From positions 4,952-68,951 of the forward strand of contig JAISAH010000084.1 of assembly GCA_031266805.1 (NCBI GenBank): a stretch of DNA of 64,000 nt. The letters run 5' to 3'. Origin of the DNA: Gracilibacteraceae bacterium. Its GTDB lineage: Bacteria > Bacillota > Desulfitobacteriia > Desulfitobacteriales > Syntrophobotulaceae. The translations under genes were made by a program, and so were the position numbers. A model generated the notes under the pieces. The model was not told where the DNA came from. It did not search any database and saw only the letters and a program-made list of their open reading frames with translations. This document shows, one piece after another, positions 1-64,000 of the stretch (positions within the stretch are counted from its first letter, which is position 1; every line of letters begins with the position of its first letter).

Positions 1-248
1 AGCAAGATCCCGAGCGGCACGGCCAGCGTCAGCGCCAAAACCGTACTGACAAGGATGCGGGCGGCGCTGACCAGAAAATGCCGGGCCAGATCCCCGGCGA
101 GCAGCAGGTGGACAAAAGCGGCCAGAGCGGCGGCGGGAGGCGGCAAAAACGGTTTGGCCAGAGCGAGACTGCCCGCCTGCCATGCCAGCAGTAACAGCGC
201 CGTCCCCAGCAGCGCCCCCAGGAAGCCGTATTTACCTTTTTTTACCAT
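1..248 (-). CDS. ABC transporter permease (NitT/TauT/ThiX-like), N-terminal part only; runs off the window edge
   Basis: Reverse translation from the ATG at 248 reads MVKKGKYGFLGALLGTALLLLAWQAGSLALAKPFLPPPAAALAAFVHLLLAGDLARHFLVSAARILVSTVLALTLAVPLGIL. This is the typical N-terminus of sulfonate/nitrate/HMP-type permeases. It is absent from the ORF track because it is truncated by the window. Confidence 0.65.
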   Translation of the reverse strand, partial: MVKKGKYGFLGALLGTALLLLAWQAGSLALAKPFLPPPAAALAAFVHLLLAGDLARHFLVSAARILVSTVLALTLAVPLGIL

Positions 249-309
249 GCCAGCCTCCTTCTGGATCTCTCTCCTTCGTCATTCCATCCCTGACGGGGGT
301 CACTCAACC

Positions 310-774
310 CTAATCAAAAAAGCGCAGGGGAAAATCATATACATTATGCCCTGTCGCCGGCGTTTCTCCCTCTATCGTGAGCGTGATCTCACTTTGCTCA
401 AAATGGGTGAGCAAAGTGTTGACCAAAGAGCCGAGCAGCTGATACTCCGCCGACGTGCCCTGGCCGAGGGACGCTCCGTAGGCGGCGTTCATATCGGCCC
501 GGCAGCTTCCGTCGCCGTCAATGGTAAAATCAAGCAGGGCGGACCCCTCTGGCAGCGCTTTCTCGCGGACCAGCCAAGAAACGATATCTTCCGGCGTTCC
601 GTCGGTCAAAACGGTCGCGGTGGTAAACCCGATCGCGTTTTCGCCGGGAAGATAGAGCGTCGCCGGAACGGCGGGCGTTTCAGCGGGGGGAGGCGAGGGA
701 GCGCTGCCGCAGGCGGCCAGAAGCGGTATCAGCGCCGCTGCGCAAATCCATATTGTAATTCTTTTTATCACCAT
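310..774 (-). CDS. GerMN-domain lipoprotein
   Basis: Signal peptide with lipobox (LLAAC GS). The C-terminal portion resembles GerMN (LYLPGENA...GSLVNTLL...ITLTIEGE). The ORF-track start at 786 is a TTG that lies inside the RBS, so the ATG at 774 is preferred. Confidence 0.55.
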   Translation of the reverse strand: MVIKRITIWICAAALIPLLAACGSAPSPPPAETPAVPATLYLPGENAIGFTTATVLTDGTPEDIVSWLVREKALPEGSALLDFTIDGDGSCRADMNAAYGASLGQGTSAEYQLLGSLVNTLLTHFEQSEITLTIEGETPATGHNVYDFPLRFFD

Positions 775-825
775 GTCACCTCTCAACTGTAATTTCAGTA
801 CAATGTGTTACTATTCAGAGATGGT

Positions 826-849
826 CATTCCGGCTTTATGCCGGAATCC
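826..849. repeat. REP-like palindromic element, copy 1 (CATTCCGGC-TTTAT-GCCGGAATCC)
   Basis: 8-9 bp GC-rich hairpin. Same family as 863-886, 2788-2811 and 51524-51547, but in the opposite orientation. Confidence 0.7.
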
Positions 850-862
850 ATCCCTGTTTTTT

Positions 863-886
863 GGATTCCGGGACAAGCCCGGAATG
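863..886. repeat. REP-like palindromic element, copy 2 (GGATTCCGGGACAAGCCCGGAATG)
   Basis: Identical 24-mer to 2788-2811. Preceded by CTGTTTTTTGG, as is the copy at 51524. Confidence 0.75.
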
Positions 887-998
887 CAGGTACGAGACTG
901 CCGCTAAAGCGGCATAGTCGAGTCCGTACTGTGGTTTAGAGCGCCTTGTGCCGTAGGCGCTTAGGCGCTCTTGCCAACAGTGACGAGAAGGGATTGTA

Positions 999-1748
999 TC
1001 AACCTCGCAGTAAAGACCGCAAGCTTCGGCAGCAGGCGTCATACGCGGCAGTGCCGCGATAATTCTGAGTGCGAGCGCCATTATTTTCCAAAACGCGGCC
1101 GACGCTCCCCGGCTCTCCCTTGCCCCAGATGATTATTTTTTCGCCGAGAAACGCCGCTTCCTCGATGCTGTGCGTCACCAGCAGAAAAGTCAGGCCCTCC
1201 GCGCACAAGGCCCGCACGGTCTCCTGCAAGGTCTCCCGCGTCAGGGCGTCCAGGGCGGAAAACGGCTCGTCCATGAGCAAAAGGCGCGGTGAGCTGACGA
1301 TAGCCCGGGCGATGGCCACCCGCTGTCTTTGCCCTCCGGAAAGGCGGCTCGGGTATTTATCCCGCTGCTCCCAGAGGCCGAGTTCCCGCAGCGCGCTCTC
1401 CGCCTCCGCTTTGGCCCGCGCCGCCGGCCAGCCTCTGATCAGCAGGGGGAGCGCCGCGTTGGCCATGACGGTTTTCCAGGGAAAAAGGCCGTATTCCTGC
1501 AAAATAACGCTGATATCCGCGTGCGGGCCGGAGAGCGGTTCCCCGGCCAGATAAACGGCGCCGGTCAGCGGCCGGAGCAGCCCGGCCGCCAAGTGGAGAA
1601 ACGTGGTTTTGCCGCAGCCGGACGGGCCGATGACCGCCCAGCGCTCGCCCCGGGCGACCGTCAAAGAAACGCCGCGCAAGAGCAGATCGCCCGCGTCGCC
1701 GCCTTTGGCCGCGCCGTAGCCGAAACTCACGTTTTCCAAACGCAGCAT
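999..1748 (-). CDS. ABC transporter ATP-binding protein (NitT/TauT family)
   Basis: Starts MLRLENVSFGY. Walker A GPSGCGKTT, signature LSGGQRQR, Walker B LLLMDEPFSALD. The ATG at 1748 overlaps the upstream stop as ATGA. The longer ORF-track N-terminus is an arginine-rich artefact. Confidence 0.88.
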   Translation of the reverse strand: MLRLENVSFGYGAAKGGDAGDLLLRGVSLTVARGERWAVIGPSGCGKTTFLHLAAGLLRPLTGAVYLAGEPLSGPHADISVILQEYGLFPWKTVMANAALPLLIRGWPAARAKAEAESALRELGLWEQRDKYPSRLSGGQRQRVAIARAIVSSPRLLLMDEPFSALDALTRETLQETVRALCAEGLTFLLVTHSIEEAAFLGEKIIIWGKGEPGSVGRVLENNGARTQNYRGTAAYDACCRSLRSLLRG

Positions 1749-2842
1749 CAGTCCGCTCCGGCAATAAGGGCCGCGGCCAGAGCTGTGTCCACTGTTTCCG
1801 CGTATGAGTAAGCTTCGGCTAATAGTCCGCGCTCCACCAGCCAGTCCATCACCCGGGTCAGGTCTTCCTCCGCCGGCAGAGCGCCCGGCGTGTAAGAGGG
1901 GGTGGGATAAGTCGCGCTGAGTTCCGCCGGCACATTGGCCGTCTCCAGGCAAAAATCCCGGTAAGCGTCCGGATTTTCGTTGATTAGGCGCATCGCGGCA
2001 AAATAAGCGGCCAGCACCCGGCTGACCTCGTCCCGGCGTTCCCTGAGCGCGGTCTCGGTCGCCAGCGTCACGGACTGGGATAAATTCACGCCCAGCGCCG
2101 TATCGTCTATCAGCACGGGGCAGCCGGCCTGTACGGCGTAAGCGGCCAGCGGATCAGGCAAAATGGCCATCTGGACGTCCCGGCCTTCGATCAAGGCCTC
2201 CACCCGGAGCATCAGATTCGGCATGCTGACGATCTGCACGTCGGATAGATCCGGGGCGAAAAACCCCAGGGCGGCGAATTGGGACAGGAGAAAATCCATC
2301 ATCGTATTGCTGGATATAGCCACCGTCTTGCCCGCGACGCCGGCGATCCTGCCGTCCGCTCCGCCGGGAGAGGGCGCCGTCAGAGCGCTCCCGGGCGCGC
2401 CCACGAGCAGAAAACGCCCTTCCGCCGGCGTCGCGCCAAAAGCGACGGCTACGACCTTGGTGTCCGTCCCGCCTTTGCGCATCAGCGCCTGCACGATCAG
2501 GTCGTTCATCGCCATATCCAATTCGCCGGCCTCCATGGCCTGGGCCTGGTCGGCGCTGCTGTTGAACGGCACGAGCCGGACCGTGACGCCGTGGGCGGCG
2601 AATAGTCCTTCTTTTTCCGCCACATAAAAAGGAACGGAGTCGTCGATGCGCAAAAGCCCGATTTTGATCACCGCGGCGCTCGGATCAGCCGAGGGCGTTT
2701 CCAGCCCGGCGGGGCCGCCGCAGGCCGCAAGAAGTAAAACCAGCAGCGCCGGGATCAAGACCCGCAGGCTCTTTGCTGCTGGCCGATGGATTCCGGGACA
2801 AGCCCGGAATGACGAGAGGAAAAATACCGTCAATGATCTCAT
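1748..2842 (-). CDS. NMT1/THI5-like ABC substrate-binding lipoprotein (ThiY/SsuA-like)
   Basis: Lipobox LLLAAC GG, then IKIGLLRIDDSVPFYVAEKEGLF..., typical of NMT1/THI5-type binding proteins. Lies between thiC and the ATPase. The start forms an ATGA overlap with the upstream stop. Confidence 0.78.
   Translation of the reverse strand: MRSLTVFFLSSFRACPGIHRPAAKSLRVLIPALLVLLLAACGGPAGLETPSADPSAAVIKIGLLRIDDSVPFYVAEKEGLFAAHGVTVRLVPFNSSADQAQAMEAGELDMAMNDLIVQALMRKGGTDTKVVAVAFGATPAEGRFLLVGAPGSALTAPSPGGADGRIAGVAGKTVAISSNTMMDFLLSQFAALGFFAPDLSDVQIVSMPNLMLRVEALIEGRDVQMAILPDPLAAYAVQAGCPVLIDDTALGVNLSQSVTLATETALRERRDEVSRVLAAYFAAMRLINENPDAYRDFCLETANVPAELSATYPTPSYTPGALPAEEDLTRVMDWLVERGLLAEAYSYAETVDTALAAALIAGAD
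2788..2811. repeat. REP-like palindromic element, copy 3, inside the 5' end of the binding-protein ORF
   Basis: GGATTCCGGGACAAGCCCGGAATG, identical to 863-886. It translates on the minus strand as part of SFRACPGIHRP. Confidence 0.75.
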
Positions 2843-3987
2843 TCCGCTTCCTCCAGATAATCCGCGCTGACCCAGGCTAGCTGCGGATAACGCGAAAAGC
2901 CGACGTAGGCCCAGCCGTCCCGGCGGGCGTGTACGAGGGCCATATCGTCCCTATTCAGGCGGCCGCTGATGGCAAAATTCGTTCCCGGCCCCGTCCGCGT
3001 GTTGAGGACGCTGTCCACCCCGCGCACCCGCGCCCAGCGCGGCGGCGTTAATTCGGCTGTTTCCGGCGTCACTTCCGGCGACGGCATCGACGACCCTGGC
3101 CACGAGGCGACCGACGCCCCGTATTTGGCGAGATAGGCCAGCGGGTAATCCTCCGCGCCGCTCAGCTGAAAACGCAGGACCAGACGCGACCAGATCACCG
3201 GGACCAGCGCGGGATCCGCCCCAGTGACCAGGTCGGTCAGCGCCCGCTCGTAGAGGGCCTGATTGACCGAATACGAACTGTATAAGGAATCGTCCCTTTC
3301 CACGATTTCCGGATAGGCCCGCACGAGCACCTGTAAATTGCCGCTGGGATCCAGGAAGTCCGGACTTTCCTCGAAATAGATCACATCGGCAAAAGCGGTG
3401 AAAACGCCGTCTTCCTCCGTCAGCGCGGTCAGGCGGTAATAACTCATGCCATTAAAATCCCAGCCGCCGGTGCTGCTGTAAAGCCCGTCTTTGAAGGCAA
3501 AAGGCTTGGAAGAATGATCGGTGTAAACGAAAGCGGGCATAAGAGAGTTCGTCAGACGCCTGAACTCGGCGGCTGGTATGACGCCGCCTATCGGAGATCC
3601 GTCTTGCTCCATCGACAATTCCAACCAAATATACCTGGTCAGCGCGTCCCAATCAGGAGGGGCCGCCGGGCTGAAAACGGGCATGGCATAGATTTCATAA
3701 TGGCGAGCGCGAGCGGCATAATAGCGGTAGAACGCTTCCGTGAGCAACTTAGCATCCGCCTCGCCCCGGCTCAGATAAAGGGGCCAGTCGCTCTCGCTCA
3801 CAGCCGATGGCGGCGGTGTTTCCGGTGGAGGCGGGACGGACGGCGGCGCGGGATCTGTTTCCGCCGCGGCGGGCGGATCGGCCGGGATCACCGGGGGCGT
3901 TTCCACCCCGGCGGGACCGCCGCAGGCCGCAAGGAGTAACACCAGCAGCGCCGGGATTAGTGGTAATCGTTTACAAAACATCCACAT
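2839..3987 (-). CDS. Lipoprotein with Pro-rich linker and C-terminal SH3b domain
   Basis: Lipobox LLLAAC GG, then a PPxxP-rich linker. The C-terminus [45 protein letters not shown]...AWVSADYL is SH3b-like. Confidence 0.65.
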
Positions 3988-5272
3988 AATCCCCGGCCAG
4001 GGCCTTGTTCATGCTGCGGATGGCGCAAAACTTACCGCACATGGAGCAGGTGTCCTCCTCCGCCGGCGCGGCCGCCGCCCGGTAAGCCCGCGCTTTTTCC
4101 CCGTCCAGGGCCAGCGCGAACTGCGCCTCCCAGTCCAGCGCTCGCCGCGCTTCGGCCATGCGCCGGTCCGCCTCCCGCGCCCCGGGGACGCCTTTGGCGA
4201 TATCGCCGGCGTGGGCGGCAATCCTAGCGGCCATGATCCCGTCTTTCATATCCTGCAGATCCGGCAGGGCCAAATGTTCCGCCGGGGTGACATAACAGAG
4301 AAAAGCCGCGCCCGCCGCCGCCGCGACCGCGCCGCCGATGGCGGAAGTGATATGGTCATAGCCGGGGGCGATATCCGTGACCAGCGGGCCGAGGACGTAA
4401 AACGGCGCGCCTTTACAAATCGTCTGCTGCAGCTTCATATTAGCGGCGATCTGGTCGAGCGGCATATGCCCTGGCCCCTCCACCATGACCTGCACGTCCC
4501 GCGCCCAGGCCCTCTCCGTCAGCTCGCCCAGCCGCACCAGTTCCTCGATCTGGCAGCGGTCGGAAGCGTCCTCGATACAGCCGGGCCGGCAGGCGTCGCC
4601 CAAACTGACCGTCACGTCGTACTCGCGGCAGATATCCAGCAGTTCGTCAAAATACTCGTAAAAAGGATTTTCCTCCCCCGTCGCCGCCATCCAGGCAAAA
4701 ACCAGCGAGCCGCCGCGGGAAACTATATTCAGCAGACGCTTGTTTTCTTTGATCTGGGCGACGGTTTTCCGCGTGATGCCGCAGTGCAAAGTGGCAAAAT
4801 CCACGCCGTCCTCGGCGTGAGCGCGGACCACGGCCAGAAAATCCCGCGCCGTCAGCTCGTCCAGCGGCCGCTGAAAACGGATGACGGCGTCATACACCGG
4901 CACCGTCCCGATAGCGGCGGGACAATCCCGCACCAGCCGGCGGCGAAACTCGCGCGTATCGCCATGCGAGCTCAGGTCCATGATGGCGTGCGCGCCCATG
5001 GCGACGGCGGCGCTCACCTTTTCTATTTCCATATCATAATCTTTGCGGTCTTTGGACACGCCCAGATTCACGTTGATCTTGGTCCGCAGCATGGAGCCGA
5101 CGCCTTCCGCGCTCAGCGCTGCATGGCCGCGGTTAGCGGGAATGACCACGACCCCCTTGGCCGCGAGCGCCCTGATCTCCTCCGCGGTCCGCCCCTCTTT
5201 TCCGGCGACCGTTTCTATTTCCTTGGTGATGCAGCCGCGCCGGGCCGCTTCCATTTGCGTCGCGTAACGCAT
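3971..5272 (-). CDS. thiC: Phosphomethylpyrimidine synthase
   Basis: 433 aa with hallmark ThiC motifs ([40 protein letters not shown]). Confidence 0.95.
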
Positions 5273-5284
5273 GTCGTTCCTCCC

Positions 5285-5944
5285 TTACTTTCTTCGACCG
5301 GCGAGTTCCGCCGCCACCTCCGCCAGGCTCAGGCCCTGCTGGGCCAGCAGCACCAGCAGATGGTAAAACAAATCCGCGGTCTCGTAGCGGAGTTCCGCCG
5401 GCACGCGGTTTTTGGCGGCGATGATCACCTCCGCGCTCTCCTCGCCCACTTTTTTCAGGATCTTATCCAACCCTTGCTCAAACAAATACGTCGTGTAAGC
5501 GCCGGGGGGCATTTCCCGCCGCCGCTCGTCTATCAGCGCCGCCAGCGCCTCCAGCACGGGCCCCAGCGCCAGAGGCGGGACTTCCCCCGCCGCGCCGAGC
5601 GTCAGCCAACCGCCGTCCGCCATTTCTGGTGGTAAATTATGGAAACAAGAAAAATGCCCTTCATGGCAGGCGACGCCGCTTTGGCGCACGATGAGCAAAA
5701 CGCTGTCTTTGTCACAGTCCAGCCGCAGGGCGCGCAATTCCTGAAAATGCCCGGAGGTTTCCCCTTTGCGCCACAACTCGCCCCGGCTGCGGCTGTAATA
5801 ACAGGCCCGGCCTTCCCGCAGCGTCGCCGCCAGCGCTTCCCGGTTCATCCAGGCCAGCATGAGTACGGCCCCGCTCTCCTCGTCCTGCGCCACGGCGGGA
5901 ATCAGCCCCTCGGCGTTCCATTTTATATCGTCCATCCAGATCAT
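5285..5944 (-). CDS. hisI: Bifunctional phosphoribosyl-AMP cyclohydrolase / phosphoribosyl-ATP pyrophosphatase
   Basis: [21 protein letters not shown]...CHEG (HisI part) followed by [12 protein letters not shown]...[17 protein letters not shown] (HisE part). The ATG at 5944 overlaps the hisF stop as ATGA. Confidence 0.9.
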
Positions 5945-6714
5945 ACCGGCGCCTCCATCCGTCTCACGGCCACGCCCCGCGCCGCCAGATACTCCTTGCA
6001 CTCGCGGATACTGTACTCGCCGTAGTGAAAAATCGACGCCGCCAGCGCCGCGTCGGCCTCGCCCGCCAAAAAACCTTCCGCCAGATCTTCCGGAGCGCCG
6101 ACCCCGCCGCTGGCGATGAGCGGCAGACGTGTCAGACGGCTGACGGCGCGGTTCAGCTCGTTGTCATAGCCTTCCTTGGTGCCGTCTCTGTCCATCGAGG
6201 TCAGGAGGATCTCGCCCGCGCCGAGCTGTTCCGCCCGTTTTATCCATTCCAGGGCGTCCAGCCCCGTCGGCGTGCGGCCGCCGTTGATATAGACCTCCCA
6301 TTCCCCCGGCCCGCGCCGCCGCGCGTCCACGGCCAAAACAATACATTGGCTGCCAAAAGCGCGCGCCCCCTCGCCGATGAGACGCGGATCCCGCACCGCC
6401 GCCGTATTGAGGGACACCTTGTCGGCGCCGGCCCGCAACAGGCGGCGAATATCTTCGATCGCGCGAATGCCGCCCCCGACGGTAAAAGGGATGTAGACGT
6501 TTTCCGCCGTGCGGCGCGCCACGTCCGCCATGGTAGCCCGCCCCTCCGCCGAAGCGGAAATATCCAGGAAAACCAGCTCGTCCGCGCCTTCCCGGTCGTA
6601 GAGCGCCGCCAATTCCACCGGATCGCCCGCGTCGCGCAGATTGACAAAATTCGTTCCTTTGACCACGCGCCCCTCATGCACGTCCAGACAGGGGATGATC
6701 CGTTTCGCTAACAC
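5941..6714 (-). CDS. hisF: Imidazole glycerol phosphate synthase cyclase subunit
   Basis: [23 protein letters not shown]...[10 protein letters not shown]...IASGG. GTG start at 6714. The upstream part of the ORF-track entry is an Arg/Gly-rich artefact. Confidence 0.92.
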
Positions 6715-7457
6715 GCCCGCTCTCCTTCCCGCCACAGACTGAGCGCCTCTGGCAGCGTAAAAGCCCCGCCGTATAGGGCCCGGCCGACGATAACGCCGTC
6801 CAGCCCCGCCCCGCCGGCCGCGGCCGCGCATACGCGGCGCAGATCCTCCAGCGCGGAGACGCCGCCGCTCACGATCACCCGCAGCCCGGTTTCCGCCGCC
6901 AAGCGGACGGAAGCCTCGATATTCGGCCCCGTCAGCATCCCGTCCCGGGCGATATCCGTATAAACAGCCACGGCCGCCCCGCATTCCTTCATGATCCGTC
7001 CCAGCTCCGCCGCGGTCAGGCCCTCGTCCGCCCCCCAGCCCTGGACCCGGACGCGCCCGTCCTGGGCGTCGATGCCCGCGACTATATGTTCCGGGCCGAA
7101 GCGGCGCACGGCTTCCCGCATCAATTCCGGGTCCCTAGCGGCGGCCGTGCCGAGCACCACCCGCTCCACGCCCAAAGCCAGCAGTTCCTCCGCCCGGGCC
7201 AGCGTGCGGACGCCGCCGCCGGTCTGCACTTTGAGAGGCGCGGCCGCGACGACGGCGCGCAGAGCCGCGTCGTTCACCGGTTGGCCGGCAAAAGCCCCGT
7301 CCAGATCCACCACATGCAAAAACTCGGCGCCGGCGGCGGCAAACTCGCGCGCGACCGCCGCCGGGTCGGCGGCGTAAACGGTCGCCGTTTCCATTTTACC
7401 CTGCGCCAGCCGCACGACCTGTCCGTCTTTTAAATCAATGGCCGGGTATAGGCGCAC
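6708..7457 (-). CDS. hisA: ProFAR isomerase
   Basis: [20 protein letters not shown]...[13 protein letters not shown]...GVIVGRALY. The GTG at 7457 was chosen by homology logic; it overlaps the hisH 3' end by 23 nt, so the exact start is uncertain. Confidence 0.85.
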
Positions 7458-8064
7458 CGCTCTCCACCCACTTTCCAAAATTATCCAATACACGCAGCCC
7501 CCAGCGGCTTGATTTTTCGGGATGAAACTGCGTCCCCCAGACGTTGTCCCGGCCGACCAGCGCCGCGAATTCCCCGCCGTAAGCGCAGACGCCGGCGCAG
7601 CAGTCCGCCTCAGAGGGGGCCGCGTAAAAAGAATGGACAAAATAAAAAAACGAATCCTGCGGGATCCCGGCGAACAGAGGGTTTTCCCTGACGATCCGCA
7701 GATTGTTCCAGCCCATATGCGGCACTTTGAGAGCGGAGGCGAAGCGCACGACCCGGCCGGGCAAGAGGCCCAGCCCCGCGTGTTCCCCGTGTTCCTCCCC
7801 CGCGTCGAACAAAATCTGCATACCGAGGCAGATGCCGAAAAACGGGCGGCCCGAGCGGACAAAATCATGCAGCGGCTCGATCCAGCCCCTGCCGGTCAGA
7901 GCGCCCATGGCGTCGGCAAAAGCGCCGACCCCGGGCAAGATCAGACCGCGGACGGCGGCGGCTTCCGCCGGTTCCCGCAGGATACGCGCCTCATAGCCTA
8001 GGCGTCGCAAAGCCTTATACACGCTGTGCAGATTACCGCGGTCGTAATCCACGATCCCGATCAT
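7435..8064 (-). CDS. hisH: Imidazole glycerol phosphate synthase glutaminase subunit
   Basis: MIGIVDYDRGNLHSVYKAL...LPGVGAF...GICLGMQ...VPHMGWN...FYFVHSF...QFHPEKS. Confidence 0.92.
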   Translation of the reverse strand: MIGIVDYDRGNLHSVYKALRRLGYEARILREPAEAAAVRGLILPGVGAFADAMGALTGRGWIEPLHDFVRSGRPFFGICLGMQILFDAGEEHGEHAGLGLLPGRVVRFASALKVPHMGWNNLRIVRENPLFAGIPQDSFFYFVHSFYAAPSEADCCAGVCAYGGEFAALVGRDNVWGTQFHPEKSSRWGLRVLDNFGKWVESGAPIPGH

Positions 8065-8107
8065 AGCGCCCTCCCAGCCGCCGCCGCTCTCCCCGCCGTT
8101 GCCGCCG

Positions 8108-8716
8108 TCACAGAACGCCTTTCGTGGAAAACACGCCGCGCACGCGCGGATCAAGGGCCGCGGCCTCGCCCATCGCCAAACCGGTGCCTTTGAATATGCT
8201 TTCCAAAATATGATGCCGGTTCCGCCCGGCCTGAAGGGTAATGTGCAGCGTGGCGCCCGCGTTCACGGCCAGCGCCCGGAAAAATTCCTCGGCCAGTTCG
8301 CAGGGAAAAGCCCCCGCCGTCCCGGTGAGCGGCGGGACATTCCAGGCGAGAAATCCCCTGCCGGAAAAATCCACCGCTACTTGCGCCAGCGCCTCATCCA
8401 TCGGCAAAAGAGCGCCGGCAACCCGCCGCACGCCTTTTTTTTCGCCTAGGGCGTCCGCGAGCAGCCGCCCTAGGACGATCCCGCAGTCTTCCACCGTGTG
8501 ATGGGCGTCCACCGCCAGATCCCCCCGCGCTTTCAGTTCCAGATCGAACAGGGCGAAGCGGCACCAGGCCGTGAGCATATGGTCAAAAAAACCGATCCCC
8601 GTGTCGGCCGCCGCCTCCCCGCCGCCGTCCAAACGCAGCCGCGCGCTGATCTCCGTCTCCAGCGTCCGGCGCTCCAATTTCGCTTCCCGCATCAAGATCC
8701 CCCCTTCACCCGTCAT
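8108..8716 (-). CDS. hisB: Imidazoleglycerol-phosphate dehydratase
   Basis: RRTLETEISARLRLDG...GIGFFDHML...HHTVED...RNRHHILESIFKG. The ATG at 8716 gives an ATGA overlap with the hisC stop. An ATG at 8692 is an alternative. Confidence 0.88.
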   Translation of the reverse strand: MTGEGGILMREAKLERRTLETEISARLRLDGGGEAAADTGIGFFDHMLTAWCRFALFDLELKARGDLAVDAHHTVEDCGIVLGRLLADALGEKKGVRRVAGALLPMDEALAQVAVDFSGRGFLAWNVPPLTGTAGAFPCELAEEFFRALAVNAGATLHITLQAGRNRHHILESIFKGTGLAMGEAAALDPRVRGVFSTKGVL

Positions 8717-9807
8717 TCCGGGCCCCGCCCGGAATCCACGCACCCCTTGTCGGTCTGGGCTATACTGGCGGCCGCCCGCAAAAACGCCCCGGTTTCCTCC
8801 GGCGTCCCGGCGCTGACGCGCAGGCACGAGCCCAGTCCCGGCAAACCCTCCAGCAGCCGCACGGCAAACCCGCGGGCGCGCAGGGCCTCGCTCCACCCGG
8901 CCGCGTCCCCGGGCCGAAAAAGGACGAAATTCGCCCGCGTCGGCCAGACTTTCAGGCCGGGCAGCGCCTTGAGCCCCAGATATAGCCTCTCCGTTTCCGC
9001 CCGCAGCAGGGCGACCTGCTCCTCATAGGCCGCCGCCCGCCGGAGGACCGCCAGACCGGCCTTTTGGGTGAAAGAGTTCACGTTGAAGGTCTGCCGCGCC
9101 CGGTTCAGCATGGCCACCGCCGCCGCCGGCCCGCAAATATAACCGAGCCGCAGGCCCGCCATGCCGAACGCCTTGGAAAACGTTTTCATTATAAGTAAAT
9201 TTTGGTATTTATGGATAAAAGGGAGCATGGAGGCCTCCGCCCCGGCAAACTCGCCGTAAGCCTCATCCGCCACCACCAGCGCCCCGCTTTCCCGGAGCAG
9301 GCGCTCTATCTCCTCCCGGGGAAACAAGGCCCCGGTCGGGTTGTTCGGGTTGCAGACGATTATGACCGCCACCGGGTTTTCCCGGCAGAGAGCGAGCATT
9401 TTATCCAGATCCAGCGCCTGCCCCTCCGCAGCCAGCGGCGCCTCTAAGAGCGGCGTCTCGGTCACGGCGGCCGAGATCGCGTAAACGCCGAAAGTCGGCG
9501 GCTGGATGAGCAGGGCCCGCCCCGGGCCGCCGAAAGTCTGCAAGACGAGAGCAATCAACTCGTCCAAACCGTTGCCCGCGATGATCTCCTCCCGCCGCAA
9601 ACCGAAGCGCGCCGCCAAAGCCTCGCGCAGCGCGATGGCCCCGCCGTCCGGATAGCGGTTCGGCTCCAGACCGGCCGCGATCTCCGCCGCCAGGCCCTCC
9701 GGCCAGGGAAACGGGTTCTCGTTGGCGTCCAGCTTGATTCCGCCGCCCGCGCCCGGGCTGTACGGCTTCAGGGTCCGTATATTCGGCCGCAGCCGTTCAG
9801 TTAGCAT
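8713..9807 (-). CDS. hisC: Histidinol-phosphate aminotransferase
   Basis: 364 aa class-II aminotransferase with PLP-lysine context (MKTFSKAFGMAGLRLGY), in his operon position. Confidence 0.9.
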   Translation of the reverse strand: MLTERLRPNIRTLKPYSPGAGGGIKLDANENPFPWPEGLAAEIAAGLEPNRYPDGGAIALREALAARFGLRREEIIAGNGLDELIALVLQTFGGPGRALLIQPPTFGVYAISAAVTETPLLEAPLAAEGQALDLDKMLALCRENPVAVIIVCNPNNPTGALFPREEIERLLRESGALVVADEAYGEFAGAEASMLPFIHKYQNLLIMKTFSKAFGMAGLRLGYICGPAAAVAMLNRARQTFNVNSFTQKAGLAVLRRAAAYEEQVALLRAETERLYLGLKALPGLKVWPTRANFVLFRPGDAAGWSEALRARGFAVRLLEGLPGLGSCLRVSAGTPEETGAFLRAAASIAQTDKGCVDSGRGPE

Positions 9808-11087
9808 CGCGCTCCCCTCCTCCGTTCCACGGCCCTAGCGTGCGCCTCCAGTCCCTCGCTCCGCGCCAGCAGGGCGATCTGGCCCTCGGCGGCTTGCAGG
9901 GCTTCCGGCGAGTAATGCAGGACGCTGATTTTTTTCAGAAAAGTATCCACGTCCAATACGGAGTGAAAACGCGCCGTTCCGCCGGTCGGCAAAATATGAT
10001 CAGGCCCGGCAAAATAATCCCCAACCGGTTCCGGCGTGTGCGCGCCGAGAAAAACCGCTCCGGCGCTCCGCACCCGCCCCAGCCAGACGAAAGGGTCCGC
10101 CACGGCCAGCTCCAGGTGTTCCGGCGCGAGGGCGTTGACCAGATCCAGGCACTGGGCGAGCGAATCGGCCCAGATCAGGGCGCCGTTATCCTCCCAGGAA
10201 CGGCGGGCGATATTTTCCCGCGGCAGCCCGGTCAGCTGCGTTTCCACTTCCGCCGCCACCGCCCGCAGCAAGGGGAGGCGCGGCGAAATGCAGACGGCGC
10301 AGGCGCGGGCGTCATGCTCGGCCTGGGCCAGGAGGTCGGCGGCCAAAAAGGCCGGATCGCCCGTTTCATCGGCCAGAATGACGATCTCGCTCGGACCGGC
10401 CAGCATGTCGATATCCACGCGCCCGTAGACCTGTTTTTTGGCCTGGGTCACATATACGTTGCCCGGCCCCGTTATTTTATCCACCGGGGCGACGGCCGGC
10501 GTGCCAAAAGCGAGGGCGGCTATGGCCTGCGCCCCGCCGATCTTGTAGATTTCCGCCACGCCGCATTCCCGCGCGGCCACAAGCACTTCCGCGCTCAGCG
10601 TCCCGTCCCGCCGCGGCGGCGAAGTCATGACGACGCGCGCCACTCCGGCCACGGCCGCCGGCACGGCGTTCATCAGCACCGACGAGGGATACGACGCCTG
10701 GCCGCCGGGCACATAGATCCCCACGCTCTCAAGCGGGCGGACGAGCTGCCCGAGCATGGCGCCGCCGGCCGCCGGTTCCAGCCAGGAAACGCGCTTTTGT
10801 TTTTCATGGTAAGAGCGGATATTCTTCAGCGCCGCGCGCAAGGCGGCCAGCCATTCCTCCGTTACCGCGGCGTAGGCCCGCGCGGTTTCCTCCTCCGTCA
10901 CGCGTAGACCGGTTTTCCGCAGATCGGCCCCGTCGAAAAGCGCGGTCAGCTCGTAGAGCGCCTCGTCTTTTTGCGCAGCCACGCGGGCCAGAATACCGGC
11001 GACCGTCTCCGCCACCTCAGCCTCGTCCGCATAGGCCCCCCGCATCGCCGCCGGGTCCCAGTCGGCGAGTCTGACGATCTCCTTCAT
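9801..11087 (-). CDS. hisD: Histidinol dehydrogenase
   Basis: 428 aa with ...[16 protein letters not shown]...GPGNVYV...AGPSE...QAEHD... Confidence 0.95.
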
Positions 11088-11770
11088 CCCGCTTTCACCT
11101 CCGTCTCGGGGCCGCCCAGCTGCTCACGCAGGCCGTCGCTCAGGGCGCGGATCGCGTCAAACCGCAGGCGGTACGTCACCCGATTGGCGATCAGCCGGGT
11201 CGTGGCCTCGAAAATCGGCGCTATTTCCACCAGCCGGTTTTCTTTCAGCGTGGCCCCCGAAGAAACGATGTCCACGATCATCTCCGCCAGCCCCACCTTC
11301 GGCGCCAGCTCGATATTGCCGTGCAGCTTGATGGTCGTCACCTGCATCCCCTGTTCGTTAAAAAACAGCCTGGCGACCCGGGGGAATTTTGTGGCGACGC
11401 GCATCCGGTTGAACGCTTTCAGATCATAGCTTCCGTCAGGCCGGCGCGGCGGCAGCGATTCTTCCGGCGCCGCCACCATAAAACGGCAGGCCCCGAATTT
11501 CAGATCCAGCAATTCCGCCACATCCCGGTTCTGCTCCACGATGGTGTCTTTTCCCACAAATCCGGCGTCGGCCGCCCCGTATTCCACATAAGTCGGGATA
11601 TCCGTCGGCCGGCAAATGATGAGCCGCGTCCGGCGCGCCGGGAAATCGAATGTCAGCCGGCGCGATTCCCGCGCCACGCCGGCGCAGGGGATACCGCATC
11701 CCTGCAGCAGCTCCAGCGACCGCGCCAGCAGTTTACCCTTGGGCAAGGCTATCGTCAATATTTCTTTCAT
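11084..11770 (-). CDS. hisG: ATP phosphoribosyltransferase, short (HisG-S) form
   Basis: 228 aa: [14 protein letters not shown]...[22 protein letters not shown]...[12 protein letters not shown]. No C-terminal regulatory domain. Confidence 0.9.
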
Positions 11771-11824
11771 AACCGCCTCTCTCCTGACAGCGCTTCCCGC
11801 CGCGGATGATCAATGTATGCGCTA

Positions 11825-11853
11825 AGTATAACTCATTGCCGCGCATTATTCAA
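11825..11853 (-). promoter_or_regulatory. Candidate sigma-A promoter of the his operon
   Basis: On the minus strand: TTGAAT, 17 nt, TATACT. The leader to the hisG ATG is only about 50 nt. Confidence 0.45.
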
Positions 11854-11889
11854 GACGCCGATAATTACATTTATTTCCTGCCGGGCGGC

Positions 11890-11918
11890 TTGACAATATC
11901 AGTAAAATAATGTAGACT
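11890..11918 (+). promoter_or_regulatory. Candidate sigma-A promoter of leuA
   Basis: TTGACA, 17 nt, TAGACT, about 50 nt upstream of the leuA ATG. Confidence 0.5.
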
Positions 11919-11970
11919 GAACGATAATTTAATAGAGCGTTTAGACGCTTGGCGAAAGGATAACACAGCC

Positions 11971-13659
11971 ATGAAAAATCACCAAAAATACCGCCGGGGT
12001 TATTTCATGCCCCCGGTGAACGCATACAGGTGGGCGCGGGAAGAATATATCACGCGGGCGCCGGCTTGGTGCAGCGTCGATTTGCGCGACGGCAATCAGG
12101 CTCTGGTCGTGCCGATGAGCCTAGCGGAAAAACTGGAGTTTTTCAGCTTCCTCGTCCGTCTCGGCTTCAAGGAGATCGAAGTGGGTTTTCCGGCCTCTTC
12201 CGACACGGAGTACGCCTTTCTGCGCGCGCTGATCGAGCGGGATCTGATCCCGGCGGACGTGACCGTGCAGGTGCTGACCCAGTCGCGGGAGCATATCATA
12301 GATAAAACTTTTGCCGCTCTGCGCGGCGTAAAAAAAGCCGTCGTCCATCTTTACAACTCCACTTCCCTCGCCCAGCGGGAACAGGTTTTCCAAAAACCGC
12401 GGGCGGAAATAACCGAGATCGCCGTTAGCGGCGCCCGTCTTCTGGCGGAGTACGCGCGGCAAACGCCGGGGGAATTCCGTTTTGAGTATTCGCCCGAGAG
12501 TTTTACGGGGACGGAGATGGAATACGCGCTGGAGATCTGCAACGCCGTGCTGGACATCTGGCGGCCGGCGGCGGACAGCCCGGTCATCATCAATCTGCCC
12601 GTGACCGTTTCCATGTCGCTGCCGCATGTTTACGCTTCCCAGATCGAGTTTATGAGCGATAATATGAAATACCGCCCCCACGTCGTCCTCTCCCAGCATC
12701 CGCATAACGACCGCGGCTGCGCTGTGGCGGACACGGAACTCGGGCTGCTGGCCGGCGCGCAGCGGGTGGAGGGCACGCTGTTCGGCAACGGGGAGCGCAC
12801 GGGCAACGTCGATATTGTGACTTTGGCCCTGAATATGTACGCTCACGGCGTCGATCCCCTCCTCGATCTGGAAAACATGCCGGAAGTCGTCGCCATGTAT
12901 GAAAAACTGACGGGGATGCGCGTGTACGAACGCCAGCCCTACGGCGGCAAGCTGGTGTTCGCCGCTTTTTCCGGCTCGCATCAGGACGCCATCGCCAAGG
13001 GGATGAAATGGCATGAGGAGCATTTGACCGAGCATTGGGCCGTGCCCTATCTGCCCATCGACCCCCAGGACATCGGCCGGGAATACGAAGGCGACGTGAT
13101 CCGCATCAACAGCCAGTCAGGCAAAGGCGGCGTCGCTTATGTGCTGGAGCAGCAGTTCGGTCTGGAACTGCCCGCCAAACTGCGCGAGGAACTGGGCTAT
13201 CTGGTCAAGGGCGTCTCCGACCGGGAACGCCGCGAACTCTTGCCGCAGGATGTTTATGATATTTTCCGGGCGGAATATATAAATCTGGAAGAACCCGTCC
13301 GCGCCGCCGATTACCAATTCCAGCGCAACGATCACATGCGCGCGCGGCTGGAACTGGAACGGCAGGGGGAAAAACTGGCGGGCGAGGGCAGCGGCAACGG
13401 GCGGTTTGACGCCATAAGCAACGCCGTGCAGTCTTTGCTGGGCATCCGCTATACGGATCTGACCTATAAGGAACACGCGCTGGGCGAAGGCTCCACGGCC
13501 CAGGCCATCGCCTATGTGAGCGTCCGGGACGAAGACGGGCGAACCTACTGGGGCGCCGGCGTACACACGGATATCATGGCGGCGTCCGTCAACGCGCTGA
13601 TTAGCGCCGTCAACCGTAAATTGCGGGAGGGAACGAGAGAGTTGAGAGTTGAGAATTGA
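11971..13659 (+). CDS. leuA: 2-isopropylmalate synthase (long, LeuA type 2)
   Basis: 562 aa: ...WCSVDLRDGNQALVVPMS...EVGFPASS...HPHNDRGCAVA...GNGERTGNVD..., with a C-terminal LeuA dimerisation/regulatory domain. Confidence 0.92.
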   Translation: MKNHQKYRRGYFMPPVNAYRWAREEYITRAPAWCSVDLRDGNQALVVPMSLAEKLEFFSFLVRLGFKEIEVGFPASSDTEYAFLRALIERDLIPADVTVQVLTQSREHIIDKTFAALRGVKKAVVHLYNSTSLAQREQVFQKPRAEITEIAVSGARLLAEYARQTPGEFRFEYSPESFTGTEMEYALEICNAVLDIWRPAADSPVIINLPVTVSMSLPHVYASQIEFMSDNMKYRPHVVLSQHPHNDRGCAVADTELGLLAGAQRVEGTLFGNGERTGNVDIVTLALNMYAHGVDPLLDLENMPEVVAMYEKLTGMRVYERQPYGGKLVFAAFSGSHQDAIAKGMKWHEEHLTEHWAVPYLPIDPQDIGREYEGDVIRINSQSGKGGVAYVLEQQFGLELPAKLREELGYLVKGVSDRERRELLPQDVYDIFRAEYINLEEPVRAADYQFQRNDHMRARLELERQGEKLAGEGSGNGRFDAISNAVQSLLGIRYTDLTYKEHALGEGSTAQAIAYVSVRDEDGRTYWGAGVHTDIMAASVNALISAVNRKLREGTRELRVEN

Positions 13660-13671
13660 GAGAGGCGAGTT

Positions 13672-13695
13672 GGGCAAGGAGTAATTCCCTTGCCC
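13672..13695. terminator. Hairpin between convergent leuA and the dehydrogenase gene
   Basis: GGGCAAGG-8 nt loop-CCTTGCCC. No clear T-run on either strand. Confidence 0.3.
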
Positions 13696-13724
13696 CACGA
13701 GGACTTCTGGTTTGGTTCAACCGC

Positions 13725-15248
13725 TTATAAGCTTCCGCCAACTGATCCTTCCCAGGAATCAATTTGAGTGGCTTTTTTATCATCTTCGTTAAACCAGTGC
13801 GTGGTAACGACCTTGGTTTCAGTGAAGAAGCTAACCCCATCTTTACCGAGGCAATGAAGATCGCCAAAAAATGAGTCTTTGTGTCCTGAGAAAGGAAAAA
13901 TGCCGACCGGAACAGGGATTCCGACATTGATTCCTACAAGACCGCCATCTGTTCGGCGAACGAATTCTCGGGCGTAAAGGCCGTTCTGAGTGTAGATGAC
14001 AGAGCCGTTGGCGAAAGGGTTGCGGTTCATCATAGCTAACCCCTCTTCGAAATCGCGGCAGCGTTTAACACAAAGCACCGGGCCAAAAATCTCTTCTTGT
14101 CCCACGCTCATTTCCTCAGTTACATGATCAAAAATTGTTGGGCCCAGATAAAAACCGTTTTCAAAACCAGGGACAATAATGTTTCGCCCATCCAGAACGA
14201 GTTCCGCGCCTTCAGCGACGCCTTTCGCGATCCAGTCGCATACCCGAGCTTTATGAGCGGCGTCTACCACAGGACCCAATTCGGTAGTTTGTTCATAAGC
14301 CGGCCCGATTTTAAGTGCCTGCGCATATTCTTTGATGAGAGTAACCAGTTTGTCAGCGACGCTTTCCTGAGCAACGACGACTGGCAAGGCCATGCAGCGT
14401 TCGCCGGCGCACCCATACGCAGCGTTAATAATCCCGCGGGCGGTTCGTTCCAATGGCGTATCTTCCAGCACCAAGGCATGATTCTTGGCTTCGGTTTGCG
14501 CTTGTACCCGTTTCCCGTGGGCGGCGGCGATACCATAGATGTGTTTGCCAACGGCAGTGGTTCCCACAAAACAGATTCCCTTGACGCTGGGATGAGTAAG
14601 GAAAATCTCTGATTCGCGCCGGCTGCAAGTAACAATATTCAGTACTCCATCTGGTAAACCGGCTTCCTGCCACAGTTCAGCCAGACGCAGCGCTGTGAGC
14701 GGGGTTTTGGACGCCGCTTTTATGACTATCGTGTTACCGGTGCCAATGCAAAGCGGAGTCATCCAACCCATAGGAATCATACCCGGGAAGTTAAAGGGGG
14801 CGATGCCCGCGAAAACCCCCAGCGGTTCCCGATAAGAGACCGAATCATAACCTGAGGACGTATCCATCATGCTCTCGCCCATAATTAAAGAAGGCAGACC
14901 GCAGACCAGTTCGACGGGTTCTTTTACTTTGGCCAGATCGCCGGCTGCTTCCGACCAGCATTTTCCATGTTCGCGCGCGCATAATTCCGTCAGCTCGTCA
15001 AAATGTTCATTAAGGAGTTCCCTAAACTTATACATAATCTGAACTCGTTTCATAACCGGAACATCACGCCAGCCCGGAAAGGCTTTTTTCGCGCAAGCGA
15101 TGGCAAATTCTACTTCTTCAACGGAGCAGCTGGGAATTTCCGCCTGCTTATCGCCAGTACTCGGATTATACACCGGCGTATATTGTCCGGTTTTTGATTC
15201 CAGCCATTGACCTCCAGCCAAAAATTTCATGCGCTTCAACTCGCTCAT
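13725..15248 (-). CDS. CoA-acylating methylmalonate/malonate-semialdehyde dehydrogenase-like aldehyde dehydrogenase
   Basis: MSELKRMKFLAGGQW...NPSTG...FPGW..., GAIAPFNFPGMIP, catalytic-Cys context CMALPVVV, and the MmsA-type tail FPFSGHKDSFFGD. GAGGAGG lies 9 nt before the ATG at 15248. The ORF-track TTG start lies in the RBS. Confidence 0.85.
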   Translation of the reverse strand: MSELKRMKFLAGGQWLESKTGQYTPVYNPSTGDKQAEIPSCSVEEVEFAIACAKKAFPGWRDVPVMKRVQIMYKFRELLNEHFDELTELCAREHGKCWSEAAGDLAKVKEPVELVCGLPSLIMGESMMDTSSGYDSVSYREPLGVFAGIAPFNFPGMIPMGWMTPLCIGTGNTIVIKAASKTPLTALRLAELWQEAGLPDGVLNIVTCSRRESEIFLTHPSVKGICFVGTTAVGKHIYGIAAAHGKRVQAQTEAKNHALVLEDTPLERTARGIINAAYGCAGERCMALPVVVAQESVADKLVTLIKEYAQALKIGPAYEQTTELGPVVDAAHKARVCDWIAKGVAEGAELVLDGRNIIVPGFENGFYLGPTIFDHVTEEMSVGQEEIFGPVLCVKRCRDFEEGLAMMNRNPFANGSVIYTQNGLYAREFVRRTDGGLVGINVGIPVPVGIFPFSGHKDSFFGDLHCLGKDGVSFFTETKVVTTHWFNEDDKKATQIDSWEGSVGGSL

Positions 15249-15268
15249 CTGCTTTAACCTCCTCAATT

Positions 15269-16471
15269 TTATAAGCTTTCAAACGCCATAGACATACCCA
15301 GACCACCGGCGGCGCAAATTGTTCCCAACCCTAACCGCGAATTGCGTTTGCGCATTTCATGGATAAGAGTACAACAAATCCGCAGACCGGAACACCCAAT
15401 TGGATGACCCAAAGCGATTGCTCCGCCGTTTACATTCACTTTTTCCGGCTCAAGGTTTAATTCACGAATACAGGCTAGTGCCTGCGCCGCGAAGGCTTCG
15501 TTGATCTCTATCAATTCAAAATCCGACAAGTCAATCCCCTGAGACGAGAGAAGTTTTTTCATCAAAAGTTTAGTCGAGGCTACCGGCCCGATGCCCATGA
15601 CACGTGGATCAACGCCGGCAGCGCAGCCAGCGATAAGGCGAGCCAGCGGGCGTAAATGGTATTGTTTGGCTTTTTCTGGTGTCATGAGCAGAGCCGCCGC
15701 CGCTCCGTCATTGCGACCGGAAGCGTTTCCGGCAGTCGTCACTCCCCCGTTAAAAATCGACTTCAATTTTTTCATTTTTTCCAGATCCACGTCTCGCTTC
15801 GGGTATTCATCGGTATTGAAAAGCTTGGATTCCCCTTTGATTTGCGGTATAGTAACCGGAATAATCTCCGTCTCAAAGCGGCCGCTGTCGGTTGCCAAAA
15901 CAGCCTTTTTTTGACTGCAAAGGGAAAACTCATCGCACTCTTCGCGGCTAATCTGGTATAATTCCGCTATTCGATCGGCAGTTTGGATCATATTAAAAGA
16001 GCCATAAACTGAAACAGGCTGACTGCGGGGCTGACTCTCAGTATTAGGATCCAAAAATTCACAATTCCCATTGCCGATCCCAAAACGAGCGTTGCGGAGA
16101 TAAAACGAAGCAGTACTCATGCTCTCTACGCCGCCAACTAATACTATTTCCGAATACCCGCATTGAATTTGCTGCTGGGCGGAAAGCAAGGCTTGCATAC
16201 TGGAGGCACACTGGCGATGCACCGTAAAGGCGGGCGTATCTTCGGGCAATCCGGCCAATAAAGCTGACAGCCGGGCAATATTCGGCTGATCCGAACTCTG
16301 TTTGGCTTGACCGGCAATTACTTCATCGACAGTGTGCGGCGCCAGATTCGTTCTCTGCATTATTGCTGTGAAAGCTGCCGCCAGCAGGGTTTCCGGCTGA
16401 ACATTTTTCAAAGAGCCACCGATTGTACCGATAGGAGTTCGGACAAAATCAACTATTACCGCTTCATTCAT
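15269..16471 (-). CDS. Acetyl-CoA C-acyl/acetyltransferase (thiolase)
   Basis: 400 aa: [11 protein letters not shown]..., [40 protein letters not shown]. Confidence 0.92.
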
Positions 16472-16500
16472 TATTTTGCCTCAATTCATTAGTTATACGG

Positions 16501-17169
16501 TTAAGGAAGCATGGTTTCCAATTTAGCTGCGCATAAGAATTCCAGTTCCGTAGTTTGTCTGATTTGCTCGATCGTGGCGTCTGCAGCTATTTTCCTTAGG
16601 ATATAATGACCGTCTTCATAGAAAAAGACGCCCATTTCTGTAACGACGATATCGGCTTCTGTGAATCCGGTGACGGGCAGTGAACACTCCCTAACCAACT
16701 TGCTTTTACCGTTATTGGCATGAGTCATGGCGATCACGACTTGTTTGGCCCCCGCAACCAAATCCATAGCGCCGCCGACGCCAAGCTGCTTGCCGCCGGG
16801 TATGATCCAGTTGGCTATATTACCGTGTTGGTCCACTTGAAACGCACCCAACACGGTGGCGTCCACCCGACCGCTGCGGATTAGGCCAAAGGCCTCGGCG
16901 CTGTCCAGATAAACACAGCCTGGTGTTTCGCGTACCAGTTGACGGCTGGCGTTAATCAACTGAGGATGAGCTTCCTCTGGCGTTGCTGATTTTCCTGTCC
17001 CAATCATGCCGTTCTCCGTCATAACGAATATATTCTCATTCGTTACATAATCAGCGACCAGTGTCGGAATGCCAACCCCAAGGTTCATAACAAAGGTATC
17101 ACTAACCTCATTGAAGAGAGCGGCCGCATTTCTGGCAATCCTCGCCGGAACCTCAGCGGGTTGAGTCAT
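16501..17169 (-). CDS. 3-oxoacid CoA-transferase subunit B
   Basis: 222 aa: ...NLGVGIPTLV...MTENGMIG...GGAMDLV...; ATGA-type overlap with subunit A. Confidence 0.88.
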   Translation of the reverse strand: MTQPAEVPARIARNAAALFNEVSDTFVMNLGVGIPTLVADYVTNENIFVMTENGMIGTGKSATPEEAHPQLINASRQLVRETPGCVYLDSAEAFGLIRSGRVDATVLGAFQVDQHGNIANWIIPGGKQLGVGGAMDLVAGAKQVVIAMTHANNGKSKLVRECSLPVTGFTEADIVVTEMGVFFYEDGHYILRKIAADATIEQIRQTTELEFLCAAKLETMLP

Positions 17170-17828
17170 GCGTGTTCCTCCTTGACAATAGCGTTCACAT
17201 AGACATGGGGCGTTACAATTACCTCCGGGTCAAGGGCGCCCAACTCCACGATTTCTTGAACCTGCGCAATAGTGTATGAAGCGGCGGCGGCCATCAGCGG
17301 GTTAAAATTGCGCGCGGTTTTGCAATAAACCAGATTGCCAAGCGGATCAGCGACGCGGGCTTCAATAAGAGCAACATCAGCTCTAAGCGCTTCTTCCAGC
17401 ACATAGGTTCGCTGGTTGAATATCCTTGTTTCTTTGTCTTTGCCCAGTTCCGTGCCGGCTGAGGCTAAAGTATAGTAAGCCGGTATGCCCGCGCCTGCGG
17501 ATCGGATGGACTCACTGAAGGTGCCCTGCGGCATAAGTTTGACTTGAATGGCTCCCTCGTTATAAGCTTTTATTGCTTCGGGATTCCAATTATAAAAACT
17601 GCCGATCAGGGAACTAACTTGACCGCCGTTTAGTAACAACCCCAAGCCTTCGCGCGGCGATCCCAGATCATTAGAAATAATAGTTAAACCCATGCGCCCT
17701 GACTCAACCAGAGCTTGCACCAAAGCAAACGGTGTGCCGCTGCGACCAAAACCGCCCACCATGACGGTCTGGTTGTCTCTAATATTAGCAACGGCTTGCG
17801 CCGCGCTCATTATTTTGCTTTTCCGCAT
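17166..17828 (-). CDS. 3-oxoacid CoA-transferase subunit A
   Basis: 220 aa: ...VMVGGFG.SGTP...; typical AtoD/ScoA/PcaI family architecture. Confidence 0.88.
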   Translation of the reverse strand: MRKSKIMSAAQAVANIRDNQTVMVGGFGRSGTPFALVQALVESGRMGLTIISNDLGSPREGLGLLLNGGQVSSLIGSFYNWNPEAIKAYNEGAIQVKLMPQGTFSESIRSAGAGIPAYYTLASAGTELGKDKETRIFNQRTYVLEEALRADVALIEARVADPLGNLVYCKTARNFNPLMAAAASYTIAQVQEIVELGALDPEVIVTPHVYVNAIVKEEHA

Positions 17829-17838
17829 GACTATTTCC

Positions 17839-19494
17839 TTATTTTGGCTGAGGGATAGGGGTTTCTACGTCTGTTATGGCCTCAATCAGCGCGGGCTTGC
17901 TTGAGGCGAAGGCAGATTGTAACGCGGCGGCCACTTCTTGGGCTTCAGTAACTCTTTGCGCGTAAAAACCCATTTCCGCCGCTATTTTCGTGAAATTGAC
18001 GGGAGTGAATTCATACCGGCGGGCACATTGTTCAGAATCGGTGAATACGGTCTGCAAATCAGGAACGCATTGACCGAGCGCGTTATTGTTGTTGACGATG
18101 GTAACGGTGCGAATGCCATATCTGGCGGCGGTCTCCATTTCGCTGAGGTGATAATAAAAACCGCCGTCGCCTGTGAAACAAAGAACCGGTCTGTCAGGAG
18201 CGCCGCATTTTACCCCTAGGGAAGCAGGGAAAGCCCAGCCTAGGGTTCCCGCGGAGCGCAAATATTTTTGGGTCGTTTTTAGTCGCATCATCGTCGCCGT
18301 CCAAATAGCGGAATATCCGGTATCCGAAACGATGACCGCGTTGTCTGGCAATACTCTGCCAATCTCGGCGCACAATCTGTCCGGTCTTAATTTGGGAGAT
18401 ATTGCCAGAAACCTTTTTTCATAATCGCGGCAAGTTTCTTGGTAATAAGTGCGCAAGACCGTACACCATTCCGCCCGGTCTTGGGCAGGAATCAATTCTG
18501 TCAATTGCCGGGCTACTGTTCCGGCGTCTCCCAGCAGGGCGATTGTATTCGGGTAATTACGCCCCAGTTCACTGGGCTCAATATCAACCTGGATTATTTT
18601 TGTGCCGGGCAAAGGGCATTGCCAATTAAGAGTAGTTTGATCCGATATCTGGCTGCCAAAATAAATCACAAGATCAGCTTCCGCAATAGCGCGGTTTGCG
18701 CAATTCATACCATAGTCGCCGCAGATCCCGATCCAAAGTTCATGATTTTCATCGACTGCTGTTTTTCCGTCAGGGGTCGCCGCCATCGGTATGCTCGCCT
18801 TGACGGCTAAATCCTTGATGGCGCCGCCGGCTTCAGAAATAAGGACGCCTCGGCCAATCACCAAAATCGGCTTCCGAGCTGTCGCGAGCGCAGATGAAGC
18901 TTCAATCAGGCTGGCCTCATCCGCGCCGGGTCTAAAGGCCGGACAGCGCTTATACATAGGATCAATCAATAAATCTTCAGGGACTGCCGCTTTTTCTGTG
19001 GTTCGCCCCATCCGGTTGGGAATATCCAAGTGGACCGGACGGGGTTTCCCAGTCGTCGCGGCGCGAAAGCACTGCCGAATCAGGTATGGCAGTTGCTCCG
19101 GCGTATCGACGCAAGCATTGAATTTAGTGATGGCCTCAAAAAATAAACGGTGATCTGATTCCTGATAGGCATTTCGATGCTGCTGAAACGGGAGTTTCTT
19201 TCCTGTCATGACGATGACCGGCGAGCAGGCGAGGTAGGCGTCCATGATCGCCCCTGCCATATTAGCCGCGCCAACAGATTGAGCCAGACATATCCCCGGC
19301 TTGCCGGTTATTCGCGCATATCCGTCAGCCATATAGCCCGCCCCGGCCTCGCTGTGCGCAAGGATCGGCGTTATCCCTAAATTTTCCATTTCTCGAAGGG
19401 ACAGGCGCAGCATGGCCTCCATGTGAAAAACATGGGAAACATCATATTCTTTTAACATATTGGCTAGGTATTCATAAGCGAAAAGCTGTTGCAT
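17839..19494 (-). CDS. Thiamine-diphosphate-dependent enzyme of the acetolactate-synthase/oxalyl-CoA-decarboxylase/diketone-hydrolase superfamily
   Basis: 551 aa with N-terminal Pyr domain (HSEAGAGYMADGYAR) and C-terminal PP domain (GDGGFYYHLSEMETAARYGI...VNNN). The specific reaction cannot be assigned by eye. Confidence 0.85.
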   Translation of the reverse strand: MQQLFAYEYLANMLKEYDVSHVFHMEAMLRLSLREMENLGITPILAHSEAGAGYMADGYARITGKPGICLAQSVGAANMAGAIMDAYLACSPVIVMTGKKLPFQQHRNAYQESDHRLFFEAITKFNACVDTPEQLPYLIRQCFRAATTGKPRPVHLDIPNRMGRTTEKAAVPEDLLIDPMYKRCPAFRPGADEASLIEASSALATARKPILVIGRGVLISEAGGAIKDLAVKASIPMAATPDGKTAVDENHELWIGICGDYGMNCANRAIAEADLVIYFGSQISDQTTLNWQCPLPGTKIIQVDIEPSELGRNYPNTIALLGDAGTVARQLTELIPAQDRAEWCTVLRTYYQETCRDYEKRFLAISPKLRPDRLCAEIGRVLPDNAVIVSDTGYSAIWTATMMRLKTTQKYLRSAGTLGWAFPASLGVKCGAPDRPVLCFTGDGGFYYHLSEMETAARYGIRTVTIVNNNNALGQCVPDLQTVFTDSEQCARRYEFTPVNFTKIAAEMGFYAQRVTEAQEVAAALQSAFASSKPALIEAITDVETPIPQPK

Positions 19495-19571
19495 TTAGCC
19501 TCCTGTTCTGATATAATTTTTTTTAACAATACTGGTTTTGCGGCGGGTGACAGAATGGAAAGGCGCACGGA

Positions 19572-20576
19572 ATGACACTTAAAGATATTCTGTATGTCAC
19601 TAAAGTAGCGGAGTTTTCCAGTTTTAGCCAGGCGGCCGAGTCGTTATACATCAGTCAGCCTGCTCTCAGCCAGTACATTATTCGGCTGGAAAAAGAATTG
19701 GGTGTGACTCTCTTTAACAGGGCCAAAAACAGTTGCCTGAGTCTTACTCCGGCCGGCGACCTCTTGGTCAGCGAAGGCGCAAACCTGTTGAAACACGCGC
19801 AAGAATTGCAATATAAACTGACGCATTTTGATACACAAGGCAAGGCTGTTTTGCACGTTGGGACGACCCGGCTTTATAGCCGGCATTATCTATCCCGGGT
19901 CTTATCCTCCTTCCATCTTGTTTCCCAGGCGGAAGTCTGCGTGGAGGATATGGTTTCCGCGCTGGAAGCAGAAAAAATGACAGCCTCCTTTGATTTGGAT
20001 CTCTGTTTAGTTCCCTCGCCGGTTATCGTGGACGGATTAGATTACCAAACAATATCTCAAGAAGAAGTATTTTTGGCTATTCCCAATAAACAGATTGAAA
20101 AACTCCAATTAAGCGATTGCTCTGCAATCCAGTCTGTTCCAGCCATTGATCTTTCTCAACTCAGGGAGGCGCCGTTCATTTTTTTAAAAAAGCATTCACG
20201 CTTTACGGCTCAAGCCTTGGAGTTATGCCATGAGGCGGGGTTTGTCCCCAATATTGTTTTTGAGACGGTCAGTTGGGATACTCTTTACTCATACGTAATG
20301 AATGGTCTGGGCGTCGGCTTTGTTCCCGAAGTACTTATTGATCAACGGAACAGTGACGCTGTCACTTTCTGCCGCTTGCGCGAAAAAAGAATCCTTCGGT
20401 CGCTGGTCATGGCTTACCCGGGAAGCACCCCTCCTTCTTTGGCTGCGTTGGAGTTTATCGAAACTGCGAAAACTGTTATTGGGCGAATCATGATGGAGAA
20501 GCAAAATTCGGTTTCTTTTGCAAAAAGCGATTCAGAATCAGGGACATCACGCCGATCAAAACGCCGAAAAGACTGA
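19572..20576 (+). CDS. LysR-family transcriptional regulator, divergent from the catabolic genes
   Basis: N-terminal HTH (FSQAAESLYISQPALSQYIIRLEKELGVTLFNR). The last 30 or so codons are antisense to the TRAP permease 3' end, so the tail is probably non-native. Confidence 0.85.
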   Translation: MTLKDILYVTKVAEFSSFSQAAESLYISQPALSQYIIRLEKELGVTLFNRAKNSCLSLTPAGDLLVSEGANLLKHAQELQYKLTHFDTQGKAVLHVGTTRLYSRHYLSRVLSSFHLVSQAEVCVEDMVSALEAEKMTASFDLDLCLVPSPVIVDGLDYQTISQEEVFLAIPNKQIEKLQLSDCSAIQSVPAIDLSQLREAPFIFLKKHSRFTAQALELCHEAGFVPNIVFETVSWDTLYSYVMNGLGVGFVPEVLIDQRNSDAVTFCRLREKRILRSLVMAYPGSTPPSLAALEFIETAKTVIGRIMMEKQNSVSFAKSDSESGTSRRSKRRKD

Positions 20577-22377
20577 TGTACCAAGATGGATATAAAAGCA
20601 GGAGACCGCCTGCCACGCTGCAAAAGCGCAATGGCATTTTGATTAATCGATCGAAGAATCCAACCATACCAACACCAATGAAATATACGCCGACCACCGC
20701 GGTTACGACGGCGATCAGGTTTTCTACCGGAGTACTCCTTAGCAGCAGCGCTTCGTTTTGCACAAAGAAAAAGGGGACTACAAAGGCGGGAAGGGCAATC
20801 CCCACAGCGGTAAACCCGGTTTTTACCCAATTGGCGCCGGATATAGCCGAAGCCATGTAGACCGCTGAACAAACAGGCGGGGTAATCGTAGCCAGCGCTG
20901 AGAAATAGATCATGAACATGTGAGCGACAAAAGTATTTACTCCCAAGGAACTCAAGGGCGGCACCAAAATGGCGGCGGCAATCACATAGACAGCGGCTGT
21001 CGGCAGTCCCATGCCAAGAATGATGCAAACGATCATGGAAAAGAAAAGACACAGGAAAAGGCTCGATTGACCCAACCCAACAATCCAGTCTGATATTTTG
21101 ATGCCAATACCTGTAGTATTGATTAATGAGATACTAATCTGCGCTCCTGTCATTAGAACTGTCATATCCACTATATTTTTGGCGCCGTTGTTCGATAAAT
21201 TGTAAAGCATACCGCCTGTTTTTACAGCAATAGCTTTCGGGTTCTTCTCCGCAGACAGGAAGACTGCGATATAGGTGGCAATGCCCAACAACGTCGCGTA
21301 ATACGCGGAGTACATGACGCTGTAACCGCGAAAAACAAAAAACATAAACATGGTGAGCGGCAGCAGGATTACTAAAAGCTCTCTGACATTAATTTTTTCT
21401 TTGGCGTCAATACCCATTATCCCATGGCGTTTTGCGTAATAATGGACGCAAATAAACACGCTGCCAAAGTAAAGCAGCGCCGGCACAATGGCCGCCTTCG
21501 CTATTGACAAATAACTTATTCCTAAAAGCGAAGCCATAATGAAAGCGGAAGAAGCCATGATCGGCGGCATTATCTGCCCGCCGGTCGATACCACCGCTTC
21601 CACGGCCCCCGCCCAAACCGATTTGAAGCCGGCTTTCTTCATCAGCGGGATAGTGAACGTCCCAACCGCCACCACATTTCCCATTGCGCTGCCGGAAACC
21701 ATCCCAAAAAGACAACTCGCAACCACAGCAACTTTACCCGGCCCGCCCACCATTCTTCCTGTAGCCATCAACCCCAGCTTGATGAATGTGTCAGCTCCGC
21801 CGGTTATGCTCAACATAGCGGCAAAAATACCGAACATAGCCAGCAAAGTAGCGGCTAATCCCACCATTGACCCCCAAAAACCGTTTGACATATGATATAA
21901 AAACTGAAAGAGATAATCAAAAGAAAAGCCTTTATGCCGCCAGCCGGGAGGGAAATATATGCCATATTTTGCATAAATCAGCAGCACGGCGCCCATTATC
22001 GGAAAGATCCAGCCAATCGCCCGCCGGCTTGCTTCCAAAATCAGTATAAATAAAAGGATCGCCCAAGCTTTATCAAAATAGCTGAACCACTGCAAAGGTC
22101 TGAGCAATAGATCTTTATTGTGGAATACAATATAGAGGCAGGCAATGATCGATAACAATGACAACGCGATGTCATAAGCCGGCACTTTCTTATTATCGGC
22201 GCTTTTTTTATTAATCGGCTTCAAGATAAAGCACATTCCGAGTACAAAAGCTAAATGGATAGGTCTTTGAATCAGGTCTGACAGAAGCCCTGTGGCGGTG
22301 ACATAGAATTGAAACAAGACCAGTGCGACAGAAGCTATGCCGATGATTAATTTCCAATTTTTGCTTAATTCTCGCAT
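20488..22377 (-). CDS. TRAP transporter fused permease (TAXI-type, DctQM-like)
   Basis: 629 aa, highly hydrophobic multi-span protein. Adjacent to a TAXI-type binding protein. Confidence 0.85.
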   Translation of the reverse strand: MRELSKNWKLIIGIASVALVLFQFYVTATGLLSDLIQRPIHLAFVLGMCFILKPINKKSADNKKVPAYDIALSLLSIIACLYIVFHNKDLLLRPLQWFSYFDKAWAILLFILILEASRRAIGWIFPIMGAVLLIYAKYGIYFPPGWRHKGFSFDYLFQFLYHMSNGFWGSMVGLAATLLAMFGIFAAMLSITGGADTFIKLGLMATGRMVGGPGKVAVVASCLFGMVSGSAMGNVVAVGTFTIPLMKKAGFKSVWAGAVEAVVSTGGQIMPPIMASSAFIMASLLGISYLSIAKAAIVPALLYFGSVFICVHYYAKRHGIMGIDAKEKINVRELLVILLPLTMFMFFVFRGYSVMYSAYYATLLGIATYIAVFLSAEKNPKAIAVKTGGMLYNLSNNGAKNIVDMTVLMTGAQISISLINTTGIGIKISDWIVGLGQSSLFLCLFFSMIVCIILGMGLPTAAVYVIAAAILVPPLSSLGVNTFVAHMFMIYFSALATITPPVCSAVYMASAISGANWVKTGFTAVGIALPAFVVPFFFVQNEALLLRSTPVENLIAVVTAVVGVYFIGVGMVGFFDRLIKMPLRFCSVAGGLLLLYPSWYISLFGVLIGVMSLILNRFLQKKPNFASPS

Positions 22378-22443
22378 TTAAAGCACTTCTCCTTTGGGTT
22401 TCCTCTTAGGTTTCCTCCGAAAAAAGGCGCGAGGAACCAGACC

Positions 22444-22473
22444 GCAGCTGCCGCTATGCCGCGCGGCAACTGC
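22444..22473 (-). other. Intercistronic stem-loop between the TAXI binding-protein and permease genes
   Basis: GCAGCTGCCGC-8 nt-GCGGCAACTGC (one mismatch). On the minus strand a T-run follows about 18 nt downstream (plus-strand A-run near 22420-22425). Confidence 0.3.
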
Positions 22474-22504
22474 TGACCTGATTTTCTAAAAAGCTTAGTT
22501 CAGT

Positions 22505-23542
22505 TCACTTCACAGGCTGGTATTCGGGAGGTATCAATTCTGCGGGAACGTCACGCCCGTTTTCCACTAACCATTGGACAGCCCCGGCGTGCAGCGGGAT
22601 CGGCGAATTCAATAACAGTTCGACTTCATCCTCGGCGGCATAAGCGGGAGTGATTTCCGCCCAGACGCTTTTGCCGTCGCCATAAACGGCTTTAATAAAC
22701 TTGTATCCATCTTCCTGAGACACGGCGGCGGAAGACTGGCAACCCTGCATCACCCTCACTGTCCGCACATCTTCGGTCAGGTCGTCATATTCTCCGGCTT
22801 TTATAACTCCGGGTACCAGAAATGGCATCGCGTCAAGACATTTAGCCATCAGTTCGTCAGATACAGGCAGAATGCGAACAGGAATCACTGACGCCATTTG
22901 CAGATGCGTGCTATTGGGTATGGAACCGGAAACTGCCAACCCAACGATCTGTTTGTTGCCGTAGGCGTCTACCGCATCATTCTTATTGCTTTCATAAGGG
23001 AGAACCTTGGCGCCGGAGATGTCAATGATTTGTTCAGTGATTTGAGCCATGGAGGTTCCAACGCCGCCAAAATTATAGCGTTGTCCATCCAACTCAGAAA
23101 AAGTCGTTATCCCGGATTCTTGAGATACAAGCACCTCAATTACCGTCATGCCATAGTACCATAGCACGCGGCTGTCCTTATTGGGATCTCCCTCAAAGGC
23201 TCCTGTTCCCATGTAGTTTTCAAAATCTGAGGAAGCTACGCCATTACCAAAATCCACCTCGCCAGAACGAATTCGATTTGCGATGTCCATAGCCCCCTGG
23301 GTCTCTGAAACTGTAAACTCATATTCCGGGTAAACTGAAGAGATTGCTTTGCCAATGGCCACCCAGTAAGGGTAAATAGCTGTTGTGGCCGCACCGGAAC
23401 CAATAGTCATATACTTGGTTTGCACAGTCGTACCTGAGTCTTGGCCGCCAGAGTTTGCCGGGCCGCTGCCGGCGCTCGTACCGCAAGCCGTTAGAGCGAC
23501 GGCTGTAATGATAACAAACAGCAAGATAGCTATCCTTTTCAT
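22505..23542 (-). CDS. TAXI-family TRAP solute-binding lipoprotein
   Basis: Lipobox ALTAC GT, then MTIGSGAATTAIYPYWVAIGKAIS...SETQGAMDIANRIRSGEVDFG, typical of TAXI. TAGGAGG lies 6 nt before the ATG at 23542. The ORF-track TTG start lies in the RBS. Confidence 0.8.
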   Translation of the reverse strand: MKRIAILLFVIITAVALTACGTSAGSGPANSGGQDSGTTVQTKYMTIGSGAATTAIYPYWVAIGKAISSVYPEYEFTVSETQGAMDIANRIRSGEVDFGNGVASSDFENYMGTGAFEGDPNKDSRVLWYYGMTVIEVLVSQESGITTFSELDGQRYNFGGVGTSMAQITEQIIDISGAKVLPYESNKNDAVDAYGNKQIVGLAVSGSIPNSTHLQMASVIPVRILPVSDELMAKCLDAMPFLVPGVIKAGEYDDLTEDVRTVRVMQGCQSSAAVSQEDGYKFIKAVYGDGKSVWAEITPAYAAEDEVELLLNSPIPLHAGAVQWLVENGRDVPAELIPPEYQPVK

Positions 23543-23552
23543 CCGTAACCTC

Positions 23553-24266
23553 CTAATCAACTCTCAGACATACTGGGTTTTGTCCATTTACAGTCATGCC
23601 GCCGTCAAAGACAAACTTGACTTCATTTTCTTCCATAGGCACAACTTCACGACTAAGCTCATTAATCCTTAGGCGGCAGTCATGGCCAGGCAGCAACACA
23701 TTCGCTTCGGGCATTATTTTCTGCAAATTCCGGCTAACGGCAGAGTTGTTTGTAAGCCCGGATTGCAACTCTCCGCGATTCTTTATCGCGTCGCCAAGTA
23801 TGGCCATCTTGTCAGAACCGCAATCCAAAACATAGGTTACGCTGCCTGGAGTATGCCCCGGTGTAAAGAGTGCTTTAACCCCAGGAATTATGGTCTCATG
23901 GTCCTTCTTTAACAGTTGCTTTTGAAAACTGTTCAAAGCTTGAATGCTCCACTTAGAAATGGCAGTGTCCTCACTTGAGTTTGCGTAAATCCACTCTGTT
24001 TCGGAGAATACATAAAGGGCGTCGGGAAAGAGGTCGCAATTCATAATGTGGTCATAATGCAAATGTGTGAGAAGGATCATGTTGATTTCTTGTAACGAAA
24101 TACTTCTTTTTGCCAGTTCGCGCAGAAGAGGCCGTCTGGCCATAGGAGCGCCCAGATCAACCAGGATTTTGTACTTATCAATGGAACAGAGAACAATTGA
24201 GGACCATGAAAGACCGCACCGATCAGGAACACCAGGGAAGCCCATGAGCAACAATTCCGCCGTCAA
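23553..24266 (-). CDS. MBL-fold metallo-hydrolase
   Basis: LLTHLHYDH motif with downstream TPGHTPGS. TTG start preceded by GAGGAGG. Confidence 0.8.
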   Translation of the reverse strand: MTAELLLMGFPGVPDRCGLSWSSIVLCSIDKYKILVDLGAPMARRPLLRELAKRSISLQEINMILLTHLHYDHIMNCDLFPDALYVFSETEWIYANSSEDTAISKWSIQALNSFQKQLLKKDHETIIPGVKALFTPGHTPGSVTYVLDCGSDKMAILGDAIKNRGELQSGLTNNSAVSRNLQKIMPEANVLLPGHDCRLRINELSREVVPMEENEVKFVFDGGMTVNGQNPVCLRVD

Positions 24267-24305
24267 TGTTTCACCTCCTCTTCTTTGCCTTGATAGCTGG
24301 TGTTA

Positions 24306-24605
24306 TTAGACGTCAATTTCCAGCAAAAATTGGCTGAGCGTCTTTCCATGCGGGTCAATAGCCAGCGACCGGGTAACACCTCCTCCTAACGCACCATGCA
24401 TAACAAAGTTCAAGGCGCCAATGGAAGGGATCTCATACCGCAAAACATCTCCGTGAACGATATCTTTAAAGAAGTTTTTGACTCGCGTCGCCGTGATTTT
24501 GTCAGCAATCAGTTCATAGTCTTTCATATTGTAAACGATTACTGAAATATTAGAAATATCGCCTTTGTCACCCGTTCGCGAATGAGCAATTTCGAGCAAT
24601 TTCAT
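24306..24605 (-). CDS. DUF4387-like small partner protein of the AtuA-like protein
   Basis: 99 aa: MKLLEIAHSRTGDKGDISNISV.... Directly abuts the stop of the upstream 447-aa gene. This pairing is the usual DUF1446/DUF4387 arrangement. Confidence 0.6.
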   Translation of the reverse strand: MKLLEIAHSRTGDKGDISNISVIVYNMKDYELIADKITATRVKNFFKDIVHGDVLRYEIPSIGALNFVMHGALGGGVTRSLAIDPHGKTLSQFLLEIDV

Positions 24606-25949
24606 TTAAACCTCCATATACTCCACATTGATGTTCACGTCTTCACCCGGAATCAAAATCGACAGAACGCTAACCACTCTTTTTACGCTTTCAACGCGCC
24701 CGCCACCTCCGCCTGGGCCGTTTAAGACATTGGAACCGCATTCATATATTATTTCTTCTGCTATTCTTTTATTCTTAACTCTTATGCTTACTCGCGCTCG
24801 CACTTCAGAAAGCGCTTGTTCACATGGCGGTCTCCTGCCTGGCAGCAAGGAATTGATTCCCATAATGTCGCTTCGCAGTTCTTGTACGGATTCCCCATAC
24901 ATTGCTTCCACCCGTTTTTTAACGCTCGCGACTAGGAGTTCGGCCCGTTCAACGCATTTCCAGCCGCCGTAACTGACCTCAATAGTGGCGATATAGCTGT
25001 CCAGATAGCCCACGGAGACCTTGAGGGTATCCGGTTTAGGCTTGCCAGTCACACCGGTCACTTTCACTCTGTCTTTTGCGATTTCCTCAAAAGATATTTT
25101 GCTGCAGTCAGCAATAACATCCGGAGTTAAATAATTTGCCGGATCATGGATTTCATATAATAGCTGCTCTTTGCAAGTCGCTGTTGTCACACAACCGCCG
25201 GCTTCTTCCAGCTTGGTTATAAAAACTTCTCCCCGCTCATTTATTTCAGCAATTGGAAACCCAAGATTCCAGAGATCTGGAACTTCTTTTTTTCCGGGTA
25301 CAGCGAAATATCCGCCCGAAACCTGAGCGGAACACTCTATCAAGTGACCGGCGATAGCGCAAGTCGCGGTCTTATCTAAAGAGTTCCGCCAACCAAATCG
25401 GTATATCGCGGGCGCCATAAAAAGCGCTGTATCTGTGCTGCGTCCGGTGATGACCACATCAGCGCCGTTCTCTAAGGCTTCATAAATACCTTCATAACCA
25501 ATATACGCATTTGCTGATACAATATAGTCTTTCAGATCTCCTAGTTTCAGATTCGGTTTTTCCATGAGCGGACACTCATAGTATTTATCAATTCTGCTAA
25601 AAATATCATCCCCATAGACAGCTGCAACTTTTAACGGCAGTTGATGTTTGGCGGCAATCTTGACAGCCAGCTCCGCCGCCGCTCGAACATTTGCCGCCCC
25701 CATATTTGTTATGACTTTGACATTGTGCTGATAAGCCAAGGGCAGTGCTTTTTCCAAGCGATATTCAAGCATCGTGTTATAGCCTTTGCTCGGATCTTCG
25801 AGCTTTCTCAGTTGCGCTAAAGAAATCGTTCTTTCCGCAAGGCATTCGAAAACAATGTAGTCTATATTGCCTTTAACAATTAGGTCCAGTGCCGGCTGAA
25901 GACGATCGGTTTCCATCCCCGCTCCCGCGCCAATGCGAATTGTTTCCAA
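24606..25949 (-). CDS. AtuA-like (DUF1446, acyclic terpene utilisation family) protein
   Basis: 447 aa: IRIGAGAGMETDRLQPALDLIVKGNIDYIVFECLAERTI.... Size and N-terminal pattern fit DUF1446. TTG start after AGGAGG. Confidence 0.65.
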   Translation of the reverse strand: METIRIGAGAGMETDRLQPALDLIVKGNIDYIVFECLAERTISLAQLRKLEDPSKGYNTMLEYRLEKALPLAYQHNVKVITNMGAANVRAAAELAVKIAAKHQLPLKVAAVYGDDIFSRIDKYYECPLMEKPNLKLGDLKDYIVSANAYIGYEGIYEALENGADVVITGRSTDTALFMAPAIYRFGWRNSLDKTATCAIAGHLIECSAQVSGGYFAVPGKKEVPDLWNLGFPIAEINERGEVFITKLEEAGGCVTTATCKEQLLYEIHDPANYLTPDVIADCSKISFEEIAKDRVKVTGVTGKPKPDTLKVSVGYLDSYIATIEVSYGGWKCVERAELLVASVKKRVEAMYGESVQELRSDIMGINSLLPGRRPPCEQALSEVRARVSIRVKNKRIAEEIIYECGSNVLNGPGGGGGRVESVKRVVSVLSILIPGEDVNINVEYMEV

Positions 25950-26124
25950 TGTTTACCTCCTGTGTTCATGAACAGTTTTCCTTGTGTCGAAAGAATTATG
26001 ACAGTCTTTTCGAACTATTGCAAATATTAAAATTCAATGCTGGATATAACACAGAGTTATACTGAGAGTTTCATTCACACGATAACGCCGCGGCCGCATG
26101 GTTATTTTTTCCACAAACAAAGTA

Positions 26125-26154
26125 TTGCGTTTAGCCTGTAAATGATGTTATAAT
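26125..26154 (+). promoter_or_regulatory. Candidate promoter of the His-rich/cooT/EBP operon
   Basis: TTGCGT, 18 nt, extended -10 TGtTATAAT. Confidence 0.45.
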
Positions 26155-26158
26155 AATC

Positions 26159-26178
26159 TTGAGTATCAGTATACTCAA
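26159..26178. promoter_or_regulatory. Perfect 8-4-8 palindrome TTGAGTAT-CAGT-ATACTCAA at the predicted transcription start
   Basis: Read directly. It sits 5 nt after the -10 element, in operator position. Confidence 0.35.
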
Positions 26179-26207
26179 AAGTTATATTAGGCGAGCGAGG
26201 AGACGGC

Positions 26208-26735
26208 ATGAATAAACCTGAACACTCACATGAGCATAATCATGAACACTCGCATGAGCATAATCATGGACATTCGCATGAGTGCGGTCATAATCACGAA
26301 CACCCGCATGAGCATAATCATGGGCAGTGCGGTCGCACCCACGCAAGTGTTTATTCTCACGGCCATGGGCATGAACACTCGCACGAACACAGTCATGAGC
26401 ATGAGCATTTTCATGAGCATGACGGCGAACAGCACGCTCACGGGCATAGCCACGCGCACGGGCATGATCACACACACAGCCATGCGCACGACCACGATCA
26501 CGAGCACAAACATGAGGCTGAATCCGAGGAAATAACGCGGATCCGGGCTATGATGAAATATTTGCTGGTCCACAACCAAGAACATGCCGCCGAACTGACG
26601 GATATGGCGAGCGTTTTGCGCGGCGCCGGGCATACGGCGGCGGCGGCCAAACTGACTGACGGCGCCGAGGGACTGAGGCGCGGCAGCGGCGCGCTGGCGG
26701 AGGCGCTGGCGTTACTGGGAGGGGGAGAAGGCTGA
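26208..26735 (+). CDS. Histidine-rich metal-binding protein (CooJ/Hpn-like by composition)
   Basis: About 100 N-terminal residues are almost entirely H-x-H repeats (HSHEHNHEHSHEHNHGHSHECGHNHEHPHEHNH...). A helical C-terminal domain of about 70 aa follows. The DNA is a degenerate tandem repeat of about 24 nt. The stop overlaps the cooT ATG. Confidence 0.8.
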   Translation: MNKPEHSHEHNHEHSHEHNHGHSHECGHNHEHPHEHNHGQCGRTHASVYSHGHGHEHSHEHSHEHEHFHEHDGEQHAHGHSHAHGHDHTHSHAHDHDHEHKHEAESEEITRIRAMMKYLLVHNQEHAAELTDMASVLRGAGHTAAAAKLTDGAEGLRRGSGALAEALALLGGGEG

Positions 26736-26929
26736 TGTGTTTGTCGGCGGTGTATACGACCGAGACGGACGGACAGCGCAATTTGGTGTGCGAGAGCGTC
26801 AGCGAGGTAGACGTAAAAGGGGATACGGTCGTTTTGACCGATATACTCGGCCGGGACGTCACGGTGCGCGGCGTCATCACCAAAATCGACCTTATCAGGA
26901 ATAACATTTTAATAGGAAAACCGGTCTGA
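26735..26929 (+). CDS. cooT: CooT-family nickel-binding protein
   Basis: 64 aa beginning Met-Cys (MCLSAVY...), with the pattern ...V.EV.V.GD.V.L.D.LG....V.G.I..IDL..N.I.I shared with Rhodospirillum CooT. Confidence 0.72.
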   Translation: MCLSAVYTTETDGQRNLVCESVSEVDVKGDTVVLTDILGRDVTVRGVITKIDLIRNNILIGKPV

Positions 26930-26938
26930 TAAAGACGT

Positions 26939-28897
26939 ATGAACCAGCCTGTCCGCACGAAGGAAGAGTGGGCGCGCCTGCATAGCCGGCCTGAGCGCTG
27001 GGGGATGTTGGGCGAAACGGTTCGGGCGGCCTGGGAGCGCAGCGCCGGTTACAATATAGATTTTATGAACGCGCTGCCGAAGAAATTGCCGGCGGCGAAT
27101 TATGAGCAGATCAAACGTCAGACCAAGCGGCTTTTTGTTTATGCCAACAGTGTTTTGGAGCCGTTGGCTCGAAGCGATTTGCTGGAAAATGTTGGCATCA
27201 TCCTGTTTGCTAATAACGGCGCCTTGTTGCGCCTGTACGGCGGCGAGCGTTTTTTGACTTGGGCGGCGGCCAGCCGGATTGAAGCGCGAACCAAGTGGGC
27301 GGAAGATCAGATCGGCGCGAATGTTTTTTCCGTCGGGATGCGTCAAGGCGCTTGCTTGCAGATGTCGGGCTTTGAGCATTACGCCGCTTTTCTCACCGGG
27401 GCCGCCTTTGTGTTCGCCCCGATGCGGCTGAACAACGGCGACATTATGTGCAGCATCGTATTGGCCGCGCCGGTAAAATACGCGAGCGAACTGTCGCCGG
27501 CTCTGGCGGTCTCTATCGTGCGCGGCATAGAACTGCAGCTGTTTTGGTTCACTCAGGTCGATAACACCGCCGACGCTGCCGAGGGTGTCGGCAACATTTC
27601 CCTGGATCAGTCCATCGGCGGCAACCGCATCCTGACTCTTAGCGAGGAAGTGAAAAAGATGCTGTCGCTGCCGCGGCGGGACTATTTTTACGAGGCGCTG
27701 GACGACGTCATCGAGCGAAGGCCGGAAAATAAACAGTTTTGGGATATCATCAACAACCGCGTGCGCGTGAATGAAAAAGCGGTCCAGCTGCTGCAGGGCG
27801 GCAAAAACGTTTTTTTCTATATGAGTACGGCGCCCTATAACGAAGAAGGGTTCCACATCAAGGGCATAAGCGTTTCCATGAATTCGCTCAAACATGTCGC
27901 CAAATTGGTGACGAGAGTCCACGGCGACGCCGCCAGCTACAGTTTTGACGACGTGGTGCATGAGTGCGAGGCGATGGCGGACGTGATCCGCAGCGCTAAA
28001 ATGGCGGCGGCCACGGACAGCAGCATCTTGCTGATGGGAGAAAGCGGAGTGGGAAAGGATGTCCTGGCCCAGGCCATCCACCGGGGCAGCAGGCGCGCCG
28101 CCAGACCGTTTGTGGCCATCAATTGCGCCTCGTTTTCCAAGGATCTGATCGCCAGCGAATTATTCGGCTACGAGCCGGGCGCTTTTACCGGCGCCCGCAA
28201 GGAAGGCAGTATCGGCAAATTTGAGCTGGCTAACACCGGCACGCTGTTTTTGGATGAAATCGGCGATATGCCGCTGGATTTGCAGGCGCTGCTGCTGCGG
28301 ATCCTGGAGGAGCGCAGTTTTCGCCGCGTGGGCGGCAATAATCTCATAGCGACCGATGTGCGCGTTATCACCGCGACCAATAAGAAGCTATGGGAATCCA
28401 TTGAAACCGGCATGTTTCGGGAGGATCTTTTTTACCGCCTGGGCGTCGCGCGCATTCAGATACCTCCTTTGCGCAGCAGAAACTCGGATATCGTCCTGCT
28501 GATCAATCACGCTTTGACCCGCATCTGCGCCCGGCTTGACAAACCGGCGGTCAGCATGGGGGAGGACGCGATCGCTTTTTGTAAGCGTTATACGTGGCCG
28601 GGCAATGTGCGGGAGCTGTTTAATCTTTTGGAAGGCATTATCAGCACCTCCGCCTCGGCGGTCATCAGCGAAGCGGAAATCAGGCGATACCTCGGCGCCG
28701 GTGATTTTGCGGCCGCCGCGCCGCCGCGCTCTTTCCCGCCGGAACGGGAAGATGAGGCGCCCACGCTCTATGACGAGAGACGGGATTTCGCTCAGATGCT
28801 GAAATTATGCCGCAATAATAAGACAAAGGCGGCGCGGAATTTGGGAGTGCCGCTCAGGACGTTTTACCGTAAACTGAAACGATACGGCATGATGTAG
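26939..28897 (+). CDS. Sigma-54-dependent enhancer-binding protein with AcoR/GAF-like sensor domain
   Basis: AAA+ core GESGVGKDVLAQAIH, GAFTGA motif (ELFGYEPGAFTGA), FLDEIGDMPLDLQALLLRILEE. C-terminal Fis-type HTH (NKTKAARNLGVPLRTFYRKLKRYG). No receiver domain. Confidence 0.92.
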   Translation: MNQPVRTKEEWARLHSRPERWGMLGETVRAAWERSAGYNIDFMNALPKKLPAANYEQIKRQTKRLFVYANSVLEPLARSDLLENVGIILFANNGALLRLYGGERFLTWAAASRIEARTKWAEDQIGANVFSVGMRQGACLQMSGFEHYAAFLTGAAFVFAPMRLNNGDIMCSIVLAAPVKYASELSPALAVSIVRGIELQLFWFTQVDNTADAAEGVGNISLDQSIGGNRILTLSEEVKKMLSLPRRDYFYEALDDVIERRPENKQFWDIINNRVRVNEKAVQLLQGGKNVFFYMSTAPYNEEGFHIKGISVSMNSLKHVAKLVTRVHGDAASYSFDDVVHECEAMADVIRSAKMAAATDSSILLMGESGVGKDVLAQAIHRGSRRAARPFVAINCASFSKDLIASELFGYEPGAFTGARKEGSIGKFELANTGTLFLDEIGDMPLDLQALLLRILEERSFRRVGGNNLIATDVRVITATNKKLWESIETGMFREDLFYRLGVARIQIPPLRSRNSDIVLLINHALTRICARLDKPAVSMGEDAIAFCKRYTWPGNVRELFNLLEGIISTSASAVISEAEIRRYLGAGDFAAAAPPRSFPPEREDEAPTLYDERRDFAQMLKLCRNNKTKAARNLGVPLRTFYRKLKRYGMM

Positions 28898-28927
28898 CAA
28901 GCAGGGCCGTTTGAGTCCTAGGCGCTT

Positions 28928-28945
28928 CGCCGCCTGAGCCAATAC
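28928..28945. repeat. Dispersed repeat family 2, copy A (CGCCGCCTGAGCCAATAC)
   Basis: The identical 18-mer recurs at 58960-58977. A GGGACG...CGTCCC hairpin follows. Confidence 0.6.
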
Positions 28946-28990
28946 ACGGGACGTCGAGGACGCCGTCCCTTACGAATACGGGTCTTTCGC

Positions 28991-29046
28991 GGCGCGTTAT
29001 GGCACTATATGGCGCGTTATGGCATGATATTGGCGTGAAATGGCAC
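28991..29046 (+). promoter_or_regulatory. Three direct repeats GGCG(C/T)G(T/A)(T/A)ATGGCA(C/T) at 20-21 bp phasing; candidate enhancer (UAS) for the EBP
   Basis: Copies at 28991-29005, 29011-29025 and 29032-29046, lying 80-135 bp upstream of the -24/-12 promoter. Confidence 0.4.
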
Positions 29047-29125
29047 GGTGTGTTTGTCCTGAGTGTCGTCCGGGGGAAACCTTTGCCTGCGGAGCAGGGG
29101 GCTTTTGAGCGGTGTTTCACAATGT

Positions 29126-29141
29126 TGGCATGAGAATTGCA
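29126..29141 (+). promoter_or_regulatory. Sigma-54 (-24/-12) promoter
   Basis: TGGCAT-GAGAA-TTGCA matches the TGGCAC-N5-TTGCA consensus. It is 85 nt before the first operon gene and directly downstream of an EBP gene. Confidence 0.72.
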
Positions 29142-29225
29142 ATTACTGCAATATCAAAGGGAAAAGTTTCTAGAAAGAATTTTCGCAATTTTCACAAATA
29201 TGACTGAAGCGGAAAGGACGATAAT

Positions 29226-30017
29226 ATGATCACAGTGGGAATCGACAGCGGCAGTCAAAATATAAAAGCGGTGGCGCTGCAGGACGGCGCGGTCGTCGCC
29301 AGAGCCAAGATCCTGGCGGAATTTGACGCGGTGAAAGCGGCGGAAGCGGTTTACGAACTGGTCTTGCGGCAGGCGGGCCTGACTGAGAGCGATGTGGAGG
29401 CGGTGGCGGCGACCGGAGCGGGACGCGCCCTTGTGCCGTTTGCCGTTTTATGTATCAACGAAGTCAGTTCCGCCTCCAAAGGGGCGCGCATGGTCAGGCC
29501 CGGCGCGGAGGTGGTGATCGACCTTGGGGCGGAGAGCAGCCGCGCCATCCGCCTCCAGCCGGACGGCAAGGTCAAAAAATACGAGATCAACGATAAATGC
29601 GCTTCCGGCGCCGGGACGTTCATCGAAACGATGGCCCGCGCCCTGCAGATGGAAATCGAGGACATGGGGCCTTATTCGCTCCGGCATACGCGGGAAGTGC
29701 CCATGAACGCTCAATGCGTCGTTTTCGCGGAATCGGAAGTCGTCTCGCTGATCCATCAGCAAGAGTCCAAGGAAAATATCGCCTACGCCATCCATATGGG
29801 CATCGCCAACCGGGTCGGCGCGCTGTTCCGCCGTCTGGGACTCTCTGACGAACTGGTCCTGATCGGCGGCCCGGCCCTCAATGTGGGTCTGGTCGAATGT
29901 ATGGGCAAGGAATCGGGCCGGAAAATATTCGTGCCCGAGTATCCGGATTTTATCAGCGCTATGGCCGCGGCCGCGGCGGCGGCCGAAAACGCGCGGGGAG
30001 GTGTCGCCGGTGGCTGA
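29226..30017 (+). CDS. BcrAD/BadFG/HgdC-family ATPase (electron-activating component), subunit 1
   Basis: 263 aa: MITVGIDSGSQNIKAV...NDKCASGAGTFIE.... ASKHA fold with cluster-bridging Cys context. Confidence 0.87.
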   Translation: MITVGIDSGSQNIKAVALQDGAVVARAKILAEFDAVKAAEAVYELVLRQAGLTESDVEAVAATGAGRALVPFAVLCINEVSSASKGARMVRPGAEVVIDLGAESSRAIRLQPDGKVKKYEINDKCASGAGTFIETMARALQMEIEDMGPYSLRHTREVPMNAQCVVFAESEVVSLIHQQESKENIAYAIHMGIANRVGALFRRLGLSDELVLIGGPALNVGLVECMGKESGRKIFVPEYPDFISAMAAAAAAAENARGGVAGG

Positions 30018-30921
30018 CGGGCATATCGAGAAAGTAGAATATTGGCGCTGGGAGGAATCTCGGTGGAAAAATCCGGAAATCCCGGACTGGCGCGGCTCTT
30101 TGGTGACGGCGGGCGTAGATATAGGTTCCACCAGCACTCAGGCCGCGATCATGACGGACGGCCAGCTTTACGCTTACGCCAGCATCCGGACGGGTTCCAA
30201 TAGCCCCTCGTCCGCCGTGGACGCCATGAACTGGGCGCTGGAGGGCACGGAGCTGACGCCGGCAGATTTGCACTATACGGTGGGCACGGGCTACGGACGG
30301 GTCAACGTGCCTTTTGCCGACAGCACCGTGACCGAGATCACCTGCCACGCCAAAGGGGCCAACTATATCTACGGGCCGACGGTGCGGACGCTGCTGGATA
30401 TGGGCGGGCAGGACTGCAAGGCCATCCACTGTGACGAAAACGGCGCCGTTACCTCGTTCATGATGAATGACAAATGTGCCGCCGGCACCGGGCGCGGCAT
30501 GGAGGTCATCGCCAATCTGCTGGCCGTCCACGTGGAGGATATCGGGGAGATGTCTTTCCGCATCGACGCCGAGCCGCCGCCGGTGTCCAGCATCTGCGTG
30601 ATTTTCGCCAAAACGGAGGCCACCAACCTGATGCGTTCGGGCTGGTCCAAGGAAAAAGTGCTGGCCGCTTACTGTCACGCGATGGCGCTGCGCGTCGCGC
30701 GTCTGCTGGAGAGAAACGAAATGCAGCTGGATTTTGCCATCACCGGCGGCATCGCCAAAAACAGCGGCGTGGTGAAGCGCATCGAGCGGCTGATCGGCGC
30801 GGAGGCGCTGCGGACCGATTACGACGCGCAGATTGCCGGCGCTCTGGGCGCGGCGCTGATGGGGAAAGCGCTGCACGAAAAAAAGGGCGGTAAGTCCGGG
30901 CGACGAAGGGAGGGCGGCTGA
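30010..30921 (+). CDS. BcrAD/BadFG/HgdC-family ATPase, subunit 2 (distinct paralog with an N-terminal extension of about 35 aa)
   Basis: ...LVTAGVDIGSTSTQAAI...NDKCAAGTGRGMEV...ITGGIAKN. The GTG at 30010 follows GGAGG and overlaps the upstream stop. The exact start is uncertain; 30001 is an alternative. Confidence 0.8.
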   Translation: MADGHIEKVEYWRWEESRWKNPEIPDWRGSLVTAGVDIGSTSTQAAIMTDGQLYAYASIRTGSNSPSSAVDAMNWALEGTELTPADLHYTVGTGYGRVNVPFADSTVTEITCHAKGANYIYGPTVRTLLDMGGQDCKAIHCDENGAVTSFMMNDKCAAGTGRGMEVIANLLAVHVEDIGEMSFRIDAEPPPVSSICVIFAKTEATNLMRSGWSKEKVLAAYCHAMALRVARLLERNEMQLDFAITGGIAKNSGVVKRIERLIGAEALRTDYDAQIAGALGAALMGKALHEKKGGKSGRRREGG

Positions 30922-30923
30922 AG

Positions 30924-31208
30924 ATGATCGCCAATTACGGCTGCGAAGACGGTTCCGGAGTATATTATATCCGGATCGACACGGGAAAATGCGGGGATTG
31001 CCAGCTCCGCGGCTGCGTGGGCGGATGTCCGCGGGAGCTGTTTGTGATAGAGGAGGATGATTGGGGCGACGAGATGGCCGTCGTGCGGGAAGACAGGCGC
31101 CGGACCCTGCAAGCCGCCTGCGCGGCCTGCAAACCCCAGGATCGCCCGCCGGACCCTTTGCCTTGCCAGAGCGCCTGCGGCAGACAGGCGATCGAACACA
31201 GCTGGTAA
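30924..31208 (+). CDS. Small ferredoxin-like Cys-rich protein
   Basis: 94 aa with C-x2-C-x4-C-x3-CP, then CAAC-x11-C-x3-C. Plausibly a 2x[4Fe-4S]-type protein with non-canonical spacing. Confidence 0.55.
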   Translation: MIANYGCEDGSGVYYIRIDTGKCGDCQLRGCVGGCPRELFVIEEDDWGDEMAVVREDRRRTLQAACAACKPQDRPPDPLPCQSACGRQAIEHSW

Positions 31209-31269
31209 ATAGTGGATATCTAAATACTCAGTGAGTTTTAGAGACATCCCAAGTGAGGAGGATATCAAA

Positions 31270-32058
31270 ATGGACATGAAGACGGAGTACCGGAGCATCA
31301 AGTATGAGACGGCTGACCGCGTCGCCACGGTCACTATGTGCGTTCCGGAAAAGATGAACGCTCTGGACGCGAGACTGGGGGAAGAACTGGCGTCGGCGCT
31401 GGCGCGGGCCAAAGCGGACGCCGCGGTCAAAGTCGTCGTGCTGACTGGGATGGGGAACGCTTTTTGCGCCGGCGGCGACTTGACGGGTTTTCCGGCGCTG
31501 GATCTCCAGACCGCCGCCGAAGGCATCCGTGATTCGGCCCGGTCGCTGGTCGGCGCTTTTACCAAATTGCCGAAACCGATCATCGCCGCGGTCAACGGTT
31601 TTGCCGTGGGGGCGGGATTGTCTCTGGCCCTGATCAGTGACATCGTGCTGGCTTCGGACAAGGCTGTGTTCGGCGCCGCTTTTGTCAATGTGGGCCTGAT
31701 CCCGGACATCGGCTCGCTCTTTTATCTGCCGCGGCTGATCGGGCTGCCCAGAGCGAAAGAACTGGCTTTTACCGGGCGCAATCTCAGCGCGCAGGAAGCT
31801 CTGACGATGGGCATCGTCAACCGGGTGACGGAAAACGACGCGCTGGCGGCGGAGGCGGCGAAACTGGCCGGGAAACTGGCGAGGCAGCCGGCCCTGGCGA
31901 TGGCGCAGGCCAAAGCGCTGCTCCACGCCAGTCTGGAGATCGGCGTCGACGAACTCATCGAGCTGGAGGGCATGGCCCAGGGGATCTGTATGCAGTCGGA
32001 AGATTCCCGTGAAGGCGTCGACGCGTTTTTGCACAAAAGGAAACCAAATTTTAAATAA
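31270..32058 (+). CDS. Enoyl-CoA hydratase/isomerase (crotonase) family protein
   Basis: ...VVVLTGMGNAFCAGGDL...PIIAAVNGFAVGAGLSLAL.SDI.... GAGGAGG lies 8 nt before the ATG at 31270. Confidence 0.88.
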   Translation: MDMKTEYRSIKYETADRVATVTMCVPEKMNALDARLGEELASALARAKADAAVKVVVLTGMGNAFCAGGDLTGFPALDLQTAAEGIRDSARSLVGAFTKLPKPIIAAVNGFAVGAGLSLALISDIVLASDKAVFGAAFVNVGLIPDIGSLFYLPRLIGLPRAKELAFTGRNLSAQEALTMGIVNRVTENDALAAEAAKLAGKLARQPALAMAQAKALLHASLEIGVDELIELEGMAQGICMQSEDSREGVDAFLHKRKPNFK

Positions 32059-32072
32059 CCGGGAGGGCACAA

Positions 32073-33212
32073 ATGAGTACGGAAACATTGTTTGAAAAAG
32101 CCGAACTGCGAAATTCCTCCGTGAAGGCCTGGAAAGAGCAGGGCAAAAAAATCATCGGCACGGTCTGCTGTCATGTGCCGGAGGAGATACTGCACGCCGC
32201 CGGCGCGATGCCTTATCGCCTGCGGGCCACGGGAGTCACGGATCTGAGCGAAGGCGACACATGGATGTCCACTTTTACCTGCAGCTACGCCCGCGGGACT
32301 CTGCAGTATCTGATCGACGGAACATTCGACTTCATGGACGGCGTGATTTCTTCGGACGGCTGCCTGATGGCCGGGCGTATTTTCGATAATTGGAAATATG
32401 TGGATGGCAACGCGGAGAAAAAGGAATTCTATTTGAAACAGATCGCGGCCCCGCGCATGAATAACGAAAACGCCGTCAGATATTACCGCGACTATCTGGA
32501 CCAGATGCGGACCGAACTGGGCGCTTATATGGGCGTGGAGATCACCGATGAGAAGATCCGGGCCTCCGTCGCCCTTTACAACGAGACCCGCCGGCTGATC
32601 CGCGCCCTGTACGATCTGAGCAAAAGCGACGCTCCCGTCGTCAGCGGGACCGAGCGCCTGAAACTCATCCTAGCCGCGTCCTCAATGCCCAAGGAAGAAT
32701 ACAATGAGATGCTGAAAGACTTTTTGGCAAGGGCCGGGAGCAGAGCCCCGATCAAGAACTATCGCGCCCGGATCATGCTCGTCGGCAGCGCGCTGGACGA
32801 CCCGGAGTATATCAAAGTCATCGAGGATAAGGGCGGTCTGGTGGTCACTGACGCCCTGTGTTTCGGCACCCGCTATCTCTGGGAGCCGGTCGAGCTGGAA
32901 GGCGGCGACGTCCTGACCTCCATTGCCGCTTCTTACCTGAAACGCCCCGTATGTCCGCGGATGGTGGATCTGCACGACGAGTTCGGGGATCTGATAGTTA
33001 ATTTTTGCCAGGATTTCAAAGTGGACGGCATCATCTACGAGCGCGTCAAATACTGTGAGATCTGGGGCGGCGAGGGTCTGTATTTCGGCGAGCACAAGGG
33101 CATGAAGGAAGCGGACGTCCCGCTGATCTTGCTGGAGCGCGAGGAGATCATGACCAATATCGGCCAGCTGGCCGTGCGCGCCGAAGCGTTTATCGAAATG
33201 ATCGAGAAATAA
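32073..33212 (+). CDS. HGD-D family subunit (BcrC/BzdN or HgdB/HadC-like)
   Basis: 379 aa: ...KIIGTVCCHVPEEILHAAGAMPYRL...; conserved Cys at VCCH, FTCSY, DGCLM and PVCPRM. Confidence 0.85.
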   Translation: MSTETLFEKAELRNSSVKAWKEQGKKIIGTVCCHVPEEILHAAGAMPYRLRATGVTDLSEGDTWMSTFTCSYARGTLQYLIDGTFDFMDGVISSDGCLMAGRIFDNWKYVDGNAEKKEFYLKQIAAPRMNNENAVRYYRDYLDQMRTELGAYMGVEITDEKIRASVALYNETRRLIRALYDLSKSDAPVVSGTERLKLILAASSMPKEEYNEMLKDFLARAGSRAPIKNYRARIMLVGSALDDPEYIKVIEDKGGLVVTDALCFGTRYLWEPVELEGGDVLTSIAASYLKRPVCPRMVDLHDEFGDLIVNFCQDFKVDGIIYERVKYCEIWGGEGLYFGEHKGMKEADVPLILLEREEIMTNIGQLAVRAEAFIEMIEK

Positions 33213-33236
33213 CCGAGTAAACTAGGAGGAAAAACC

Positions 33237-34490
33237 ATGAGCAATTTGATTGGGACTATTTCGCGTCAAGTTGACAGCGTCATCGAACACGCCAAGGAAA
33301 AATACGCGGATCAGATGTGGATGTTCGATGTGCAGAAAGCGTCCTGGGACGCCGTTTACCACGCCCATGACGAGGGCAAACGCCTGATCTATGTCGGCGC
33401 CTGCGCCCCGGTCGAACTGATTTACGCCTTTGACTGCGTGCCGTTCGTGCTGGACATGATCCCCACCCGTCTGGCCTCCACGCCGGAAGTAGCCGCCCGG
33501 TATATCGATCTGGCGGAGAAATATATCGCGCCGACGATGTGCGGCATCGATAAAGTGGATATCGGCGCCATCCTCTCCGGGGACATGCCGGACAAACCGG
33601 ACGCTTTTATCTATTCCACCGTTCCCTGCGACAACTCCCGCGTGGCCTACCCCTTCATCTGCGATCGGCTGGGATGTCCGTCCTATTGCATCGACGTCCC
33701 TTTCCGCAAAAACGAAATGGGTTTTGACTATATGGCCAGGCAGTATAAGGAAATCATCGTCTTCCTGGAAAAACTGACCGGCAAGAAGCTGGACTGGGAT
33801 AAGTTCCAGGAGATCATGACGATTTCCAACCAGACAAACGATCTGATGAACAAGATCGCCGACCTGCGCAGGATCACGCCCTGCCCGCTGCCGGGGCGCC
33901 TCTTGGTCCTGAATGAGATGATCCCGGGCATGGTGGGGCATCCGGCTATGCTTTCCTATCTGGAAGCGCAGTACGCCATCGGTCAGGACGCGGTCGCCAA
34001 AGGCCTGGGCGCGGTCAAAGAGGAAAAATACCGCGTATCCTGGCTGCAAAACATGCTGTGGTCCAACGTGGGCATCCTCGACTGGATGGAGCGGAAGTTC
34101 GGGGCGGTCCTGGTCATGGACGCCTTTGGCTATCAGCGCGGGCATGTTTTCCGGGATATAGACGATCTGGACACGATCTGCGTCGATTTTGCCAAAAAAG
34201 GGCTGGCCCTGCCCATGATCCATGGCGCCTCCGGCCCGGTCGAGGACTATATCGATCTGGTGGAAAACACGATGGGCGACTACAATGTCAGCGTATCCAT
34301 GTTCATCGGCCACGTGGGCTGCAAACACACCTGGGCCGCCGCCAAGATCATCACGGACATGATCCAGGAAAAATTCGGTCTGCCGACTTTATATCTGGAT
34401 GTGGACGCCGTGGACGGACGTTACAAGAAGACGGATGAGATCAGGGCCCTTATCACCGAATATATGGAAACAATAGAAGAAAATAAGTGA
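33237..34490 (+). CDS. HGD-D family subunit (BcrB/BzdO or HgdA/HadB-like)
   Basis: 417 aa: ...LIYVGACAPVELIYAFDCVPFVLD...TMCGIDK...VPCDNS.... Paralog of the previous gene. Confidence 0.85.
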   Translation: MSNLIGTISRQVDSVIEHAKEKYADQMWMFDVQKASWDAVYHAHDEGKRLIYVGACAPVELIYAFDCVPFVLDMIPTRLASTPEVAARYIDLAEKYIAPTMCGIDKVDIGAILSGDMPDKPDAFIYSTVPCDNSRVAYPFICDRLGCPSYCIDVPFRKNEMGFDYMARQYKEIIVFLEKLTGKKLDWDKFQEIMTISNQTNDLMNKIADLRRITPCPLPGRLLVLNEMIPGMVGHPAMLSYLEAQYAIGQDAVAKGLGAVKEEKYRVSWLQNMLWSNVGILDWMERKFGAVLVMDAFGYQRGHVFRDIDDLDTICVDFAKKGLALPMIHGASGPVEDYIDLVENTMGDYNVSVSMFIGHVGCKHTWAAAKIITDMIQEKFGLPTLYLDVDAVDGRYKKTDEIRALITEYMETIEENK

Positions 34491-34497
34491 GAGACGT

Positions 34498-35253
34498 ATG
34501 GACAGAGTAAGATCAATAGCGGTGACCGGTAAAGGCGGTACGGGAAAAACCGTGCTGGCGACTTTGCTGATCAGGCTGCTGGCGGAGCGTTTTCCGGGCC
34601 GGGTGCTGGCCATAGACGCCGATTCGGCCATGAGCCTGCCTTATACCTTGGGACTGGAGCTAAAGGGTACGGTGAGCGAGGTCCGGAAGAACATCATCGG
34701 TTCCCGCGAAGCCAAGGAAAAACTAAATGATGGCCCGACCAAGTCCGTGATGCGCGGTATACTCACCAGCGGCGGCGGGTTTGACCTGCTGGTCATGGGC
34801 CGGCCGGAGGAACCCGGTTGTTTCTGCGCCGTGAACGAATTGCTGCGCTATGGGATAGATACGCTGATCACGGACTACGAAGCGGTGGTGATCGACGGGG
34901 AAGCGGGACCGGAGCAGCTGAACCGGCGCGTTCTGAAAAGCATCGACGTCCTGCTGGTGGCGGCGGATATGTCGGCGCGCAGTCTGGAGACGGCGGCCGG
35001 CATCATCCGGGTGGCGAACAGCTATGAAGACGGTCTGCGCGTGGGGCGAGCCGGGCTGATCCTCAACCGGGTGAGGGGCGACCGGCCGGCGGAGGAGGTT
35101 TTGCGGCGGATCGGATTGGAAATTTTTGGAACTTTGCCGGAGGATGATCTGCTGAACGAGTATGACAGGGAAGGTCGCTCGCTCCTGGAACTGCCGCTGG
35201 ATTCGCCCTGTCCGCTGGCGGCGCGGGAGATACTCGACCGGATATATGAATGA
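34498..35253 (+). CDS. CooC/AcsF-type MinD-family metallochaperone ATPase with CxC motif
   Basis: Deviant Walker A GKGGTGKT, the CooC metal-binding CxC in GCFCAVNE, and EAGPEQL (CooC GAGIEHL equivalent). 251 aa. Confidence 0.8.
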   Translation: MDRVRSIAVTGKGGTGKTVLATLLIRLLAERFPGRVLAIDADSAMSLPYTLGLELKGTVSEVRKNIIGSREAKEKLNDGPTKSVMRGILTSGGGFDLLVMGRPEEPGCFCAVNELLRYGIDTLITDYEAVVIDGEAGPEQLNRRVLKSIDVLLVAADMSARSLETAAGIIRVANSYEDGLRVGRAGLILNRVRGDRPAEEVLRRIGLEIFGTLPEDDLLNEYDREGRSLLELPLDSPCPLAAREILDRIYE

Positions 35254-35267
35254 AGGAGGAATGTATT

Positions 35268-36572
35268 ATGCCGGATTGGAAAAAATTTGTTGAAGAGAGA
35301 ACTGTTTCTGTTGAGGAAGCGGCCGCCACAGTCGAGTCAGGCGATCGGATCTGGATGGGCAGCACGATCTGCGTGCCTTACGGCGTGCTGGACGCTCTGG
35401 CGGAGCGTTATGAAGAACTGAGGGACGTGCTTTTGATTGCCAGTATGTATCTGGCGCCGTTTAAGATTTTGAACGATCCCAAATACAAAAAAGCGTTTCA
35501 TACCATGAGCATCTTTCCCAACGTGCTGGAACGCGCGTCCGCCAAAATCGGCACCATTGATTTTCATTCCGTCCCGTACACCTATTGGGAACGCGCGGCG
35601 CAGGAAGTTTACAAAGTCAACTCCGTCATTACGGAAGTCTGTGAGCCGGACGAGGAGGGCTATGTTAATCTGAGCGCCCTGGGCGTAGGTTGGACCCCCA
35701 ATATCATGCGTAACGCCCCCAAACTTATCGCGGTCATAAACAAATACAATAAGCCGATCCGGGGCGACGCCGTCAAGGTCAAAGTTCCGGTCAGCCGCTT
35801 TCAGTACTTTGTCCGTCACGATCACCCGCTTCCTTCCCTGCCCACCAACCCGCCGGAGGAAATTGACGAGAAGATCGCTTCGTATATTTTACCGCATATT
35901 AATCAGGGAACCACGTTCCAGATCGGCATGGGCGGTTTGGGCGACAGTATCGGCCTGGGTTTGCGGGAAAAGAAGGGCTTGACCATTCGCACCGAGATCA
36001 TGACCAACTGCATGGTGGATTTGCTGGAAAGCGGCTCTGTGGATCATATCTACGCGGCGGGCGCGTTTGGCGATCAGCGTTTGTATGATATATTCGACGA
36101 TCCGCGAGTGACGTTCAGCGACTGCTGGGATCAGCTGGAGCCGGAATCCATCGGCAAAGTACCCAATTTTGTCTCGATCAACGCCACGATGATGACGGAT
36201 ATCATCGGCCAGTGCTGCTCCGAGGCGATCGGCGTCACTCAGTATTCCGCCATGGGCGGGCAGATCGACTTTGTGCGCGGCGCGGCTAAATCCAGAGGCG
36301 GCAAATCATTTATGTGTCTGCGCTCCACCCGGAAGGACAAGGAAGGCAAAGTCCATTCCAACATTGTGGCCAAACTTCCGGAAGGTTCCATTGTCAGCAC
36401 GCCGCGCTATGACGTCATGTATCTTGTCACTGAATACGGCGTCGCCGACGTATTCCTGCGCAGCAATAAAGAGCGGATCAAAGCCATCATCAGCATCGCG
36501 CATCCTGATTTTCGCGAAGAGCTCAAAGCCCAGGCCATCGCCCAAGGCAATATCTTCGCGGACGATTTTTGA
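35268..36572 (+). CDS. Family-I CoA-transferase (acetyl-CoA hydrolase/transferase, 4-hydroxybutyrate / butyryl-CoA:acetate type)
   Basis: ...INATMMTDIIGQCCSEAIGVTQYSAMGGQIDFVRGA.... GGAGGA lies 8 nt before the ATG at 35268. Confidence 0.82.
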   Translation: MPDWKKFVEERTVSVEEAAATVESGDRIWMGSTICVPYGVLDALAERYEELRDVLLIASMYLAPFKILNDPKYKKAFHTMSIFPNVLERASAKIGTIDFHSVPYTYWERAAQEVYKVNSVITEVCEPDEEGYVNLSALGVGWTPNIMRNAPKLIAVINKYNKPIRGDAVKVKVPVSRFQYFVRHDHPLPSLPTNPPEEIDEKIASYILPHINQGTTFQIGMGGLGDSIGLGLREKKGLTIRTEIMTNCMVDLLESGSVDHIYAAGAFGDQRLYDIFDDPRVTFSDCWDQLEPESIGKVPNFVSINATMMTDIIGQCCSEAIGVTQYSAMGGQIDFVRGAAKSRGGKSFMCLRSTRKDKEGKVHSNIVAKLPEGSIVSTPRYDVMYLVTEYGVADVFLRSNKERIKAIISIAHPDFREELKAQAIAQGNIFADDF

Positions 36573-36591
36573 TTTTGGAGGAAACAAGGTA

Positions 36592-37725
36592 ATGTACGAT
36601 TTGACACAGGAAGAGCAGCTCATCATCCAGAGCGTGCGCGAGTACGCGGAAAACGTCATGGCCCCGGCGGCCAAGGAAGCCGACGTCACGGGCGAGTTTC
36701 CCTGGGAGGTGATAAACAAGGGGATCGAGCTGGGGCTGCACGCCCTGTCGATCCCGGAGGAATACGGCGGCCCCGGTATGTCGGCCCTGATGTCGGCCGT
36801 CATATCCGAGGAATTATCCAAGGCCTGCGCCGGTATGGCCACGACGCTGGGGGCCACGGGGCTGTCCTGCTACCCGGTTTTGATCGCGGGTACGGACGAG
36901 CAGAAAAAACTTTATTTTGACATCATTCAGTCCGGAAAACTGGGCGCTTTTTGCCTGACCGAGCCCGGCGCCGGTTCCGACTCCGGCTCGGTGGCCGCGA
37001 CCGCCGTGCGCGAAGGCGGCGAGTATGTGCTGAACGGCAATAAGACATTTATTACCAACGGCGCCGTGGCCAGCGTTTACACGGTGTTTGCCACGGTGGA
37101 CCGCGCCAAGGGTTTGAAGGGACTGAGCGCTTTTATCGTGGAGCGTGACCGGGCCGGCGTCAGCGTGGGCAAAGAAGAAAACAAGATGGGCATCCGCGCC
37201 TCCAACACCACGGACGTGATTTTCACGAACGTGCGGATACCGGCGGGCCATCTTCTCGGCAAAGAAGGCGACGGATTCAAGATCGCCATGAAAACGCTGG
37301 ACTCCTCCCGCGCGGGCGTAGGGGCCCAAGCCGTGGGTATATGTCAGGCGGCGCTGGAAGCTTCCATCCGCTACGCGAACGAGCGCAAGCAGTTCGGCGC
37401 GCCTATCTCCGCCAACCAGGGCATCCAGTTCATGCTGGCGGATATGGCTATCCAGACGGAGGCGGCCAGAGCGCTGGTGCGTCACGCCTGCCGCCTGCAG
37501 GACGCCGGTCAGCCTTACGGCAAGGAAGCGGCCATGTGCAAGACCTTTGCCGGCGACACCGCCATGAAAGTGACGACCGACGCCGTGCAGATATTCGGCG
37601 GTTACGGCTACAGCCGCGATTACCCGATCGAAAAACTGATGCGCGACGCGAAGATCATGCAGATTTTTGAGGGCACCAATCAGATCCAGCGGGTCGTCGT
37701 CGCCGGCCATATACTGAGACCATAG
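36592..37725 (+). CDS. Acyl-CoA dehydrogenase (Bcd/AcdB-like)
   Basis: MYDLTQEEQLIIQSVREYAE...CLTEPGAGSD...ERKQFG...IFEGTNQIQR. The ORF-track N-terminus is read-through from the previous gene frame. Confidence 0.92.
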   Translation: MYDLTQEEQLIIQSVREYAENVMAPAAKEADVTGEFPWEVINKGIELGLHALSIPEEYGGPGMSALMSAVISEELSKACAGMATTLGATGLSCYPVLIAGTDEQKKLYFDIIQSGKLGAFCLTEPGAGSDSGSVAATAVREGGEYVLNGNKTFITNGAVASVYTVFATVDRAKGLKGLSAFIVERDRAGVSVGKEENKMGIRASNTTDVIFTNVRIPAGHLLGKEGDGFKIAMKTLDSSRAGVGAQAVGICQAALEASIRYANERKQFGAPISANQGIQFMLADMAIQTEAARALVRHACRLQDAGQPYGKEAAMCKTFAGDTAMKVTTDAVQIFGGYGYSRDYPIEKLMRDAKIMQIFEGTNQIQRVVVAGHILRP

Positions 37726-37747
37726 AGAGACCATAGAGAGGTCATAG
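37715..37747 (+). repeat. 3 x 11-nt tandem repeat (TGAGACCATAG AGAGACCATAG AGAGGTCATAG) spanning the acyl-CoA dehydrogenase stop
   Basis: Read directly. Each unit ends in TAG, so the three TAGs fall in all three frames. Confidence 0.8.
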
Positions 37748-37805
37748 AGAAACGGCGGGAAAGAAGGGGCGCGCGCCGCTCCTTCGCCCTGCCGCGAGGA
37801 GTATT

Positions 37806-38573
37806 ATGAAGATCATTGTTTGTTATAAATGGACTTTGGACGAAGCGGATATTCGGGTCGACGCCGCCACGCGGGCGGTATTGAAAGAGCGGGCCAAGTA
37901 CCGGATCAGCCCCTATGACCGCAACGCCGTGGAATGCGGCGTGCGCCTCGCGGGAAAGAGCGGCGGCGAAGTCGTGGCCCTGAGCGTGGGTACAGCCGAA
38001 TTGGGAAATTCTGCCAAAGATATTCTCTCCCGCGGCGTCACGCGGCTGGCCTGGCTCGGCTGCCAGGAATTAGAAGACGCGGACGCGGCCGGCACGGCCC
38101 GTGCGTTAGCCGCCGCCGCGCGTAAAATCGGCGATTATGACCTTATTGTTTGCGGCGAGGGTTCCAGCGACAGCTATTCCCAGCAGACGGGCCCGCGCCT
38201 GGCGGAACTGCTGGATATTCCCGTCGTCACCTGCGCCAGTGAAATATCCCTGGACGGGAGCAGACTCACGGTGAAACGCAAACTGGAAGAAGGTTTTGAA
38301 ATAACGGAAACGACGCTCCCTGCTCTGATCACGGTGCTGCCGGATATCAACGAACCGCGCATCCCCGGGCTCAAAGAGATATTGGGGGCGAGCAAAAAAC
38401 CGGCGGAACGGTTTTCAGCGGAGGATCTGGGACTGGACCCGGAGACGCTCAAACCGCTGGCGCGCCGGGACAGCCTGCTGGGCACGGCGACGGACCGCCG
38501 CCGGATCGTGCTGAAAGGGGAGGGCGCGGCGGCGGAACTTTTAACTATTCTGAAACAGGAAGGTTTTTGCTGA
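37806..38573 (+). CDS. etfB: Electron transfer flavoprotein beta subunit
   Basis: MKIIVCYKWTLDEADIRV...ISPYDRNAVE...VCGEGSSDSYSQQTGP... Confidence 0.92.
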   Translation: MKIIVCYKWTLDEADIRVDAATRAVLKERAKYRISPYDRNAVECGVRLAGKSGGEVVALSVGTAELGNSAKDILSRGVTRLAWLGCQELEDADAAGTARALAAAARKIGDYDLIVCGEGSSDSYSQQTGPRLAELLDIPVVTCASEISLDGSRLTVKRKLEEGFEITETTLPALITVLPDINEPRIPGLKEILGASKKPAERFSAEDLGLDPETLKPLARRDSLLGTATDRRRIVLKGEGAAAELLTILKQEGFC

Positions 38574-38592
38574 AAAAGGAGGTGATCGGGAC

Positions 38593-39507
38593 ATGGCGGA
38601 TTTTTGGGTGATCGCGGACAAGCCGGGCGTCGCCTGTGAACTGCTGGCGTGCGCCAAGGAGCTGGTCCGGGGCGAAACGCTCGTATGCCTGACCGGTGAT
38701 CAGGAAACGGCGGCGGAAGCGGCCGCGTGCGGCGCGGATCGCGTCGCCTTGTTTGAGGGCGGGGCGCGGCCGGAATCATATGTGGCCGATTGGAGCGAGA
38801 AAGCGCGGCGGGAGCAGCCGGCGGCCATTTTGCTGGGGGCCGGCCGGCGGGACAAGGAGATCGCCGCCCGGCTGGCGGCGCGGCTGGAGGCCGGACTCAT
38901 TTCCGACTGCGTGAAACTGGAGCGCGGTCAGGGCGGTTTTTACTCTGAGCGCTATATGTACGGCGGTCTGTGTTTGGCCGGGGAAACGACCGCACGGACT
39001 CCCTTCATGGCGACGATGGCGGCGAGGGGGACCGAGCCTCTCCCGGCGGGCGCCGCGGCGCCGGTGGAAAAAACGGCGGCGGCGCGGGAGGATCCGGTCA
39101 AACTGGTGGAGCTGCAGCCTCATCAGAGCGCCTCGAATCTCATGTCCGCCAAAGTGATAGTCTGCGTGGGCCGCGGCCTCGCGCAAAAAGAAGATCTAAA
39201 GCTGGCTGAGGATCTGGCGCGGGCTCTGGGCGGCGAAGTGGGCTGCACCCGGCCTGTGGCGGAAGAGCGCCACTGGTTGCCGGAGGAAAGCTATATCGGC
39301 ATAACCGGGAAAAAACCGGCGCCGGACCTATATCTCACCTTGGGCGTTTCCGGCCAGATCCAACATTTGTCAGGCGTGCGCGACAGCAAGTTCATCGTGG
39401 CGGTGGAAAAAAACGAAACCGCGCCGATCGCGGAATCAGCCGACTACACGGTCGTCGGCGATCTGTACGACGTCGTGCCGCGGCTGCTGGCGGGACTCAA
39501 GGCGTGA
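38593..39507 (+). CDS. etfA: Electron transfer flavoprotein alpha subunit
   Basis: ...VIVCVGRGL...GCTRPV...ITGKKPAPDLYLTLGVSGQIQHLSG...IVAVEKNETAPI.... Confidence 0.92.
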   Translation: MADFWVIADKPGVACELLACAKELVRGETLVCLTGDQETAAEAAACGADRVALFEGGARPESYVADWSEKARREQPAAILLGAGRRDKEIAARLAARLEAGLISDCVKLERGQGGFYSERYMYGGLCLAGETTARTPFMATMAARGTEPLPAGAAAPVEKTAAAREDPVKLVELQPHQSASNLMSAKVIVCVGRGLAQKEDLKLAEDLARALGGEVGCTRPVAEERHWLPEESYIGITGKKPAPDLYLTLGVSGQIQHLSGVRDSKFIVAVEKNETAPIAESADYTVVGDLYDVVPRLLAGLKA

Positions 39508-39555
39508 AACGCCGCGCTTTGGCCTGACGGCGCGCCCGTGAAGGAGGAGACGAGT

Positions 39556-41136
39556 ATGTTTGCGCAGAATAAGGTTGTTGATCTGGGGCGGTTCCGAGCG
39601 ACCTGCTCCGGCAGGAGGGAAGCTGTTTGCGATTTTGACACCGGACGGCGCTACACATTTGCCGAGCTCGACCGGCGAGCGGACAGCATGGCCGCGTTTC
39701 TGACCGAGGTGACCGGTCTCCGCGCCGGCGACCGCGTGGCGTTTTGCTCGGAAAACAACGTGGCCTTCCTTGACGCTTTTTTGATGTCCTATAAAACCGG
39801 GATCATCATTACTTCTTACAACTGCATGATGGGGAAAAAAGAGCTGCTCAGCCTTGTCGCGCAGGAAACGCCCAAAGTGGTTTTTTATTCCGGCGACAGA
39901 CGCGGCGTCATGGAACCTTTCCGGACGGACGGGACGGAGAGGGAGTATGTGGCCATTCGCGGCGAGGCGGACGAGCGGGACCGGTATGCTTATGAAAACG
40001 TGATCAGCTACCGCCCCGCCCAGGCCGTTCATTATGAAACGCCGGAATATGAGGATATCCAAATGCTGATCCACACCGGCGGCACGACCGGCCGGCCCAA
40101 AGCGGCGATGATGAGTTATCGCGCCTTGCTGTGCAACGCCGTCAGTTCTATTCTGACGGTGGGCGTCAGCGAGCGCGACTGCCAGCTGCAGCTGCTGCCG
40201 TTTTTTCACACCGCCGGCTGGAATTCCCTGATGCTGCCGGTTTTTGTGGCCGGAGGCCGAACCGTCTACACCTCCGAATTTGAGGCGGGCAAGGTTTTGC
40301 GCGCCGTCGCCGCGGAACAGCCGACGGTCTGTATCGGGGTGGAGACCATGTACAAACGTTTGGCCGACCACGCGGATTTTCCGGCCGTCGATCTGTCGAG
40401 CTTTCGCTGGATGGTCAACGGAGCGGCGCCGATTTCCCGGCAGACGCTGGAAACCTATTGGCGGAAAAGGGTAAAACTGATCAACGCCTACGGAATGACG
40501 GAGATCGGACCGGAAAACCTGGTGCCGCCCGTGGACGCCATGACGTTGGAGGAAATACGGGACAAGTGGGAATCCGTGGGCAGGGCCATGCTGTTTAACC
40601 AGATGAAAATAATCGACGAAGAAGGGCGGGAAGCGCAAAGCGGCGAGCGGGGGGAGATGCTCTTCCGCGGCCCGCTGACTTTTTCCGGTTACTGGCGGAA
40701 CGAGGAACAGACCGGGAGCGTGGTGAAAAACGGCTGGATCCATACGGGAGATATAGCCTATTGTGACCCGGACGGGTTTTACTATATCTGCGGCCGCAAG
40801 AAAAATATGTTCATATCGGGGGGAGAGAACATTTATCCCGTGGAGATCGAATACGCCCTGGCCGGACATCCGGCGGTGGATTTCGCCTGTGTTATCGGGG
40901 TGGCGGACGAACAGTGGGGCGAGGTCGGCAAAGCCCTGATCGTCCTGAAACCGGGGGCGGCGGCGACAGAAAACGAGCTGCGGCGCCTGGTCAAAGAGGA
41001 ATGCACCAGCATCAAAGTTCCCAAATATATCCAATTTGTGGATAAAATCCCCCGCACTTCGGTCGGCAAATTAGACATGACAGAAATCCGCCGCCTCTAT
41101 GGATCATGTTCAGGGCGTCCCCCAGACGAATCTTAA
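39556..41136 (+). CDS. AMP-forming acyl-CoA ligase
   Basis: AMP-binding motifs IHTGGTTGRPKAAM, YGMTE, WIHTGDIAY, and PRTSVGKLD near the C-terminus. AGGAGG precedes the ATG at 39556. Confidence 0.88.
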   Translation: MFAQNKVVDLGRFRATCSGRREAVCDFDTGRRYTFAELDRRADSMAAFLTEVTGLRAGDRVAFCSENNVAFLDAFLMSYKTGIIITSYNCMMGKKELLSLVAQETPKVVFYSGDRRGVMEPFRTDGTEREYVAIRGEADERDRYAYENVISYRPAQAVHYETPEYEDIQMLIHTGGTTGRPKAAMMSYRALLCNAVSSILTVGVSERDCQLQLLPFFHTAGWNSLMLPVFVAGGRTVYTSEFEAGKVLRAVAAEQPTVCIGVETMYKRLADHADFPAVDLSSFRWMVNGAAPISRQTLETYWRKRVKLINAYGMTEIGPENLVPPVDAMTLEEIRDKWESVGRAMLFNQMKIIDEEGREAQSGERGEMLFRGPLTFSGYWRNEEQTGSVVKNGWIHTGDIAYCDPDGFYYICGRKKNMFISGGENIYPVEIEYALAGHPAVDFACVIGVADEQWGEVGKALIVLKPGAAATENELRRLVKEECTSIKVPKYIQFVDKIPRTSVGKLDMTEIRRLYGSCSGRPPDES

Positions 41137-41159
41137 AATTTAGGAGGTAACTGATAATT

Positions 41160-42410
41160 ATGGCGCAAAACGGTAAAGGAATCTATTTCGGATGGTATAT
41201 TGTTCTGACTTGTTTTTTGCTGATGGCGCTGGCTTACGCGCCCAGTACGACGCTGGTCGGGCAGTTTCTGGTCCCGATGGCGACGGATTTTGATATAAGC
41301 GTAACCGTTTCCTCAACGATCGTGACGATCGGTATGCTGGCGGCGATGATCGCCTCGCCCATCGCCGGAAAACTGCTGACCAAATACGGCATACGCAAAC
41401 TCGTAGTGGCGATGCTGCTCATCAGCGCCGTCAGCAACGCCGGTATGTGTTTTGCCCCCAAATTTGTCTTGATCAACATTTTTGCCGCTTTCCGCGGCGT
41501 CGCTCTGGCTTTTGTCGGGATGGTGCCCATTTCCATGATGGTCATGACTTGGTTCGGCAAGAGCGCGCAGGGCCGCGCCATGGCCTTTGCCACTATCGGC
41601 AGCGGTATAGGGGCCATGGCGGTCAGCCCCCTTTTGGCGGTCATCATCGCGGATATCAGCTGGCGTTATGGCTATCTGCTGTTCGCCGTCCTCAGTTTGA
41701 TCTGCGTGCCGCTGGTTATGGCGACATTCGCCCCGTCTCCGGCGGCTAAGGGGTTGACCCGTCTGGGCGACGATCCCGGCGCTCAGGCGTCAGGCGCGCC
41801 GCTTACCGGCATGACCGGCGGCGAAGCCATGAAAAGCGGTATGTTCTGGATGGTGCTGCTCGGTTTCATTTTTGTCTCCGGCGTCTGCCAGACCTGGGTG
41901 AATAACGCGCCGGGTTTTTACAGCGGCAAACTGGGCCTCACGGCCATCATGGTTGGCACTCTGATCGCGGTCACGGCTCTGACCTTGACTTTGGGCAAGA
42001 TCGGGCTGGGCATATTCTGCGACAAATTCGGCGTCAAACTCGGTTTTCTGGTCAGCGTCGCCTGCCTGGGCGTCACCTATGCGCTGGGTATCGTGGGTGA
42101 GGTCGGCGTTGTCGTCAGCATGGGCGTTGTTTGCGCCGTCGTCATGGGTCTCGGCCAATCCAGCCTCAATATCACCATGCCGCTGGTGGTCAACCAGATC
42201 TGCGGCAATAAAGATTACGGCGTCTGTATGGGTTATGTGCAGGCCGGCACGGCCATCGGCGCCGGGTTTCTGCCCCTGGGGACCACGATCTTTCTCGATC
42301 AGACCGGCAATTACGCCACGACTTTCGTTATCGCCGGCGCGTTGGCGGTCGCGGCTATCGGCCTGATATTCGGCGCCTACGCGCTGCACGGAAAAAAAGT
42401 CACCATTTGA
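41160..42410 (+). CDS. MFS transporter
   Basis: 416 aa with about 12 predicted hydrophobic spans. Strong RBS (TAGGAGG). Confidence 0.85.
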   Translation: MAQNGKGIYFGWYIVLTCFLLMALAYAPSTTLVGQFLVPMATDFDISVTVSSTIVTIGMLAAMIASPIAGKLLTKYGIRKLVVAMLLISAVSNAGMCFAPKFVLINIFAAFRGVALAFVGMVPISMMVMTWFGKSAQGRAMAFATIGSGIGAMAVSPLLAVIIADISWRYGYLLFAVLSLICVPLVMATFAPSPAAKGLTRLGDDPGAQASGAPLTGMTGGEAMKSGMFWMVLLGFIFVSGVCQTWVNNAPGFYSGKLGLTAIMVGTLIAVTALTLTLGKIGLGIFCDKFGVKLGFLVSVACLGVTYALGIVGEVGVVVSMGVVCAVVMGLGQSSLNITMPLVVNQICGNKDYGVCMGYVQAGTAIGAGFLPLGTTIFLDQTGNYATTFVIAGALAVAAIGLIFGAYALHGKKVTI

Positions 42411-42437
42411 CCTTGATTAGCCGCCGTCGGCGGCTGA

Positions 42438-42830
42438 TCACGCCCGCAAAGCGCGCATAGCGTTAAGGACGGCGATAAAAGTTACGCCCACGTCCCCGAA
42501 AACGGCGGCCCACATGGAAGCGAGGCCGAGGGCGCCGAGGACGAGGATTACGGCTTTAACGCCGAGGGCGAAAACGATATTTTGCCGGGCGATGCGAACG
42601 GTTTGCCTGGCGATGCGGATGGCGTCCACGAGTTTGGAGGGCTTGTCCGTCTGCGCCGCCACATCGGCGGCGGGCGGCGCCGCCAGCTCCACCGTCAGGC
42701 GCTGCCCGGCAAAATCCAGGACGGCGCGCGAGACGCCGCTGATCTTCCCGGCTTCGCGCTCTATTTTTGCCGCGCAATTAGCGCAACAGAGACCGGCGAG
42801 CAGAAATTCCCTTTTTATTACAGCTTCCAT
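42438..42830 (-). pseudogene. Internally deleted heavy-metal P1B-type ATPase (cadA/zntA-like) remnant: HMA domain fused in frame to the last two TM helices
   Basis: N-terminus LAGLCCANCAAKIEREAGKISGV (HMA CxxC) joins after about 65 aa to ...SKLVDAIRIARQTVRIARQNIVFALGVKAVILVLGALGLASMWAAVFGDVGVTFIAVLNAMRAL (the extreme C-terminus of CadA-type pumps). The A, P and N domains and TM1-6 are absent. Confidence 0.7.
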
Positions 42831-42870
42831 TTGTTATTCCCTCCCTGTTTGCCGCAACATAGCTGCGCTC

Positions 42871-43239
42871 TCATTCGCTGACGTGGAGCAGCCCCTGACG
42901 GAATATGGTGCCGATGTGGTCGTCGTCAAGCGAGTAGTAGACGATTTTGCCGTCGCGGCGGTTTTTGACCAGCTTGGTCTGCCGCAGCGTGCGGAGCTGG
43001 TGAGAGATGGACGATTTGGACATGCCGAGCAGGGCGGCTATATCGCAGACGCACATCTCCGAGTATTGCAGGGCGCAGAGGATCTTGACGCGGGTGGAAT
43101 CGCCGAAAACCTTGAACAGATCGGCCAGATCCAGCAGCAGTTCCTCGTCCGGCATCCGCCCCCGCACGGCGGCGACCACCTCGTCGTGGATCGTGCCGCA
43201 GTCGCAGCGGTCGTTTTCTGACAGGTTTTGAATGAGCAT
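42871..43239 (-). CDS. ArsR/SmtB-family metalloregulator (CadC-like)
   Basis: MLIQNLSENDRCDCG...LFKVFGDSTRVKILCAL...CVCDIA...SSISHQLRTLRQ..LV...R.GK.VYYSL. Confidence 0.88.
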   Translation of the reverse strand: MLIQNLSENDRCDCGTIHDEVVAAVRGRMPDEELLLDLADLFKVFGDSTRVKILCALQYSEMCVCDIAALLGMSKSSISHQLRTLRQTKLVKNRRDGKIVYYSLDDDHIGTIFRQGLLHVSE

Positions 43240-43303
43240 ATGGCGCCTCCTGAAATATCGGCCGGCTCGTACCAGCGAGCCAGACGGTTGATAGGTTGAA
43301 CAG

Positions 43304-43353
43304 TTGAACATGTATTCAATCGTTATTATAGAACAGCGCCGAAGGCTTGTCAA
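43304..43353 (-). promoter_or_regulatory. cadC promoter (TTGACA-17-TATAAT) followed by an imperfect TTGAA-N6-TTCAA operator-like palindrome
   Basis: Minus strand: -35 at 43348-43353, -10 at 43325-43330, palindrome TTGAATACATGTTCAA at 43304-43319. Confidence 0.55.
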
Positions 43354-43382
43354 GAGGTTTTGGGAAAAAAATTGCTAACCCG

Positions 43383-44939
43383 TCATTCGGGCGTTCTGAC
43401 GACCCAATGGCCGCCCTTGGCGGGGCCGACGCGCTTGACCGAGCCTGTCGCTTTTAGCGTTTGAATGTGAGCTTGGACATTGCGCGGCGCTATGCCGATC
43501 TCGTTGGCGATGGATTTTGCGGTTATCCTCGGCTCGGATTGCATCAGTTCCAGTATCTTGATCTGAACAGAGTTTACGCCGACGTTTTCTGCGATGCTTT
43601 CTCCGTTTTCTACGATGTTTTCTACGATGCTTTCTGTGTTTTCTACGATGCTTCCTCTGTTTTCTTCGATGTTTTCTACGATGTTTTCCCCGTTTTCTAC
43701 GATGCTTTTTATGGTTTCTACGATGCTTTTTGTGTTTTCTACGATGTATCCTCCGTTTTCTACGATGTTTTCTCCGATGGTTGCTCCTTCTCCGATGCTT
43801 TCTACGATGTTTTCTCCGATGCCGGTATCGGTGTTAAACCCGATCATGACGTAGTTTGAGTGTACTTCGTAAAATGGCTCCGCCTTGCCCCAAGACTTGC
43901 AGGAGTCGGTGATTTTCTCAATGCCGCGCCCCCAAGCCTCGATCTGTCCGGAACGGAAAAACGCGCCCGCAATGAGCGGGTTGTACGGCATCGAAGTGTG
44001 GGTGGCAAACAGTTTGTCGACAGTCCAATTTTCAGGCAATCTGCCGTCGTTGTATATCAGCACTTTATCCGGGTATATATGAATGTGGATCGGATTCCCG
44101 GTGCTGTAGTCCCTATGCTGGATAGCATTCAAAACGGCCTCGCGAAAAGCCCGCCTCGGCACAGGAAACGTCTCTATCCGCTGCAACCCTTCATAACTGA
44201 TGAAGCCTTTGAAATACTTCGTATAGACCAAATCCTCGACCTTATCCGCCATCGTGATGAGCGGGCCGTGGATTTCATCCTGATAGAGAATGTCGGCGGC
44301 GTTCTCGAAAAGACCTACTTTAACATACGCTCCCGGCACCCAATTCTCAGGGTCCTGATGGAAAATGAGCAGCGCCGCGCGCTTCAGGTAGTCACCCTCG
44401 ACAAGGCGCAGATTTTTCAAAAGCACCTCGTCAGTTATCTCCAGATCCTGAGTCGTCAGGCGGGCGCTGGCTATAGCTTTGCGCCGGAACACTTTAAAAG
44501 CGTCGCGCTCGAAGTCGTCGAACTTCACATACGGCATGGGCACGCCGTCCCAGGTCCTGCCCTGTTTGCGGAGCATAAACCCGTCGAGCGCGCTGCCTGT
44601 GAGTTCCTGCGTCGTGCTGCCGGAGCGGATGTAATAAACGCCGTGATAGCTGATGGGAAACGGGTACGCCCCCACGGTTATGGTGATGTATTTCTGGCCG
44701 TCCGCTTCATGGGCGGCGATATGGGGGATGATCGCCATCGCGTTCTTGATCTTGTTCGGCAAATCCTCCAAGAGTTTGGCCGTATCCTTGACGCCGACGA
44801 CCACGCCGCCGTCGTCGCGTCCGACTTCCAAAGTCCCGCCGGATGCGTTGGCAAAAGCGCAGAGCGTTTTCATATATTCATCGCGCCAAGTCTCTTTCCA
44901 CTCAAGGTTTTGGCTTTCCACGCCCAATCCTCCCGTCAT
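43383..44939 (-). CDS. AlbA_2 (Schlafen-like) / HATPase_c_4 / C-terminal winged-HTH protein with an internal IVEN repeat tract
   Basis: N-terminus ESQNLEWKETWRDEYMKTLCAFANASGGTLEVGRDD is the AlbA_2 signature. The middle part has ...FREAVLNAIQHRDY.... The C-terminus ILELMQSEPRITAKSIANEIGIAPRNVQAHIQTLKA is an HTH. The start (ATG 44939) is uncertain. Confidence 0.75.
   Translation of the reverse strand: MTGGLGVESQNLEWKETWRDEYMKTLCAFANASGGTLEVGRDDGGVVVGVKDTAKLLEDLPNKIKNAMAIIPHIAAHEADGQKYITITVGAYPFPISYHGVYYIRSGSTTQELTGSALDGFMLRKQGRTWDGVPMPYVKFDDFERDAFKVFRRKAIASARLTTQDLEITDEVLLKNLRLVEGDYLKRAALLIFHQDPENWVPGAYVKVGLFENAADILYQDEIHGPLITMADKVEDLVYTKYFKGFISYEGLQRIETFPVPRRAFREAVLNAIQHRDYSTGNPIHIHIYPDKVLIYNDGRLPENWTVDKLFATHTSMPYNPLIAGAFFRSGQIEAWGRGIEKITDSCKSWGKAEPFYEVHSNYVMIGFNTDTGIGENIVESIGEGATIGENIVENGGYIVENTKSIVETIKSIVENGENIVENIEENRGSIVENTESIVENIVENGESIAENVGVNSVQIKILELMQSEPRITAKSIANEIGIAPRNVQAHIQTLKATGSVKRVGPAKGGHWVVRTPE
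43581..43835 (-). repeat. Intragenic tandem repeat tract; about 13 copies of the core CATCGTAGAAAA (I-V-E-N) at variable 15-27 nt spacing
   Basis: The plus strand shows GTTTTCTACGATG recurring. The protein reads GENIVES..GENIVENGGYIVENTKSIVETIKSIVENGENIVENIEENRGSIVENTESIVENIVENGESIAEN. Confidence 0.85.
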
Positions 44940-45115
44940 TGGCGATCCTTTCACGCAAATCATAGCACGAGCCGTGGACTTTGTCCATATCAACACACCG
45001 TCCTCTGGGCATGTCTCCTTGCGGGAGAGTATTTTCTATTGTGAAAATAATCGCAATAAAAAATTTTTCTACGAGCCGAAATATTGCGTTTTGTGACCGC
45101 CGTGAGACCGGGCGA

Positions 45116-45124
45116 TGATATAAT
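45116..45124 (+). promoter_or_regulatory. Candidate extended -10 promoter (TGaTATAAT) for the giant wall-protein gene
   Basis: Read directly. No good -35 at 17 bp. It lies 18 nt upstream of the left inverted repeat. Confidence 0.4.
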
Positions 45125-45141
45125 GGCCTTGGATGATGTGT

Positions 45142-45163
45142 CATTTTACCTAAACTGTTACAT
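45142..45163. repeat. Left inverted repeat (CATTTTACCTAAACTGTTACAT) of a candidate invertible switch
   Basis: Its reverse complement matches 45281-45302 at 21 of 22 positions. Confidence 0.8.
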
Positions 45164-45223
45164 ATCGGCTGAAACCCTGATTTTCTCTGCCTTTCCGCAC
45201 CCCCCTTAAACCCGGATTTCCTG

Positions 45224-45248
45224 CCGCCGGCGCTCCCGGCGGTTTTTT
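45224..45248 (+). terminator. Intrinsic terminator inside the inverted-repeat-flanked segment
   Basis: CCGCCGG-CGCTC-CCGGCGG followed by TTTTTT. No plus-strand gene ends upstream of it, so it sits in the leader of the wall-protein gene. Confidence 0.6.
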
Positions 45249-45280
45249 GTTTGCCTGATTTGTCAACGGTTCCCGCAGGA

Positions 45281-45302
45281 ATGTAACAGTTTAGGTAAAC
45301 TG
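45281..45302. repeat. Right inverted repeat (ATGTAACAGTTTAGGTAAACTG); 45281-45308 is also self-palindromic
   Basis: ATGTAACAGTTT-AGGT-AAACTGTTACAT is a 12-4-12 palindrome. It pairs with 45142-45163. Confidence 0.8.
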
Positions 45303-45507
45303 TTACATTCGGACCGGCGGTGATCCTGCCGGCGAAGGGCGTCAAAAGCTGGCAGAGCGCGGGTTCAGGCGAATTCAGGCCGGTTTCGTCCGCGGGGCGG
45401 AGGGCGCCGGCGCGTAAAGGGGAAGGTTCCCCCCATAATTCCCGGAAACGGTTAACATAGATGGATCTGTATCATGATTCAAAAGAAATTATGGAGGTAT
45501 AGAACAA

Positions 45508-48500
45508 ATGAGACGAAAGCTAATGGCAAGTCTGCTCGTATTCCTCATGCTGCTCACGGTGCTGCCGGTCGCGGTATTTGCAGATGGGCCGGAACCGGAA
45601 CCAGAACCGACTTTAGCAGAACAATTGGCTGAGGTGAGGTCGCACATTAGCGTACTGCAAGCTGAATTAGCAGTAGCAGATCCAGAAGATGTAGATGATA
45701 CTCAAAAAGCACTTCTTAACGCAATTGTTTCAGCAAATGAAAATCTTTACCAGCGACTTTTTGGCGATGCTTATAATATTGCAGTTACAAGCGACGCTAA
45801 ATTTGTCATTAATTATTTCCTCGGTACTACCACTATAGATTTCCCATTTTTGTTCACCTATGTGGGATCTCATCTCTTACTACAGCACGATATACAAGTA
45901 ACTGCTGGCGTTTCTCGTGATGGTTCGTCCTATGGTTCAGAGGCAGAATCTCTGGTCAATATATCCAAACAAAGCGACAATGCTATTGATGCTGCGTATG
46001 ACCTCTGCCTGTATGTGAGCAAATACGTTGAAGCCACGCTGGCTTTGGAGTTAAACAATAACTTAGATTCTGGCGAGGCAGCTGATTATTACAATACAGT
46101 GACTGCTTATAATAACGACAATGAAGTGGCTAATCTGAAAGACGTCTTAATTGGAGGAGTTGCTCAGGAGAATAAACAGGTCAATATTAAAGAAGCTACT
46201 GTCATCGGTACTGGCATTGCAGCGCAAACTCACACAATCGACATGAAAAAAGTGGTTGGCGGCGCAGTTGATTTGTTTGAACTTGAGATGGGTGTAATCA
46301 GCGGAATAAATGATTTGCTTGATGGCGCGGGGGATATAATTGAAGGATTGTTCGGAGAAGACATCGCTGATATCGAAGCGCTTCTTAATCTTGACAATTA
46401 TAACATCGAGGCGCTTCAAGACGACCTTGATAACGCGACCACTGCTGAGGAAGCTTTAGCAATAAGAAATCAAGCCTTAACTGACAAGGGATTATTAGAT
46501 GGGGCTGTGGAAAGCGCTGAAACATTGATAACAGCGTTGAGAACAAATTTTGGCGATTTGATACCTGCAGAGATTTATGAGGGGCTGGAGGGTGAAGATA
46601 GCGCCCTTTCAGCCGCGAAAAACTTGGCGACTGGTTTTGGCACTCTGGCAAGTGACGCTTCTGACAAATATCTTGAATTACTTGCCGAAGACGGCGATAT
46701 GGCTACAAAAGCCTTTATCGAAAAAACAAAAGAACTCTCAAATGCCGCGCAGCAAGTGTCACAGCAGGCAGCCGACTTCAAGAGTGAACTGTCTGGAACA
46801 GTGACCGAAGCAAAAAGGGATAAAGCGCAGGCATTTATAGATGACCAAACGGCGGATAGAGCGAAAACTAAACTTGCGGCAACAAAAAGCGACCTGAGTT
46901 TGGAGGCCGCGCTTAGCGCGTTAATAGGTTCCTATGGTGAAGACACGGCAGCCGCAGATGTCGCGAACGCTAAGGGAACTGCCGCGTTAGAGCTTGCAAA
47001 TGGCAACTATAATGATGCCGTGATTGCTATGAATGAAGCCCTTGAGTTTGCAAAAAAAGTCGTCGGGGATTATGACACCATACAGGGCAGCAAAGATATA
47101 ATTGCTGATTTCAATAAAGTTGCGGCTCTGTTAGGTAATATCGGTGCTATGCTCAGTAATTACGCCGGCATTGATTTCAGCAATGCGGACGCCGGTGTAA
47201 ATACGACCTTGGATTTTTTGGAAGCAGACCTCAAGACCATTAAAGAGGCCATAGAAAGCGCTAATAGGGTGAGCGATTGGTTGCTGGCTGCTAATCCGAC
47301 TGTAGTTGATCTTATTGAAACGACTTTAGGCATTGATTTAAGCGACGCCGACTTGAGCGCGGTCATCGCCGGAGCGCTTAGCGCCGCCGTGCCGCAAGTC
47401 AAAGATACCATCAGCGGTTTGCTTAACGGCGGCGGTCTTGAATCCAGCCAGGTGAATAGTATCATCTCCGCCTTGGAAGGTTTGATCGACACCGACAATT
47501 TATTCTCGCTGGACGATCTGGCCAGCAATATCGACGATGCCCTTGTGATCATTGGTAATATAAAGATAGATTACCAATTCGGCACTGACGTCAAATTGCA
47601 GGAAATGATTGATTTTACCAACTCCATCATTGACGGCGGCATCGCGGCCAGATATGAGAATCTGGACATTGATTCTTTGAAAGATGTGGGCGTCCTGCTC
47701 GAATATATCCGGGAGGATCTGGACACGGCGATATCCGTCGTCATGTCCGCGGATATCATCGACAAAAACCTTCGAACCCTTCTCGGCGACAACACGGTCT
47801 CCGGCGTTGTGTTCGGTTTTCTGAGCGATACTTTGCCCGGTCTGATCGACGGTCTGCTGGACAGCGCTGATCTGGATGATTATATTGATCTGAGCGGCAC
47901 CGGCAGTATTGTGAAAGATCTGCTCAGTACGCTGGCGGACGCGGATGTTGACGCGACGGGTACGGCGCTGGAGTATCTGGGTTATGTATCCGAGGCGCTG
48001 GATGATGTAATTGACATCTACGGAGAAATCACGGAACTTTTCACTTATAACGGCGAATATATCCAGGGATTGGATCTGCCGGACGTGCTGGACGCGCTCG
48101 GCCTGGACGGCGAGGCTCTGGTCAAGCTGTTTGACGGTATTCTGGACGCGGCGGCCGGCAGCGTGGCCGGTATTCTGGACGAAGTCGGGATAGACGCCGA
48201 CGAGAAAAAAGCGCAAATCCGAGCGGAACTGGCGCAACTGATTGACAACCTGAATGATTTCGGCGATTTCGTCACTCAGCTGGAAGCTATCGCCGGCGAG
48301 TTGAACGGCCTGTACGATTTAGCGGCGGGCTATCTGACCGAGACCGAGATCGAGCAAATCGCGGCTGATATCTGGCAGTATTGGGGCGACGATATTACAG
48401 CCGAGCTTTGGAAACTTCTGGAAAGCGAGGCCAGTCTCACTCAAAAGGACATTGACGACTTTATAGAACGGGTCGCCCAAGGAACCGCTGAGTTTTACGA

Positions 48501-51426
48501 AAATAATGTAAAACCTTATGTGGATATCATTGCGTACTTTTCCACACTCACAGACGTTGAGTTGAGGGCCGAGGCCATCAAGGCCGTGACCGATTTGTAC
48601 AAGACTTATCTGGAAGACCGGGTCAACGGCGTGATTGCCGACTATCAGCTTGATGAGGCGTGGAGAACCCTGCAGGACGTTTATGCGGGATTCCTGAGCG
48701 CGCTGGAAAAAGCTCAAAAAATTTACGACTGCATTGACGGGATCAGCAACGAGGACGTCAAGGCGTTCCTGCAAGAGTTGGCCGACAGATTGGTACAGGC
48801 GGCCATCGATGAATTGACAAATTTTGCCAACGAATTGAAAGATCTCACCTGGGCGGAAATCCAGAACTTAGCGCGGGAGATCAGCGCGGATCTGCGGGCC
48901 GTCGCCCAGACGCTGGAGTACGTGTACGACCTCGCGGCTGGCGCGACACAGGAACTGATCAGCGAATTGAAAGCTCTGATCAGGGATAACTACGATCCCG
49001 AATGGGCGAGCGCGGCCGGAGCCCTGATTGAAGAAGCTCTAAGCCGGGCTTGGGAAGATATTTCCGCGGCGGCGATCGCTTTCTGGCATGACGGCGACGT
49101 GACCGCGTTCCGCGAAACGGTGGAAGCGCGGGCGAATCAAGTTTACGGCGGTCTCAAGTATGTCGCCGACTATATTAAGGCGAACGGCGAAATCAGCATA
49201 GCCGCCGAGAACGGAACAGGCGACGTGTTCTATACGCTGTCCGCGAACTATGATGAACTGCTGAACGCGGATTTCTTCGGCGAGCCGGTTCTCGGCAGCG
49301 CGGTTGAACTGCTGAACAAACTCGGCTTCACGCTGGAATACCGGCTGGACGCGGCGAGCGCAGCGGCAGGATTCAGCATTGCCAATGGCAATGAAATCGT
49401 CGGCCTCGGCGCGGCGGCGGGTTCGTACGATGTCGGGATTGAGTATTATCTCGTATACGGCGCCAAGAACCAGGAGTGGAAGCTGGCGGCGACAGAAGTA
49501 CAAATTTCGATAGTACAGACCCACACCGTCACATTCGTGGACTATGACGACACAGTATTGAAAACCGAGACCGTTAATCACGGCGACGCGGCCACGGCTC
49601 CGGCTGACCCGACACGTGACGGTTACACTTTCACTGGCTGGAATGTTCCTTTCGCCAACATCACATCAGACCTTACAGTCACGGCGACTTACACGCCAGT
49701 CGCCACACCGCCCGCCACCACTTACACCGTAACGGTGATTAACGGCACGGCGGACAACAGCAGTTACGCCGCTGGCGACACTGTGACCGTCACCGCCAAC
49801 GCCGCGCCTGCCGGACAGCGGTTCAGAGCGTGGACGTCCCCATCCGTGACCTTCACCGACTCCACGAGCGAAACAACTACTTTCACCATGCCGGCATACG
49901 CCGTCACAGTCACGGCGAATTATGAGCCGATCCCCGTTCCCTCCGCCGGAGCCTACAGGGTAGACCCCGACACCACCCTTTCCTTCGGCACGGTCTCGGT
50001 CGGCTACGCCCCTGTCGCCCCGCAAACCGTCACTGTCTACAACACCGGCGGCACGGCCTGGACAAATGTGAGCCTGACCCTTACCGGCGCTGACCCGGCT
50101 GCTTTCGCGATACCGGCAGGTGCGTTTGACGTGTCGGCAAACGGCTATACGTCCTTCGAAGTCAGTCCTGTAAACGGACTGCCTGTGGGATCCTATAGCG
50201 TCAGCCTGATTATCAGCAACGGCAATGAAACCCTTTCCGTCACGCTATCCTTTACAGTGGCGCCCCTGCCTGTAAGCGTCAGCGAGATCACTCTCCCCGC
50301 CCCAGTCAGAGGCGCGGCCCCTGCCCTTAGCATCGACAACGACCAGTTCAGCGGGACTGTGACCTGGAGTCCGGCCGTGGGCGCGACTTTTGCCACCCGC
50401 ACCTCTTACACGGCCACCATCACGCTGATCGCAAAAGACGGTTACACTTTAGACGGTATTGACGCAAACTTCTTCACTATCCCCGGCGCGACAAGCGTCA
50501 CCTATGACCCGGCTACCCGGACGATCACCGCGGTATTCCCACAGACAGCCGGTACTTCTAGCAGCGGCGGCAGCGGCGGGGGCTTAAGCACCGTCATAGA
50601 CGAAGAAACGCCTCTGGCCGCTCTGCCGAGCGTCAGCTATATCTACGGCGCGGACAGGGTGGAAACAGCCATCGCCATCTCGAAAGCCGGCTGGACCTCC
50701 GCTGAGGCCGTGATCCTCGCCCCCGGCGACAACGACCATATCATCGACGCTCTCTCTGTTTCTTCCCTCGCCGGACAGGACGACGCCCCGATTTTACTCG
50801 TATTAAATAACAGCATCCGCGAAAGCGTGTTCACGGAGATCGCGCGGCTCGGCGCCAGCAAAGCCTATGTAGTGGGCTCGCTGGGTCAGGGCGTGGCCGA
50901 TCAGCTCAAAGCGCGCTTCCCGGCCATTGAGATCATAGTGCTGCAAGGCGCGAACCGGGTGGAGACGGCTAAACTGATCAACGCCCGCGTCACGGCTCCG
51001 CAGGGCACGTTTGTCGTAGGTTACAGCGCCATAGCCGACGCGGTGTCCGCGGCCTCGTTCGCGGCGGCCAACGGTTATGTGATCCAGATCGCCGCTTCGG
51101 GTGGGGTATTCAGCGGCGACGCCTCCCTCGGCGGCTACGTCCTGGGCGGCCCGACTCTCGTGCAGGATGTGAGCGGCCTGACCCGGATCTACGGCGCGGA
51201 CCGCTACGCTACAAACCAAGGTATGCGCGATTCCCTCACCTTTATGTATGACAATGTGTATTTCGCGAACGGCGTCACGCTGGTAGACGCGCTGACCGGT
51301 TCGGCCCTGGCGGCCAAGAGCCGGGCGGTCATCCTCCTCACGCCGCAGAACGACCCGACTAATTTGAACCTCGGCCCCGTGACTCCGGAAACCAGAGTCT
51401 ACGGTTTCGGCGGCCCGGCGGCCTGA
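45508..51426 (+). CDS. Giant secreted cell-wall protein: signal peptide, acidic helical region of about 1280 aa, Listeria-Bacteroides (Flg_new) repeats, Ig-like region, three C-terminal CWB2 repeats
   Basis: Signal peptide MRRKLMASLLVFLMLLTVLPVAVFA. HTVTFVDYDDTVLKTETVNHGDAATAPADPTRDGYTFTGWN is a Flg_new repeat. The C-terminus has three units of the YGADR(V/Y)ETA... type, typical of CWB2. Confidence 0.85.
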   Translation: MRRKLMASLLVFLMLLTVLPVAVFADGPEPEPEPTLAEQLAEVRSHISVLQAELAVADPEDVDDTQKALLNAIVSANENLYQRLFGDAYNIAVTSDAKFVINYFLGTTTIDFPFLFTYVGSHLLLQHDIQVTAGVSRDGSSYGSEAESLVNISKQSDNAIDAAYDLCLYVSKYVEATLALELNNNLDSGEAADYYNTVTAYNNDNEVANLKDVLIGGVAQENKQVNIKEATVIGTGIAAQTHTIDMKKVVGGAVDLFELEMGVISGINDLLDGAGDIIEGLFGEDIADIEALLNLDNYNIEALQDDLDNATTAEEALAIRNQALTDKGLLDGAVESAETLITALRTNFGDLIPAEIYEGLEGEDSALSAAKNLATGFGTLASDASDKYLELLAEDGDMATKAFIEKTKELSNAAQQVSQQAADFKSELSGTVTEAKRDKAQAFIDDQTADRAKTKLAATKSDLSLEAALSALIGSYGEDTAAADVANAKGTAALELANGNYNDAVIAMNEALEFAKKVVGDYDTIQGSKDIIADFNKVAALLGNIGAMLSNYAGIDFSNADAGVNTTLDFLEADLKTIKEAIESANRVSDWLLAANPTVVDLIETTLGIDLSDADLSAVIAGALSAAVPQVKDTISGLLNGGGLESSQVNSIISALEGLIDTDNLFSLDDLASNIDDALVIIGNIKIDYQFGTDVKLQEMIDFTNSIIDGGIAARYENLDIDSLKDVGVLLEYIREDLDTAISVVMSADIIDKNLRTLLGDNTVSGVVFGFLSDTLPGLIDGLLDSADLDDYIDLSGTGSIVKDLLSTLADADVDATGTALEYLGYVSEALDDVIDIYGEITELFTYNGEYIQGLDLPDVLDALGLDGEALVKLFDGILDAAAGSVAGILDEVGIDADEKKAQIRAELAQLIDNLNDFGDFVTQLEAIAGELNGLYDLAAGYLTETEIEQIAADIWQYWGDDITAELWKLLESEASLTQKDIDDFIERVAQGTAEFYENNVKPYVDIIAYFSTLTDVELRAEAIKAVTDLYKTYLEDRVNGVIADYQLDEAWRTLQDVYAGFLSALEKAQKIYDCIDGISNEDVKAFLQELADRLVQAAIDELTNFANELKDLTWAEIQNLAREISADLRAVAQTLEYVYDLAAGATQELISELKALIRDNYDPEWASAAGALIEEALSRAWEDISAAAIAFWHDGDVTAFRETVEARANQVYGGLKYVADYIKANGEISIAAENGTGDVFYTLSANYDELLNADFFGEPVLGSAVELLNKLGFTLEYRLDAASAAAGFSIANGNEIVGLGAAAGSYDVGIEYYLVYGAKNQEWKLAATEVQISIVQTHTVTFVDYDDTVLKTETVNHGDAATAPADPTRDGYTFTGWNVPFANITSDLTVTATYTPVATPPATTYTVTVINGTADNSSYAAGDTVTVTANAAPAGQRFRAWTSPSVTFTDSTSETTTFTMPAYAVTVTANYEPIPVPSAGAYRVDPDTTLSFGTVSVGYAPVAPQTVTVYNTGGTAWTNVSLTLTGADPAAFAIPAGAFDVSANGYTSFEVSPVNGLPVGSYSVSLIISNGNETLSVTLSFTVAPLPVSVSEITLPAPVRGAAPALSIDNDQFSGTVTWSPAVGATFATRTSYTATITLIAKDGYTLDGIDANFFTIPGATSVTYDPATRTITAVFPQTAGTSSSGGSGGGLSTVIDEETPLAALPSVSYIYGADRVETAIAISKAGWTSAEAVILAPGDNDHIIDALSVSSLAGQDDAPILLVLNNSIRESVFTEIARLGASKAYVVGSLGQGVADQLKARFPAIEIIVLQGANRVETAKLINARVTAPQGTFVVGYSAIADAVSAASFAAANGYVIQIAASGGVFSGDASLGGYVLGGPTLVQDVSGLTRIYGADRYATNQGMRDSLTFMYDNVYFANGVTLVDALTGSALAAKSRAVILLTPQNDPTNLNLGPVTPETRVYGFGGPAA

Positions 51427-51477
51427 GGCCCAGGCAAGCACAGACAAGCAGCTGAATAAGTAAGACCCGTAAGACGC

Positions 51478-51523
51478 AAGAGACCCGCCCCGAGTAAAGG
51501 GGGTGGGTCTCTTGCTGTTTTTT
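51478..51523 (+). terminator. Intrinsic terminator of the wall-protein gene
   Basis: AAGAGACCCGCCCC-loop-GGGGTGGGTCTCTT, then GCTGTTTTTT. Confidence 0.7.
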
Positions 51524-51547
51524 GGATTCCGGCATGGAGCCGGAATG
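51524..51547. repeat. REP-like palindromic element, copy 4 (GGATTCCGGCATGGAGCCGGAATG)
   Basis: Same family as 826, 863 and 2788. It shares the CTGTTTTTTGG prefix with copy 2. Confidence 0.7.
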
Positions 51548-51658
51548 ACGGCGAGGCAGGGGGTGGATTTTCCATGATTTTATGCTATACTATTTTATAT
51601 GAAAACGGCTTTGTTTCCTTGTAAATTTGCTCATAGAAACGGTTAGGAGGAGATACCT

Positions 51659-52426
51659 GTGAAAAAAATGAAACGTAAGATACCCGGGCGCGGACTTATT
51701 TTGGCGGCGGCCCTCATGTTCGCCCTCGCCCTGAGCGCTTGCGGCGCGGGCGCTCAGTCGCCGCCGCCGCAAACCCCTCCCGCAAGCGGCGGCACGGACG
51801 CTAAAATCGCCGTGATGACGCAAGAGTATGAAGGGGATAATATCGCTGAAATACTGAAAATCGAATATGAAGGCGAAAACCCGGAAATCAGCGCCATCAA
51901 CAGCGACATTTCCCAGGAGATCTATCAGCGGTACAGTGATTTCAAGACCGGCGGCGAGCAAGGGGATTCTTGGATGGAGACTCGCGCTTATCCCTTTACC
52001 GGCGACGATTATCTGCAAATCGTCATGACGCAAGTGGAATATCCAATATATGGAACAGACGGCGAGATCTGGAGTTACAATTTTGACCGCCGGGAGAACG
52101 CGCGCGTCTTGCTGGCGGATGTAATGAACGGCTTGGAACTGACCGAGGACGCGCTCACCCAAAGGGTAAAAGAGCTGTATGCGCCGGAATCCCCCTCTCA
52201 ATCGGTGGGCGCCGTCAGCGCCAGGGGTTTCCTGATCCTTCCCGGCGGCCAAACCCAATTGCTTTTGCGGGTGACCGTCGAAAATTCGGAAGCGGAGCCC
52301 TGGGATTCCTTTTATGGGTTCAGCCCTCAGACGGGCGAGCTTTTGCCGCTGAACAAAGAATGTTTGTTCGCGCCGGAGGAAATGGATCGGATGGATCCGC
52401 CGCTTTCCTATGACAGAACGCAATGA
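51659..52426 (+). CDS. Lipoprotein of unknown function
   Basis: MKKMKRKIPGRGLILAAALMFALALSAC G lipobox. AGGAGG lies 8 nt before the GTG at 51659. Preferred over the antisense ORF 51590-52423. Confidence 0.65.
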   Translation: MKKMKRKIPGRGLILAAALMFALALSACGAGAQSPPPQTPPASGGTDAKIAVMTQEYEGDNIAEILKIEYEGENPEISAINSDISQEIYQRYSDFKTGGEQGDSWMETRAYPFTGDDYLQIVMTQVEYPIYGTDGEIWSYNFDRRENARVLLADVMNGLELTEDALTQRVKELYAPESPSQSVGAVSARGFLILPGGQTQLLLRVTVENSEAEPWDSFYGFSPQTGELLPLNKECLFAPEEMDRMDPPLSYDRTQ

Positions 52427-52460
52427 AAATCAATATATCATGAAGTTTGAGAATATGAAA

Positions 52461-52493
52461 GAGCAATCCCTTAAACAGGACTGCTCTTTTTTT
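52461..52493 (+). terminator. Intrinsic terminator
   Basis: GAGCAATCC-8 nt-GGACTGCTC followed by TTTTTTT, between convergent lipoprotein genes. Confidence 0.6.
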
Positions 52494-52517
52494 ACATTCG
52501 TAAGTTAGGGGAGCTTC

Positions 52518-53153
52518 TTACCCCTTTGACTCCTGCGTGACAAAGAACTCGGCAAAATCCGGCAGCACGCTGGGTTCCACTACCGGGTCGAGCGCCAGCG
52601 AAGCGGAGACGCCGGCGCCGCCGTCCGCGATATTTTCGTTATACCACAAGATCAGGGCGGGACCGGTGCCTTCGCTTGTGTACACCGTGATCTGCTGTCC
52701 GCCGCTGAGCTCCGCCGTTTCCGTTTTCGGATAAGAGTTAAAATCGCCGGAGATCGCGAGCGCCTCGTCCGTTTCGGTCCTAGACGCGCGGTAAACGACG
52801 TTGACCGGGCCTTTGCCGGTTTCCATCACATAGGTCATCGACGCCACTTTATCGCCGATCATGCTGTATTGAGCGCTTTTCGCGAATTCATCCGGCGCGT
52901 AGAAATCAAAGCCCAGTTTGCCGCTAATCTCGTCCCCCGTCGATTCTACCAACGGATTGGGCACATCGACTGCGTCGTCCGGCGTTATTTCCGGTGTTTC
53001 GCCCGGCGTTACCTCCGGTGTTTCGCCGGACGTCTGCGGCGCGGCGGGAGGGGCCGAAGAGCCGCAAGCGGCGAACGCGAACCCTATGGCGGCGATGAGC
53101 GCCAAAATTCCCAGTTTAGTGAGGGCAGAATACTTCTTCATTTGAATATGCAT
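52518..53153 (-). CDS. Lipoprotein of unknown function
   Basis: ...LGILALIAAIGFAFAAC GSS lipobox followed by a (G)ETPE(V/I)TP repeat linker. The start (53153 or 53141) is uncertain. Confidence 0.6.
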   Translation of the reverse strand: MHIQMKKYSALTKLGILALIAAIGFAFAACGSSAPPAAPQTSGETPEVTPGETPEITPDDAVDVPNPLVESTGDEISGKLGFDFYAPDEFAKSAQYSMIGDKVASMTYVMETGKGPVNVVYRASRTETDEALAISGDFNSYPKTETAELSGGQQITVYTSEGTGPALILWYNENIADGGAGVSASLALDPVVEPSVLPDFAEFFVTQESKG

Positions 53154-53568
53154 ATCTTTTCTTTTTTTCTCCTTGTCTGTTTTCCAGAAATTACGAGTTG
53201 GACCCGTAAATATTATATCACGAATATAGCGATTTGTGAAATATTAATAAGCGACCGATGGGCGTGCGACAAATTTGGAGGTGCCGCGAAGCGGCGGAGG
53301 GGTCGCAATTGACAAACAGCCGTATTCGCGGTATCGTTAACATGACCCAGACTACGAACTCGCGCGCGCAGCGGATCACAAGGCGAGGGGATTGGAGTTT
53401 TACAGAAAATGGGTTAAACAATAATTCGCCGCGGCCTTTATGGAAAAATTTGGGACGGGCGTTTCCTTTTTTTCGGTTGCAAAAAAACCGCGGATATGAT
53501 ACACTTCAAAACGAAGCGGACGTTTGGGGGATCCCGGACTCCGTACACTAAACCGGGAGCGGAATAAA

Positions 53569-54177
53569 ATGGATAGATGGATAAGATGGGCCGGCACCGC
53601 CGCTTGGGTCATAGTGGCTCTGTTGATCGGGATAATGATCGGATTCAGCGTAGCGCCCAAGGTGATGCAACAACCCGGCCCCAGCGCGGCGCGGGAAGAA
53701 CCGGCGGCGGTGACCGCGCCGCCTCCCGCCGCGAACAGTGGCGCCGCGCCTTCCACGGTGACCGCGCCGCCGGAGGACGGTTTCGTCGCGCCGCCGAGTT
53801 CCGTGATCATGAACGCTATGGCCAACACCATCCGGGGCGGAGTGGTGCGCGATGATCCCAGCGGCGCGGGCGTCTCTGGCGGGACCCCTGCCATCGGCGG
53901 CGGCAGCTCTGCGGAAAGCGGCGCGAACACCGGCGACGGCTCGGCCACTGACGGCGCGGCGGAAAACGGCGCGGGCGCCGACAACCCATCCGCTGATAAC
54001 CCGGCGGACGGGACGCAGCCCGCCGCGCCGCCGGACAGCGGCACGGGCGCTGAGGGCGGAGCGGATACCGGCGGAGCGGGCGCGGCGGAAACACAAACGC
54101 CGCCGCCCGTCCAGTCGATCATCGGCGGCTTCGGCAGTTCCGGCGGTAATAACGGAAACACGGAGAATAATGATTAA
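53569..54177 (+). CDS. Single-pass membrane protein with a long Ala/Gly/Pro/Asp low-complexity tail
   Basis: MDRWIRWAGTAAWVIVALLIGIMIGF TM helix, then low complexity. The stop overlaps the hom ATG by 8 nt. Coding status is moderately uncertain because several frames are open in this GC-rich stretch. Confidence 0.45.
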   Translation: MDRWIRWAGTAAWVIVALLIGIMIGFSVAPKVMQQPGPSAAREEPAAVTAPPPAANSGAAPSTVTAPPEDGFVAPPSSVIMNAMANTIRGGVVRDDPSGAGVSGGTPAIGGGSSAESGANTGDGSATDGAAENGAGADNPSADNPADGTQPAAPPDSGTGAEGGADTGGAGAAETQTPPPVQSIIGGFGSSGGNNGNTENND

Positions 54178-55456
54178 TCAGAACATCAATATCGGTTTAT
54201 TGGGATTCGGCACGGTAGGCGGCGGCGTAGCCGCCGTTCTGGCGAAAAACGCCGCCGCCATCAACGCGCGGGCGGGCTGTAATTTGCGCATCAAAGCGGC
54301 CCTAGTGCGGGACCTGAGTAAAAACCGCGAAGCGGCGGGGACGCCTCTGACGACGGCGGCGGCGGATATCCTTCGCGACGACGACGTGCATATCGTCGCG
54401 GAGCTGATGGGGGGCGTGGAACCGGCGCGGACTTACGTGCTGGAAGCCCTGCGCCGCAAGAAAAGCGTCGTCACAGCCAACAAGGATCTTCTGGCTCTGC
54501 ACGCGGAGGAAATATTCCGCGTGGCGGAGGAAAACGGTCAGGACGTGTATTTTGAGGGCGCGGTCGCCGGCGGGATTCCGATCATAGCCGCCATACGCGC
54601 TTCTCTCACCGCCAATGACATTTCTTCCGTCATGGGCATCATCAACGGCACCACGAATTACATCCTGACGGCCATGACCGAGCAGGGCCGCGAGTTTGCG
54701 GCGGTGCTGCGCGAAGCGCAGGAACTCGGTTACGCCGAAAGCGACCCGACCGCCGACGTCGCGGGGCTGGACGCGGCGCGCAAACTGGCTATTTTAGCCA
54801 CACTGGCTTTCCATACCCAGGTGAGTCTGACCGATGTTTATGTGGAAGGCATAACGGATATCACCGCCTCTGATATAAGTTATGCCCGGGAGTTAGGCTG
54901 CGTCATAAAATTGCTGGCCATCGCTCGAAAAACCGATGAAGGCGTGGAGGCGCGCGTTCATCCGGCGCTTTTGCCGGAGCGGCACCCGCTGGCGACGGTG
55001 CGGGACGTGTTCAACGCCGTATACGTGGTCGGGGACGCTTTGGGCGAAAGCATGTTTTACGGCCGCGGCGCCGGCGCTTTGCCCACGGCCAGCGCCGTCC
55101 TGAGCGATATCATCCAGGTGGCGCGCAACCGGAATACCGGCGGACAGGGCCGTCTCGGTCTGGACGCCGACCAGCGGCTGCCGGTAAAACCAGCCCGCGA
55201 TTACCGGAGCAGCTATTACATCCGTTTGAAAGTCAAAGACGAACCCCGGGTTTTCGCCAGTTTAGCCTCGTTTTTTGCCGAGGCGGACATAAGTTTCGCT
55301 TCCATCATCCAGAAACCGCGGCGGGGCGGCGCCGCGGAAATCGTGCTGATGACGCACCCCTGCCGGGAAAGTCAGCTGGAGCAGGCGCTGACCTCCATGC
55401 GCGCTTACAGTAAATTGGATAAAATATACAACAAAATCCGCGTTTTACACGATTGA
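54170..55456 (+). CDS. hom: Homoserine dehydrogenase
   Basis: MINQNINIGLLGFGTVGGGV...NGTTNYILT...AESDPTADV.G.D...KL.IL.... C-terminal ACT domain. Confidence 0.92.
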   Translation: MINQNINIGLLGFGTVGGGVAAVLAKNAAAINARAGCNLRIKAALVRDLSKNREAAGTPLTTAAADILRDDDVHIVAELMGGVEPARTYVLEALRRKKSVVTANKDLLALHAEEIFRVAEENGQDVYFEGAVAGGIPIIAAIRASLTANDISSVMGIINGTTNYILTAMTEQGREFAAVLREAQELGYAESDPTADVAGLDAARKLAILATLAFHTQVSLTDVYVEGITDITASDISYARELGCVIKLLAIARKTDEGVEARVHPALLPERHPLATVRDVFNAVYVVGDALGESMFYGRGAGALPTASAVLSDIIQVARNRNTGGQGRLGLDADQRLPVKPARDYRSSYYIRLKVKDEPRVFASLASFFAEADISFASIIQKPRRGGAAEIVLMTHPCRESQLEQALTSMRAYSKLDKIYNKIRVLHD

Positions 55457-55486
55457 GTTCGCCGGCGATCTACGGGGGTAATTTTA

Positions 55487-56386
55487 ATGCTTGAGGTAAA
55501 GGTGCCCGCCACGTCAGCTAATCTGGGCGCCGGTTTTGACTGTATGGGTCTGGCCGTTCAACTTTACAACAGTTTTACCGCCGCGCCCGCCGACGCGCCG
55601 GAATTCATCCTCAAAGGCGATTATACCGCCGGCATAGCCGCGGGAGAGGACAATCTGCTCTGGCGGTCGGCCTGTTATTTATGGAAAAAATTGGATATAC
55701 AGCCCGTGCCCTTGCGGATCTGCTGTGAAAATCACGTACCGCCGGCCCGCGGTTTGGGTAGCAGTTCCACCGCGGTGGTAGGCGGGCTGCTCACGGCCAA
55801 TTATTTTTCCGGCGAGCCACTGAGCCGGTTCGAACTGCTGGAAATGGCCACGGACATAGAGGGGCATCCCGATAATGTAGCGCCGGCGCTGTACGGCGGG
55901 GTAACTCTGACGGTGAAGACGGAAAAAAGCGTTGTTTTTCGCGGGCTGGGGCGCGCTCCCGGACTCAGTCTCGCGGTGATCGTGCCGGAATACACCGTCG
56001 AAACAGAGAAGGCCCGCGCCCTCCTCCCCGCCAAGGTGTCCCGCGCCGACGCCGTATTCAACGCTTCCCGCGTCGGTTTGCTCACGGACGCTTTTTTGCG
56101 CGGGGAATACTCTCTGCTCAGCGTGGGGACGGAGGACAGATTGCATCAGCGCCAGCGGGCCTCTTTGACGCCCGGTCTGGAGACGCTGCTCGGCAAAGCG
56201 GAGGCTATGGGCGCTTACGGGGCGGCGCTCAGCGGTTCAGGCCCGGCGGTGATCGCTTTTTGCCGGCCCGGCGCCGGAAAGGGGGTGGCGGCAGGCATGG
56301 CCGGAGTGCTGTGGGAACTGGGTATAAACGCCAAGGCTTTTTCAACGGAAATCGACGCGGCGGGCGCGGCGACGCGAGAGGTATGA
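55487..56386 (+). CDS. thrB: Homoserine kinase
   Basis: VKVPATSANLGAGFDCMGLA...PPARGLGSSS...GHPDNVAPALYGG...SGSGPAV. Confidence 0.92.
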   Translation: MLEVKVPATSANLGAGFDCMGLAVQLYNSFTAAPADAPEFILKGDYTAGIAAGEDNLLWRSACYLWKKLDIQPVPLRICCENHVPPARGLGSSSTAVVGGLLTANYFSGEPLSRFELLEMATDIEGHPDNVAPALYGGVTLTVKTEKSVVFRGLGRAPGLSLAVIVPEYTVETEKARALLPAKVSRADAVFNASRVGLLTDAFLRGEYSLLSVGTEDRLHQRQRASLTPGLETLLGKAEAMGAYGAALSGSGPAVIAFCRPGAGKGVAAGMAGVLWELGINAKAFSTEIDAAGAATREV

Positions 56387-57576
56387 GAATGAAATCGAAG
56401 AAACCGAGGGAAATGGGGAAAATATTGCCGGCGTTGTGTATAGCGCTCCTGCTTGCGCTGACCGCGGCCGGCTGCGGCACGACCACAAGCGCAAAAACTA
56501 TGCTGGAGCTGAATCAGGAGTACAGCGCCATGACGGTCGTCGAGTCTTCGGGCGGGGTCAAAATGGACATCACCCTGTCGAATACGGTGAACGACAGGCT
56601 CGGTTCCGAAATGGAGCAGCTGCTTGACATGTTCAAGCAAATATCTTATTCCAGCAAGTCGGATCAGGTCAATATGACCGGCGATGTGGCCATACAGGCC
56701 GGCGGCAGCGAACTGCTGCGCCTCGTCATGGACGGGCCGGGCGGAGCTTATTATGTAGGTATAGCCGGTTTTATTGACATGGCCAGGAATTTTGAAGCCG
56801 CCACAGGGGACGCCGAATCCGCCTCTGAGCCCTCTCTCAGCAAAGAATTGGCAGCGGATCTGCGGGGCAATCAATGGATAAAGTTCGAGTTGCCGGACGA
56901 CTCAAAGTACCTCGCGGGCAGAGAATTGCTGGCTGATTATTTGCTTGGTTTGGATAACGAAGTGTTTACGGATTTTGACAGCGGTTTTGTGAAGGCGGTC
57001 AGCGGCGGATTTGAATTTAAGGTCACTTATGAACAACTGGGGGCCTATGTGCAGAGCCTTGGCGGCTATATTTTGGAAAATTTAGATAAATTTGTTAATT
57101 ACACAAAAACCTTTTTACAGGGTTTGACTGAGGAACAAATGTCCGCGTTTGGGTTGACCGCGGATATGCGGGATAAAGTGATCAATGAGCTGGATACTTT
57201 TGTCGCTCCGGAAAACAAAACGCTGTATGAAAATAATCTCGCCATGGCCGTTCAGGTGATTCAAACGCCGGATGTCGCTAAAATATTCGGCGGCAGCTAT
57301 ATCGACCTGAAGCTGACGAAAAGCGGGGAGACCTTCACTTGGGCTTGCGACCTGCTGGTCAACCTGAATTTTGCGGGCTCCAGCATCGGGGCGCTGTTTG
57401 GCGTTGATTTTGGCGACAATTCCATCCGTTTTACATTTGACGAACAGGCAAAACCGCTTGCCTCCTTTACTCCGGAAATACCGGCGAGCGGCGTTATCGA
57501 CGCCGGGGACACGAAATATTTCACGGTCAGCGATATGGGTTATCCCATGATTAATCCGTATGCAACCGTGGAATAA
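56383..57576 (+). CDS. Lipoprotein, tandem paralog A (unknown function)
   Basis: MRMKSKKPREMGKILPALCIALLLALTAAGC G lipobox. The ATG overlaps the thrB stop (ATGA); the ATG at 56389 is an alternative. Confidence 0.7.
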   Translation: MRMKSKKPREMGKILPALCIALLLALTAAGCGTTTSAKTMLELNQEYSAMTVVESSGGVKMDITLSNTVNDRLGSEMEQLLDMFKQISYSSKSDQVNMTGDVAIQAGGSELLRLVMDGPGGAYYVGIAGFIDMARNFEAATGDAESASEPSLSKELAADLRGNQWIKFELPDDSKYLAGRELLADYLLGLDNEVFTDFDSGFVKAVSGGFEFKVTYEQLGAYVQSLGGYILENLDKFVNYTKTFLQGLTEEQMSAFGLTADMRDKVINELDTFVAPENKTLYENNLAMAVQVIQTPDVAKIFGGSYIDLKLTKSGETFTWACDLLVNLNFAGSSIGALFGVDFGDNSIRFTFDEQAKPLASFTPEIPASGVIDAGDTKYFTVSDMGYPMINPYATVE

Positions 57577-57695
57577 ACCGAGTTGCTCGGCCCGGAAAGG
57601 AGGTGGTGGAGGCGCGGCAAATTTAGATACATCAGACAATTAACGGGTTTCAGGCGCTATGAACGGAATCGAGTAATTATGAAAAACCAGGAGGT

Positions 57696-58874
57696 ATGAG
57701 AATGAAACTGAGGAAAATGGGGAAAATACTGCCGGCGCTGTGTATAGCGCTCCTGTTTGCGCTGATCGCGGCTGGCTGCGGCCCGGCCGAAACCCCAAAA
57801 ACCATGCTGGAGCTGAATCAGGAGTACAGCGCCCTGACGGTCTTTGAGTCTTCGGGCGGGATCAACATGGACATCACCTTGTCGGATACAGTGAATGACA
57901 TGGTCGGCGGCGAATTGCAGCCGATACTTGACCTTTTCAAACAAATGACATATTCGAGTAAGTCGGACGCGGTCAATATGAGCGCCGACGCTACCGTATT
58001 GTCCGGCGGAAACGAACTGTTTCACGTCGTCATGGACGGACCGGGAGAAGCTTATTACATGGATATGACCGGCCTTATCGACGCTATGAAGAATATTGAC
58101 GCTTCCGGCGCCCCCTCCGGTTTTGACTTTTTCCCCGAAGAACTGGAAGCGGATCTGCAGGGCAATCAGTGGGTAAAGATCAACTTCCCGGACAGCTCAG
58201 TGTATGTCGCGGCCAGGGAATTGATAGCTGATTATATGCTGGGTTTAGACAACGAAGTGTTTACAAATTTTGACAGCGGTTTTGTGAAGGCGATCAGCGG
58301 CGGGTATGAATTTAAGGTCACTTATGAGCAGCTGGGCCCCTACATCCAAGCTCTCGGGACCTATGTTCTGGAAAATTTAGATGCTTTTGTCAGTTACACA
58401 AAAACCTTTTTGCAGGGTTTGACAGAGGAACAGCTGGACTCGATCGGGCTGACTGCGGATATGCGAGATGAAGCTATCGCGGGGCTGGATGATCTGGCCG
58501 CGCCGGAAAACAAAGCGCTGTATGAAAGCTCTCTCGCCTCGGCCGTCTCAACCATCCAAATGCCGGATATCGCCAGTATACTCGGCGGCAGCTATATCGA
58601 CCTGAAGCTGACGAAAAGCGGGGAGACCTTTACCTGGGCTTACGATTTTCTGATCAACCTGAATTTTGAGGGTTCCAGCCTCGGGGCGCTGTTTGGCGTT
58701 GATTTCGGCAATAACGCCATCCGCATCACGGTTGACGAACAGACAAAACCGATCGACTCCTTTACGCCGGAAATACCGACGAGCAGCATCATCGACGCCG
58801 AGGACACGGAATATTTCGCGGGCGTTGATTTAGGGCTGGGTTCCGCATTTGATCCCTACGCTTTCGGTTATTGA
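57696..58874 (+). CDS. Lipoprotein, tandem paralog B (unknown function)
   Basis: MRMKLRKMGKILPALCIALLFALIAAGC G. Roughly two-thirds identical to paralog A by eye, including the RBS-start string GAGGTATGAGAATGAAA. Confidence 0.7.
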   Translation: MRMKLRKMGKILPALCIALLFALIAAGCGPAETPKTMLELNQEYSALTVFESSGGINMDITLSDTVNDMVGGELQPILDLFKQMTYSSKSDAVNMSADATVLSGGNELFHVVMDGPGEAYYMDMTGLIDAMKNIDASGAPSGFDFFPEELEADLQGNQWVKINFPDSSVYVAARELIADYMLGLDNEVFTNFDSGFVKAISGGYEFKVTYEQLGPYIQALGTYVLENLDAFVSYTKTFLQGLTEEQLDSIGLTADMRDEAIAGLDDLAAPENKALYESSLASAVSTIQMPDIASILGGSYIDLKLTKSGETFTWAYDFLINLNFEGSSLGALFGVDFGNNAIRITVDEQTKPIDSFTPEIPTSSIIDAEDTEYFAGVDLGLGSAFDPYAFGY

Positions 58875-58903
58875 GAAACCGGGTGAACTAAACCGATTTG
58901 CTC

Positions 58904-58935
58904 TTTCGCGTCCCGGCTGTCGCCGGGACGCGAAA
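58904..58935 (+). terminator. Perfect 14-bp stem-loop after paralog B
   Basis: TTTCGCGTCCCGGC-TGTC-GCCGGGACGCGAAA. The T-run is weak. Confidence 0.45.
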
Positions 58936-58959
58936 ATTAGGGGCGGCGTCTCGACGCCC

Positions 58960-58977
58960 CGCCGCCTGAGCCAATAC
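58960..58977. repeat. Dispersed repeat family 2, copy B (CGCCGCCTGAGCCAATAC)
   Basis: Identical 18-mer to 28928-28945. Preceded by a GGGGCG...CGCCCC hairpin containing CGTCTCGACGCC, related to CGTCGAGGACGCC in copy A. Confidence 0.6.
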
Positions 58978-58984
58978 GGGGAAG

Positions 58985-59590
58985 GTGATGGAATATATGG
59001 ATAAAAAACGGGCGGTATTAAGCGTCTCAGATAAGACCGGTCTGGTGGATTTTGCCGCGGGTCTCACGGCGGCGGGCTATGAAATCGTTTCTACCGGCGG
59101 GACTCTGGCGGCGCTGCGGGCGGCGGGCGTCCCGACCGTCTATGTCAGCGACGTGACCGGTTTTCCGGAGATTCTGGACGGGCGGGTCAAAACCTTGCAT
59201 CCCCTGATCCACGGCGGCATACTGGCGCGGGACACGGAGGCCCACCGCGCTCAGTGCGCGCGGGAAGGCATCACCTTCATTGACATCGTGGCTGTGAATC
59301 TGTATCCGTTTCAGGCGGCGGCGGCCAAAAAAGACGCGACCTGGACGGAGATCATCGAAAATATCGACATCGGCGGTCCGGCCCTCGTCCGCGCCGCGGC
59401 TAAAAACCAGGAGCGGGTGACGGTGATCGTCAACCCGAGCGCCTACCCGGAAGTGCTGTCCATCCTGCGAAGCAAAGGCGCGGTCCCGCCGGAGACGCGC
59501 CGGCGGCTGGCGCTGGAAGCGTTCGCCCATACGGCCGCCTATGACAAAGCGATCGCGGATTATCTGGCCAAGGCGGAGGTCTGCCCGTGA
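58985..59590 (+). CDS. purH: Stand-alone IMP cyclohydrolase (MGS-like N-terminal domain of PurH only)
   Basis: KRAVLSVSDKTGLVDFA..L...GYEIVSTGGT...GRVKTLHPLIHGGIL...DIVAVNLYPF...IENIDIGGPALVRAAAKN. It ends after about 200 aa with no AICAR transformylase domain. The start is probably the ATG at 58997. Confidence 0.8.
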   Translation: MMEYMDKKRAVLSVSDKTGLVDFAAGLTAAGYEIVSTGGTLAALRAAGVPTVYVSDVTGFPEILDGRVKTLHPLIHGGILARDTEAHRAQCAREGITFIDIVAVNLYPFQAAAAKKDATWTEIIENIDIGGPALVRAAAKNQERVTVIVNPSAYPEVLSILRSKGAVPPETRRRLALEAFAHTAAYDKAIADYLAKAEVCP

Positions 59591-60828
59591 ATATTCTGGT
59601 GGTCGGCGGCGGCGGCCGCGAACACGCCTTAGCCTGGAAAATAGCGGCCAGCCCCCTTTGTCGCCGGCTGTACGTCGCTCCCGGCAACGGCGGCACGGCG
59701 GAATGGAATGTGCCGATTGCCGCCGGTGATATTCCCGCGCTGACGGAATTCGCCCTCCGGCAAAAAGTGGATCTGACCGTGATCGGGCCGGAGGAACCGC
59801 TGACTTTAGGGCTGGCCGACGCCCTGCGCGCGGAAAACCTGGCCGTGTTTGGGCCGGGGCGTCTGGCGGCGCGGCTGGAGGGCAGCAAGGCTTTTGCCAA
59901 GGAAGTCATGGCGGCGGCGGGAGTGCCGGCGGCGGCGAGCCGCGTCTTTACGGAGCAGGCCGCCGCCCTCGCCTATATCGACGAGACCGGCGCCCCCATC
60001 GTGATCAAGGCGGACGGTCTGGCCGCCGGCAAAGGCGTGATCGTGGCCCGGACACAGGCGGAGGCGCGGCAGGCTGTGCAGAGTATCATGGGCGGCGCTT
60101 TCGGGGCGGCCGGGGCCCGGATCTTGATCGAGGAATGCCTGACCGGCCGGGAAGTCAGTTTACTCTGTTTTTGCGACGGGGAAACGGCCCGGCCGATGGT
60201 GGCCGTGCAGGATCACAAGCGGGCCCGCGACGGCGACGAAGGGCCGAATACCGGCGGCATGGGCGTCTGCGCGCCGCCGCCTTTTTGGACGCCGGCGCTG
60301 GAAGCGGAAGCGATGGCGAAGGTGGTCCGGCCGACGCTCCTGGAAATGAAGCGGCGCGGCGCCCCTTTCACGGGAACGCTTTTTGTCGGCCTGATGCTGA
60401 CCGCGGACGGACTGCGGGTGCTGGAATACAACGTTCGTTTTGGCGATCCGGAAACCCAGGCGCTGATGATGCTCCTGCGCTCGGATATCGTGCCCCTTCT
60501 CGCGGCCTGCGCCAGCGGCGGCCTGAACATGGCGGCAGCGCTTTGGCGGCCGGAGGCGGCCGTCTGCGTCGTCATGGCGGCGCCGGGTTATCCGGGCGCT
60601 TATCCCCGAGATATCCCCATCACGCTGCCGCGGGAAATACCGGAATACGCGGCTGTTTTTCACGCCGGCACGATCTGGCGGGAGGACGCTCTCCTGAGCG
60701 CGGGCGGCCGCGTTCTCGGCGTCACGGCCCGGGGCCCCGATCTGGCGGCGGCCCGGGCCAGGGCTTACGCCCTGACGGAGGAGATCGGTTTTCCCGGCGC
60801 CCATTTTCGCCGGGATATCGCGCGATGA
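59587..60828 (+). CDS. purD: Phosphoribosylamine-glycine ligase
   Basis: VNILVVGGGGREHALAWK...VIKADGLAAGKGV...NVRFGDPETQ.... GTG start overlaps the upstream stop. Confidence 0.93.
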   Translation: MNILVVGGGGREHALAWKIAASPLCRRLYVAPGNGGTAEWNVPIAAGDIPALTEFALRQKVDLTVIGPEEPLTLGLADALRAENLAVFGPGRLAARLEGSKAFAKEVMAAAGVPAAASRVFTEQAAALAYIDETGAPIVIKADGLAAGKGVIVARTQAEARQAVQSIMGGAFGAAGARILIEECLTGREVSLLCFCDGETARPMVAVQDHKRARDGDEGPNTGGMGVCAPPPFWTPALEAEAMAKVVRPTLLEMKRRGAPFTGTLFVGLMLTADGLRVLEYNVRFGDPETQALMMLLRSDIVPLLAACASGGLNMAAALWRPEAAVCVVMAAPGYPGAYPRDIPITLPREIPEYAAVFHAGTIWREDALLSAGGRVLGVTARGPDLAAARARAYALTEEIGFPGAHFRRDIAR

Positions 60829-61892
60829 AAAAAATACTGGCCGTTGACGACAATATCGCCAATCTGAAGCAGATTTCCGCGCTGCTGGGCGGTGAATTTG
60901 CCGTGATGCTGGCGGATTCCGGGGCGATGGCCCTGCGTCTCAGCGGCGCGGAACAGCCGGATCTTATTTTGCTCGACGTGCAGATGCCGGAGATGGACGG
61001 TCTGGAAACGCTGACCCGCCTGAAAAAAGACGCCGCCTTAAGTCATATCCCCGTCATTTTCCTCACGGGGCTCAACGACGCCGAGACCGAAGTTCGGGCG
61101 CTGGCTCTGGGCGCGATGGATTTCGTTTCCAAACCGATCGACCGGGAGATCCTCCTGCACCGGATCAGGCTGCAATTGCAGTATTCCGAGTATCAGCTTT
61201 CTCTGGAGCAGACGGTAAGGGATCTGGAATATAACATCGTTGTTTCTTTTGCCGAACTGATCGAGTGCAAGGATGAAAACGTGGGCGGCCACATCATGCG
61301 CACGGGTCAATATGTCGGGCTGCTGGCCCGCCGTCTTCTGGCGGACGGCTGTTACGGCGCCCGGCTGACGGAGCGCGACGCGGAGATGATGATCCACGCG
61401 GCCCCTTTTCATGATATCGGCAAAATAGGGGTCAGCGACGTGCTGCTGCTGAAACCGGGCGAGCTGACCGACGACGAGTTCCGGGCGGTCATGCGGCACA
61501 CGACCATAGGCGCGCGGGTGATAGACACGATTTACCGCCGGACGCCGACGATGGATTTTCTGCCGATGGCGCGGCAGATGGCCGAATCGCATCACGAAAA
61601 ATGGAACGGCGCCGGCTATCCCGCCGGTCTGCGCGGGGAGGAGATCCCCCTTTGCTGCCGTATCCTCTCGGTCGCCAATGTGTACGATTCCTGCGTGACG
61701 AGCCGCAAACACCGTCCGGCCATGAGCCACGCGGAGGTGTGCGCCCTGATCGCGGCGGGCAGCGGCGCCGATTTTGATCCTCGCGTGGCAACGGCTTTCC
61801 AGGCGGTGGCCGATCAGTTTGAAAAAATCGACAAGCAATTTGAGCCCATCATTACAGTCCCTAACGAGCTGGAATGGAGTTTACTGCCGTGA
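60825..61892 (+). CDS. Response-regulator receiver fused to an HD-GYP domain (RpfG-like), paralog 1
   Basis: MKKILAVDDN...DLILLDVQMPEMDG...; HDIGKIGV and HHEKWNGAGYP motifs. The ATG overlaps the purD stop (ATGA). Confidence 0.87.
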   Translation: MKKILAVDDNIANLKQISALLGGEFAVMLADSGAMALRLSGAEQPDLILLDVQMPEMDGLETLTRLKKDAALSHIPVIFLTGLNDAETEVRALALGAMDFVSKPIDREILLHRIRLQLQYSEYQLSLEQTVRDLEYNIVVSFAELIECKDENVGGHIMRTGQYVGLLARRLLADGCYGARLTERDAEMMIHAAPFHDIGKIGVSDVLLLKPGELTDDEFRAVMRHTTIGARVIDTIYRRTPTMDFLPMARQMAESHHEKWNGAGYPAGLRGEEIPLCCRILSVANVYDSCVTSRKHRPAMSHAEVCALIAAGSGADFDPRVATAFQAVADQFEKIDKQFEPIITVPNELEWSLLP

Positions 61893-62902
61893 GGAAGATC
61901 CTCGTGGTCGACGACAATAAAACCACATTGCGCGTGATCAACGCCCAGTTGTCGGGCGAATACTATGTGGCGCTGGCGGCGTCCGGCGAGCAGGCGCTGC
62001 AGATCTGCGCGGCGGAAAAACCGGATTTGATATTGCTGGACGTTTTTATGCCCGGCATGGACGGATTTGAGACGCTGCGGCAAATCAAAGCGAACACTCA
62101 ATTCATCGGGATCCCGGTCATTTTTCTCACCGGCAGCAGCGAGACCGGGGTGGAGGTAAAGGGCCTTTCGCTGGGGGCCAAGGATTTTCTGACCAAACCG
62201 GTGGAAAAGAGCGTGCTCATCCACCGCATCGACCTGCATCTGCGTTTCGCCGCCTATCAGGCGCGCCTGGAAAAAATGGTGCGGGAACTTTCGGACAGCA
62301 TCGCCATCTCTTTCGCGGAAATGATCGAGTACCGGGATGAAAGCACCGGCGGTCATGTGGCGCGCACGGGCAATCTTGTCAGGCTGCTCGGCCTTAAACT
62401 GATCGAAACGGGGGCTTTCGGCGATGAACTCACCCCGGCGGAGCTGGATATGATGGTGCGGGCCGCGCCTTTGCACGATATCGGTAAAATAGCCATCAGC
62501 GACCGCATCCTTTTGAAGCCCGACCGGCTGGACGACGAGGAATTCGCCGTCATGAAGCGGCACGCGCCTTTAGGGGCGAGTATTTTGCAAAATATGTACC
62601 GGCGGATGCCGACCCAGCGCTGCCTTTATTACGCCAGTCTGATTGCCGCTTCCCACCATGAGCGTTACGACGGCCGGGGATATCCTTCCGGGCTGGCGGG
62701 GAAGGATATCCCGCTCTGCGGTCGCATTATGGCGGTGGCGGACGTTTATGACGCTTTGACCGACGACCGGGTGTACCGGCGGGGCATCGACCGCGCCGAG
62801 GCTTTCAATATTATTTTGGAAGGCCGGGGGACGAATTTCGACCCCCTGATCGTTGACGCCTTCGCGGCGCTGCGCCAGGATTTGGCGAACAAGGACTTGT
62901 AA
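61889..62902 (+). CDS. Response-regulator receiver fused to an HD-GYP domain, paralog 2
   Basis: (M)RKILVVDDN...DLILLDVFMPGMDG...; HDIGKIAI and HHERYDGRGYP. The GTG at 61889 gives a GTGA overlap with paralog 1. The ATG at 61874 is the ORF-track alternative. Confidence 0.85.
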   Translation: MRKILVVDDNKTTLRVINAQLSGEYYVALAASGEQALQICAAEKPDLILLDVFMPGMDGFETLRQIKANTQFIGIPVIFLTGSSETGVEVKGLSLGAKDFLTKPVEKSVLIHRIDLHLRFAAYQARLEKMVRELSDSIAISFAEMIEYRDESTGGHVARTGNLVRLLGLKLIETGAFGDELTPAELDMMVRAAPLHDIGKIAISDRILLKPDRLDDEEFAVMKRHAPLGASILQNMYRRMPTQRCLYYASLIAASHHERYDGRGYPSGLAGKDIPLCGRIMAVADVYDALTDDRVYRRGIDRAEAFNIILEGRGTNFDPLIVDAFAALRQDLANKDL

Positions 62903-62924
62903 GAGTTTAGGCTGATAATAGGAT

Positions 62925-63938
62925 CTACTCTTTCAAAGCACCTGTTTCTCTCAACAGATTGACTAAAAAATCAATTCTTTCCGGCAGTTCCGCCTGCAAC
63001 TCTGCTCCCCGCATTGGGGTCAGGACAATGCCGGCTTGTTCAGCTTCTGCGACAAAATCCGGGTCGGCAAACAGAGCCATAAAATCATCTTCCAGCTTCT
63101 GGCGAACATCTTCAGGGGTGCCTTTGCGTACCGCCAAACCGCGATCAACGCTTAAAACAATGCCTTCATAGCCAAGTTCCTCGAAAGTTGGCACATCCGG
63201 AAAAAAAGGACTGCGTTCTTTGCCGGCGACAGCAAGCACCCGGACATTGTCCTTATTTTGATAAAAGTCAGTCGTATTGCCGGAGCCGACATCAACGTGG
63301 CCGCCGTACATTGCTGACAAAACGCCGTTCATGCTGGCTTGAGGAAGATGGGTGACCGTGACCCCCGCGGCCGCTTCTATCGCCATGATCAATAGGTGGT
63401 GGGCCCCGTAGACTCCGCCCGAGCCAATCGTTATCTCTCCCGGGCGCGATTTTGCGTCGTCTATCAAGTCCTGCAAAGACTGATAAGGGCTGTCATTCGC
63501 GACGGCTATCGCCGAAGGATCAGTATTCCATAAGGCGATCGGATCAAAAGTATCAATGCTGAATTCTGTGTCGTTAACTAAAGGCATTACTATGACGTGG
63601 GGCAGGAACATGCAAGAGATGTAGTAGCTGTCTATGCCGGCTGTGGAAAACTGGTTCCATCCCACCTGCCCGCCGGCTCCCGGCACATTCTCGACTACCA
63701 GCTCAACGCCGAGGTGCGGTTTTGCATACTTGGAAATGATCCGCAGCTGCATATCGGAGGCGGCGCCCGGATCAAATGGGGTCATGACACGCACGGGTTT
63801 TGTGGGATAATCGCTGGCGGATGTCGGAGCGGCTGGACCCTCCGGACTTGATGCCGGCTGCCCGCAGGCGGAAAAAAGCATTGACAGGAGCAGTAAAGCG
63901 AAAATGAGCGCGCAGCTGTTTTTCAGTTTTCGTTTCAT
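62925..63938 (-). CDS. Tripartite tricarboxylate transporter substrate-binding lipoprotein (TctC/Bug family)
   Basis: Lipobox MLFSAC G, then ...YPTKPVRVMTPFDPGAASDMQLR...VENVPGAGGQVGW.... Confidence 0.8.
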   Translation of the reverse strand: MKRKLKNSCALIFALLLLSMLFSACGQPASSPEGPAAPTSASDYPTKPVRVMTPFDPGAASDMQLRIISKYAKPHLGVELVVENVPGAGGQVGWNQFSTAGIDSYYISCMFLPHVIVMPLVNDTEFSIDTFDPIALWNTDPSAIAVANDSPYQSLQDLIDDAKSRPGEITIGSGGVYGAHHLLIMAIEAAAGVTVTHLPQASMNGVLSAMYGGHVDVGSGNTTDFYQNKDNVRVLAVAGKERSPFFPDVPTFEELGYEGIVLSVDRGLAVRKGTPEDVRQKLEDDFMALFADPDFVAEAEQAGIVLTPMRGAELQAELPERIDFLVNLLRETGALKE

Positions 63939-64000
63939 GTTAACCTCTCCTTTTCCCTCTTTGATTTAAAGAAATAAACCTTCTGGCGTTGGCACGCCCA

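Follow-up and report, generated by a model that had tools for sequence, protein, structure and literature searches.

We analysed a 64,000-nucleotide stretch of DNA, referred to below as the window, which encodes a histidine-rich protein and, directly behind it, a small protein of the CooT family. The pair is followed by the gene for a sigma-54 activator and by an operon that resembles the Bzd system and includes a gene for a CooC-like ATPase. The features that enter the argument are as follows:

26125–26154, forward strand: candidate sigma-70-type promoter, TTGCGT, 18-nt spacer, TATAAT (inferred from reading the sequence)
26159–26178, no strand assigned: perfect 8-4-8 palindrome TTGAGTAT-CAGT-ATACTCAA, just 3' of the −10 hexamer, candidate repressor operator
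26208–26735, forward strand: CooJ-like protein of 175 aa, composed of an N-terminal His-rich tract and a DUF8180 helical hairpin (open reading frame, alignment, AlphaFold2, hhalign)
26208–26513, forward strand: His-rich tract, residues 1–102 of that protein (residue count, Tandem Repeats Finder)
26523–26717, forward strand: DUF8180 (PF26551) domain, two helices (41-member alignment, AlphaFold2, PF26551 labels of homologues)
26735–26929, forward strand: CooT, 64 aa, beginning Met-Cys (PF10133 match)
26939–28897, forward strand: sigma-54 enhancer-binding protein (PF00158, 2.9e-65; AAA_lid_14; HTH_8)
29126–29141, forward strand: putative sigma-54 promoter of the Bzd-like operon, TGGCAT-N5-TTGCA, with GGCGCGTTATGGCA direct repeats upstream (sequence reading)
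29226–34490, forward strand: genes of a Bzd-like ATP-driven acyl-CoA reductase or dehydratase (TIGR03192 bzdQ, 381.6 bits; HGD-D on the N-like and O-like subunits)
34498–35253, forward strand: CooC-like ATPase with the deviant Walker A motif GKGGTGKT and the CxC motif GCFCAV (motifs, PDB match)

Both members of the pair are genuine genes. Their orthologues in two congeners are likewise adjacent and have kept both the reading frame and the invariant residues, and the genome contains exactly one DUF8180 gene and one cooT gene, namely those described here. As had been noticed before, the two overlap: the A that ends the TGA at 26733–26735 also begins the ATG of cooT.

Our consensus promoter scan omitted the TTGCGT/TATAAT pair because its −35 hexamer fits the consensus at only 3 of 6 positions. 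The same two hexamers also occur in the orthologous region of the congener G093, where the core of the palindrome, GAGTATcagtATACTC, is kept as well. Written out as a putative protein target, the palindrome reads TTGAGTATcagtATACTCAA. It is the sole exact copy in the 3.38-Mb genome, and a regulon for this candidate operator was rejected, there being no second exact copy genome-wide. Only 9 nt separate cooT from the gene for the sigma-54 activator, and we found no terminator-like site between them; judging from this arrangement, pair and activator very probably share one transcript, as the earlier note had proposed. The Bzd-like operon has a promoter of its own at 29126–29141, which would make it a transcription unit apart from the chaperone pair.

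The histidine-rich protein and CooT

The N-terminal HxH tract of about 100 residues that had been reported from the sequence is confirmed by residue counts: His occurs 42 times, Glu 14 times and Cys twice in residues 1–102, which include 20 HxH triplets. In most homologues the tract is shorter, with roughly 20–60 residues. The accompanying claim that the tract is encoded by a degenerate repeat of about 24 nt stands only in part. Tandem Repeats Finder located such a unit (4.4 copies, 76% matches) at 26212–26322, which covers only the first third of the tract, whereas the remainder beyond 26322 has periodicities of 6 and 12 nt. The helical domain expected behind the tract was recovered by AlphaFold2, which predicted a helical hairpin for the C-terminal 76 residues with a mean pLDDT of 91.3. 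Across 41 aligned DUF8180 members, H122, N123, H126 and E129 are invariant and Y118 is near-invariant; in the 175-aa protein the motif takes the form Y-x3-H-N-x2-H-x2-E, of which H-N-x2-H-x2-E lies on helix 1. The total length of the protein differs across the three congeners that carry it (175, 183 and 131 aa). Contigs of a second metagenome end within the His tract, and no population length polymorphism could be read there.

An exhaustive phmmer search with residues 100–175 returned 46 proteins at E ≤ 1e-3, and a profile built from these relatives returned 1156 proteins, with the PF26551 label on all 120 among the matches listed. The assignment of the 175-aa protein to PF26551 rests on these precomputed labels of its homologues and on that of its orthologue in the congener G094. 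Neither the helical domain nor CooT yielded more than a near-identical relative in word-indexed homology searches. Many of the DUF8180 homologues are named "cobalt transporter" by NCBI.

Comparison with CooJ, which the earlier note had suggested, gave a divided answer. On the one side, hhalign aligned the 175-aa protein, at 98.5% probability, with DUF8180 members that carry the exact HWxxHxxxH motif, and homologous members bear the sequence HWIEHNxSH. A recent preprint gives the Ni-site motif of CooJ as H(W/F)xxHxxxH (bioRxiv 10.64898/2026.03.10.710785). The 175-aa protein departs from this motif: it has YLLVHNQEH, in which the first His is replaced by Tyr and the W/F by Leu, while the second and third His are kept. 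On the other side, we obtained no match to R. rubrum CooJ (6HK5), either by sequence, where it was absent from three PDB searches at E ≤ 10, or by fold, where Foldseek with the hairpin returned no significant PDB match and 6HK5 fell outside the top 50. The top Foldseek matches were rubrerythrin/ferritin half-bundles with non-significant E-values, and homology to CooJ on structural grounds was set aside. CooJ is hard to spot by sequence (bioRxiv 10.64898/2026.03.10.710785).

The N-terminal position of the tract had been taken as an argument against membership in the CooJ family. This argument falls in view of the hhalign result and of the N-terminal His tracts already known in SfCooJ of Shewanella fodinae and Cp BC1 CooJ of Clostridium pasteurianum BC1 (bioRxiv 10.64898/2026.03.10.710785). 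On the sequence evidence, we take the 175-aa protein to be a chaperone of the CooJ type whose His tract is N-terminal, an already described layout. Like R. rubrum CooJ, SfCooJ and Cp BC1 CooJ, it appears to join a disordered His-rich region to a short helical domain, carries its His motif on one helix, and is encoded by a gene that adjoins cooT. It differs from the published CooJs in its extra invariant Asn and Glu and its altered motif, and from R. rubrum CooJ in particular in the position of the tract, which is C-terminal there and N-terminal here, and in having no adjacent cooS. Long HxH-type tracts, such as those of Hpn and Hpn-like and the tails of HypB, UreE and SlyD, bind several Ni(II) ions. 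The Helicobacter proteins Hpn and Hpn-like and the proteins with His-rich tails differ from the 175-aa protein in lacking the DUF8180 helical domain and in being unpaired with CooT.

The identification of the 64-aa Met-Cys protein as CooT was borne out. It matches PF10133 with 67.6 bits (1.2e-18; cut-off 27), with residues 1–60 falling on profile positions 1–59 of 60, and its G094 orthologue scores 54.5 bits on the same profile. A phmmer search of CooT against the PDB gave no match at E ≤ 1. The N-terminus, MCLSAVY, places a Cys at position 2, and Cys2 is a Ni ligand in R. rubrum CooT (PMC6006190). The protein resembles the CooTs of R. rubrum and Carboxydothermus hydrogenoformans in its length of about 64 aa, its Met-Cys start and its strong PF10133 match. 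It differs from them in lying outside any coo operon and in its low PF10133 score, which is among the lowest of its order (66 bits in that comparison, versus 80–90).

DUF8180-CooT pairs in other genomes

A cooT gene lies directly behind the DUF8180 gene, on the same strand and within 300 nt, in 22 of the 23 loci examined. Together with the hhalign result, this pairing supports the original description of the His-rich protein as a CooJ-like partner of CooT. The pair leads a (MTHFR)-CooC-CooS gene run in five loci of Lachnospiraceae-type acetogens (L045, L047, L048, L087 and L088); in four of the five the run continues via a second CooC to AcsB, and in L088 it ends at the first CooC. Of 15 DUF8180 loci sampled in the phylum, six have an ACS cluster within 10 kb, and in relatives from the same family about 2 kb separate CooT from the ACS cluster. 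CooS is encoded in all 15 DUF8180-positive genomes of a small sample, compared with 10 of 30 arbitrary controls (Fisher p = 1.2e-5). Altogether, DUF8180-CooT is a widespread, near-obligate pair that usually heads CODH/ACS clusters, doing so in many anaerobic Firmicutes, and it is not peculiar to this locus. The pair in the window is thus an ordinary module moved beside the regulator of an unrelated Bzd-like operon, and only its position is unusual.

In C. autoethanogenum and other acetogens, a gene for a His-rich protein (hp) lies beside a CooT-family gene (nbp) and adjoins Wood-Ljungdahl genes, and deletion of hp or nbp beside the C1-fixing cluster of C. autoethanogenum leads to growth defects (PMC10230548). 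By description, hp (CAETHG_1604) and nbp (CAETHG_1605) are like the pair studied here in that a gene for a small His-rich protein adjoins a CooT-family gene. The pair in the window differs from them in that it is found away from CODH/ACS and is joined to a sigma-54 activator unit upstream of a Bzd-like operon, and in that its His tract is unusually long.

DUF8180-CooT pairs and lone DUF8180 genes are also found beside CbiMNQO-type ECF transporters, beside a Nik/Opp-type ABC system and in housekeeping contexts. The transporters connect these loci, too, with nickel or cobalt, which lends support to the reading of the pair as nickel chaperones. Surroundings of this kind would also suit a general cytoplasmic buffer or store for nickel and cobalt (or zinc), which would have no dedicated client and would be induced via a metal-sensing repressor bound at the palindrome. 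The very large His tract, variable in length, and the unique perfect palindrome just after the −10 hexamer are consistent with such a role, as is the report that nickel supplementation did not set the C. autoethanogenum nbp mutant apart from the wild type (PMC10230548). We nonetheless consider it unlikely that the pair is such a store: no metal-sensor gene adjoins it, CooS co-occurs in every genome of the sample, and so strict an association with CooT, which is a specific transfer protein, favors a delivery pathway over simple storage.

Nickel enzymes and candidate clients

Among the larger ORFs of the window, Pfam scans detected neither cooS nor any acs, hydrogenase, urease or lar gene, in agreement with the earlier statement that no CODH lies in the neighbourhood. 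The search of the whole genome that had been suggested did reveal nickel enzymes elsewhere in the assembly: a complete cooC-acsA-cooC-acsB-acsD-acsC-acsE cluster on contig C113, an Ech [NiFe] hydrogenase with hypA and hypCDEF, and LarA. Each end of its own contig is some 31 kb or more away from the pair, and the CODH/ACS contig, which is unlinked to it, must lie at least that far off. CooT is therefore not beside a CODH operon, and the expectation that no nickel-enzyme operon served by the pair stands just outside the window holds in the literal sense.

A plausible client that could act in trans, CODH/ACS, is thus present in the genome, and the two CooCs of the C113 cluster are sister to the CooCs of clusters headed by DUF8180-CooT. 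The 20-kb ACS region has no DNA match in G093, whose assembly is 1.9 Mb compared with 3.38 Mb here. Contig C113 ranks 55/78 by tetranucleotide distance and has a GC content of 0.589, against a median of 0.568; its composition gives no sign of mis-binning, and it could still be a strain-specific or mis-binned contig.

We put at about an even chance the reading that the pair is a true nickel metallochaperone module of the CooJ-type/CooT kind, separated from the client it normally serves and most likely supplying CODH/ACS in trans. The analysis shows that the genes are real, to which families they belong, that the pairing is conserved, that it co-occurs with CooS and that this assembly has CODH/ACS, whereas Ni binding, the order of transfer and the client are inferred. 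By analogy with CooJ and CooT of R. rubrum, the His/Glu tract of about 100 residues would act as a multi-site Ni(II) sponge, and the helical hairpin would oligomerise into a helical bundle in which H122, H126 and E129, on one helix face, would form a specific metal site at the interface. A CooT dimer would take up Ni via Cys2 and hand it to a CooC-type ATPase, which would then load the enzyme. The pair and the sigma-54 activator would be transcribed from the pair's own promoter/operator, and the client, supplied in trans, would be the C113 CODH/ACS. Several observations speak against this client: the pair is distant from the cluster, while the Bzd-like system remains its neighbour in three congeners; no CooS or ACS was seen in the pair-bearing G093 and G094, which are MAGs 83–88% complete; and two CooCs are already encoded within the cluster itself. 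Certain CODHs are matured with neither CooT nor CooJ (PMC6006190).

The Ech-type hydrogenase is a very unlikely recipient. In its favor, the large subunit (RICGIC, DPCISC) was found in the pair-bearing G000 (this genome), G093 and G094 and not in G092 and G095, which lack CooT, and hypB was not found in G000. HypA, however, is present in 5/5 congeners and HypB in G092, G094 and G095, so a standard Ni-insertion route exists in the genus. In the sampled loci, moreover, the pair is never beside hydrogenase genes, and maturation of the CO-induced hydrogenase of R. rubrum does not involve CooC, CooT or CooJ (PMC6006190).

The remaining candidate is the neighbouring Bzd-like enzyme. Its operon encodes BzdP-like and BzdQ proteins, a 94-aa ferredoxin-like ORF, an enoyl-CoA hydratase, a BzdN-like protein and a diverged BzdO-like protein. 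The operon also contains the CooC-like ATPase, a third type of chaperone 7.5 kb downstream of the pair, which the earlier note did not mention. The only PDB match of this ATPase at E ≤ 1e-5 is CooC1 of C. hydrogenoformans (3KJE), to whose CYC its CFC aligns. Orthology with the CooC of CODH/ACS clusters or with AcsF is not supported: the ATPase sits in a long-branch clade of its own (support 99/100) and shares 33–35% identity with the CooCs of ACS clusters. Across operons of the Bzd-like type from Gracilibacteraceae, Eubacteriaceae and Oscillospiraceae it is 69–71% identical, compared with 48–68% for the catalytic subunits, which marks it as a conserved accessory.

The genus, which belongs to the Gracilibacteraceae of termite guts, keeps the pair beside the Bzd-like system in all three congeners that carry it, in two arrangements. 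In G094, the genes for the His-rich protein, CooT, BzdP-like and BzdQ-like form a four-gene cluster with gaps of 2 and 62 nt, with no activator and no sigma-54 promoter between the genes. A P-type ATPase beside this cluster was considered as a conserved metal pump and dismissed, as its orthologue here is on contig C87.

The pair may have the Bzd-like enzyme as its client, a reading that we regard as a real but lesser possibility. With the CooC-like ATPase of the operon it would make up a CooJ/CooT/CooC-type trio that loads nickel, or some other metal, into the diverged HGD-D-type BzdN/O-like catalytic subunits or a cluster carried by them. The adjacency kept in G000, G093 and G094, including the close-set G094 cluster, argues for this, as do the intact pairs of G093 and G094 in the face of no visible CooS or ACS, the very probable co-transcription of the pair with the operon's activator in the window, and the CxC metal motif, CooC1 match and conservation of the ATPase. 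Bzd-like operons outside the genus, however, were found to have no CooT or DUF8180 within 10 kb, and the Bzd-like loci L068, L069 and L072 have no CooC-like gene. The three adjacent cases may stem from a single ancestral juxtaposition, the missing CODH of the congeners could reflect MAG incompleteness, and DUF8180-CooT tracks CooS everywhere else. The BCR/HAD/double-cubane family is not known to have a nickel-containing member, and a literature search for "benzoyl-CoA reductase" together with "CooC" found nothing relevant.

Meaning for the genus and for DUF8180

It is unlikely, in our judgement, that a CODH-type nickel chaperone set consisting of DUF8180, CooT and a private CooC-like ATPase has been recruited in this genus to an enzyme of the benzoyl-CoA-reductase/2-hydroxyacyl-CoA-dehydratase family. 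If true, such recruitment would imply a nickel (or otherwise chaperone-inserted) metal center in the diverged HGD-D-type catalytic subunits, and the Bzd-like enzyme would be the first nickel enzyme of that radical-enzyme family. In this genus the pair stands apart from CODH/ACS and is linked to a Bzd-like operon equipped with a CooC-like ATPase of its own, a natural experiment well suited to the question of whether CODH/ACS is the only enzyme system served by CooC-type ATPases and by chaperones of the CooT/CooJ type.

For the protein family, the evidence points to a concrete identity for the uncharacterised DUF8180, as the CooJ-type partner of CooT with an N-terminal tract, and we propose [H/Y]-x3-H-N-x2-H-x2-E as its conserved site. 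This identity would aid the annotation of Wood-Ljungdahl clusters and the choice of maturation factors for heterologous expression of CODH/ACS.

A His-rich CooJ-like protein encoded with CooT

The earlier note had described a CooJ-like His-rich gene paired with cooT, and this pair was borne out. The features of its transcription unit are as follows.

Features of the His-rich/CooT/activator unit
Upstream of the His-rich gene, + strand: promoter candidate TTGCGT-18-TATAAT, read from the sequence
26159-26178: perfect 8-4-8 palindrome TTGAGTAT-CAGT-ATACTCAA (full: TTGAGTATcagtATACTCAA), directly past the -10 hexamer of the unit
26208-26735, + strand: His-rich CooJ-like ORF, 175 aa, from the sequence
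26735-26929, + strand: CooT ORF, 64 aa, Met-Cys start (Pfam CooT, PF10133, 67.6 bits; cut-off 27)
26939-28897, + strand: sigma-54 enhancer-binding protein (activator), 652 aa, starting 9 nt past cooT (Sigma54_activat 2.9e-65, AAA lid, HTH_8)

The TGA of the His-rich gene (26733-26735) and the cooT ATG overlap by one base, and we found no terminator-like site in the gap between cooT and the activator gene. The palindrome, whose core is kept in the nearest relative, G093 (Gx485_bin213), occurs exactly nowhere else in the genome, and a repressor, possibly a metal-sensing one, may use it as operator. Residues 1-102 of the His-rich protein hold 42 His, 14 Glu, 2 Cys and 20 HxH triplets. The degenerate repeat of about 24 nt said to encode this tract holds for 26212-26322 only (4.4 copies, 76% matches; Tandem Repeats Finder); the rest has a periodicity of 6 and 12 nt. 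In a second termite-gut metagenome, the contigs of a ~95% identical strain break within the repeat (window 26273-26325), and in G094, a more distant congener, the gene caller took only the last 55 codons of a 131-aa His-rich protein. Tracts of this kind may often come out shortened or with the wrong length in assemblies.

The His-rich protein had no match in local Pfam or NCBIfam. When residues 100-175 were used as query, an exhaustive phmmer search returned 46 representatives, 56-176 aa long, which share the C-terminal domain and differ in their N-terminal His tract. A profile search gave 1156 proteins, and the precomputed label PF26551 (DUF8180) stood on 120 of the 120 matches listed, as it does on the G094 orthologue; many DUF8180 proteins are named “cobalt transporter” at NCBI. 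Among 41 aligned members, H122, N123, H126 and E129 never vary and Y118 hardly does. AlphaFold2 predicts the domain as a two-helix hairpin (mean pLDDT 91.3), with H122, H126 and E129 on helix 1 at a spacing of i, i+4, i+7; its best Foldseek matches, which are non-significant, are rubrerythrin/ferritin half-bundles.

Its N-terminal tract had led to the suggestion that the protein is analogous, not orthologous, to CooJ. Two observations weaken that argument. First, the published CooJs of S. fodinae and C. pasteurianum BC1 carry N-terminal His tracts and have a ~60-residue helical domain with the motif HWxxHxxxH (bioRxiv 10.64898/2026.03.10.710785), which is found exactly in DUF8180-type proteins of our phylum sample (LLAHWIEHNxSHEE). 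Second, hhalign relates the HWxxHxxxH-type to the Tyr-type DUF8180 proteins, which include the His-rich protein, with a probability of 98.5% (E=1.6e-15), and aligns Y118 with the first His of the motif. The site here is Y-x3-H-N-x2-H-x2-E, however, and fails the strict motif, and R. rubrum CooJ, the founding member, lacks detectable homology to the His-rich protein, being unmatched by either DUF8180 group in profile or fold searches. Our reading is that the protein is CooJ-type, of the N-terminal-tract kind, with a changed site; in the strict sense it is no CooJ, on the two counts of motif and homology.

DUF8180, CooT and CODH/ACS in other genomes

DUF8180 and CooT form a conserved module that is usually attached to CODH/ACS. 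With home-made HMMs for both proteins run on all loci fetched, cooT was found downstream of DUF8180, on the same strand and within 300 nt, at 22 of 23 non-redundant loci. In public assemblies, five DUF8180 genes each have cooT next and (MTHFR)-CooC-CooS after it, with CooC-AcsB next wherever the locus extends far enough. A sixth (L086:7001-13441), where no CooT was called, immediately precedes the genes for a LysR regulator and a Nik/Opp-type ABC importer (SBP_bac_5, two permeases, two ATPases). The phylum sample has DUF8180 in 16 of 401 genomes; among the 15 other than the present one, an ACS cluster lies within 10 kb of the pair in six, and the pair adjoins CbiMNQO-type ECF transporter genes in two. 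A CooS homologue is present in all 15, versus 10 of 30 DUF8180-negative genomes (Fisher p=1.2e-5, from a small sample with arbitrarily chosen controls and a test that ignores phylogeny). Same-family relatives carry CooT without DUF8180, ~2 kb from an ACS cluster.

A genomic survey has reported CooJ and CooT in clade E CODH operons tied to one-carbon metabolism (PMC13056359). In C. autoethanogenum and other acetogens, genes for a His-rich protein (hp) and a CooT-family protein (nbp) adjoin the C1-fixing cluster, and deletion of hp or nbp causes growth defects in C. autoethanogenum (PMC10230548); the likeness of hp to DUF8180 is one of His-richness and CooT neighbour, not of compared sequences.

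Other arrangements were also seen. At L055, L058 and L059 (phylum relatives; ~9300-10400), CooT comes after a DUF8180 that lacks a His tract and has HWIEHNRSH, the CooJ motif in its exact form; next is a conserved 127-140-aa protein (MIIAVVDGMGGGIGSQI...). At the latter two loci this run adjoins CbiM/N/Q/O-type ECF transporter genes. In two genomes of the same order (L021:874-1443 and L024:2531-3181), the neighbour of CooT is a TsaA/TrmO-like protein whose C-terminal tail is His-rich, perhaps a further partner of this type.

The Bzd-like operon beside the pair

Pfam scans of the window's large ORFs agreed with the earlier note in finding no CODH, ACS, hydrogenase, urease or Lar genes; outside the operon listed here, these ORFs comprise his, leuA, thiC, a TAXI-TRAP/AtuA block, purine genes and homoserine dehydrogenase. 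A CooC-like ATPase had been overlooked, however, in the benzoyl-CoA-reductase-like (Bzd-like) operon downstream of the pair.

Components of the Bzd-like operon
29126-29141: sigma-54 promoter TGGCAT-N5-TTGCA, ahead of the operon
BzdP-like ATPase
BzdQ ATPase (TIGR03192, 381.6 bits)
Ferredoxin-like ORF, 94 aa
Enoyl-CoA hydratase
HGD-D subunits, BzdN-like and strongly diverged BzdO-like
CbiA-family ATPase, 251 aa (CooC-like)
CoA-transferase, acyl-CoA dehydrogenase, EtfBA, acyl-CoA ligase, MFS transporter

The 251-aa ATPase has the motifs GKGGTGKT and GCFCAV (CxC), and C. hydrogenoformans CooC1 is the one PDB entry it matches at E<=1e-5, CFC lining up with CYC. Through it, the pair could serve the Bzd-like enzyme as main client. 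G093 has the same layout as the present genome. In G094, uvrBA on the opposite strand is followed by the His-rich gene, cooT (45% identity at the protein level), and BzdP-like and BzdQ-like genes, with gaps of 2 and 62 nt, neither activator nor sigma-54 promoter between them, and a convergent P-type ATPase gene downstream. Because this layout differs yet keeps both, the pair stayed with the Bzd-like ATPase module through rearrangement, which favors a Bzd-like client. The ATPase makes up a separate clade, whose members in Gracilibacteraceae, Eubacteriaceae and Oscillospiraceae Bzd-like operons are 69-71% identical. Against such a client, no CooT or DUF8180 lies within 10 kb at those other loci, and some Bzd-like loci have no such ATPase. 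We consider the Bzd-like enzyme an unlikely main client.

Several features of these regions were noted in passing. The GC fraction of 13700-26200 (LysR/TPP-enzyme/thiolase/TAXI-TRAP/AtuA block) falls to 0.46-0.51 and recovers precisely in the spacer that precedes the His-rich gene; since the AtuA/His-rich junction is shared with G093, it is older than the separation of the two species. The acyl-CoA dehydrogenase ORF listed at 36271-37725 (TTG at 36271) runs ~300 nt into the CoA-transferase gene, and its true start is probably near 36590, because the Pfam match begins at residue 112. Two Oscillospiraceae MAG loci (L071, L073) contain four or five consecutive BzdN/O-like pairs alongside one each of the BzdP/Q pair, the ferredoxin-like gene and the CooC-like ATPase, which suggests a family of substrate-specific catalytic modules sharing one electron-activating module.

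Nickel enzymes elsewhere in the genome

The termite-gut metagenome assembly (3.38 Mb, 152 contigs, 95% complete) has a single CooT gene and a single DUF8180 gene. Both ends of the contig are at least about 31 kb away from the pair, and therefore no nickel-enzyme operon sits just outside the window. Genome searches for cooS/acsA, hydrogenase and lar genes found all three elsewhere. On contig C113 (70-83.7 kb), two RACo-like genes precede cooC-acsA/cooS-cooC-acsB-acsD-acsC-acsE (CODH/ACS cluster, 70444-83646; L084), so that a natural client for the pair, acting in trans, exists. LarA is present, as are an Ech-type [NiFe] hydrogenase (motifs RICGIC and DPCISC) and hypCDE, hypF and hypA; hypB was found in congeners only. 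We regard the Ech hydrogenase as a highly improbable main client.

The composition of C113 is unremarkable. The two CooCs encoded on it are sisters of those in Lachnospiraceae-type DUF8180-CooT-headed clusters, not of those in its own family, and the whole 20-kb CODH/ACS region is missing from four congeneric MAGs; horizontal acquisition, strain-specific content and mis-binning are possible origins. Neither ACS nor CooS was found in G093 or G094, and the ACS region has no DNA match in G093, but this absence is weak evidence, because the completeness of these MAGs is only 83-88% and G093 falls far short of the present assembly in size. Prismane matches in the genus have the size of Hcp and gave no match to AcsA.

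The pair is very probably a CooJ-type/CooT nickel chaperone module. We infer its nickel binding, order of transfer and client: that it mainly serves CODH/ACS in trans is about an even bet, and client-independent Ni/Co buffering seems rather improbable. The pair itself is of a known type, and is uncommon only in its genomic placement.

Follow-up and report, generated by a model that had tools for sequence, protein, structure and literature searches.

A CooC-family ATPase gene and further nickel-associated genes recur with a Bzd-type reductase operon

Whether accessory proteins known from CODH nickel insertion may serve an enzyme of the benzoyl-CoA reductase/2-hydroxyacyl-CoA dehydratase (BCR/HAD) family is the question raised by one locus of a Gracilibacteraceae bacterium. 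Herein, the window is the whole stretch of 64,000 nucleotides that was analysed, and all positions refer to it. Domain scans and translations located all the genes named in a preliminary description of this DNA, on the + strand (Table 1). Between positions 26208 and 42410, a sigma-54 promoter lies between the genes of a first unit (His-rich protein, CooT, sigma-54 activator) and an operon of 13 genes. This operon provides two ATPases of the BzdP/Q type, a ferredoxin with eight Cys and a crotonase, then the HGD-D pair (N and O subunits), the CooC-type ATPase with its CxC, and CoA-ester enzymes. By homology, the key enzyme is a four-subunit, Bzd-type, ATP-driven reductase. Its substrate is probably an aromatic or alicyclic carboxylic acid handled as a CoA thioester, for which the MFS transporter is the probable route of uptake. 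When 30 more large ORFs from the region between 1.7 and 62 kb were scanned with Pfam, no CODH, ACS, hydrogenase or urease came up, in line with the proposal that the BCR/HAD enzyme is the only candidate client of the chaperones.

Table 1. Features of the locus and the evidence by which each was assigned
Feature	Position	Strand	Basis
Extended -10 element, sigma-70-type, TGTTATAAT	26146-26154	+	Read from sequence
Perfect 8-4-8 palindrome TTGAGTATcagtATACTCAA, directly 5' of His-rich gene	26159-26178	+	Read from sequence
His-rich protein, 175 aa	26208-26735	+	Translation, His count, Pfam DUF8180
CooT-family small metallochaperone, 64 aa	26735-26929	+	PF10133
Sigma-54 enhancer-binding protein, 652 aa	26939-28897	+	Sigma54_activat, AAA_lid_14, HTH_8
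GCGCGTTATGGCA-type repeated motifs, likely activator-binding site	about 28990-29055	+	
Sigma-54 -24/-12 promoter TGGCATGAGAATTGC	29126-29140	+	85 nt 5' of BzdP start
BzdP-like ATPase subunit, electron-activating module	29226-30017	+	BcrAD_BadFG, TIGR00241
BzdQ-like ATPase subunit	30010-30921	+	TIGR03192, BcrAD_BadFG
Dedicated ferredoxin, 94 aa	30924-31208	+	Eight conserved Cys
Enoyl-CoA hydratase/isomerase (crotonase)	31270-32058	+	ECH_1 2.5e-64; start from public gene call
HGD-D N-type subunit	32073-33212	+	HGD-D 3.6e-82
HGD-D O-type (substrate-side) subunit	33237-34490	+	HGD-D 1.1e-60
CooC-family ATPase	34498-35253	+	Walker A GKGGTGKT, motif MGRPEEPGCFCA
Acetyl-CoA hydrolase/transferase-family CoA-transferase	35268-36572	+	AcetylCoA_hyd_C 2.9e-50; public gene call
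Acyl-CoA dehydrogenase	36592-37725	+	Three Acyl-CoA_dh domains; public gene call
Electron-transfer flavoprotein (EtfB 37806-38573, EtfA 38593-39507)	37806-39507	+	ETF, ETF_alpha
AMP-forming acyl-CoA ligase	39556-41136	+	AMP-binding 2.8e-66, AMP-binding_C; public gene call
MFS transporter, closing gene of operon	41160-42410	+	MFS_1 3.1e-37

Promoters and electron-delivery module

The His-rich gene and the CooT gene overlap by one base, and the gap from CooT to the activator gene is 9 nt, so that the earlier claim of co-transcription of the three genes is plausible. They would be expressed together from the sigma-70-type promoter, and the activator would then switch on the enzyme operon. The palindrome is a candidate operator just 5' of the His-rich gene; its core has a single mismatch-free occurrence in the window, and it is also present in L001, a relative too close for this conservation to tell much. 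The activator matched Sigma54_activat at 2.9e-65 together with AAA_lid_14 and HTH_8 in Pfam. It is similar over its full length to DhaR-type activators with a score below the equivalog cutoff, and its N-terminal sensor region is uncharacterised. As the count of -24/-12 patterns in the window is not above chance, the call of the sigma-54 promoter is based on where it lies and on its conservation: in Desulfitobacterium dichloroeliminans, a similar promoter, TTGGCATGAAAATTGCT, and similar repeats stand upstream of the orthologous operon.

The two different BcrAD_BadFG ATPases are a likeness to the Bzd-type class I benzoyl-CoA reductases, BzdNOPQ of Aromatoleum and MbdONPQ of Thauera chlorobenzoica. 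The BzdP-like subunit matched BcrAD_BadFG (5.2e-42) and TIGR00241 (acyl-CoA dehydratase activase domain), and 60 orthologues have its Cys125 and Cys164 without exception. The BzdQ-like subunit reached the level of the NCBIfam BzdQ equivalog TIGR03192 (382.1 bits against a cutoff of 380.2) and matched BcrAD_BadFG at 7e-57. Further likenesses are the dedicated ferredoxin and the nearby crotonase and beta-oxidation-type enzymes. The ferredoxin had no significant Pfam match; in 57 orthologues C23, C26, C31, C35, C66, C81 and C85 are invariant and C69 is kept in 56, and these eight cysteines in 94 residues probably hold two [4Fe-4S] clusters. In most loci its gene lies between the BzdQ and N-subunit genes.

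The CooC-like ATPase and its neighbours

The CooC-like gene starts 8 nt 3' of the second HGD-D gene, confirming the placement first described. The closest solved structure to its product is CooC1 (PDB 3kje, 8e-17; the next match is at 6e-5), and Cys108-Phe-Cys110 aligned with the CxC of CooC1, a motif that is invariant in 95/95 orthologues. Among genome loci with enough upstream DNA, the O-subunit gene of an HGD-D N/O pair lies directly 5' of the CooC-like gene in 46 of 48 (45 counted by script, plus L041, whose O gene was recognised by tblastn). These loci span Bacillota, Desulfobacterota, Nitrospinota and Chloroflexota; D. dichloroeliminans is a cultured host of the operon. Overall, a BCR-like operon is paired with metal-handling genes at over 100 loci in four phyla, and no CODH was seen next to it. 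The BzdP-BzdQ-ferredoxin module is the usual companion of the CooC-like gene and the N/O pair, and of 147 related clusters at 50% identity, those of the syntenic CooC-like proteins fall together in one tight group. The adjacency is thus more than chance, and a CooC-family ATPase of its own belongs to this enzyme clade, as shown by synteny; co-occurrence across genomes, which the preliminary description had proposed as a check, proved stronger than expected, and the view there of a chaperone set dedicated to the BCR/HAD enzyme gains support.

These results bear on whether the chaperone genes are merely parked here and serve a known nickel enzyme, such as CODH/ACS or hydrogenase, elsewhere in the genome. 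Acetogens such as Sporomusa have CODH/ACS, and at least one host, Sporomusa silvacetica, is from an acetogen genus. Moreover, 85 of 111 CooT homologues came from proteomes that also contain CODH (PMC6006190). However, 46/48 adjacency across four phyla is not expected of an accident, and accidental adjacency would not survive repeated rearrangement of gene order. CODH-linked maturases usually lie within the cooS operon (PMC13056359), whereas no CODH was found in the scanned window ORFs or among the recurrent neighbours of the CooC-like/HGD-D loci, which are CoA-ester enzymes. We therefore regard parking as very improbable.

Within genomes there are several N/O pairs per CooC-like gene and, in contrast to Bzd-type systems, several per ATPase module; the CooC-like gene is present in one copy per BzdPQ-ferredoxin module, not one per N/O pair. 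Seen from the other side, it lies directly 3' of only 30 of 67 O-subunit genes. This copy number, together with the strictly conserved place directly after the catalytic subunits, would also suit a working partner rather than a maturase. Such an extra subunit would act in ATP-dependent electron transfer, gating or assembly, with a metal or cluster at the interface of its dimer, and the nickel-type genes would form a separate layer of regulation or homeostasis. In NifH-type proteins, ATP hydrolysis and electron transfer do go together (PMC6006190). Nevertheless, such a role is improbable: no subunit of this kind is present in the solved structures of MbdONPQ and BzdNO, the closest solved relative, CooC1, is a metal-insertion ATPase, and the gene is missing in cis from some clade members, with the O subunit followed directly by a CoA-transferase at L066, L067 and L132.

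Catalytic subunits and their cofactor sites

The closest solved relative of the N subunit is BzdN (8s02_B, 4.9e-51), in which six cysteines hold an [8Fe-9S] cluster (PMC11971306). Cys 32, 70, 97, 263, 294 and 328 of the N subunit align with the BzdN cysteines and are invariant in 42 orthologues, and the subunit is predicted to carry the same double-cubane cluster. An O subunit with three [4Fe-4S] cysteines is also shared with the Bzd-type reductase, but neither window subunit comes near the equivalog cutoff for BzdN or BzdO.

The O subunit belongs to a divergent clade. Its sequence similarity to BzdO is weak (2e-10, about 20% identity), and its AlphaFold model (pLDDT 88.8) matched HadB, MbdO and BzdO at a TM of about 0.8 with about 20% identity. 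The acid/base residue His131 of BzdO is replaced by Ser, Ala, Gly or Thr in the clade, which in turn has, besides the three cluster cysteines, invariant Cys216, His329, His359 and His364, none of them a feature of the canonical enzymes. In place of Cys216, BzdO, HadB and DCCP have Ala or Ser. The three histidines show no exception among 42 adjacent orthologues or in an alignment of 43 sequences, and they are near-invariant in a set of 163 O sequences, nearly all of which have the full Cys/His pattern; the sole O subunit that lacks it, at L059, still has a CooC-like gene nearby. In a profile alignment, the three cysteines align with the N triad C70/C97/C328, and Gly54, Gly298 and Ile328-His329 occupy the positions of the other three N cysteines. 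The extra Cys/His residues could be catalytic residues for a different substrate.

Nickel-associated genes and the proposed metal insertion

Window CooT begins Met-Cys-Leu-Ser and matched PF10133 at 1.2e-18 (67.6 bits, where the cutoff is 27); Cys2 is present in it and in all 16 locus copies listed. CooT genes occur at 17 related loci, in seven different positions relative to the operon. The His-rich protein has 45 His in 175 residues, 42 of them within the first 104, and ends in a helical domain of about 65 residues with an HNxxHA motif, assigned to PF26551 (DUF8180) in precomputed Pfam data. The protein matched nothing in the local Pfam or NCBIfam copies, and no PDB chain matched the domain at E<=10. 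The label 'CooJ-like' given to it holds for composition but not for homology. DUF8180 genes occur at seven loci, with homologous domains in L045, L051, L055, L105, L109 and L110 and copies with or without the His tract, and adjoin the 5' side of CooT in five (the window, L001, L055, L105 and L110). The co-occurrence expected of CooT and the His-rich protein was thus borne out as recurrence, but in a minority of about 140 loci.

Related loci add a further protein type: in 35 of them, an InrS-type repressor gene lies directly 3' of the CooC-like gene, with none in the window. The best solved match of these repressors is the nickel sensor InrS of Synechocystis, of the CsoR/RcnR type (5fmn, 6e-18); the N-terminus is His-rich, and 35/35 have the H-C-H-C fingerprint, including the His aligned with InrS His21, from which alone nickel cannot be separated from copper or cobalt in CsoR-family sensors. 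InrS itself controls nickel export, whereas these putative nickel sensors are encoded within an operon of catabolic enzymes. In all, four independent types of nickel-associated protein (CooC-like, CooT, DUF8180 and InrS-like) recur with the operon in differing orders.

The window operon differs from Bzd-type systems in its dedicated CooC-family ATPase; bzd and mbd clusters are not known to encode a dedicated maturase. Given that Aromatoleum BzdNO made alone in Escherichia coli acquired its [8Fe-9S] and [4Fe-4S]-OH2 clusters (PMC11971306), no dedicated maturase is needed there, and one in the present operon points to an extra metal. Judging from the protein families, nickel or a similar metal would be inserted into the BCR-like enzyme. 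As an explanation of the whole, a sigma-54-controlled catabolic operon for a Bzd-type reductase with dedicated insertion of nickel, or a nickel-like metal, into the O subunit is the best, and we give it about an even chance. The operon and its accessory genes point to an undescribed, probably nickel-dependent branch of the BCR family.

By homology, the BzdP/BzdQ-like ATPase pair, fed by the two-cluster ferredoxin, sends low-potential electrons onward to the six-Cys [8Fe-9S] site of the N subunit as receiver, and at the substrate pocket the divergent O subunit holds one [4Fe-4S] cluster. In the proposed scheme of metal insertion, CooT and the His-rich DUF8180 protein would act in buffering and delivery of nickel, or of a similar divalent metal that is thiophilic, which the CooC-like dimer would insert with ATP into the O subunit, at or next to the [4Fe-4S] cluster. 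The site may be the cavity of the lost distal sub-cluster, where Cys216, His329, His359 and His364 would be placed. A single CooC-like protein would serve the several paralogous N/O pairs of a genome.

The ATPase, with or without the small proteins, might instead mature or repair an iron-only cofactor, by delivery or fusion of Fe-S clusters or as an ATP-driven folding chaperone (compare NifH and Mrp/NBP35), leaving the enzyme without nickel. SIMIBI ATPases with interface cysteines can bridge a [4Fe-4S] cluster, the CooC-like ATPase has weak Fer4_NifH and NUBPL/ParA Pfam matches, and in place of nickel, the CxC at its dimer interface could bind zinc or an Fe-S cluster. The client has an unusual [8Fe-9S] site, most loci have the CooC-like gene without CooT or His-rich genes, and a review proposed CooC as an initial folding chaperone of the CODH active site (PMC6006190). 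Yet the BzdNO clusters formed in E. coli without a dedicated factor, and the recurrence of CooT, DUF8180 and InrS-type proteins in the same operons would be left unexplained, so that we consider iron-only maturation rather unlikely.

Dedicated nickel insertion has a close parallel in cooCTJ, the nickel-insertion system for CODH of Rhodospirillum rubrum, where a CxC SIMIBI ATPase, a Cys2 CooT-family protein and a His-rich protein are likewise encoded beside the presumed client. CooC-like, DUF8180 and CooT genes are even contiguous in that order at two loci, directly after the N and O genes. However, here the presumed client belongs to the BCR/HAD family and is not CODH; the ATPase, only about 30% identical to CooC1, stands in a clade of its own; the His-rich protein, with an N-terminal His tract and DUF8180, is not a CooJ homologue; and neither CooT nor the His-rich protein is present at every locus. 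The double-cubane cluster protein DCCP, with its reductase DCCP-R, has the same fold and ATP-driven electron delivery, but its two catalytic subunits are identical, it has one type of ATPase only, and it has no known physiological function (PMC7317905); the literature examined describes no nickel-type accessory genes for it. Consistent with the earlier statement that no example was known, we found no published description of such a system and, in the literature searched, no paper linking CooC or CooT to BCR/HAD enzymes. In Acetobacterium wieringae, the operon of a putative isoprene reductase encodes an Fe-S oxidoreductase that co-occurs with HypA/HypB genes, and the presence of nickel chaperones with an oxidoreductase not known to need nickel led to the proposal of a new nickel enzyme (PMC10134865). 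The present operon shares the co-occurrence of nickel-chaperone genes with an Fe-S enzyme but differs in having CooC/CooT rather than HypA/HypB, and in enzyme family and reaction. At one related locus, L142, HypA and a cobW/HypB-type gene lie about 4 kb to the 3' side.

Gene order and promoters of the block

Every gene of the block lies on the + strand with tight spacing, and the genes fall into two units separated by a 328-nt gap. The preliminary description had placed a CooC/CooT/His-rich maturation set around a BCR/HAD-family operon (BCR, benzoyl-CoA reductase) with no CODH as its client, and domain scans of the block found its account of the gene content accurate. In the first unit, the stop codon of the His-rich gene overlaps the start of CooT, and the sigma-54 activator begins 9 nt after CooT. 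The second unit encodes the enzyme, including its two HGD-D catalytic subunits (N and O), followed directly by the CooC-like ATPase. Pfam scans of 30 further large ORFs at 1.7-62 kb of the window revealed no CODH, ACS, hydrogenase or urease.

Features of the window and of related loci (L numbers: loci from other genomes or metagenomes with CooC-like and/or O-subunit genes)
Sequence	Coordinates	Strand	Feature
Window	26208-42410	+	Block under study
Window	26159-26178		8-4-8 perfect palindrome TTGAGTATcagtATACTCAA
Window		+	First unit, gene 1: His-rich protein, 175 aa, 42 of its 45 His within the first 104 residues
Window		+	First unit, gene 2: CooT, 64 aa, PF10133 67.6 bits against a cutoff of 27, 59/60 profile positions covered
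Window		+	First unit, gene 3: sigma-54 enhancer-binding protein, 652 aa, Sigma54_activat AAA+ domain and HTH
Window	28990-29055		Direct repeats, GCGCGTTATGGCA-type and GTTATGGCA/ATATGGCG-type motifs
Window	29126-29140	+	-24/-12 sigma-54 element TGGCATGAGAATTGC, in the gap before the BzdP-like gene
Window		+	Second unit, genes 1-7: BzdP-like ATPase, BzdQ-like ATPase, 94-aa ferredoxin, crotonase, N, O, CooC-like ATPase
Window		+	Second unit, genes 8-13: CoA-transferase, acyl-CoA dehydrogenase, EtfB, EtfA, AMP-forming ligase, MFS transporter
Window	1-13000		Histidine-biosynthesis and leuA genes, 61-67% GC
Window	14000-26000		46-51% GC
Window	13725-25949	-	Separate catabolic cluster, 46-51% GC
Window	19572-20576	+	LysR regulator of that cluster
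Window	42438-43239	-	ArsR-family (cadC-like) regulator and HMA-domain gene
Window	near 43325-43353		TTGACA-17-TATAAT promoter of the cadC-like gene
Window	45508-51426	+	1972-aa ORF, CWB2 and Listeria-Bacteroides-type repeats
L139	CP003344.1 742747-763511		Desulfitobacterium dichloroeliminans LMG P-21439 operon
L139	4360-4420		Repeat array upstream of the orthologous sigma-54 promoter
L043	4768-5532		Second CxC ATPase
L093	3945-4784		Second CxC ATPase
L094	4030-4794		Second CxC ATPase
L096	4029-4793		Second CxC ATPase
L036	10767-11027		DUF3842, after CooC-like
L110	5335-5901		DUF3842, fused to DUF8180
L143	3985-4419		DUF3842, before CooT
L142	14337-16438		Fer4-type protein, HypA, cobW/HypB-type GTPase
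L142	6829-7901		O-type gene in three short HGD-D fragments

An extended -10 element lies upstream of the first unit, and the perfect palindrome follows 5 nt after it. The palindrome occurs only once in the window and, from its sequence, is a candidate operator for some repressor; the one comparable locus is too close in kinship to be informative. The block shows the parts of a sigma-54 operon, namely an activator with Sigma54_activat and HTH domains, a -24/-12 promoter, and an orthologous promoter in D. dichloroeliminans. Since the count of the sigma-54 pattern across the window was not above chance, it is position and this conservation that support the promoter call. Direct repeats stand upstream of the promoter, and a similar array is found upstream of its D. 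dichloroeliminans orthologue; judging from their sequence, the repeats are likely activator-binding sites. Scans for terminators and for the sigma-70 consensus added little to a plain reading of the sequence.

Two genes beyond the block, on the opposite strand, were considered as members of the system and rejected, as they read as cadC and a truncated cadA under their own promoter. The ArsR-family regulator carries a CVC motif and an N-terminal CDC, and a perfect promoter stands upstream of it. The 130-aa ORF that follows joins an HMA domain (CCANC) to the apparent C-terminal membrane end of a P-type ATPase and looks like what is left of a cadA gene after an internal deletion.

The catabolic cluster on the other side of the block encodes AtuA and a ferredoxin-like partner, a metallo-beta-lactamase-fold protein, an NMT1_3-type binding protein, a DctM-family transporter, the LysR regulator, a thiamine-diphosphate enzyme, CoA-transferase A and B subunits, a thiolase and an aldehyde dehydrogenase. 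The sharp GC shift between the first 13 kb and the region of this cluster points to horizontal acquisition of DNA or to a join in the assembly. The long ORF with cell-wall-binding CWB2 repeats is presumably a surface protein.

The reductase core and its O subunit

As in Bzd-type enzymes, two distinct BcrAD_BadFG ATPase subunits, P and Q, are encoded. The BzdQ-like protein passes the NCBIfam equivalog cutoff for the Bzd-type subunit Q (382.1 against 380.2), and both ATPases keep their invariant cysteines among orthologues. The ferredoxin has eight conserved cysteines, seven of them invariant and one present in 56/57 orthologues. The best solved relative of N is BzdN of BzdNO (8s02_B, 4.9e-51), which binds an [8Fe-9S] double cubane via six cysteines (Fuchs et al. 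2025, PMC11971306). Cysteines 32, 70, 97, 263, 294 and 328 of N align with those of BzdN and are invariant in 42 orthologues, and N is thus predicted to carry the [8Fe-9S] cluster. With these components, the enzyme would be expected to work like a Bzd-type, stoichiometrically ATP-driven reductase.

The shared features with Bzd-type class I BCR are the P/Q ATPases, a six-Cys N and a three-Cys O. However, N and O score far below the Bzd equivalog cutoffs (TIGR03190, 185 against 453.8; TIGR03191, 39 against 448.6), and the catalytic His131 of BzdO is replaced in O, so the enzyme is not a benzoyl-CoA reductase proper. A 2-hydroxyacyl-CoA dehydratase, with a single homodimeric activator and a [4Fe-5S] beta subunit, was also considered and rejected: two different ATPases and a ferredoxin are present here, N has six invariant cysteines like BzdN, and the HadB/HadC equivalog scores are far below cutoff.

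By sequence, O is far more divergent than N (2e-10 to BzdO). Its AlphaFold model (pLDDT 88.8, confident) superposes on HadB, MbdO and BzdO with a TM of about 0.8 at ~20% identity. BzdO holds a [4Fe-4S]-OH2 cluster on Cys95, Cys128 and Cys380 and uses Glu65 and His131 as acid/base groups (Fuchs et al. 2025, PMC11971306). The alignment places three cysteines for such a cluster in O: Cys131 aligns with BzdO Cys128, and Cys102 and Cys362 would correspond to BzdO Cys95 and Cys380. In a profile-profile alignment of O against N (probability 97.9), these residues, C102, C131 and C362, fall on C70, C97 and C328 of N, and Gly54, Gly298 and Ile328 (beside His329) sit at the positions of N C32, C263 and C294. 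As in BzdO, then, the distal sub-cluster appears to have been lost from O.

Across 163 O sequences (the window O and 162 from the loci), the pattern [D/E]73, C102, C131, C216, D295, H329, H359, C362, H364 is near-invariant, and the only strong departure is the O gene of L059 (29% identical). Position 134, which aligns with BzdO His131, is Ser in the window and Ser, Ala, Gly or Thr across the clade. Asp295 is not specific to O, since it is conserved in N too. Cys362 is flanked by His359 and His364, and Cys216 lies in a conserved R-x3-P-x-P loop at a position where BzdO, HadB and DCCP carry Ala or Ser. The vacated cavity would thus be lined by a clade-specific Cys and three His; these residues could bind an extra metal or could serve in catalysis on a different substrate.

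Synteny of the CooC-like gene with the HGD-D pair

The CooC-like ATPase has the deviant Walker A motif (xKGGxGKT/S) as GKGGTGKT at residues 11-18, the core of which is invariant in 21 aligned homologues. Its Cys108-Phe-Cys110 aligns with the CYC of CooC1 from C. hydrogenoformans (3kje) and is invariant in 95/95 orthologues. CooC1 is also the closest solved relative (8.3e-17; the next, a ParA, 5.8e-05), with an identity of about 30% to all CooC-like sequences. An exhaustive search of 1.84 billion representatives gave 147 clusters (50% identity) related at E<=1e-30, nearly all with an MGRPEGPGC[YF]C-type motif. In average-linkage clustering, performed without labelled CooC2, CooC3 and AcsF reference clades, the BCR-linked sequences (90 from the loci and three representatives) formed one tight group with p-distance <=0.55. 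Public annotation names these proteins "CO dehydrogenase maturation factor" or "AAA family ATPase". CooC is encoded with, and acts on, CODH or ACS, whereas the constant neighbour here is the HGD-D pair.

For the forward test, one genome per species was scanned with an alignment of CooC-like homologues, and the resulting 61 loci were annotated with the window proteins. The CooC-like gene directly followed an O-type HGD-D gene in 46/48 loci having at least 1.3 kb of upstream DNA (45 by automated annotation, plus L041, where tblastn shows the O gene), the exceptions being L038 and L059. The commonest order was BzdP-BzdQ-ferredoxin-(crotonase)-N-O-CooC-like. The loci span four phyla, with identity down to 44-50%, and come from Oscillospiraceae, Lachnospiraceae, Eubacteriaceae, Family XIII and Negativicutes (including Sporomusa silvacetica), as well as Desulfovibrio, Syntrophobacter, Nitrospinota, Dehalococcoidales and Anaerolineales. 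The co-occurrence of the HGD-D pair with a CooC-like gene, on which the proposal of a dedicated maturation set depended, thus extends well beyond this genome. Given this fixed neighbour, we also considered that the CooC-like protein might itself be a working subunit of the enzyme, and regard this as improbable.

For the reverse test, metagenomes were scanned with the O alignment, using the clade motifs GHVGCKHT and PM[IV]H[GA][AS][STA]GP as patterns. A CooC-like gene lay directly downstream in 30 of the 67 O genes with enough downstream DNA. Among the other 37, the next gene was N or BzdP in 21, in the style of multi-pair clusters, and no recognised gene followed in 12, many of which look like orphan pairs; in several such cases a full cluster was found elsewhere on the same contig. 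In L066, L067 and L132, a CoA-transferase follows O directly, with no CooC-like gene between. Seen from the CooC-like gene, the link is therefore very strong; seen from the enzyme, it is looser. The two counts together point to a rule by which each genome region has a single CooC-like gene and a single BzdPQ-ferredoxin module that serve several N/O pairs.

In loci of the Oscillospiraceae type (L004, L014, L071, L077, L079 and others), as many as three N/O pairs stand in tandem for each BzdPQ-ferredoxin module, orphan N/O pairs occur elsewhere on the contig, and two or three CoA-transferase genes lie in tandem downstream. Such multi-pair loci suggest that a family of catalytic modules, each specific to its own substrate, draws on a common electron-activating module. 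A second, distant CxC ATPase (~31% identical, motif GEGCACP) was found directly upstream of BzdP in four loci, which places two CooC-type genes around one enzyme.

Other recurrent neighbours were a fused 3-hydroxyacyl-CoA dehydrogenase/crotonase, thiolase, CoA-transferases, acyl-CoA dehydrogenase with Etf, LuxR-type regulators and ligases. No CODH was among the recurrent neighbours of ~140 loci. As none was seen in the scanned ORFs of the window either, we think it very improbable that the chaperones serve a distant CODH. Studies of genomic context centred on CODH start from cooS, so that BCR-linked CooC-like genes would escape them, and no paper linking CooC or CooT to the BCR/HAD enzyme family was found in the literature searched.

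The cultured D. dichloroeliminans LMG P-21439, with a complete genome, carries a near-complete counterpart of the operon: activator, BzdPQ, ferredoxin, crotonase, N, O, CooC-like, a second N/O pair, CoA-transferase, fused dehydrogenase/hydratase, thiolase and ligase. CooT and the His-rich gene are absent within 10 kb of it. An IS66 element lies just upstream of this operon.

Nickel-associated genes and the proposed cofactor

CooT was found in 7 genome and 9 metagenome loci with an HMM built from the first matches, and Pfam annotation added L143. The window CooT and all 16 copies examined from related loci start with Met-Cys; Cys2 is the nickel ligand in R. rubrum CooT (PMC6006190). Because a sequence search of the PDB gave no match, membership in the family rests on Pfam. 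The position of the gene varies: before the activator (window, L001), before BzdP (L143), before ferredoxin (L099), after BzdQ (L135), directly after CooC-like (L034, L069), after CooC-like-DUF8180 (L105, L110), or further downstream after crotonase or thiolase (L043, L045, L051, L055 and relatives).

The His-rich protein had been described as CooJ-like. This stands for its His-rich tract, since in composition (45 His in 175 residues) it resembles the nickel tract of CooJ, and fails for homology. The His tract of CooJ is in the C-terminal domain (PMC6006190), whereas here it is N-terminal and the C-terminal domain is DUF8180 (PF26551, a name taken from precomputed annotation). The DUF8180 domain matched no PDB chain at E<=10, in a search whose entries may not include CooJ; for lack of detectable similarity to solved structures, the protein is not called CooJ. 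DUF8180 recurs in L001, L045, L051, L055, L105, L109 and L110, and is directly before CooT in five arrangements; a homologue search with the domain, narrowed by a word prefilter, gave a single protein. Most copies have a His tract; those of L105 and L110 have none, and the L110 copy is fused to DUF3842. The DUF3842 protein, seen in three loci, may be a further accessory component.

A His-rich CsoR/RcnR-family repressor, absent from the window, is encoded in 29 genome and 6 metagenome loci, directly after CooC-like in 32/35 and after CooT in L045, L051 and L109. It matches PF02583 (3.2e-25), and its best PDB match is InrS, the Synechocystis nickel sensor (5fmn, 6e-18). The HxH...C...H...C ligand fingerprint, from which metal specificity is not readable, is kept in 35/35. 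An HPHVH motif is also conserved and includes a His that aligns with InrS residue 21, the nickel ligand His21. A BCR-like cluster of L142 that includes a CooC-like gene has HypA and a cobW/HypB-type GTPase ~3-4 kb downstream, so that nickel chaperones of another kind also lie near this enzyme; the split O-type gene of this locus is probably a pseudogene.

Taken from gene content and residue conservation, the case that a metal, probably nickel, is inserted into the BCR-like enzyme seems to us about evenly balanced. The small proteins (CooT and the His-rich DUF8180 protein) would buffer and deliver nickel, a CooC-like dimer would spend ATP to load it into the O subunit, and, in lineages with the InrS-type repressor, expression would be tied to metal supply. 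Alternatively, the CooC-like protein may mature an iron-only cofactor, which we consider unlikely. When produced in E. coli, canonical BzdNO obtained its two unusual clusters with no helper (PMC11971306), and four nickel-associated protein families converge on this one operon in several gene orders; both points favour a non-iron metal over pure Fe-S maturation. Such an inference has a precedent in the proposed isoprene reductase encoded with HypA/HypB (PMC10134865). More tentatively, the nickel ion could sit in or beside the active-site [4Fe-4S] of O, with ligands from Cys216, His329, His359 and His364, installed by a dedicated CooC/CooT/DUF8180 pathway. If so, this would be a nickel enzyme of a new class, and its Ni-Fe-S cofactor, itself of a new type, would operate in the very-low-potential range of ATP-driven Birch-type chemistry.

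Characterised nickel enzymes number only about nine (PMC6006190), and confirmation of nickel in the active site would add a categorically new one. That a widespread clade should have a CooC-type maturase of its own along with nickel chaperones and a nickel-type sensor would mean either that radical chemistry at very low potential uses a new Ni-Fe-S cofactor or that CODH-type maturases have a further task, in assembling Fe-S cofactors. Either outcome would alter the annotation of these families. The question is directly testable, since the cultured and fully sequenced D. dichloroeliminans strain carries the operon. The hosts include Firmicutes of anaerobic digesters, rumen and termite gut, and the genes adjoin beta-oxidation-type genes; plant-derived acids are the probable targets of the enzymes, which would break them down or reduce them anaerobically.

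Follow-up and report, generated by a model that had tools for sequence, protein, structure and literature searches.

In the Bzd-type class I benzoyl-CoA reductase (BCR), electrons are driven by a pair of different ATPase subunits, BzdP and BzdQ, to a [8Fe-9S] double cubane that is bound by six Cys in BzdN, as also in DCCP (PMC11971306), and that has been described as a two-electron store. A cluster-encoded ferredoxin (bzdM) is a further feature of BCR clusters, and stoichiometric ATP-dependent reduction is considered unaffordable for energy-limited strict anaerobes. A simple 2-hydroxyacyl-CoA dehydratase, on the other hand, yields a 2-enoyl-CoA directly, while DCCP is a homodimer for which the physiological role is unknown. 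Here we analyzed how an operon encoding two different BcrAD/BadFG ATPases compares with these systems, as found within a window of 64,000 nucleotides from a Gracilibacteraceae bacterium (GCA_031266805.1, contig JAISAH010000084.1).

We first asked whether the genes listed in the first-pass annotation, which had noted two distinct activator-type ATPases, a Cys-rich ferredoxin and two HGD-D subunits within an operon also having CoA-transferase, dehydrogenase, EtfBA and ligase genes, were indeed present. This was confirmed for all of them, as summarized in Table 1. Two genes had however been overlooked, with one encoding a PaaG-type crotonase located between the ferredoxin and HGD-D genes (31231/31270-32058) and the other a CooC-type ATPase starting 8 bp after the 417-aa gene.

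Table 1. Features of the operon and its upstream region, with positions given in the analyzed window.
Position	Strand	Length	Assignment
26939-28897	+	652 aa	Sigma54 enhancer-binding protein (EBP), likely the operon activator
28991-29046	+		Three repeats, candidate binding sites (UAS) for the EBP
29126-29141	+		Sigma54-type -24/-12 promoter, TGGCATGAGAATTGCA, 85 nt upstream of the first ATPase gene
29226-30017	+	263 aa	ATP1, BzdP-type electron-activating ATPase subunit
30010-30921	+	303 aa	ATP2, BzdQ-type ATPase subunit
30924-31208	+	94 aa	Small ferredoxin-like protein, probably 2x[4Fe-4S]
31270-32058	+	262 aa	PaaG-type crotonase-superfamily enzyme, probably an enoyl-CoA isomerase
32073-33212	+	379 aa	Beta subunit (HGD-D)
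33237-34490	+	417 aa	Alpha (catalytic) subunit (HGD-D)
34498-35253	+	251 aa	CooC-type P-loop ATPase, presumed maturation or accessory factor
35250-36572	+	440 aa	Family-I CoA-transferase, butyryl-CoA:acetate / 4-hydroxybutyrate CoA-transferase type
36589-37725	+	about 378 aa	Acyl-CoA dehydrogenase / enoyl-CoA reductase
37806-38573	+		EtfB, FixA/FixB-YdiQ/YdiR type
38593-39507	+		EtfA, FixA/FixB-YdiQ/YdiR type
39538-41136	+	532 aa	AMP-forming acyl-CoA ligase, medium/long-chain fatty-acid type
41160-42410	+	416 aa	MFS transporter, monocarboxylate / oxalate-formate antiporter type

The arrangement is not a chance juxtaposition, because the module ATPase-ATPase-ferredoxin-beta-alpha-CooC was found to recur in 26 of 73 related loci, deriving from termite-gut, digester and groundwater Firmicutes, Negativicutes and Desulfovibrio. 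ATP1 and ATP2 always co-occurred, except at contig ends, and some loci carried up to five catalytic pairs together with one ATPase pair. CoA-transferase, ligase or beta-oxidation genes accompanied the module in many of the related loci and in several phyla, including ACAD/Etf, HCDH-ECH fusions and thiolases. No biochemical data were found for any member of the family, only generic names.

We next examined the ATPases. Both gave clear matches to the BcrAD_BadFG family of Pfam (5e-42 for ATP1 and 5e-57 for ATP2), were 31% identical to each other and kept the two Cys (NDKC and AQC in ATP1) that bridge the [4Fe-4S] cluster. The open frame of ATP2 starts at 29881, but the GTG at 30010 gives the 302-303 aa seen in homologues, including the roughly 30-aa N-terminal extension of BzdQ. 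In a bootstrapped NJ tree, ATP2 grouped with Aromatoleum BzdQ (98%) and ATP1 with BzdP (99%), whereas HgdC, HadI, MbdP, MbdQ and DCCP-R fell outside, although it should be noted that our NJ trees had few characterised references and did not include BcrABCD/BadDEFG, Lcd or Fld. ATP2 was 56-58% identical to BzdQ, 68-80% identical across the family and passed the NCBIfam BzdQ equivalog cutoff (TIGR03192, 382.1 bits against 380.2, aligned 6-291 to 7-292 of 293), while ATP1 was 42-43% identical to Aromatoleum BzdP and gave the same generic hit profile as authentic BzdP. The reference Bzd subunits passed the NCBIfam Bzd cutoffs by a wide margin. The two ATPases are thus not a recent duplication of an HgdC-type activator, a possibility that would have spoken against the interpretation given in the first-pass annotation. 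The small protein encoded next to ATP2 had no Pfam or NCBIfam hit, but its eight Cys, in the pattern CxxCx4Cx3CP plus CxxC...Cx3C, were conserved in 29 homologues and its gene followed ATP2 in 21 of the 26 complete modules.

The beta subunit (HGD-D, 4e-82) had BzdN as its best NCBIfam and PDB hit (5e-51 for the latter). Its residues C32, C70, C97, C263, C294 and C328 were invariant in 105 homologues and match the ligands in BzdN and DCCP, while HadC and MbdN lack C32 and C263; an extra Cys33 lies adjacent. The assignment of a double cubane rests, however, on this Cys conservation alone. The alpha subunit (HGD-D, 1e-60) was, in contrast, not BzdO-like at the active site. Three invariant Cys, C102, C131 and C362, correspond to C95, C128 and C380 of BzdO, keeping the three-Cys open [4Fe-4S] site, and Asp73 replaces Glu65. 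The subunit nonetheless lacks the catalytic His131 (Ser/Ala/Thr) and Trp46 (deleted) of BzdO as well as its thioester-binding tyrosines, with Tyr97, Tyr298, Glu381 and Leu383 missing, and inference from BzdNO therefore stops at the beta subunit. An AF2 model of alpha (pLDDT 87.7) had the HadB/BzdO/MbdO fold, with Foldseek giving HadB at 1.4e-18 and BzdO at 1.1e-16. In the trees alpha lies in a large unnamed lineage outside a BzdO+HgdA+HadB clade, and neither catalytic subunit was nested in a characterised dehydratase clade among the references used.

Of the two overlooked genes, the crotonase (ECH_1, 2.5e-64) had 2EJ5 and Thermus/E. coli PaaG as its best solved relatives (175/158 bits), against 134 bits for rat hydratase. 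Its motifs GAGLSLAL and AFVN(V/I)GLxPD match TtPaaG and were conserved in 14 family members, and the glutamates of the hydratases appear to be absent, suggesting an isomerase rather than a hydratase. The CooC-type ATPase, the most distinctive conserved component, had CooC1 as its best PDB hit (3KJE, 8e-17), with the CxC metal-binding motif GCFC aligned to QCYC of CooC1. GKGGTGKT and GCFC were invariant in 42 homologues, the gene was found directly downstream of an alpha gene in 36 of 41 cases, and it was also present next to three distant relatives. The resemblance to a nickel chaperone is only a hint with regards to the metal involved.

The enhancer-binding protein has an uncharacterised N-terminal sensor region, an AAA+ domain and a Fis-type HTH (Sigma54_activat 3e-65, AAA_lid_14, HTH_8), and homologues at 45-50% identity were found upstream of the same module in four related loci. 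Its candidate binding sites, GGCG(C/T)G..ATGGCA(C/T) spaced about 20 bp apart, were read directly from the sequence and binding is inferred. The promoter has one mismatch to TGGCAC-N5-TTGCW, and only 3 sites in the window have one mismatch or fewer. Downstream, we found the CoA-transferase (AcetylCoA_hyd_C 3e-50; TIGR03948 216 bits, below cutoff) and the acyl-CoA dehydrogenase with three ACAD domains, the best NCBIfam hits of the latter being acryloyl-CoA reductase AcrC (460 against cutoff 640) and cyclohexane-1-carbonyl-CoA dehydrogenase (390 against 650). These were followed by the Etf subunits (Pfam ETF and ETF_alpha; PRK12342, PRK03359 FixA and PRK11916), the ligase (AMP-binding 3e-66; PRK06187 400 bits), with no benzoate-CoA ligase model among its 25 best hits, and the transporter (MFS_1 3e-37), with weak NCBIfam hits to bile-salt and L-lactate MFS transporters.

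With moderate confidence, we propose that the locus is a sigma54/EBP-controlled operon for metabolism of an unidentified carboxylic acid as its CoA thioester, with a four-subunit iron-sulfur enzyme most likely catalyzing an ATP-driven, ferredoxin-fed reduction of an unknown acyl-CoA. As inferred from family membership, the acid would enter through the MFS transporter and be primed by the ligase, with the CoA-transferase then recycling the CoA. By orthology to BzdPQ, the dedicated ferredoxin would reduce the cluster bridging the ATPase heterodimer, whereupon ATP hydrolysis pushes the electrons to very low potential. These would be collected on the double-cubane-type cluster of beta and pass to the open-site cluster of alpha, for an inferred net two-electron reduction of the acyl-CoA. 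The product, probably a non-conjugated enoyl- or dienoyl-CoA, would be moved into conjugation by the isomerase and then reduced by the acyl-CoA dehydrogenase with its FixAB-type Etf and released by CoA transfer or, in relatives, instead be fed to a fused 3-hydroxyacyl-CoA dehydrogenase/hydratase and a thiolase. The CooC-type ATPase would be a dedicated accessory factor, most likely for metal-centre maturation. The substrate is not benzoyl-CoA in the BzdO sense, because the aromatic-ring pocket and proton-donor residues are missing, but it may still be an aromatic, alicyclic or polyunsaturated acyl-CoA. This proposal agrees with the cautious suggestion of the first-pass annotation, being an ATP-coupled reduction or dehydration of a different CoA thioester, but the function remains unproven. 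The hosts are acetogens, fermenters and termite-gut or digester Clostridia, for which the ATP cost would weigh against such a reduction, and the ligase, transferase and transporter look aliphatic rather than aromatic.

It is possible, although less likely, that the enzyme is instead an electron-recycling 2-hydroxyacyl-CoA dehydratase of a fermentative pathway of the acrylate, hydroxyglutarate or Stickland kind, with the ATPases and ferredoxin only priming it with one electron at catalytic ATP cost and the enoyl-CoA product being reduced by ACAD/Etf, or hydrated and cleaved by beta-oxidation enzymes. The operon context is equally typical of reductive 2-hydroxy-acid pathways, the best NCBIfam hit of the ACAD is AcrC, the Etf subunits hit AcrA/AcrB weakly and the transporter resembles a lactate transporter. 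The best structural match of alpha was furthermore HadB, which also carries a small residue at the His131 position, the hosts are energy-limited, and a distant archaeal relative sits next to a GlcD-type FAD 2-hydroxyacid dehydrogenase. However, the two distinct ATPases orthologous to BzdP and BzdQ, the conserved ferredoxin, the six Cys of beta in place of the three-Cys pattern of HadC, and the positions of alpha and beta outside the HgdA/HadB and HgdB/HadC clades all speak against this. NCBIfam HadB/HadC scores were also only 48 and 145 against cutoffs of 750 and 700, no 2-hydroxyacid dehydrogenase family was recognised among the gene families recurring in three or more of the 73 loci, some of which were not scanned, and a PaaG-type isomerase is not needed after a 2,3-dehydration.

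It seems unlikely that the enzyme is a genuine reductase of benzoyl-CoA or substituted benzoyl-CoA, allowing a strict anaerobe to dearomatise aromatic acids such as lignin monomers in a termite gut, with the diene then being isomerised and either reduced to a cyclohexane carboxylate or ring-opened and beta-oxidised. In favor of this are the BzdP/BzdQ orthology, the BzdN-like beta subunit, the many termite-gut and digester MAGs among the source genomes and the second-best model of the ACAD. Relatives also carry an HCDH-ECH fusion, a thiolase and a ligase that could serve ring opening and pimeloyl-type beta-oxidation, and the several alpha-beta paralogues and CoA-transferases per genome recall the Bzd/Mbd substrate paralogues. 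However, alpha scored 39 against 448.6 on the BzdO model, was 20-22% identical to BzdO, lacks the residues noted above and lies in another lineage, no Dch, Had, Oah, BadK or BadI model appeared among the best hits of the crotonase, the ligase is not of the benzoate-CoA ligase type, and class I BCR is considered too costly for fermenters. A DCCP/YjiM-like reductase of a small molecule that is not a CoA ester, with the CoA-metabolism genes merely being co-transcribed neighbours, is very unlikely, because in spite of the six-Cys match of beta to DCCP and a score of 170 bits with the double_cubane model, scores fell far below the DCCP cutoff of 350, the heterodimeric alpha-beta pair is conserved, alpha lacks the second sub-cluster Cys, and CoA-metabolism genes accompany the module in many loci.

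In comparison with the known systems, the electron-activating half of this enzyme is a true relative of the Bzd-type class I benzoyl-CoA reductase while its catalytic half is new, and it is neither a canonical benzoyl-CoA reductase nor a canonical 2-hydroxyacyl-CoA dehydratase.

We first examined the gene content between 26.9 and 42.4 kb of the window, which was found to carry one long run of genes on the + strand, with the catalytic module followed by genes for a family-I CoA-transferase, an acyl-CoA dehydrogenase, EtfB, EtfA, an AMP-ligase and an MFS transporter. The five genes listed in the first-pass annotation, namely two ATPases, a Cys-rich ferredoxin and two HGD-D subunits, were confirmed by this analysis, but that annotation had overlooked a crotonase within its coordinates as well as a P-loop ATPase directly after them. 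A sigma54 -24/-12 element (TGGCATGAGAATTGCA) was found 85 nt before ATPase 1, and three GGCGCGTTATGGCA-like repeats at about 20-bp spacing lie 80-135 nt further upstream, which fits control by the neighbouring activator. Just downstream of the operon, an ArsR/SmtB-type regulator precedes a 130-aa ORF that fuses a heavy-metal-associated domain to what looks like the last membrane helices of a P-type ATPase, probably a deletion remnant of a cadA/zntA-type pump. Elsewhere in the window, a block of lower G+C (0.46-0.51, against 0.58-0.67 on either side) encodes an aldehyde dehydrogenase, a thiolase, a TPP enzyme, a LysR regulator, a fused TRAP transporter, an NMT1-like binding protein, a metallo-beta-lactamase-fold protein and an AtuA-family protein, and may be a separately acquired catabolic island. 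The window also encodes a surface protein with Listeria-Bacteroides repeats and CWB2 cell-wall-binding domains, and a Schlafen AlbA_2/HATPase_c_4/HTH protein containing a run of ENIVE-like repeats.

Coordinates of features in the window and in related loci (L handles denote the related loci collected for comparison).
Sequence	Coordinates	Strand	Feature	Size
Window	13700-26000	mostly -	Block of lower G+C	
Window	26939-28897	+	Sigma54 enhancer-binding protein	
Window	29126-29141		Sigma54 -24/-12 element	
Window	29226-30017	+	ATPase 1	263 aa
Window	30010-30921	+	ATPase 2	303 aa
Window	30924-31208	+	Cys-rich protein (small ferredoxin)	94 aa
Window	31270-32058	+	Crotonase-family protein	
Window	32073-33212	+	HGD-D subunit, beta	379 aa
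Window	32166-32171		Cys32-Cys33 of beta	
Window	33237-34490	+	HGD-D subunit, alpha	417 aa
Window	34498-35253	+	CbiA/CooC-type P-loop ATPase	
Window	42438-43353	-	ArsR/SmtB-type regulator (42871-43353) and probable pump remnant	
Window	43383-44996	-	Schlafen AlbA_2/HATPase_c_4/HTH protein	537 aa
Window	45508-51426	+	Surface protein	1972 aa
L003 (Sporomusa silvacetica CP155573)	4758-5837, 12162-13559, 16495-17694, 20313-20663		HypA and CobW/HypB-like genes, FAD oxidoreductase and Fer4 protein	
L025	4418-5416		OYE-type flavin oxidoreductase	
L052	20302-20679		CsoR/RcnR-family repressor	
L062	647-2641	-	Distant HGD-D system with CooC-like ATPase	
L075 (Rhizobium leguminosarum plasmid CP030763)	7637-13065		Alpha-beta pair with two activase genes	
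L079	6883-10881		Distant HGD-D system with CooC-like ATPase	
L081	4496-10634		Distant HGD-D system with CooC-like ATPase	

We next asked whether the two ATPases could represent a recent duplication of an HgdC-type activator. The two proteins are only 31% identical to each other, and both keep the two cysteines that bridge the [4Fe-4S] cluster in HgdC-type ATPases. ATPase 2 passed the NCBIfam equivalog cutoff for BzdQ (382.1 against 380.2), with the match covering its N-terminal extension. As a search of a plasmid collection for canonical Bcr/Bzd references returned only further uncharacterised relatives (Azoarcus KH32C, Rhizobium) and YjiLM, which were used as extra taxa, reference subunits were instead obtained by searching with the BzdN sequence read from the PDB alignment and fetching two Aromatoleum loci (Aromatoleum sp. 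CIB CP011072 and A. aromaticum CP091977). The N, O and Q proteins of these loci scored 854, 966 and 680 bits on the Bzd models, and can thereby be considered authentic. Their N-O-P-Q genes are, however, followed by acetyltransferase, SDR, acyl-CoA dehydrogenase, TRAP transporter and ligase genes, which does not appear to be the bzdM...bzdA order of the classical bzd cluster, and their BzdN is 88-90% identical to the sequence of PDB 8S02 (best database hit 95%); they may be a paralogous set. Against these references ATPase 2 is 56-58% identical to BzdQ and ATPase 1 is 42-43% identical to BzdP, with true BzdP having no model of its own and giving the same generic hit profile as ATPase 1. In a bootstrapped NJ tree, ATPase 2 and its homologues grouped with BzdQ (98%) and ATPase 1 and its homologues with BzdP (99%), with HgdC, HadI, MbdP, MbdQ and DCCP-R lying outside. 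A recent duplication was therefore rejected, and the heterodimer is an old, orthologous Bzd-type pair.

The best solved relative of the 379-aa beta subunit was BzdN (5e-51), with HadC at 2e-36. BzdN was shown to bind an [8Fe-9S] double cubane through six cysteines, so far known otherwise only in DCCP, and this cluster was proposed to store two electrons (Fuchs et al. 2025, PMC11971306). In an alignment of 105 family members, C32, C70, C97, C263, C294 and C328 were invariant and lined up with the Cys residues of BzdN and DCCP, whereas HadC and MbdN lack C32 and C263. The cluster type is inferred from Cys conservation, and at the sequence level beta fell well below the BzdN model (TIGR03190, 185 against 453.8). 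Interestingly, a further residue, Cys33, adjacent to the first double-cubane ligand, is conserved in 103 of the 105 family members but absent from BzdN (CT), DCCP (CV), HadC and MbdN. In the tree the family formed a clade of its own (84%, with a Rhizobium plasmid homologue), separate from HgdB/HadC/MbdN (73%) and from BzdN.

The 417-aa alpha subunit was remote from everything solved (BzdO 2e-10, HadB 5e-9). A profile and a full-length alignment nevertheless placed C102, C131 and C362, which are invariant in 115 homologues, on BzdO Cys95, Cys128 and Cys380, the three ligands of the open-site catalytic [4Fe-4S]. The residues that make BzdO a benzoyl-CoA reductase were, in contrast, not conserved, with His131 being Ser/Ala/Thr in this family, Trp46 deleted, Tyr97 being Leu/Ile/Met, Tyr298 Phe, Gln274 Asn, Glu381 Lys and Glu65 Asp, and alpha scored 39 against 448.6 on the BzdO model (TIGR03191). 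Cys216 was also considered as a fourth cluster ligand, but although invariant in the close family it is found in only 63 of 133 wider relatives and was rejected as a general ligand. An AlphaFold model (pLDDT 87.7) matched HadB, BzdO and MbdO about equally (TM 0.80-0.84) and better than the beta-type chains, with HadB as the best Foldseek match (1.4e-18). In a tree built with Poisson distances, BzdO, HgdA, HadB and an Azoarcus KH32C homologue formed one clade (94%) that excludes this family, which sits instead in a large lineage (72%) with only unnamed proteins. That lineage has 169 clusters at 50% identity with E of 1e-30 or better, all carrying generic names. Also an aerobic rhizobium's plasmid (L075) carries an alpha-beta pair of the same wide lineage, with CDN, PCPL and GCK motifs in alpha and two different activase genes, next to sulfate permease and rhodanese genes. 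Among the references used, which did not include Lcd and Fld, the catalytic subunits were thus not nested in a characterised dehydratase clade, but alpha is not a BzdO either.

To evaluate how widely this module is conserved, we scanned one genome per species, which returned 68 loci, with further loci found through look-ups. Of these, 26 hold ATPase 1, ATPase 2, beta, alpha and the CooC-like gene together, and 21 of these also hold the small ferredoxin. The two ATPases were never found apart except at contig ends, and there was one ATPase pair per locus but up to five alpha-beta pairs. The hosts include Gracilibacteraceae (97% identical, a termite-gut MAG series), Desulfitobacterium dichloroeliminans, Sporomusa silvacetica, Eubacteriaceae ES3, Acetobacterium, Enterocloster, many Oscillospiraceae, Negativicutes and Desulfovibrio MAGs. 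Oscillospiraceae-type genomes carry tandem arrays of three to five beta-alpha pairs that share one ATPase pair, one ferredoxin and one CooC-like gene and have several CoA-transferase paralogues, with six loci having an OYE-type flavin oxidoreductase upstream, and with at least six separate loci in one MAG (CAZLLK01). The accompanying genes were always CoA-ester enzymes, including several CoA-transferases, ligases, ACAD/Etf, an approximately 780-aa 3-hydroxyacyl-CoA dehydrogenase/hydratase fusion, and thiolases. No 2-hydroxyacid dehydrogenase was recognised among the gene families recurring in three or more loci, although some of those families were not scanned.

The best solved relative of the CooC-type ATPase was CooC1 (PDB 3KJE, 8e-17), with its GCFC aligning with Cys112-x-Cys114 of CooC1, residues that bind Ni or Zn at the CooC1 dimer interface (PMC6006190). 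The P-loop and the CxC motif were invariant in 42 homologues, and the gene lies directly behind an alpha gene in 36 of 41 cases, with a median gap of 78 bp. An assignment as ParA/MinD was rejected, because such matches were weak (3EA0 5.8e-5, 4V03 4e-4, NCBIfam 40 bits or less) and the CxC motif and gene position point to CooC. Distant members of the wider alpha lineage also have a CooC-like neighbour with the same CxC motif, these being a second six-Cys HGD-D in L062, a deltaproteobacterial-type locus (L079) with only one BcrAD_BadFG ATPase, and a Spirochaetota locus (L081) with two such ATPases as well as GMC oxidoreductase, START-domain and extra ligase genes. The CooC link therefore seems to be a property of the wider alpha lineage, but the Aromatoleum bzd loci and the Rhizobium and KH32C loci do not have such a gene. 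In 15 Oscillospiraceae-type loci the next gene encodes a CsoR/RcnR-family metal-sensing repressor (PF02583, 5e-25) with a His-rich N-terminal tail (HVHADGTAHSHEHEHEH...HPHVH) and conserved Cys/His/Cys core residues, in several loci followed by CoA-transferase genes on the same strand, whereas the window itself has no such gene and uses a sigma54 activator instead. In Sporomusa silvacetica (L003), HypA and CobW/HypB-like genes flank the module, into which an amine-oxidase-type FAD oxidoreductase (465 aa) and a 399-aa Fer4 protein are inserted, with similar FAD oxidoreductases occurring in L079 and in a further locus (L082). This recalls the orphan Hyp chaperones of the putative isoprene reductase operon (PMC10134865), which concerns a different enzyme and only offers a precedent for orphan nickel chaperones. 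Together these observations hint at a nickel or other heterometal requirement, but they prove nothing.

The crotonase was closer to Thermus and E. coli PaaG (175 and 158 bits) than to rat hydratase (134 bits), and it shares GAG(L/M)SLAL and GLxPD with TtPaaG in all 14 family members. As these positions probably carry the two catalytic glutamates in hydratases and the catalytic aspartate in PaaG-type isomerases, we read it as a double-bond isomerase, which fits a reductase releasing a non-conjugated enoyl- or dienoyl-CoA better than it fits a 2,3-dehydratase. An identity as Dch was rejected, because its motifs and best hits are PaaG-type.

With regards to function, a net ATP-driven reduction of an unidentified acyl-CoA is favoured by the BzdP/BzdQ orthologues, the dedicated ferredoxin, the six-Cys beta subunit, the isomerase and the lack of a recognised 2-hydroxyacid dehydrogenase among the families scanned, and we consider this the leading reading, albeit one held with no more than even confidence. 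An electron-recycling dehydratase is less likely, but possible, considering the had/fld/lcd-like partners, an ACAD with acryloyl-CoA reductase as its best model (460 against 640), the FixAB/Acr-like Etf, a lactate-type transporter and the HadB-like small residue at the His131 position. A true aryl-CoA reductase is doubtful, as positive evidence for an aromatic substrate is thin, with the ligase being of the fatty-acid type and with no Dch, Oah or BadI model among the 25 best NCBIfam hits of the crotonase, although some relatives have an HCDH-ECH fusion and a thiolase. A non-CoA, DCCP-like role is very unlikely.

More speculatively, and in our view improbably, the conserved CooC-type ATPase could install nickel or another heterometal into an Fe-S centre of alpha or beta, which would make this clade the first heterometal-dependent branch of the BCR/HAD superfamily, with one ATPase pair serving several interchangeable catalytic modules. 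Candidate sites would be the family-specific Cys33 of beta and His359/Lys363/His364 around Cys362 in alpha. BzdNO acquired its double cubane in E. coli without such a helper, as DCCP seemingly did too, and the CooC-like protein is therefore probably not required for the double cubane as such.

Class I benzoyl-CoA reductase is the textbook ATP-driven ‘biological Birch reduction’ and is thought to be confined to facultative anaerobes that can afford it. Here its orthologous ATPase pair and a double-cubane-type subunit are joined to a different catalytic subunit in acetogens, fermenters and sulfate reducers of guts, digesters and aquifers, and the culturable D. dichloroeliminans, S. silvacetica and Eubacteriaceae ES3 all carry the module. 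If this is a net reductase, it opens a large unexplored set of ATP-driven reductions of CoA esters in energy-limited anaerobes, and would give double-cubane proteins, whose natural function is an open question, a defined and testable metabolic setting, while a dedicated CooC-type chaperone suggests cofactor chemistry not yet seen in this superfamily.

As a final analysis, we compared the system with its closest known counterparts, and no characterised member was found in the literature searched. PaaG (PDB 6SL9, 4FZW_C) shares the crotonase fold and motifs with the isomerase, which also seems to lack both hydratase glutamates, but the latter scored below the PaaG equivalog cutoff (207 against 345), has no paaABCDE oxygenase genes with it, and follows a reductive enzyme rather than an oxygenase. 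CooC1 and AcsF, nickel-insertion ATPases of CO dehydrogenase and acetyl-CoA synthase, share the deviant Walker A GKGGxGKT and the CxC motif with the CooC-type ATPase, but with only about 65 bits of similarity, with an HGD-D enzyme as the partner and with no CODH or ACS gene seen among the window ORFs examined; a CooC-type partner has not been described for this superfamily in the literature we could search. The Thauera-type (methyl)benzoyl-CoA reductases MbdONQP/BcrCBAD (PDB 9G87, 9GAI) have the same heterotetrameric layout with two different ATPases, but MbdP and MbdQ fall outside the two ATPase clades, and MbdN lacks three of the six Cys (C32, C263, C294) and so has no double-cubane pattern. 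DCCP with DCCP-R (PDB 6ENO, 7YYL) and E. coli YjiM/YjiL share the six-Cys pattern of beta and reduction driven by an ATP-dependent archerase, but DCCP is a homodimer with a double cubane in each subunit and no known CoA substrate, whereas here the enzyme is a heterodimer embedded in acyl-CoA metabolism, in which alpha lacks three of the six Cys, and the two HGD-D proteins scored 170 and 49 against a cutoff of 350 (NF040772).

The 2-hydroxyacyl-CoA dehydratases with their activators (HadBC/HadI, PDB 3O3M/4EHT; HgdAB/HgdC, 1HUX; FldBC/FldI; LcdAB/LcdC) share the superfamily and fold, the three-Cys catalytic cluster, an archerase-type ATPase and operon partners in the form of CoA-transferase, acyl-CoA dehydrogenase and EtfBA. 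They differ in having one homodimeric activator instead of two non-identical ATPases, three Cys plus sulfide instead of six Cys in beta, and a family-III rather than family-I CoA-transferase, and the present system adds a dedicated ferredoxin, a PaaG-type isomerase and a CooC-type ATPase. The scores were 48 against 750 for HadB and 145 against 700 for HadC, and both subunits lie outside the Hgd/Had clades. With BzdNOPQ (PDB 8S02), the system shares the two orthologous ATPases, including the BzdQ N-terminal extension, an operon-encoded ferredoxin, the six Cys of beta, and in alpha the three Cys together with an acidic residue at the Glu65 position. Alpha is, however, only 20-22% identical to BzdO, lacking also Leu383, the gene order is P-Q-fdx-(isomerase)-N-O and not N-O-P-Q, the hosts are strict anaerobes, there is no Dch/Had/Oah set, and the CooC-type ATPase is an integral, conserved component absent from the Aromatoleum loci examined. 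In its electron-activating half the enzyme probably works like a Bzd-type class I reductase and is a member of that lineage, while its beta subunit shares the BzdN/DCCP cluster pattern but falls below the family cutoffs, and its alpha subunit is assigned to neither BzdO, HadB nor DCCP.
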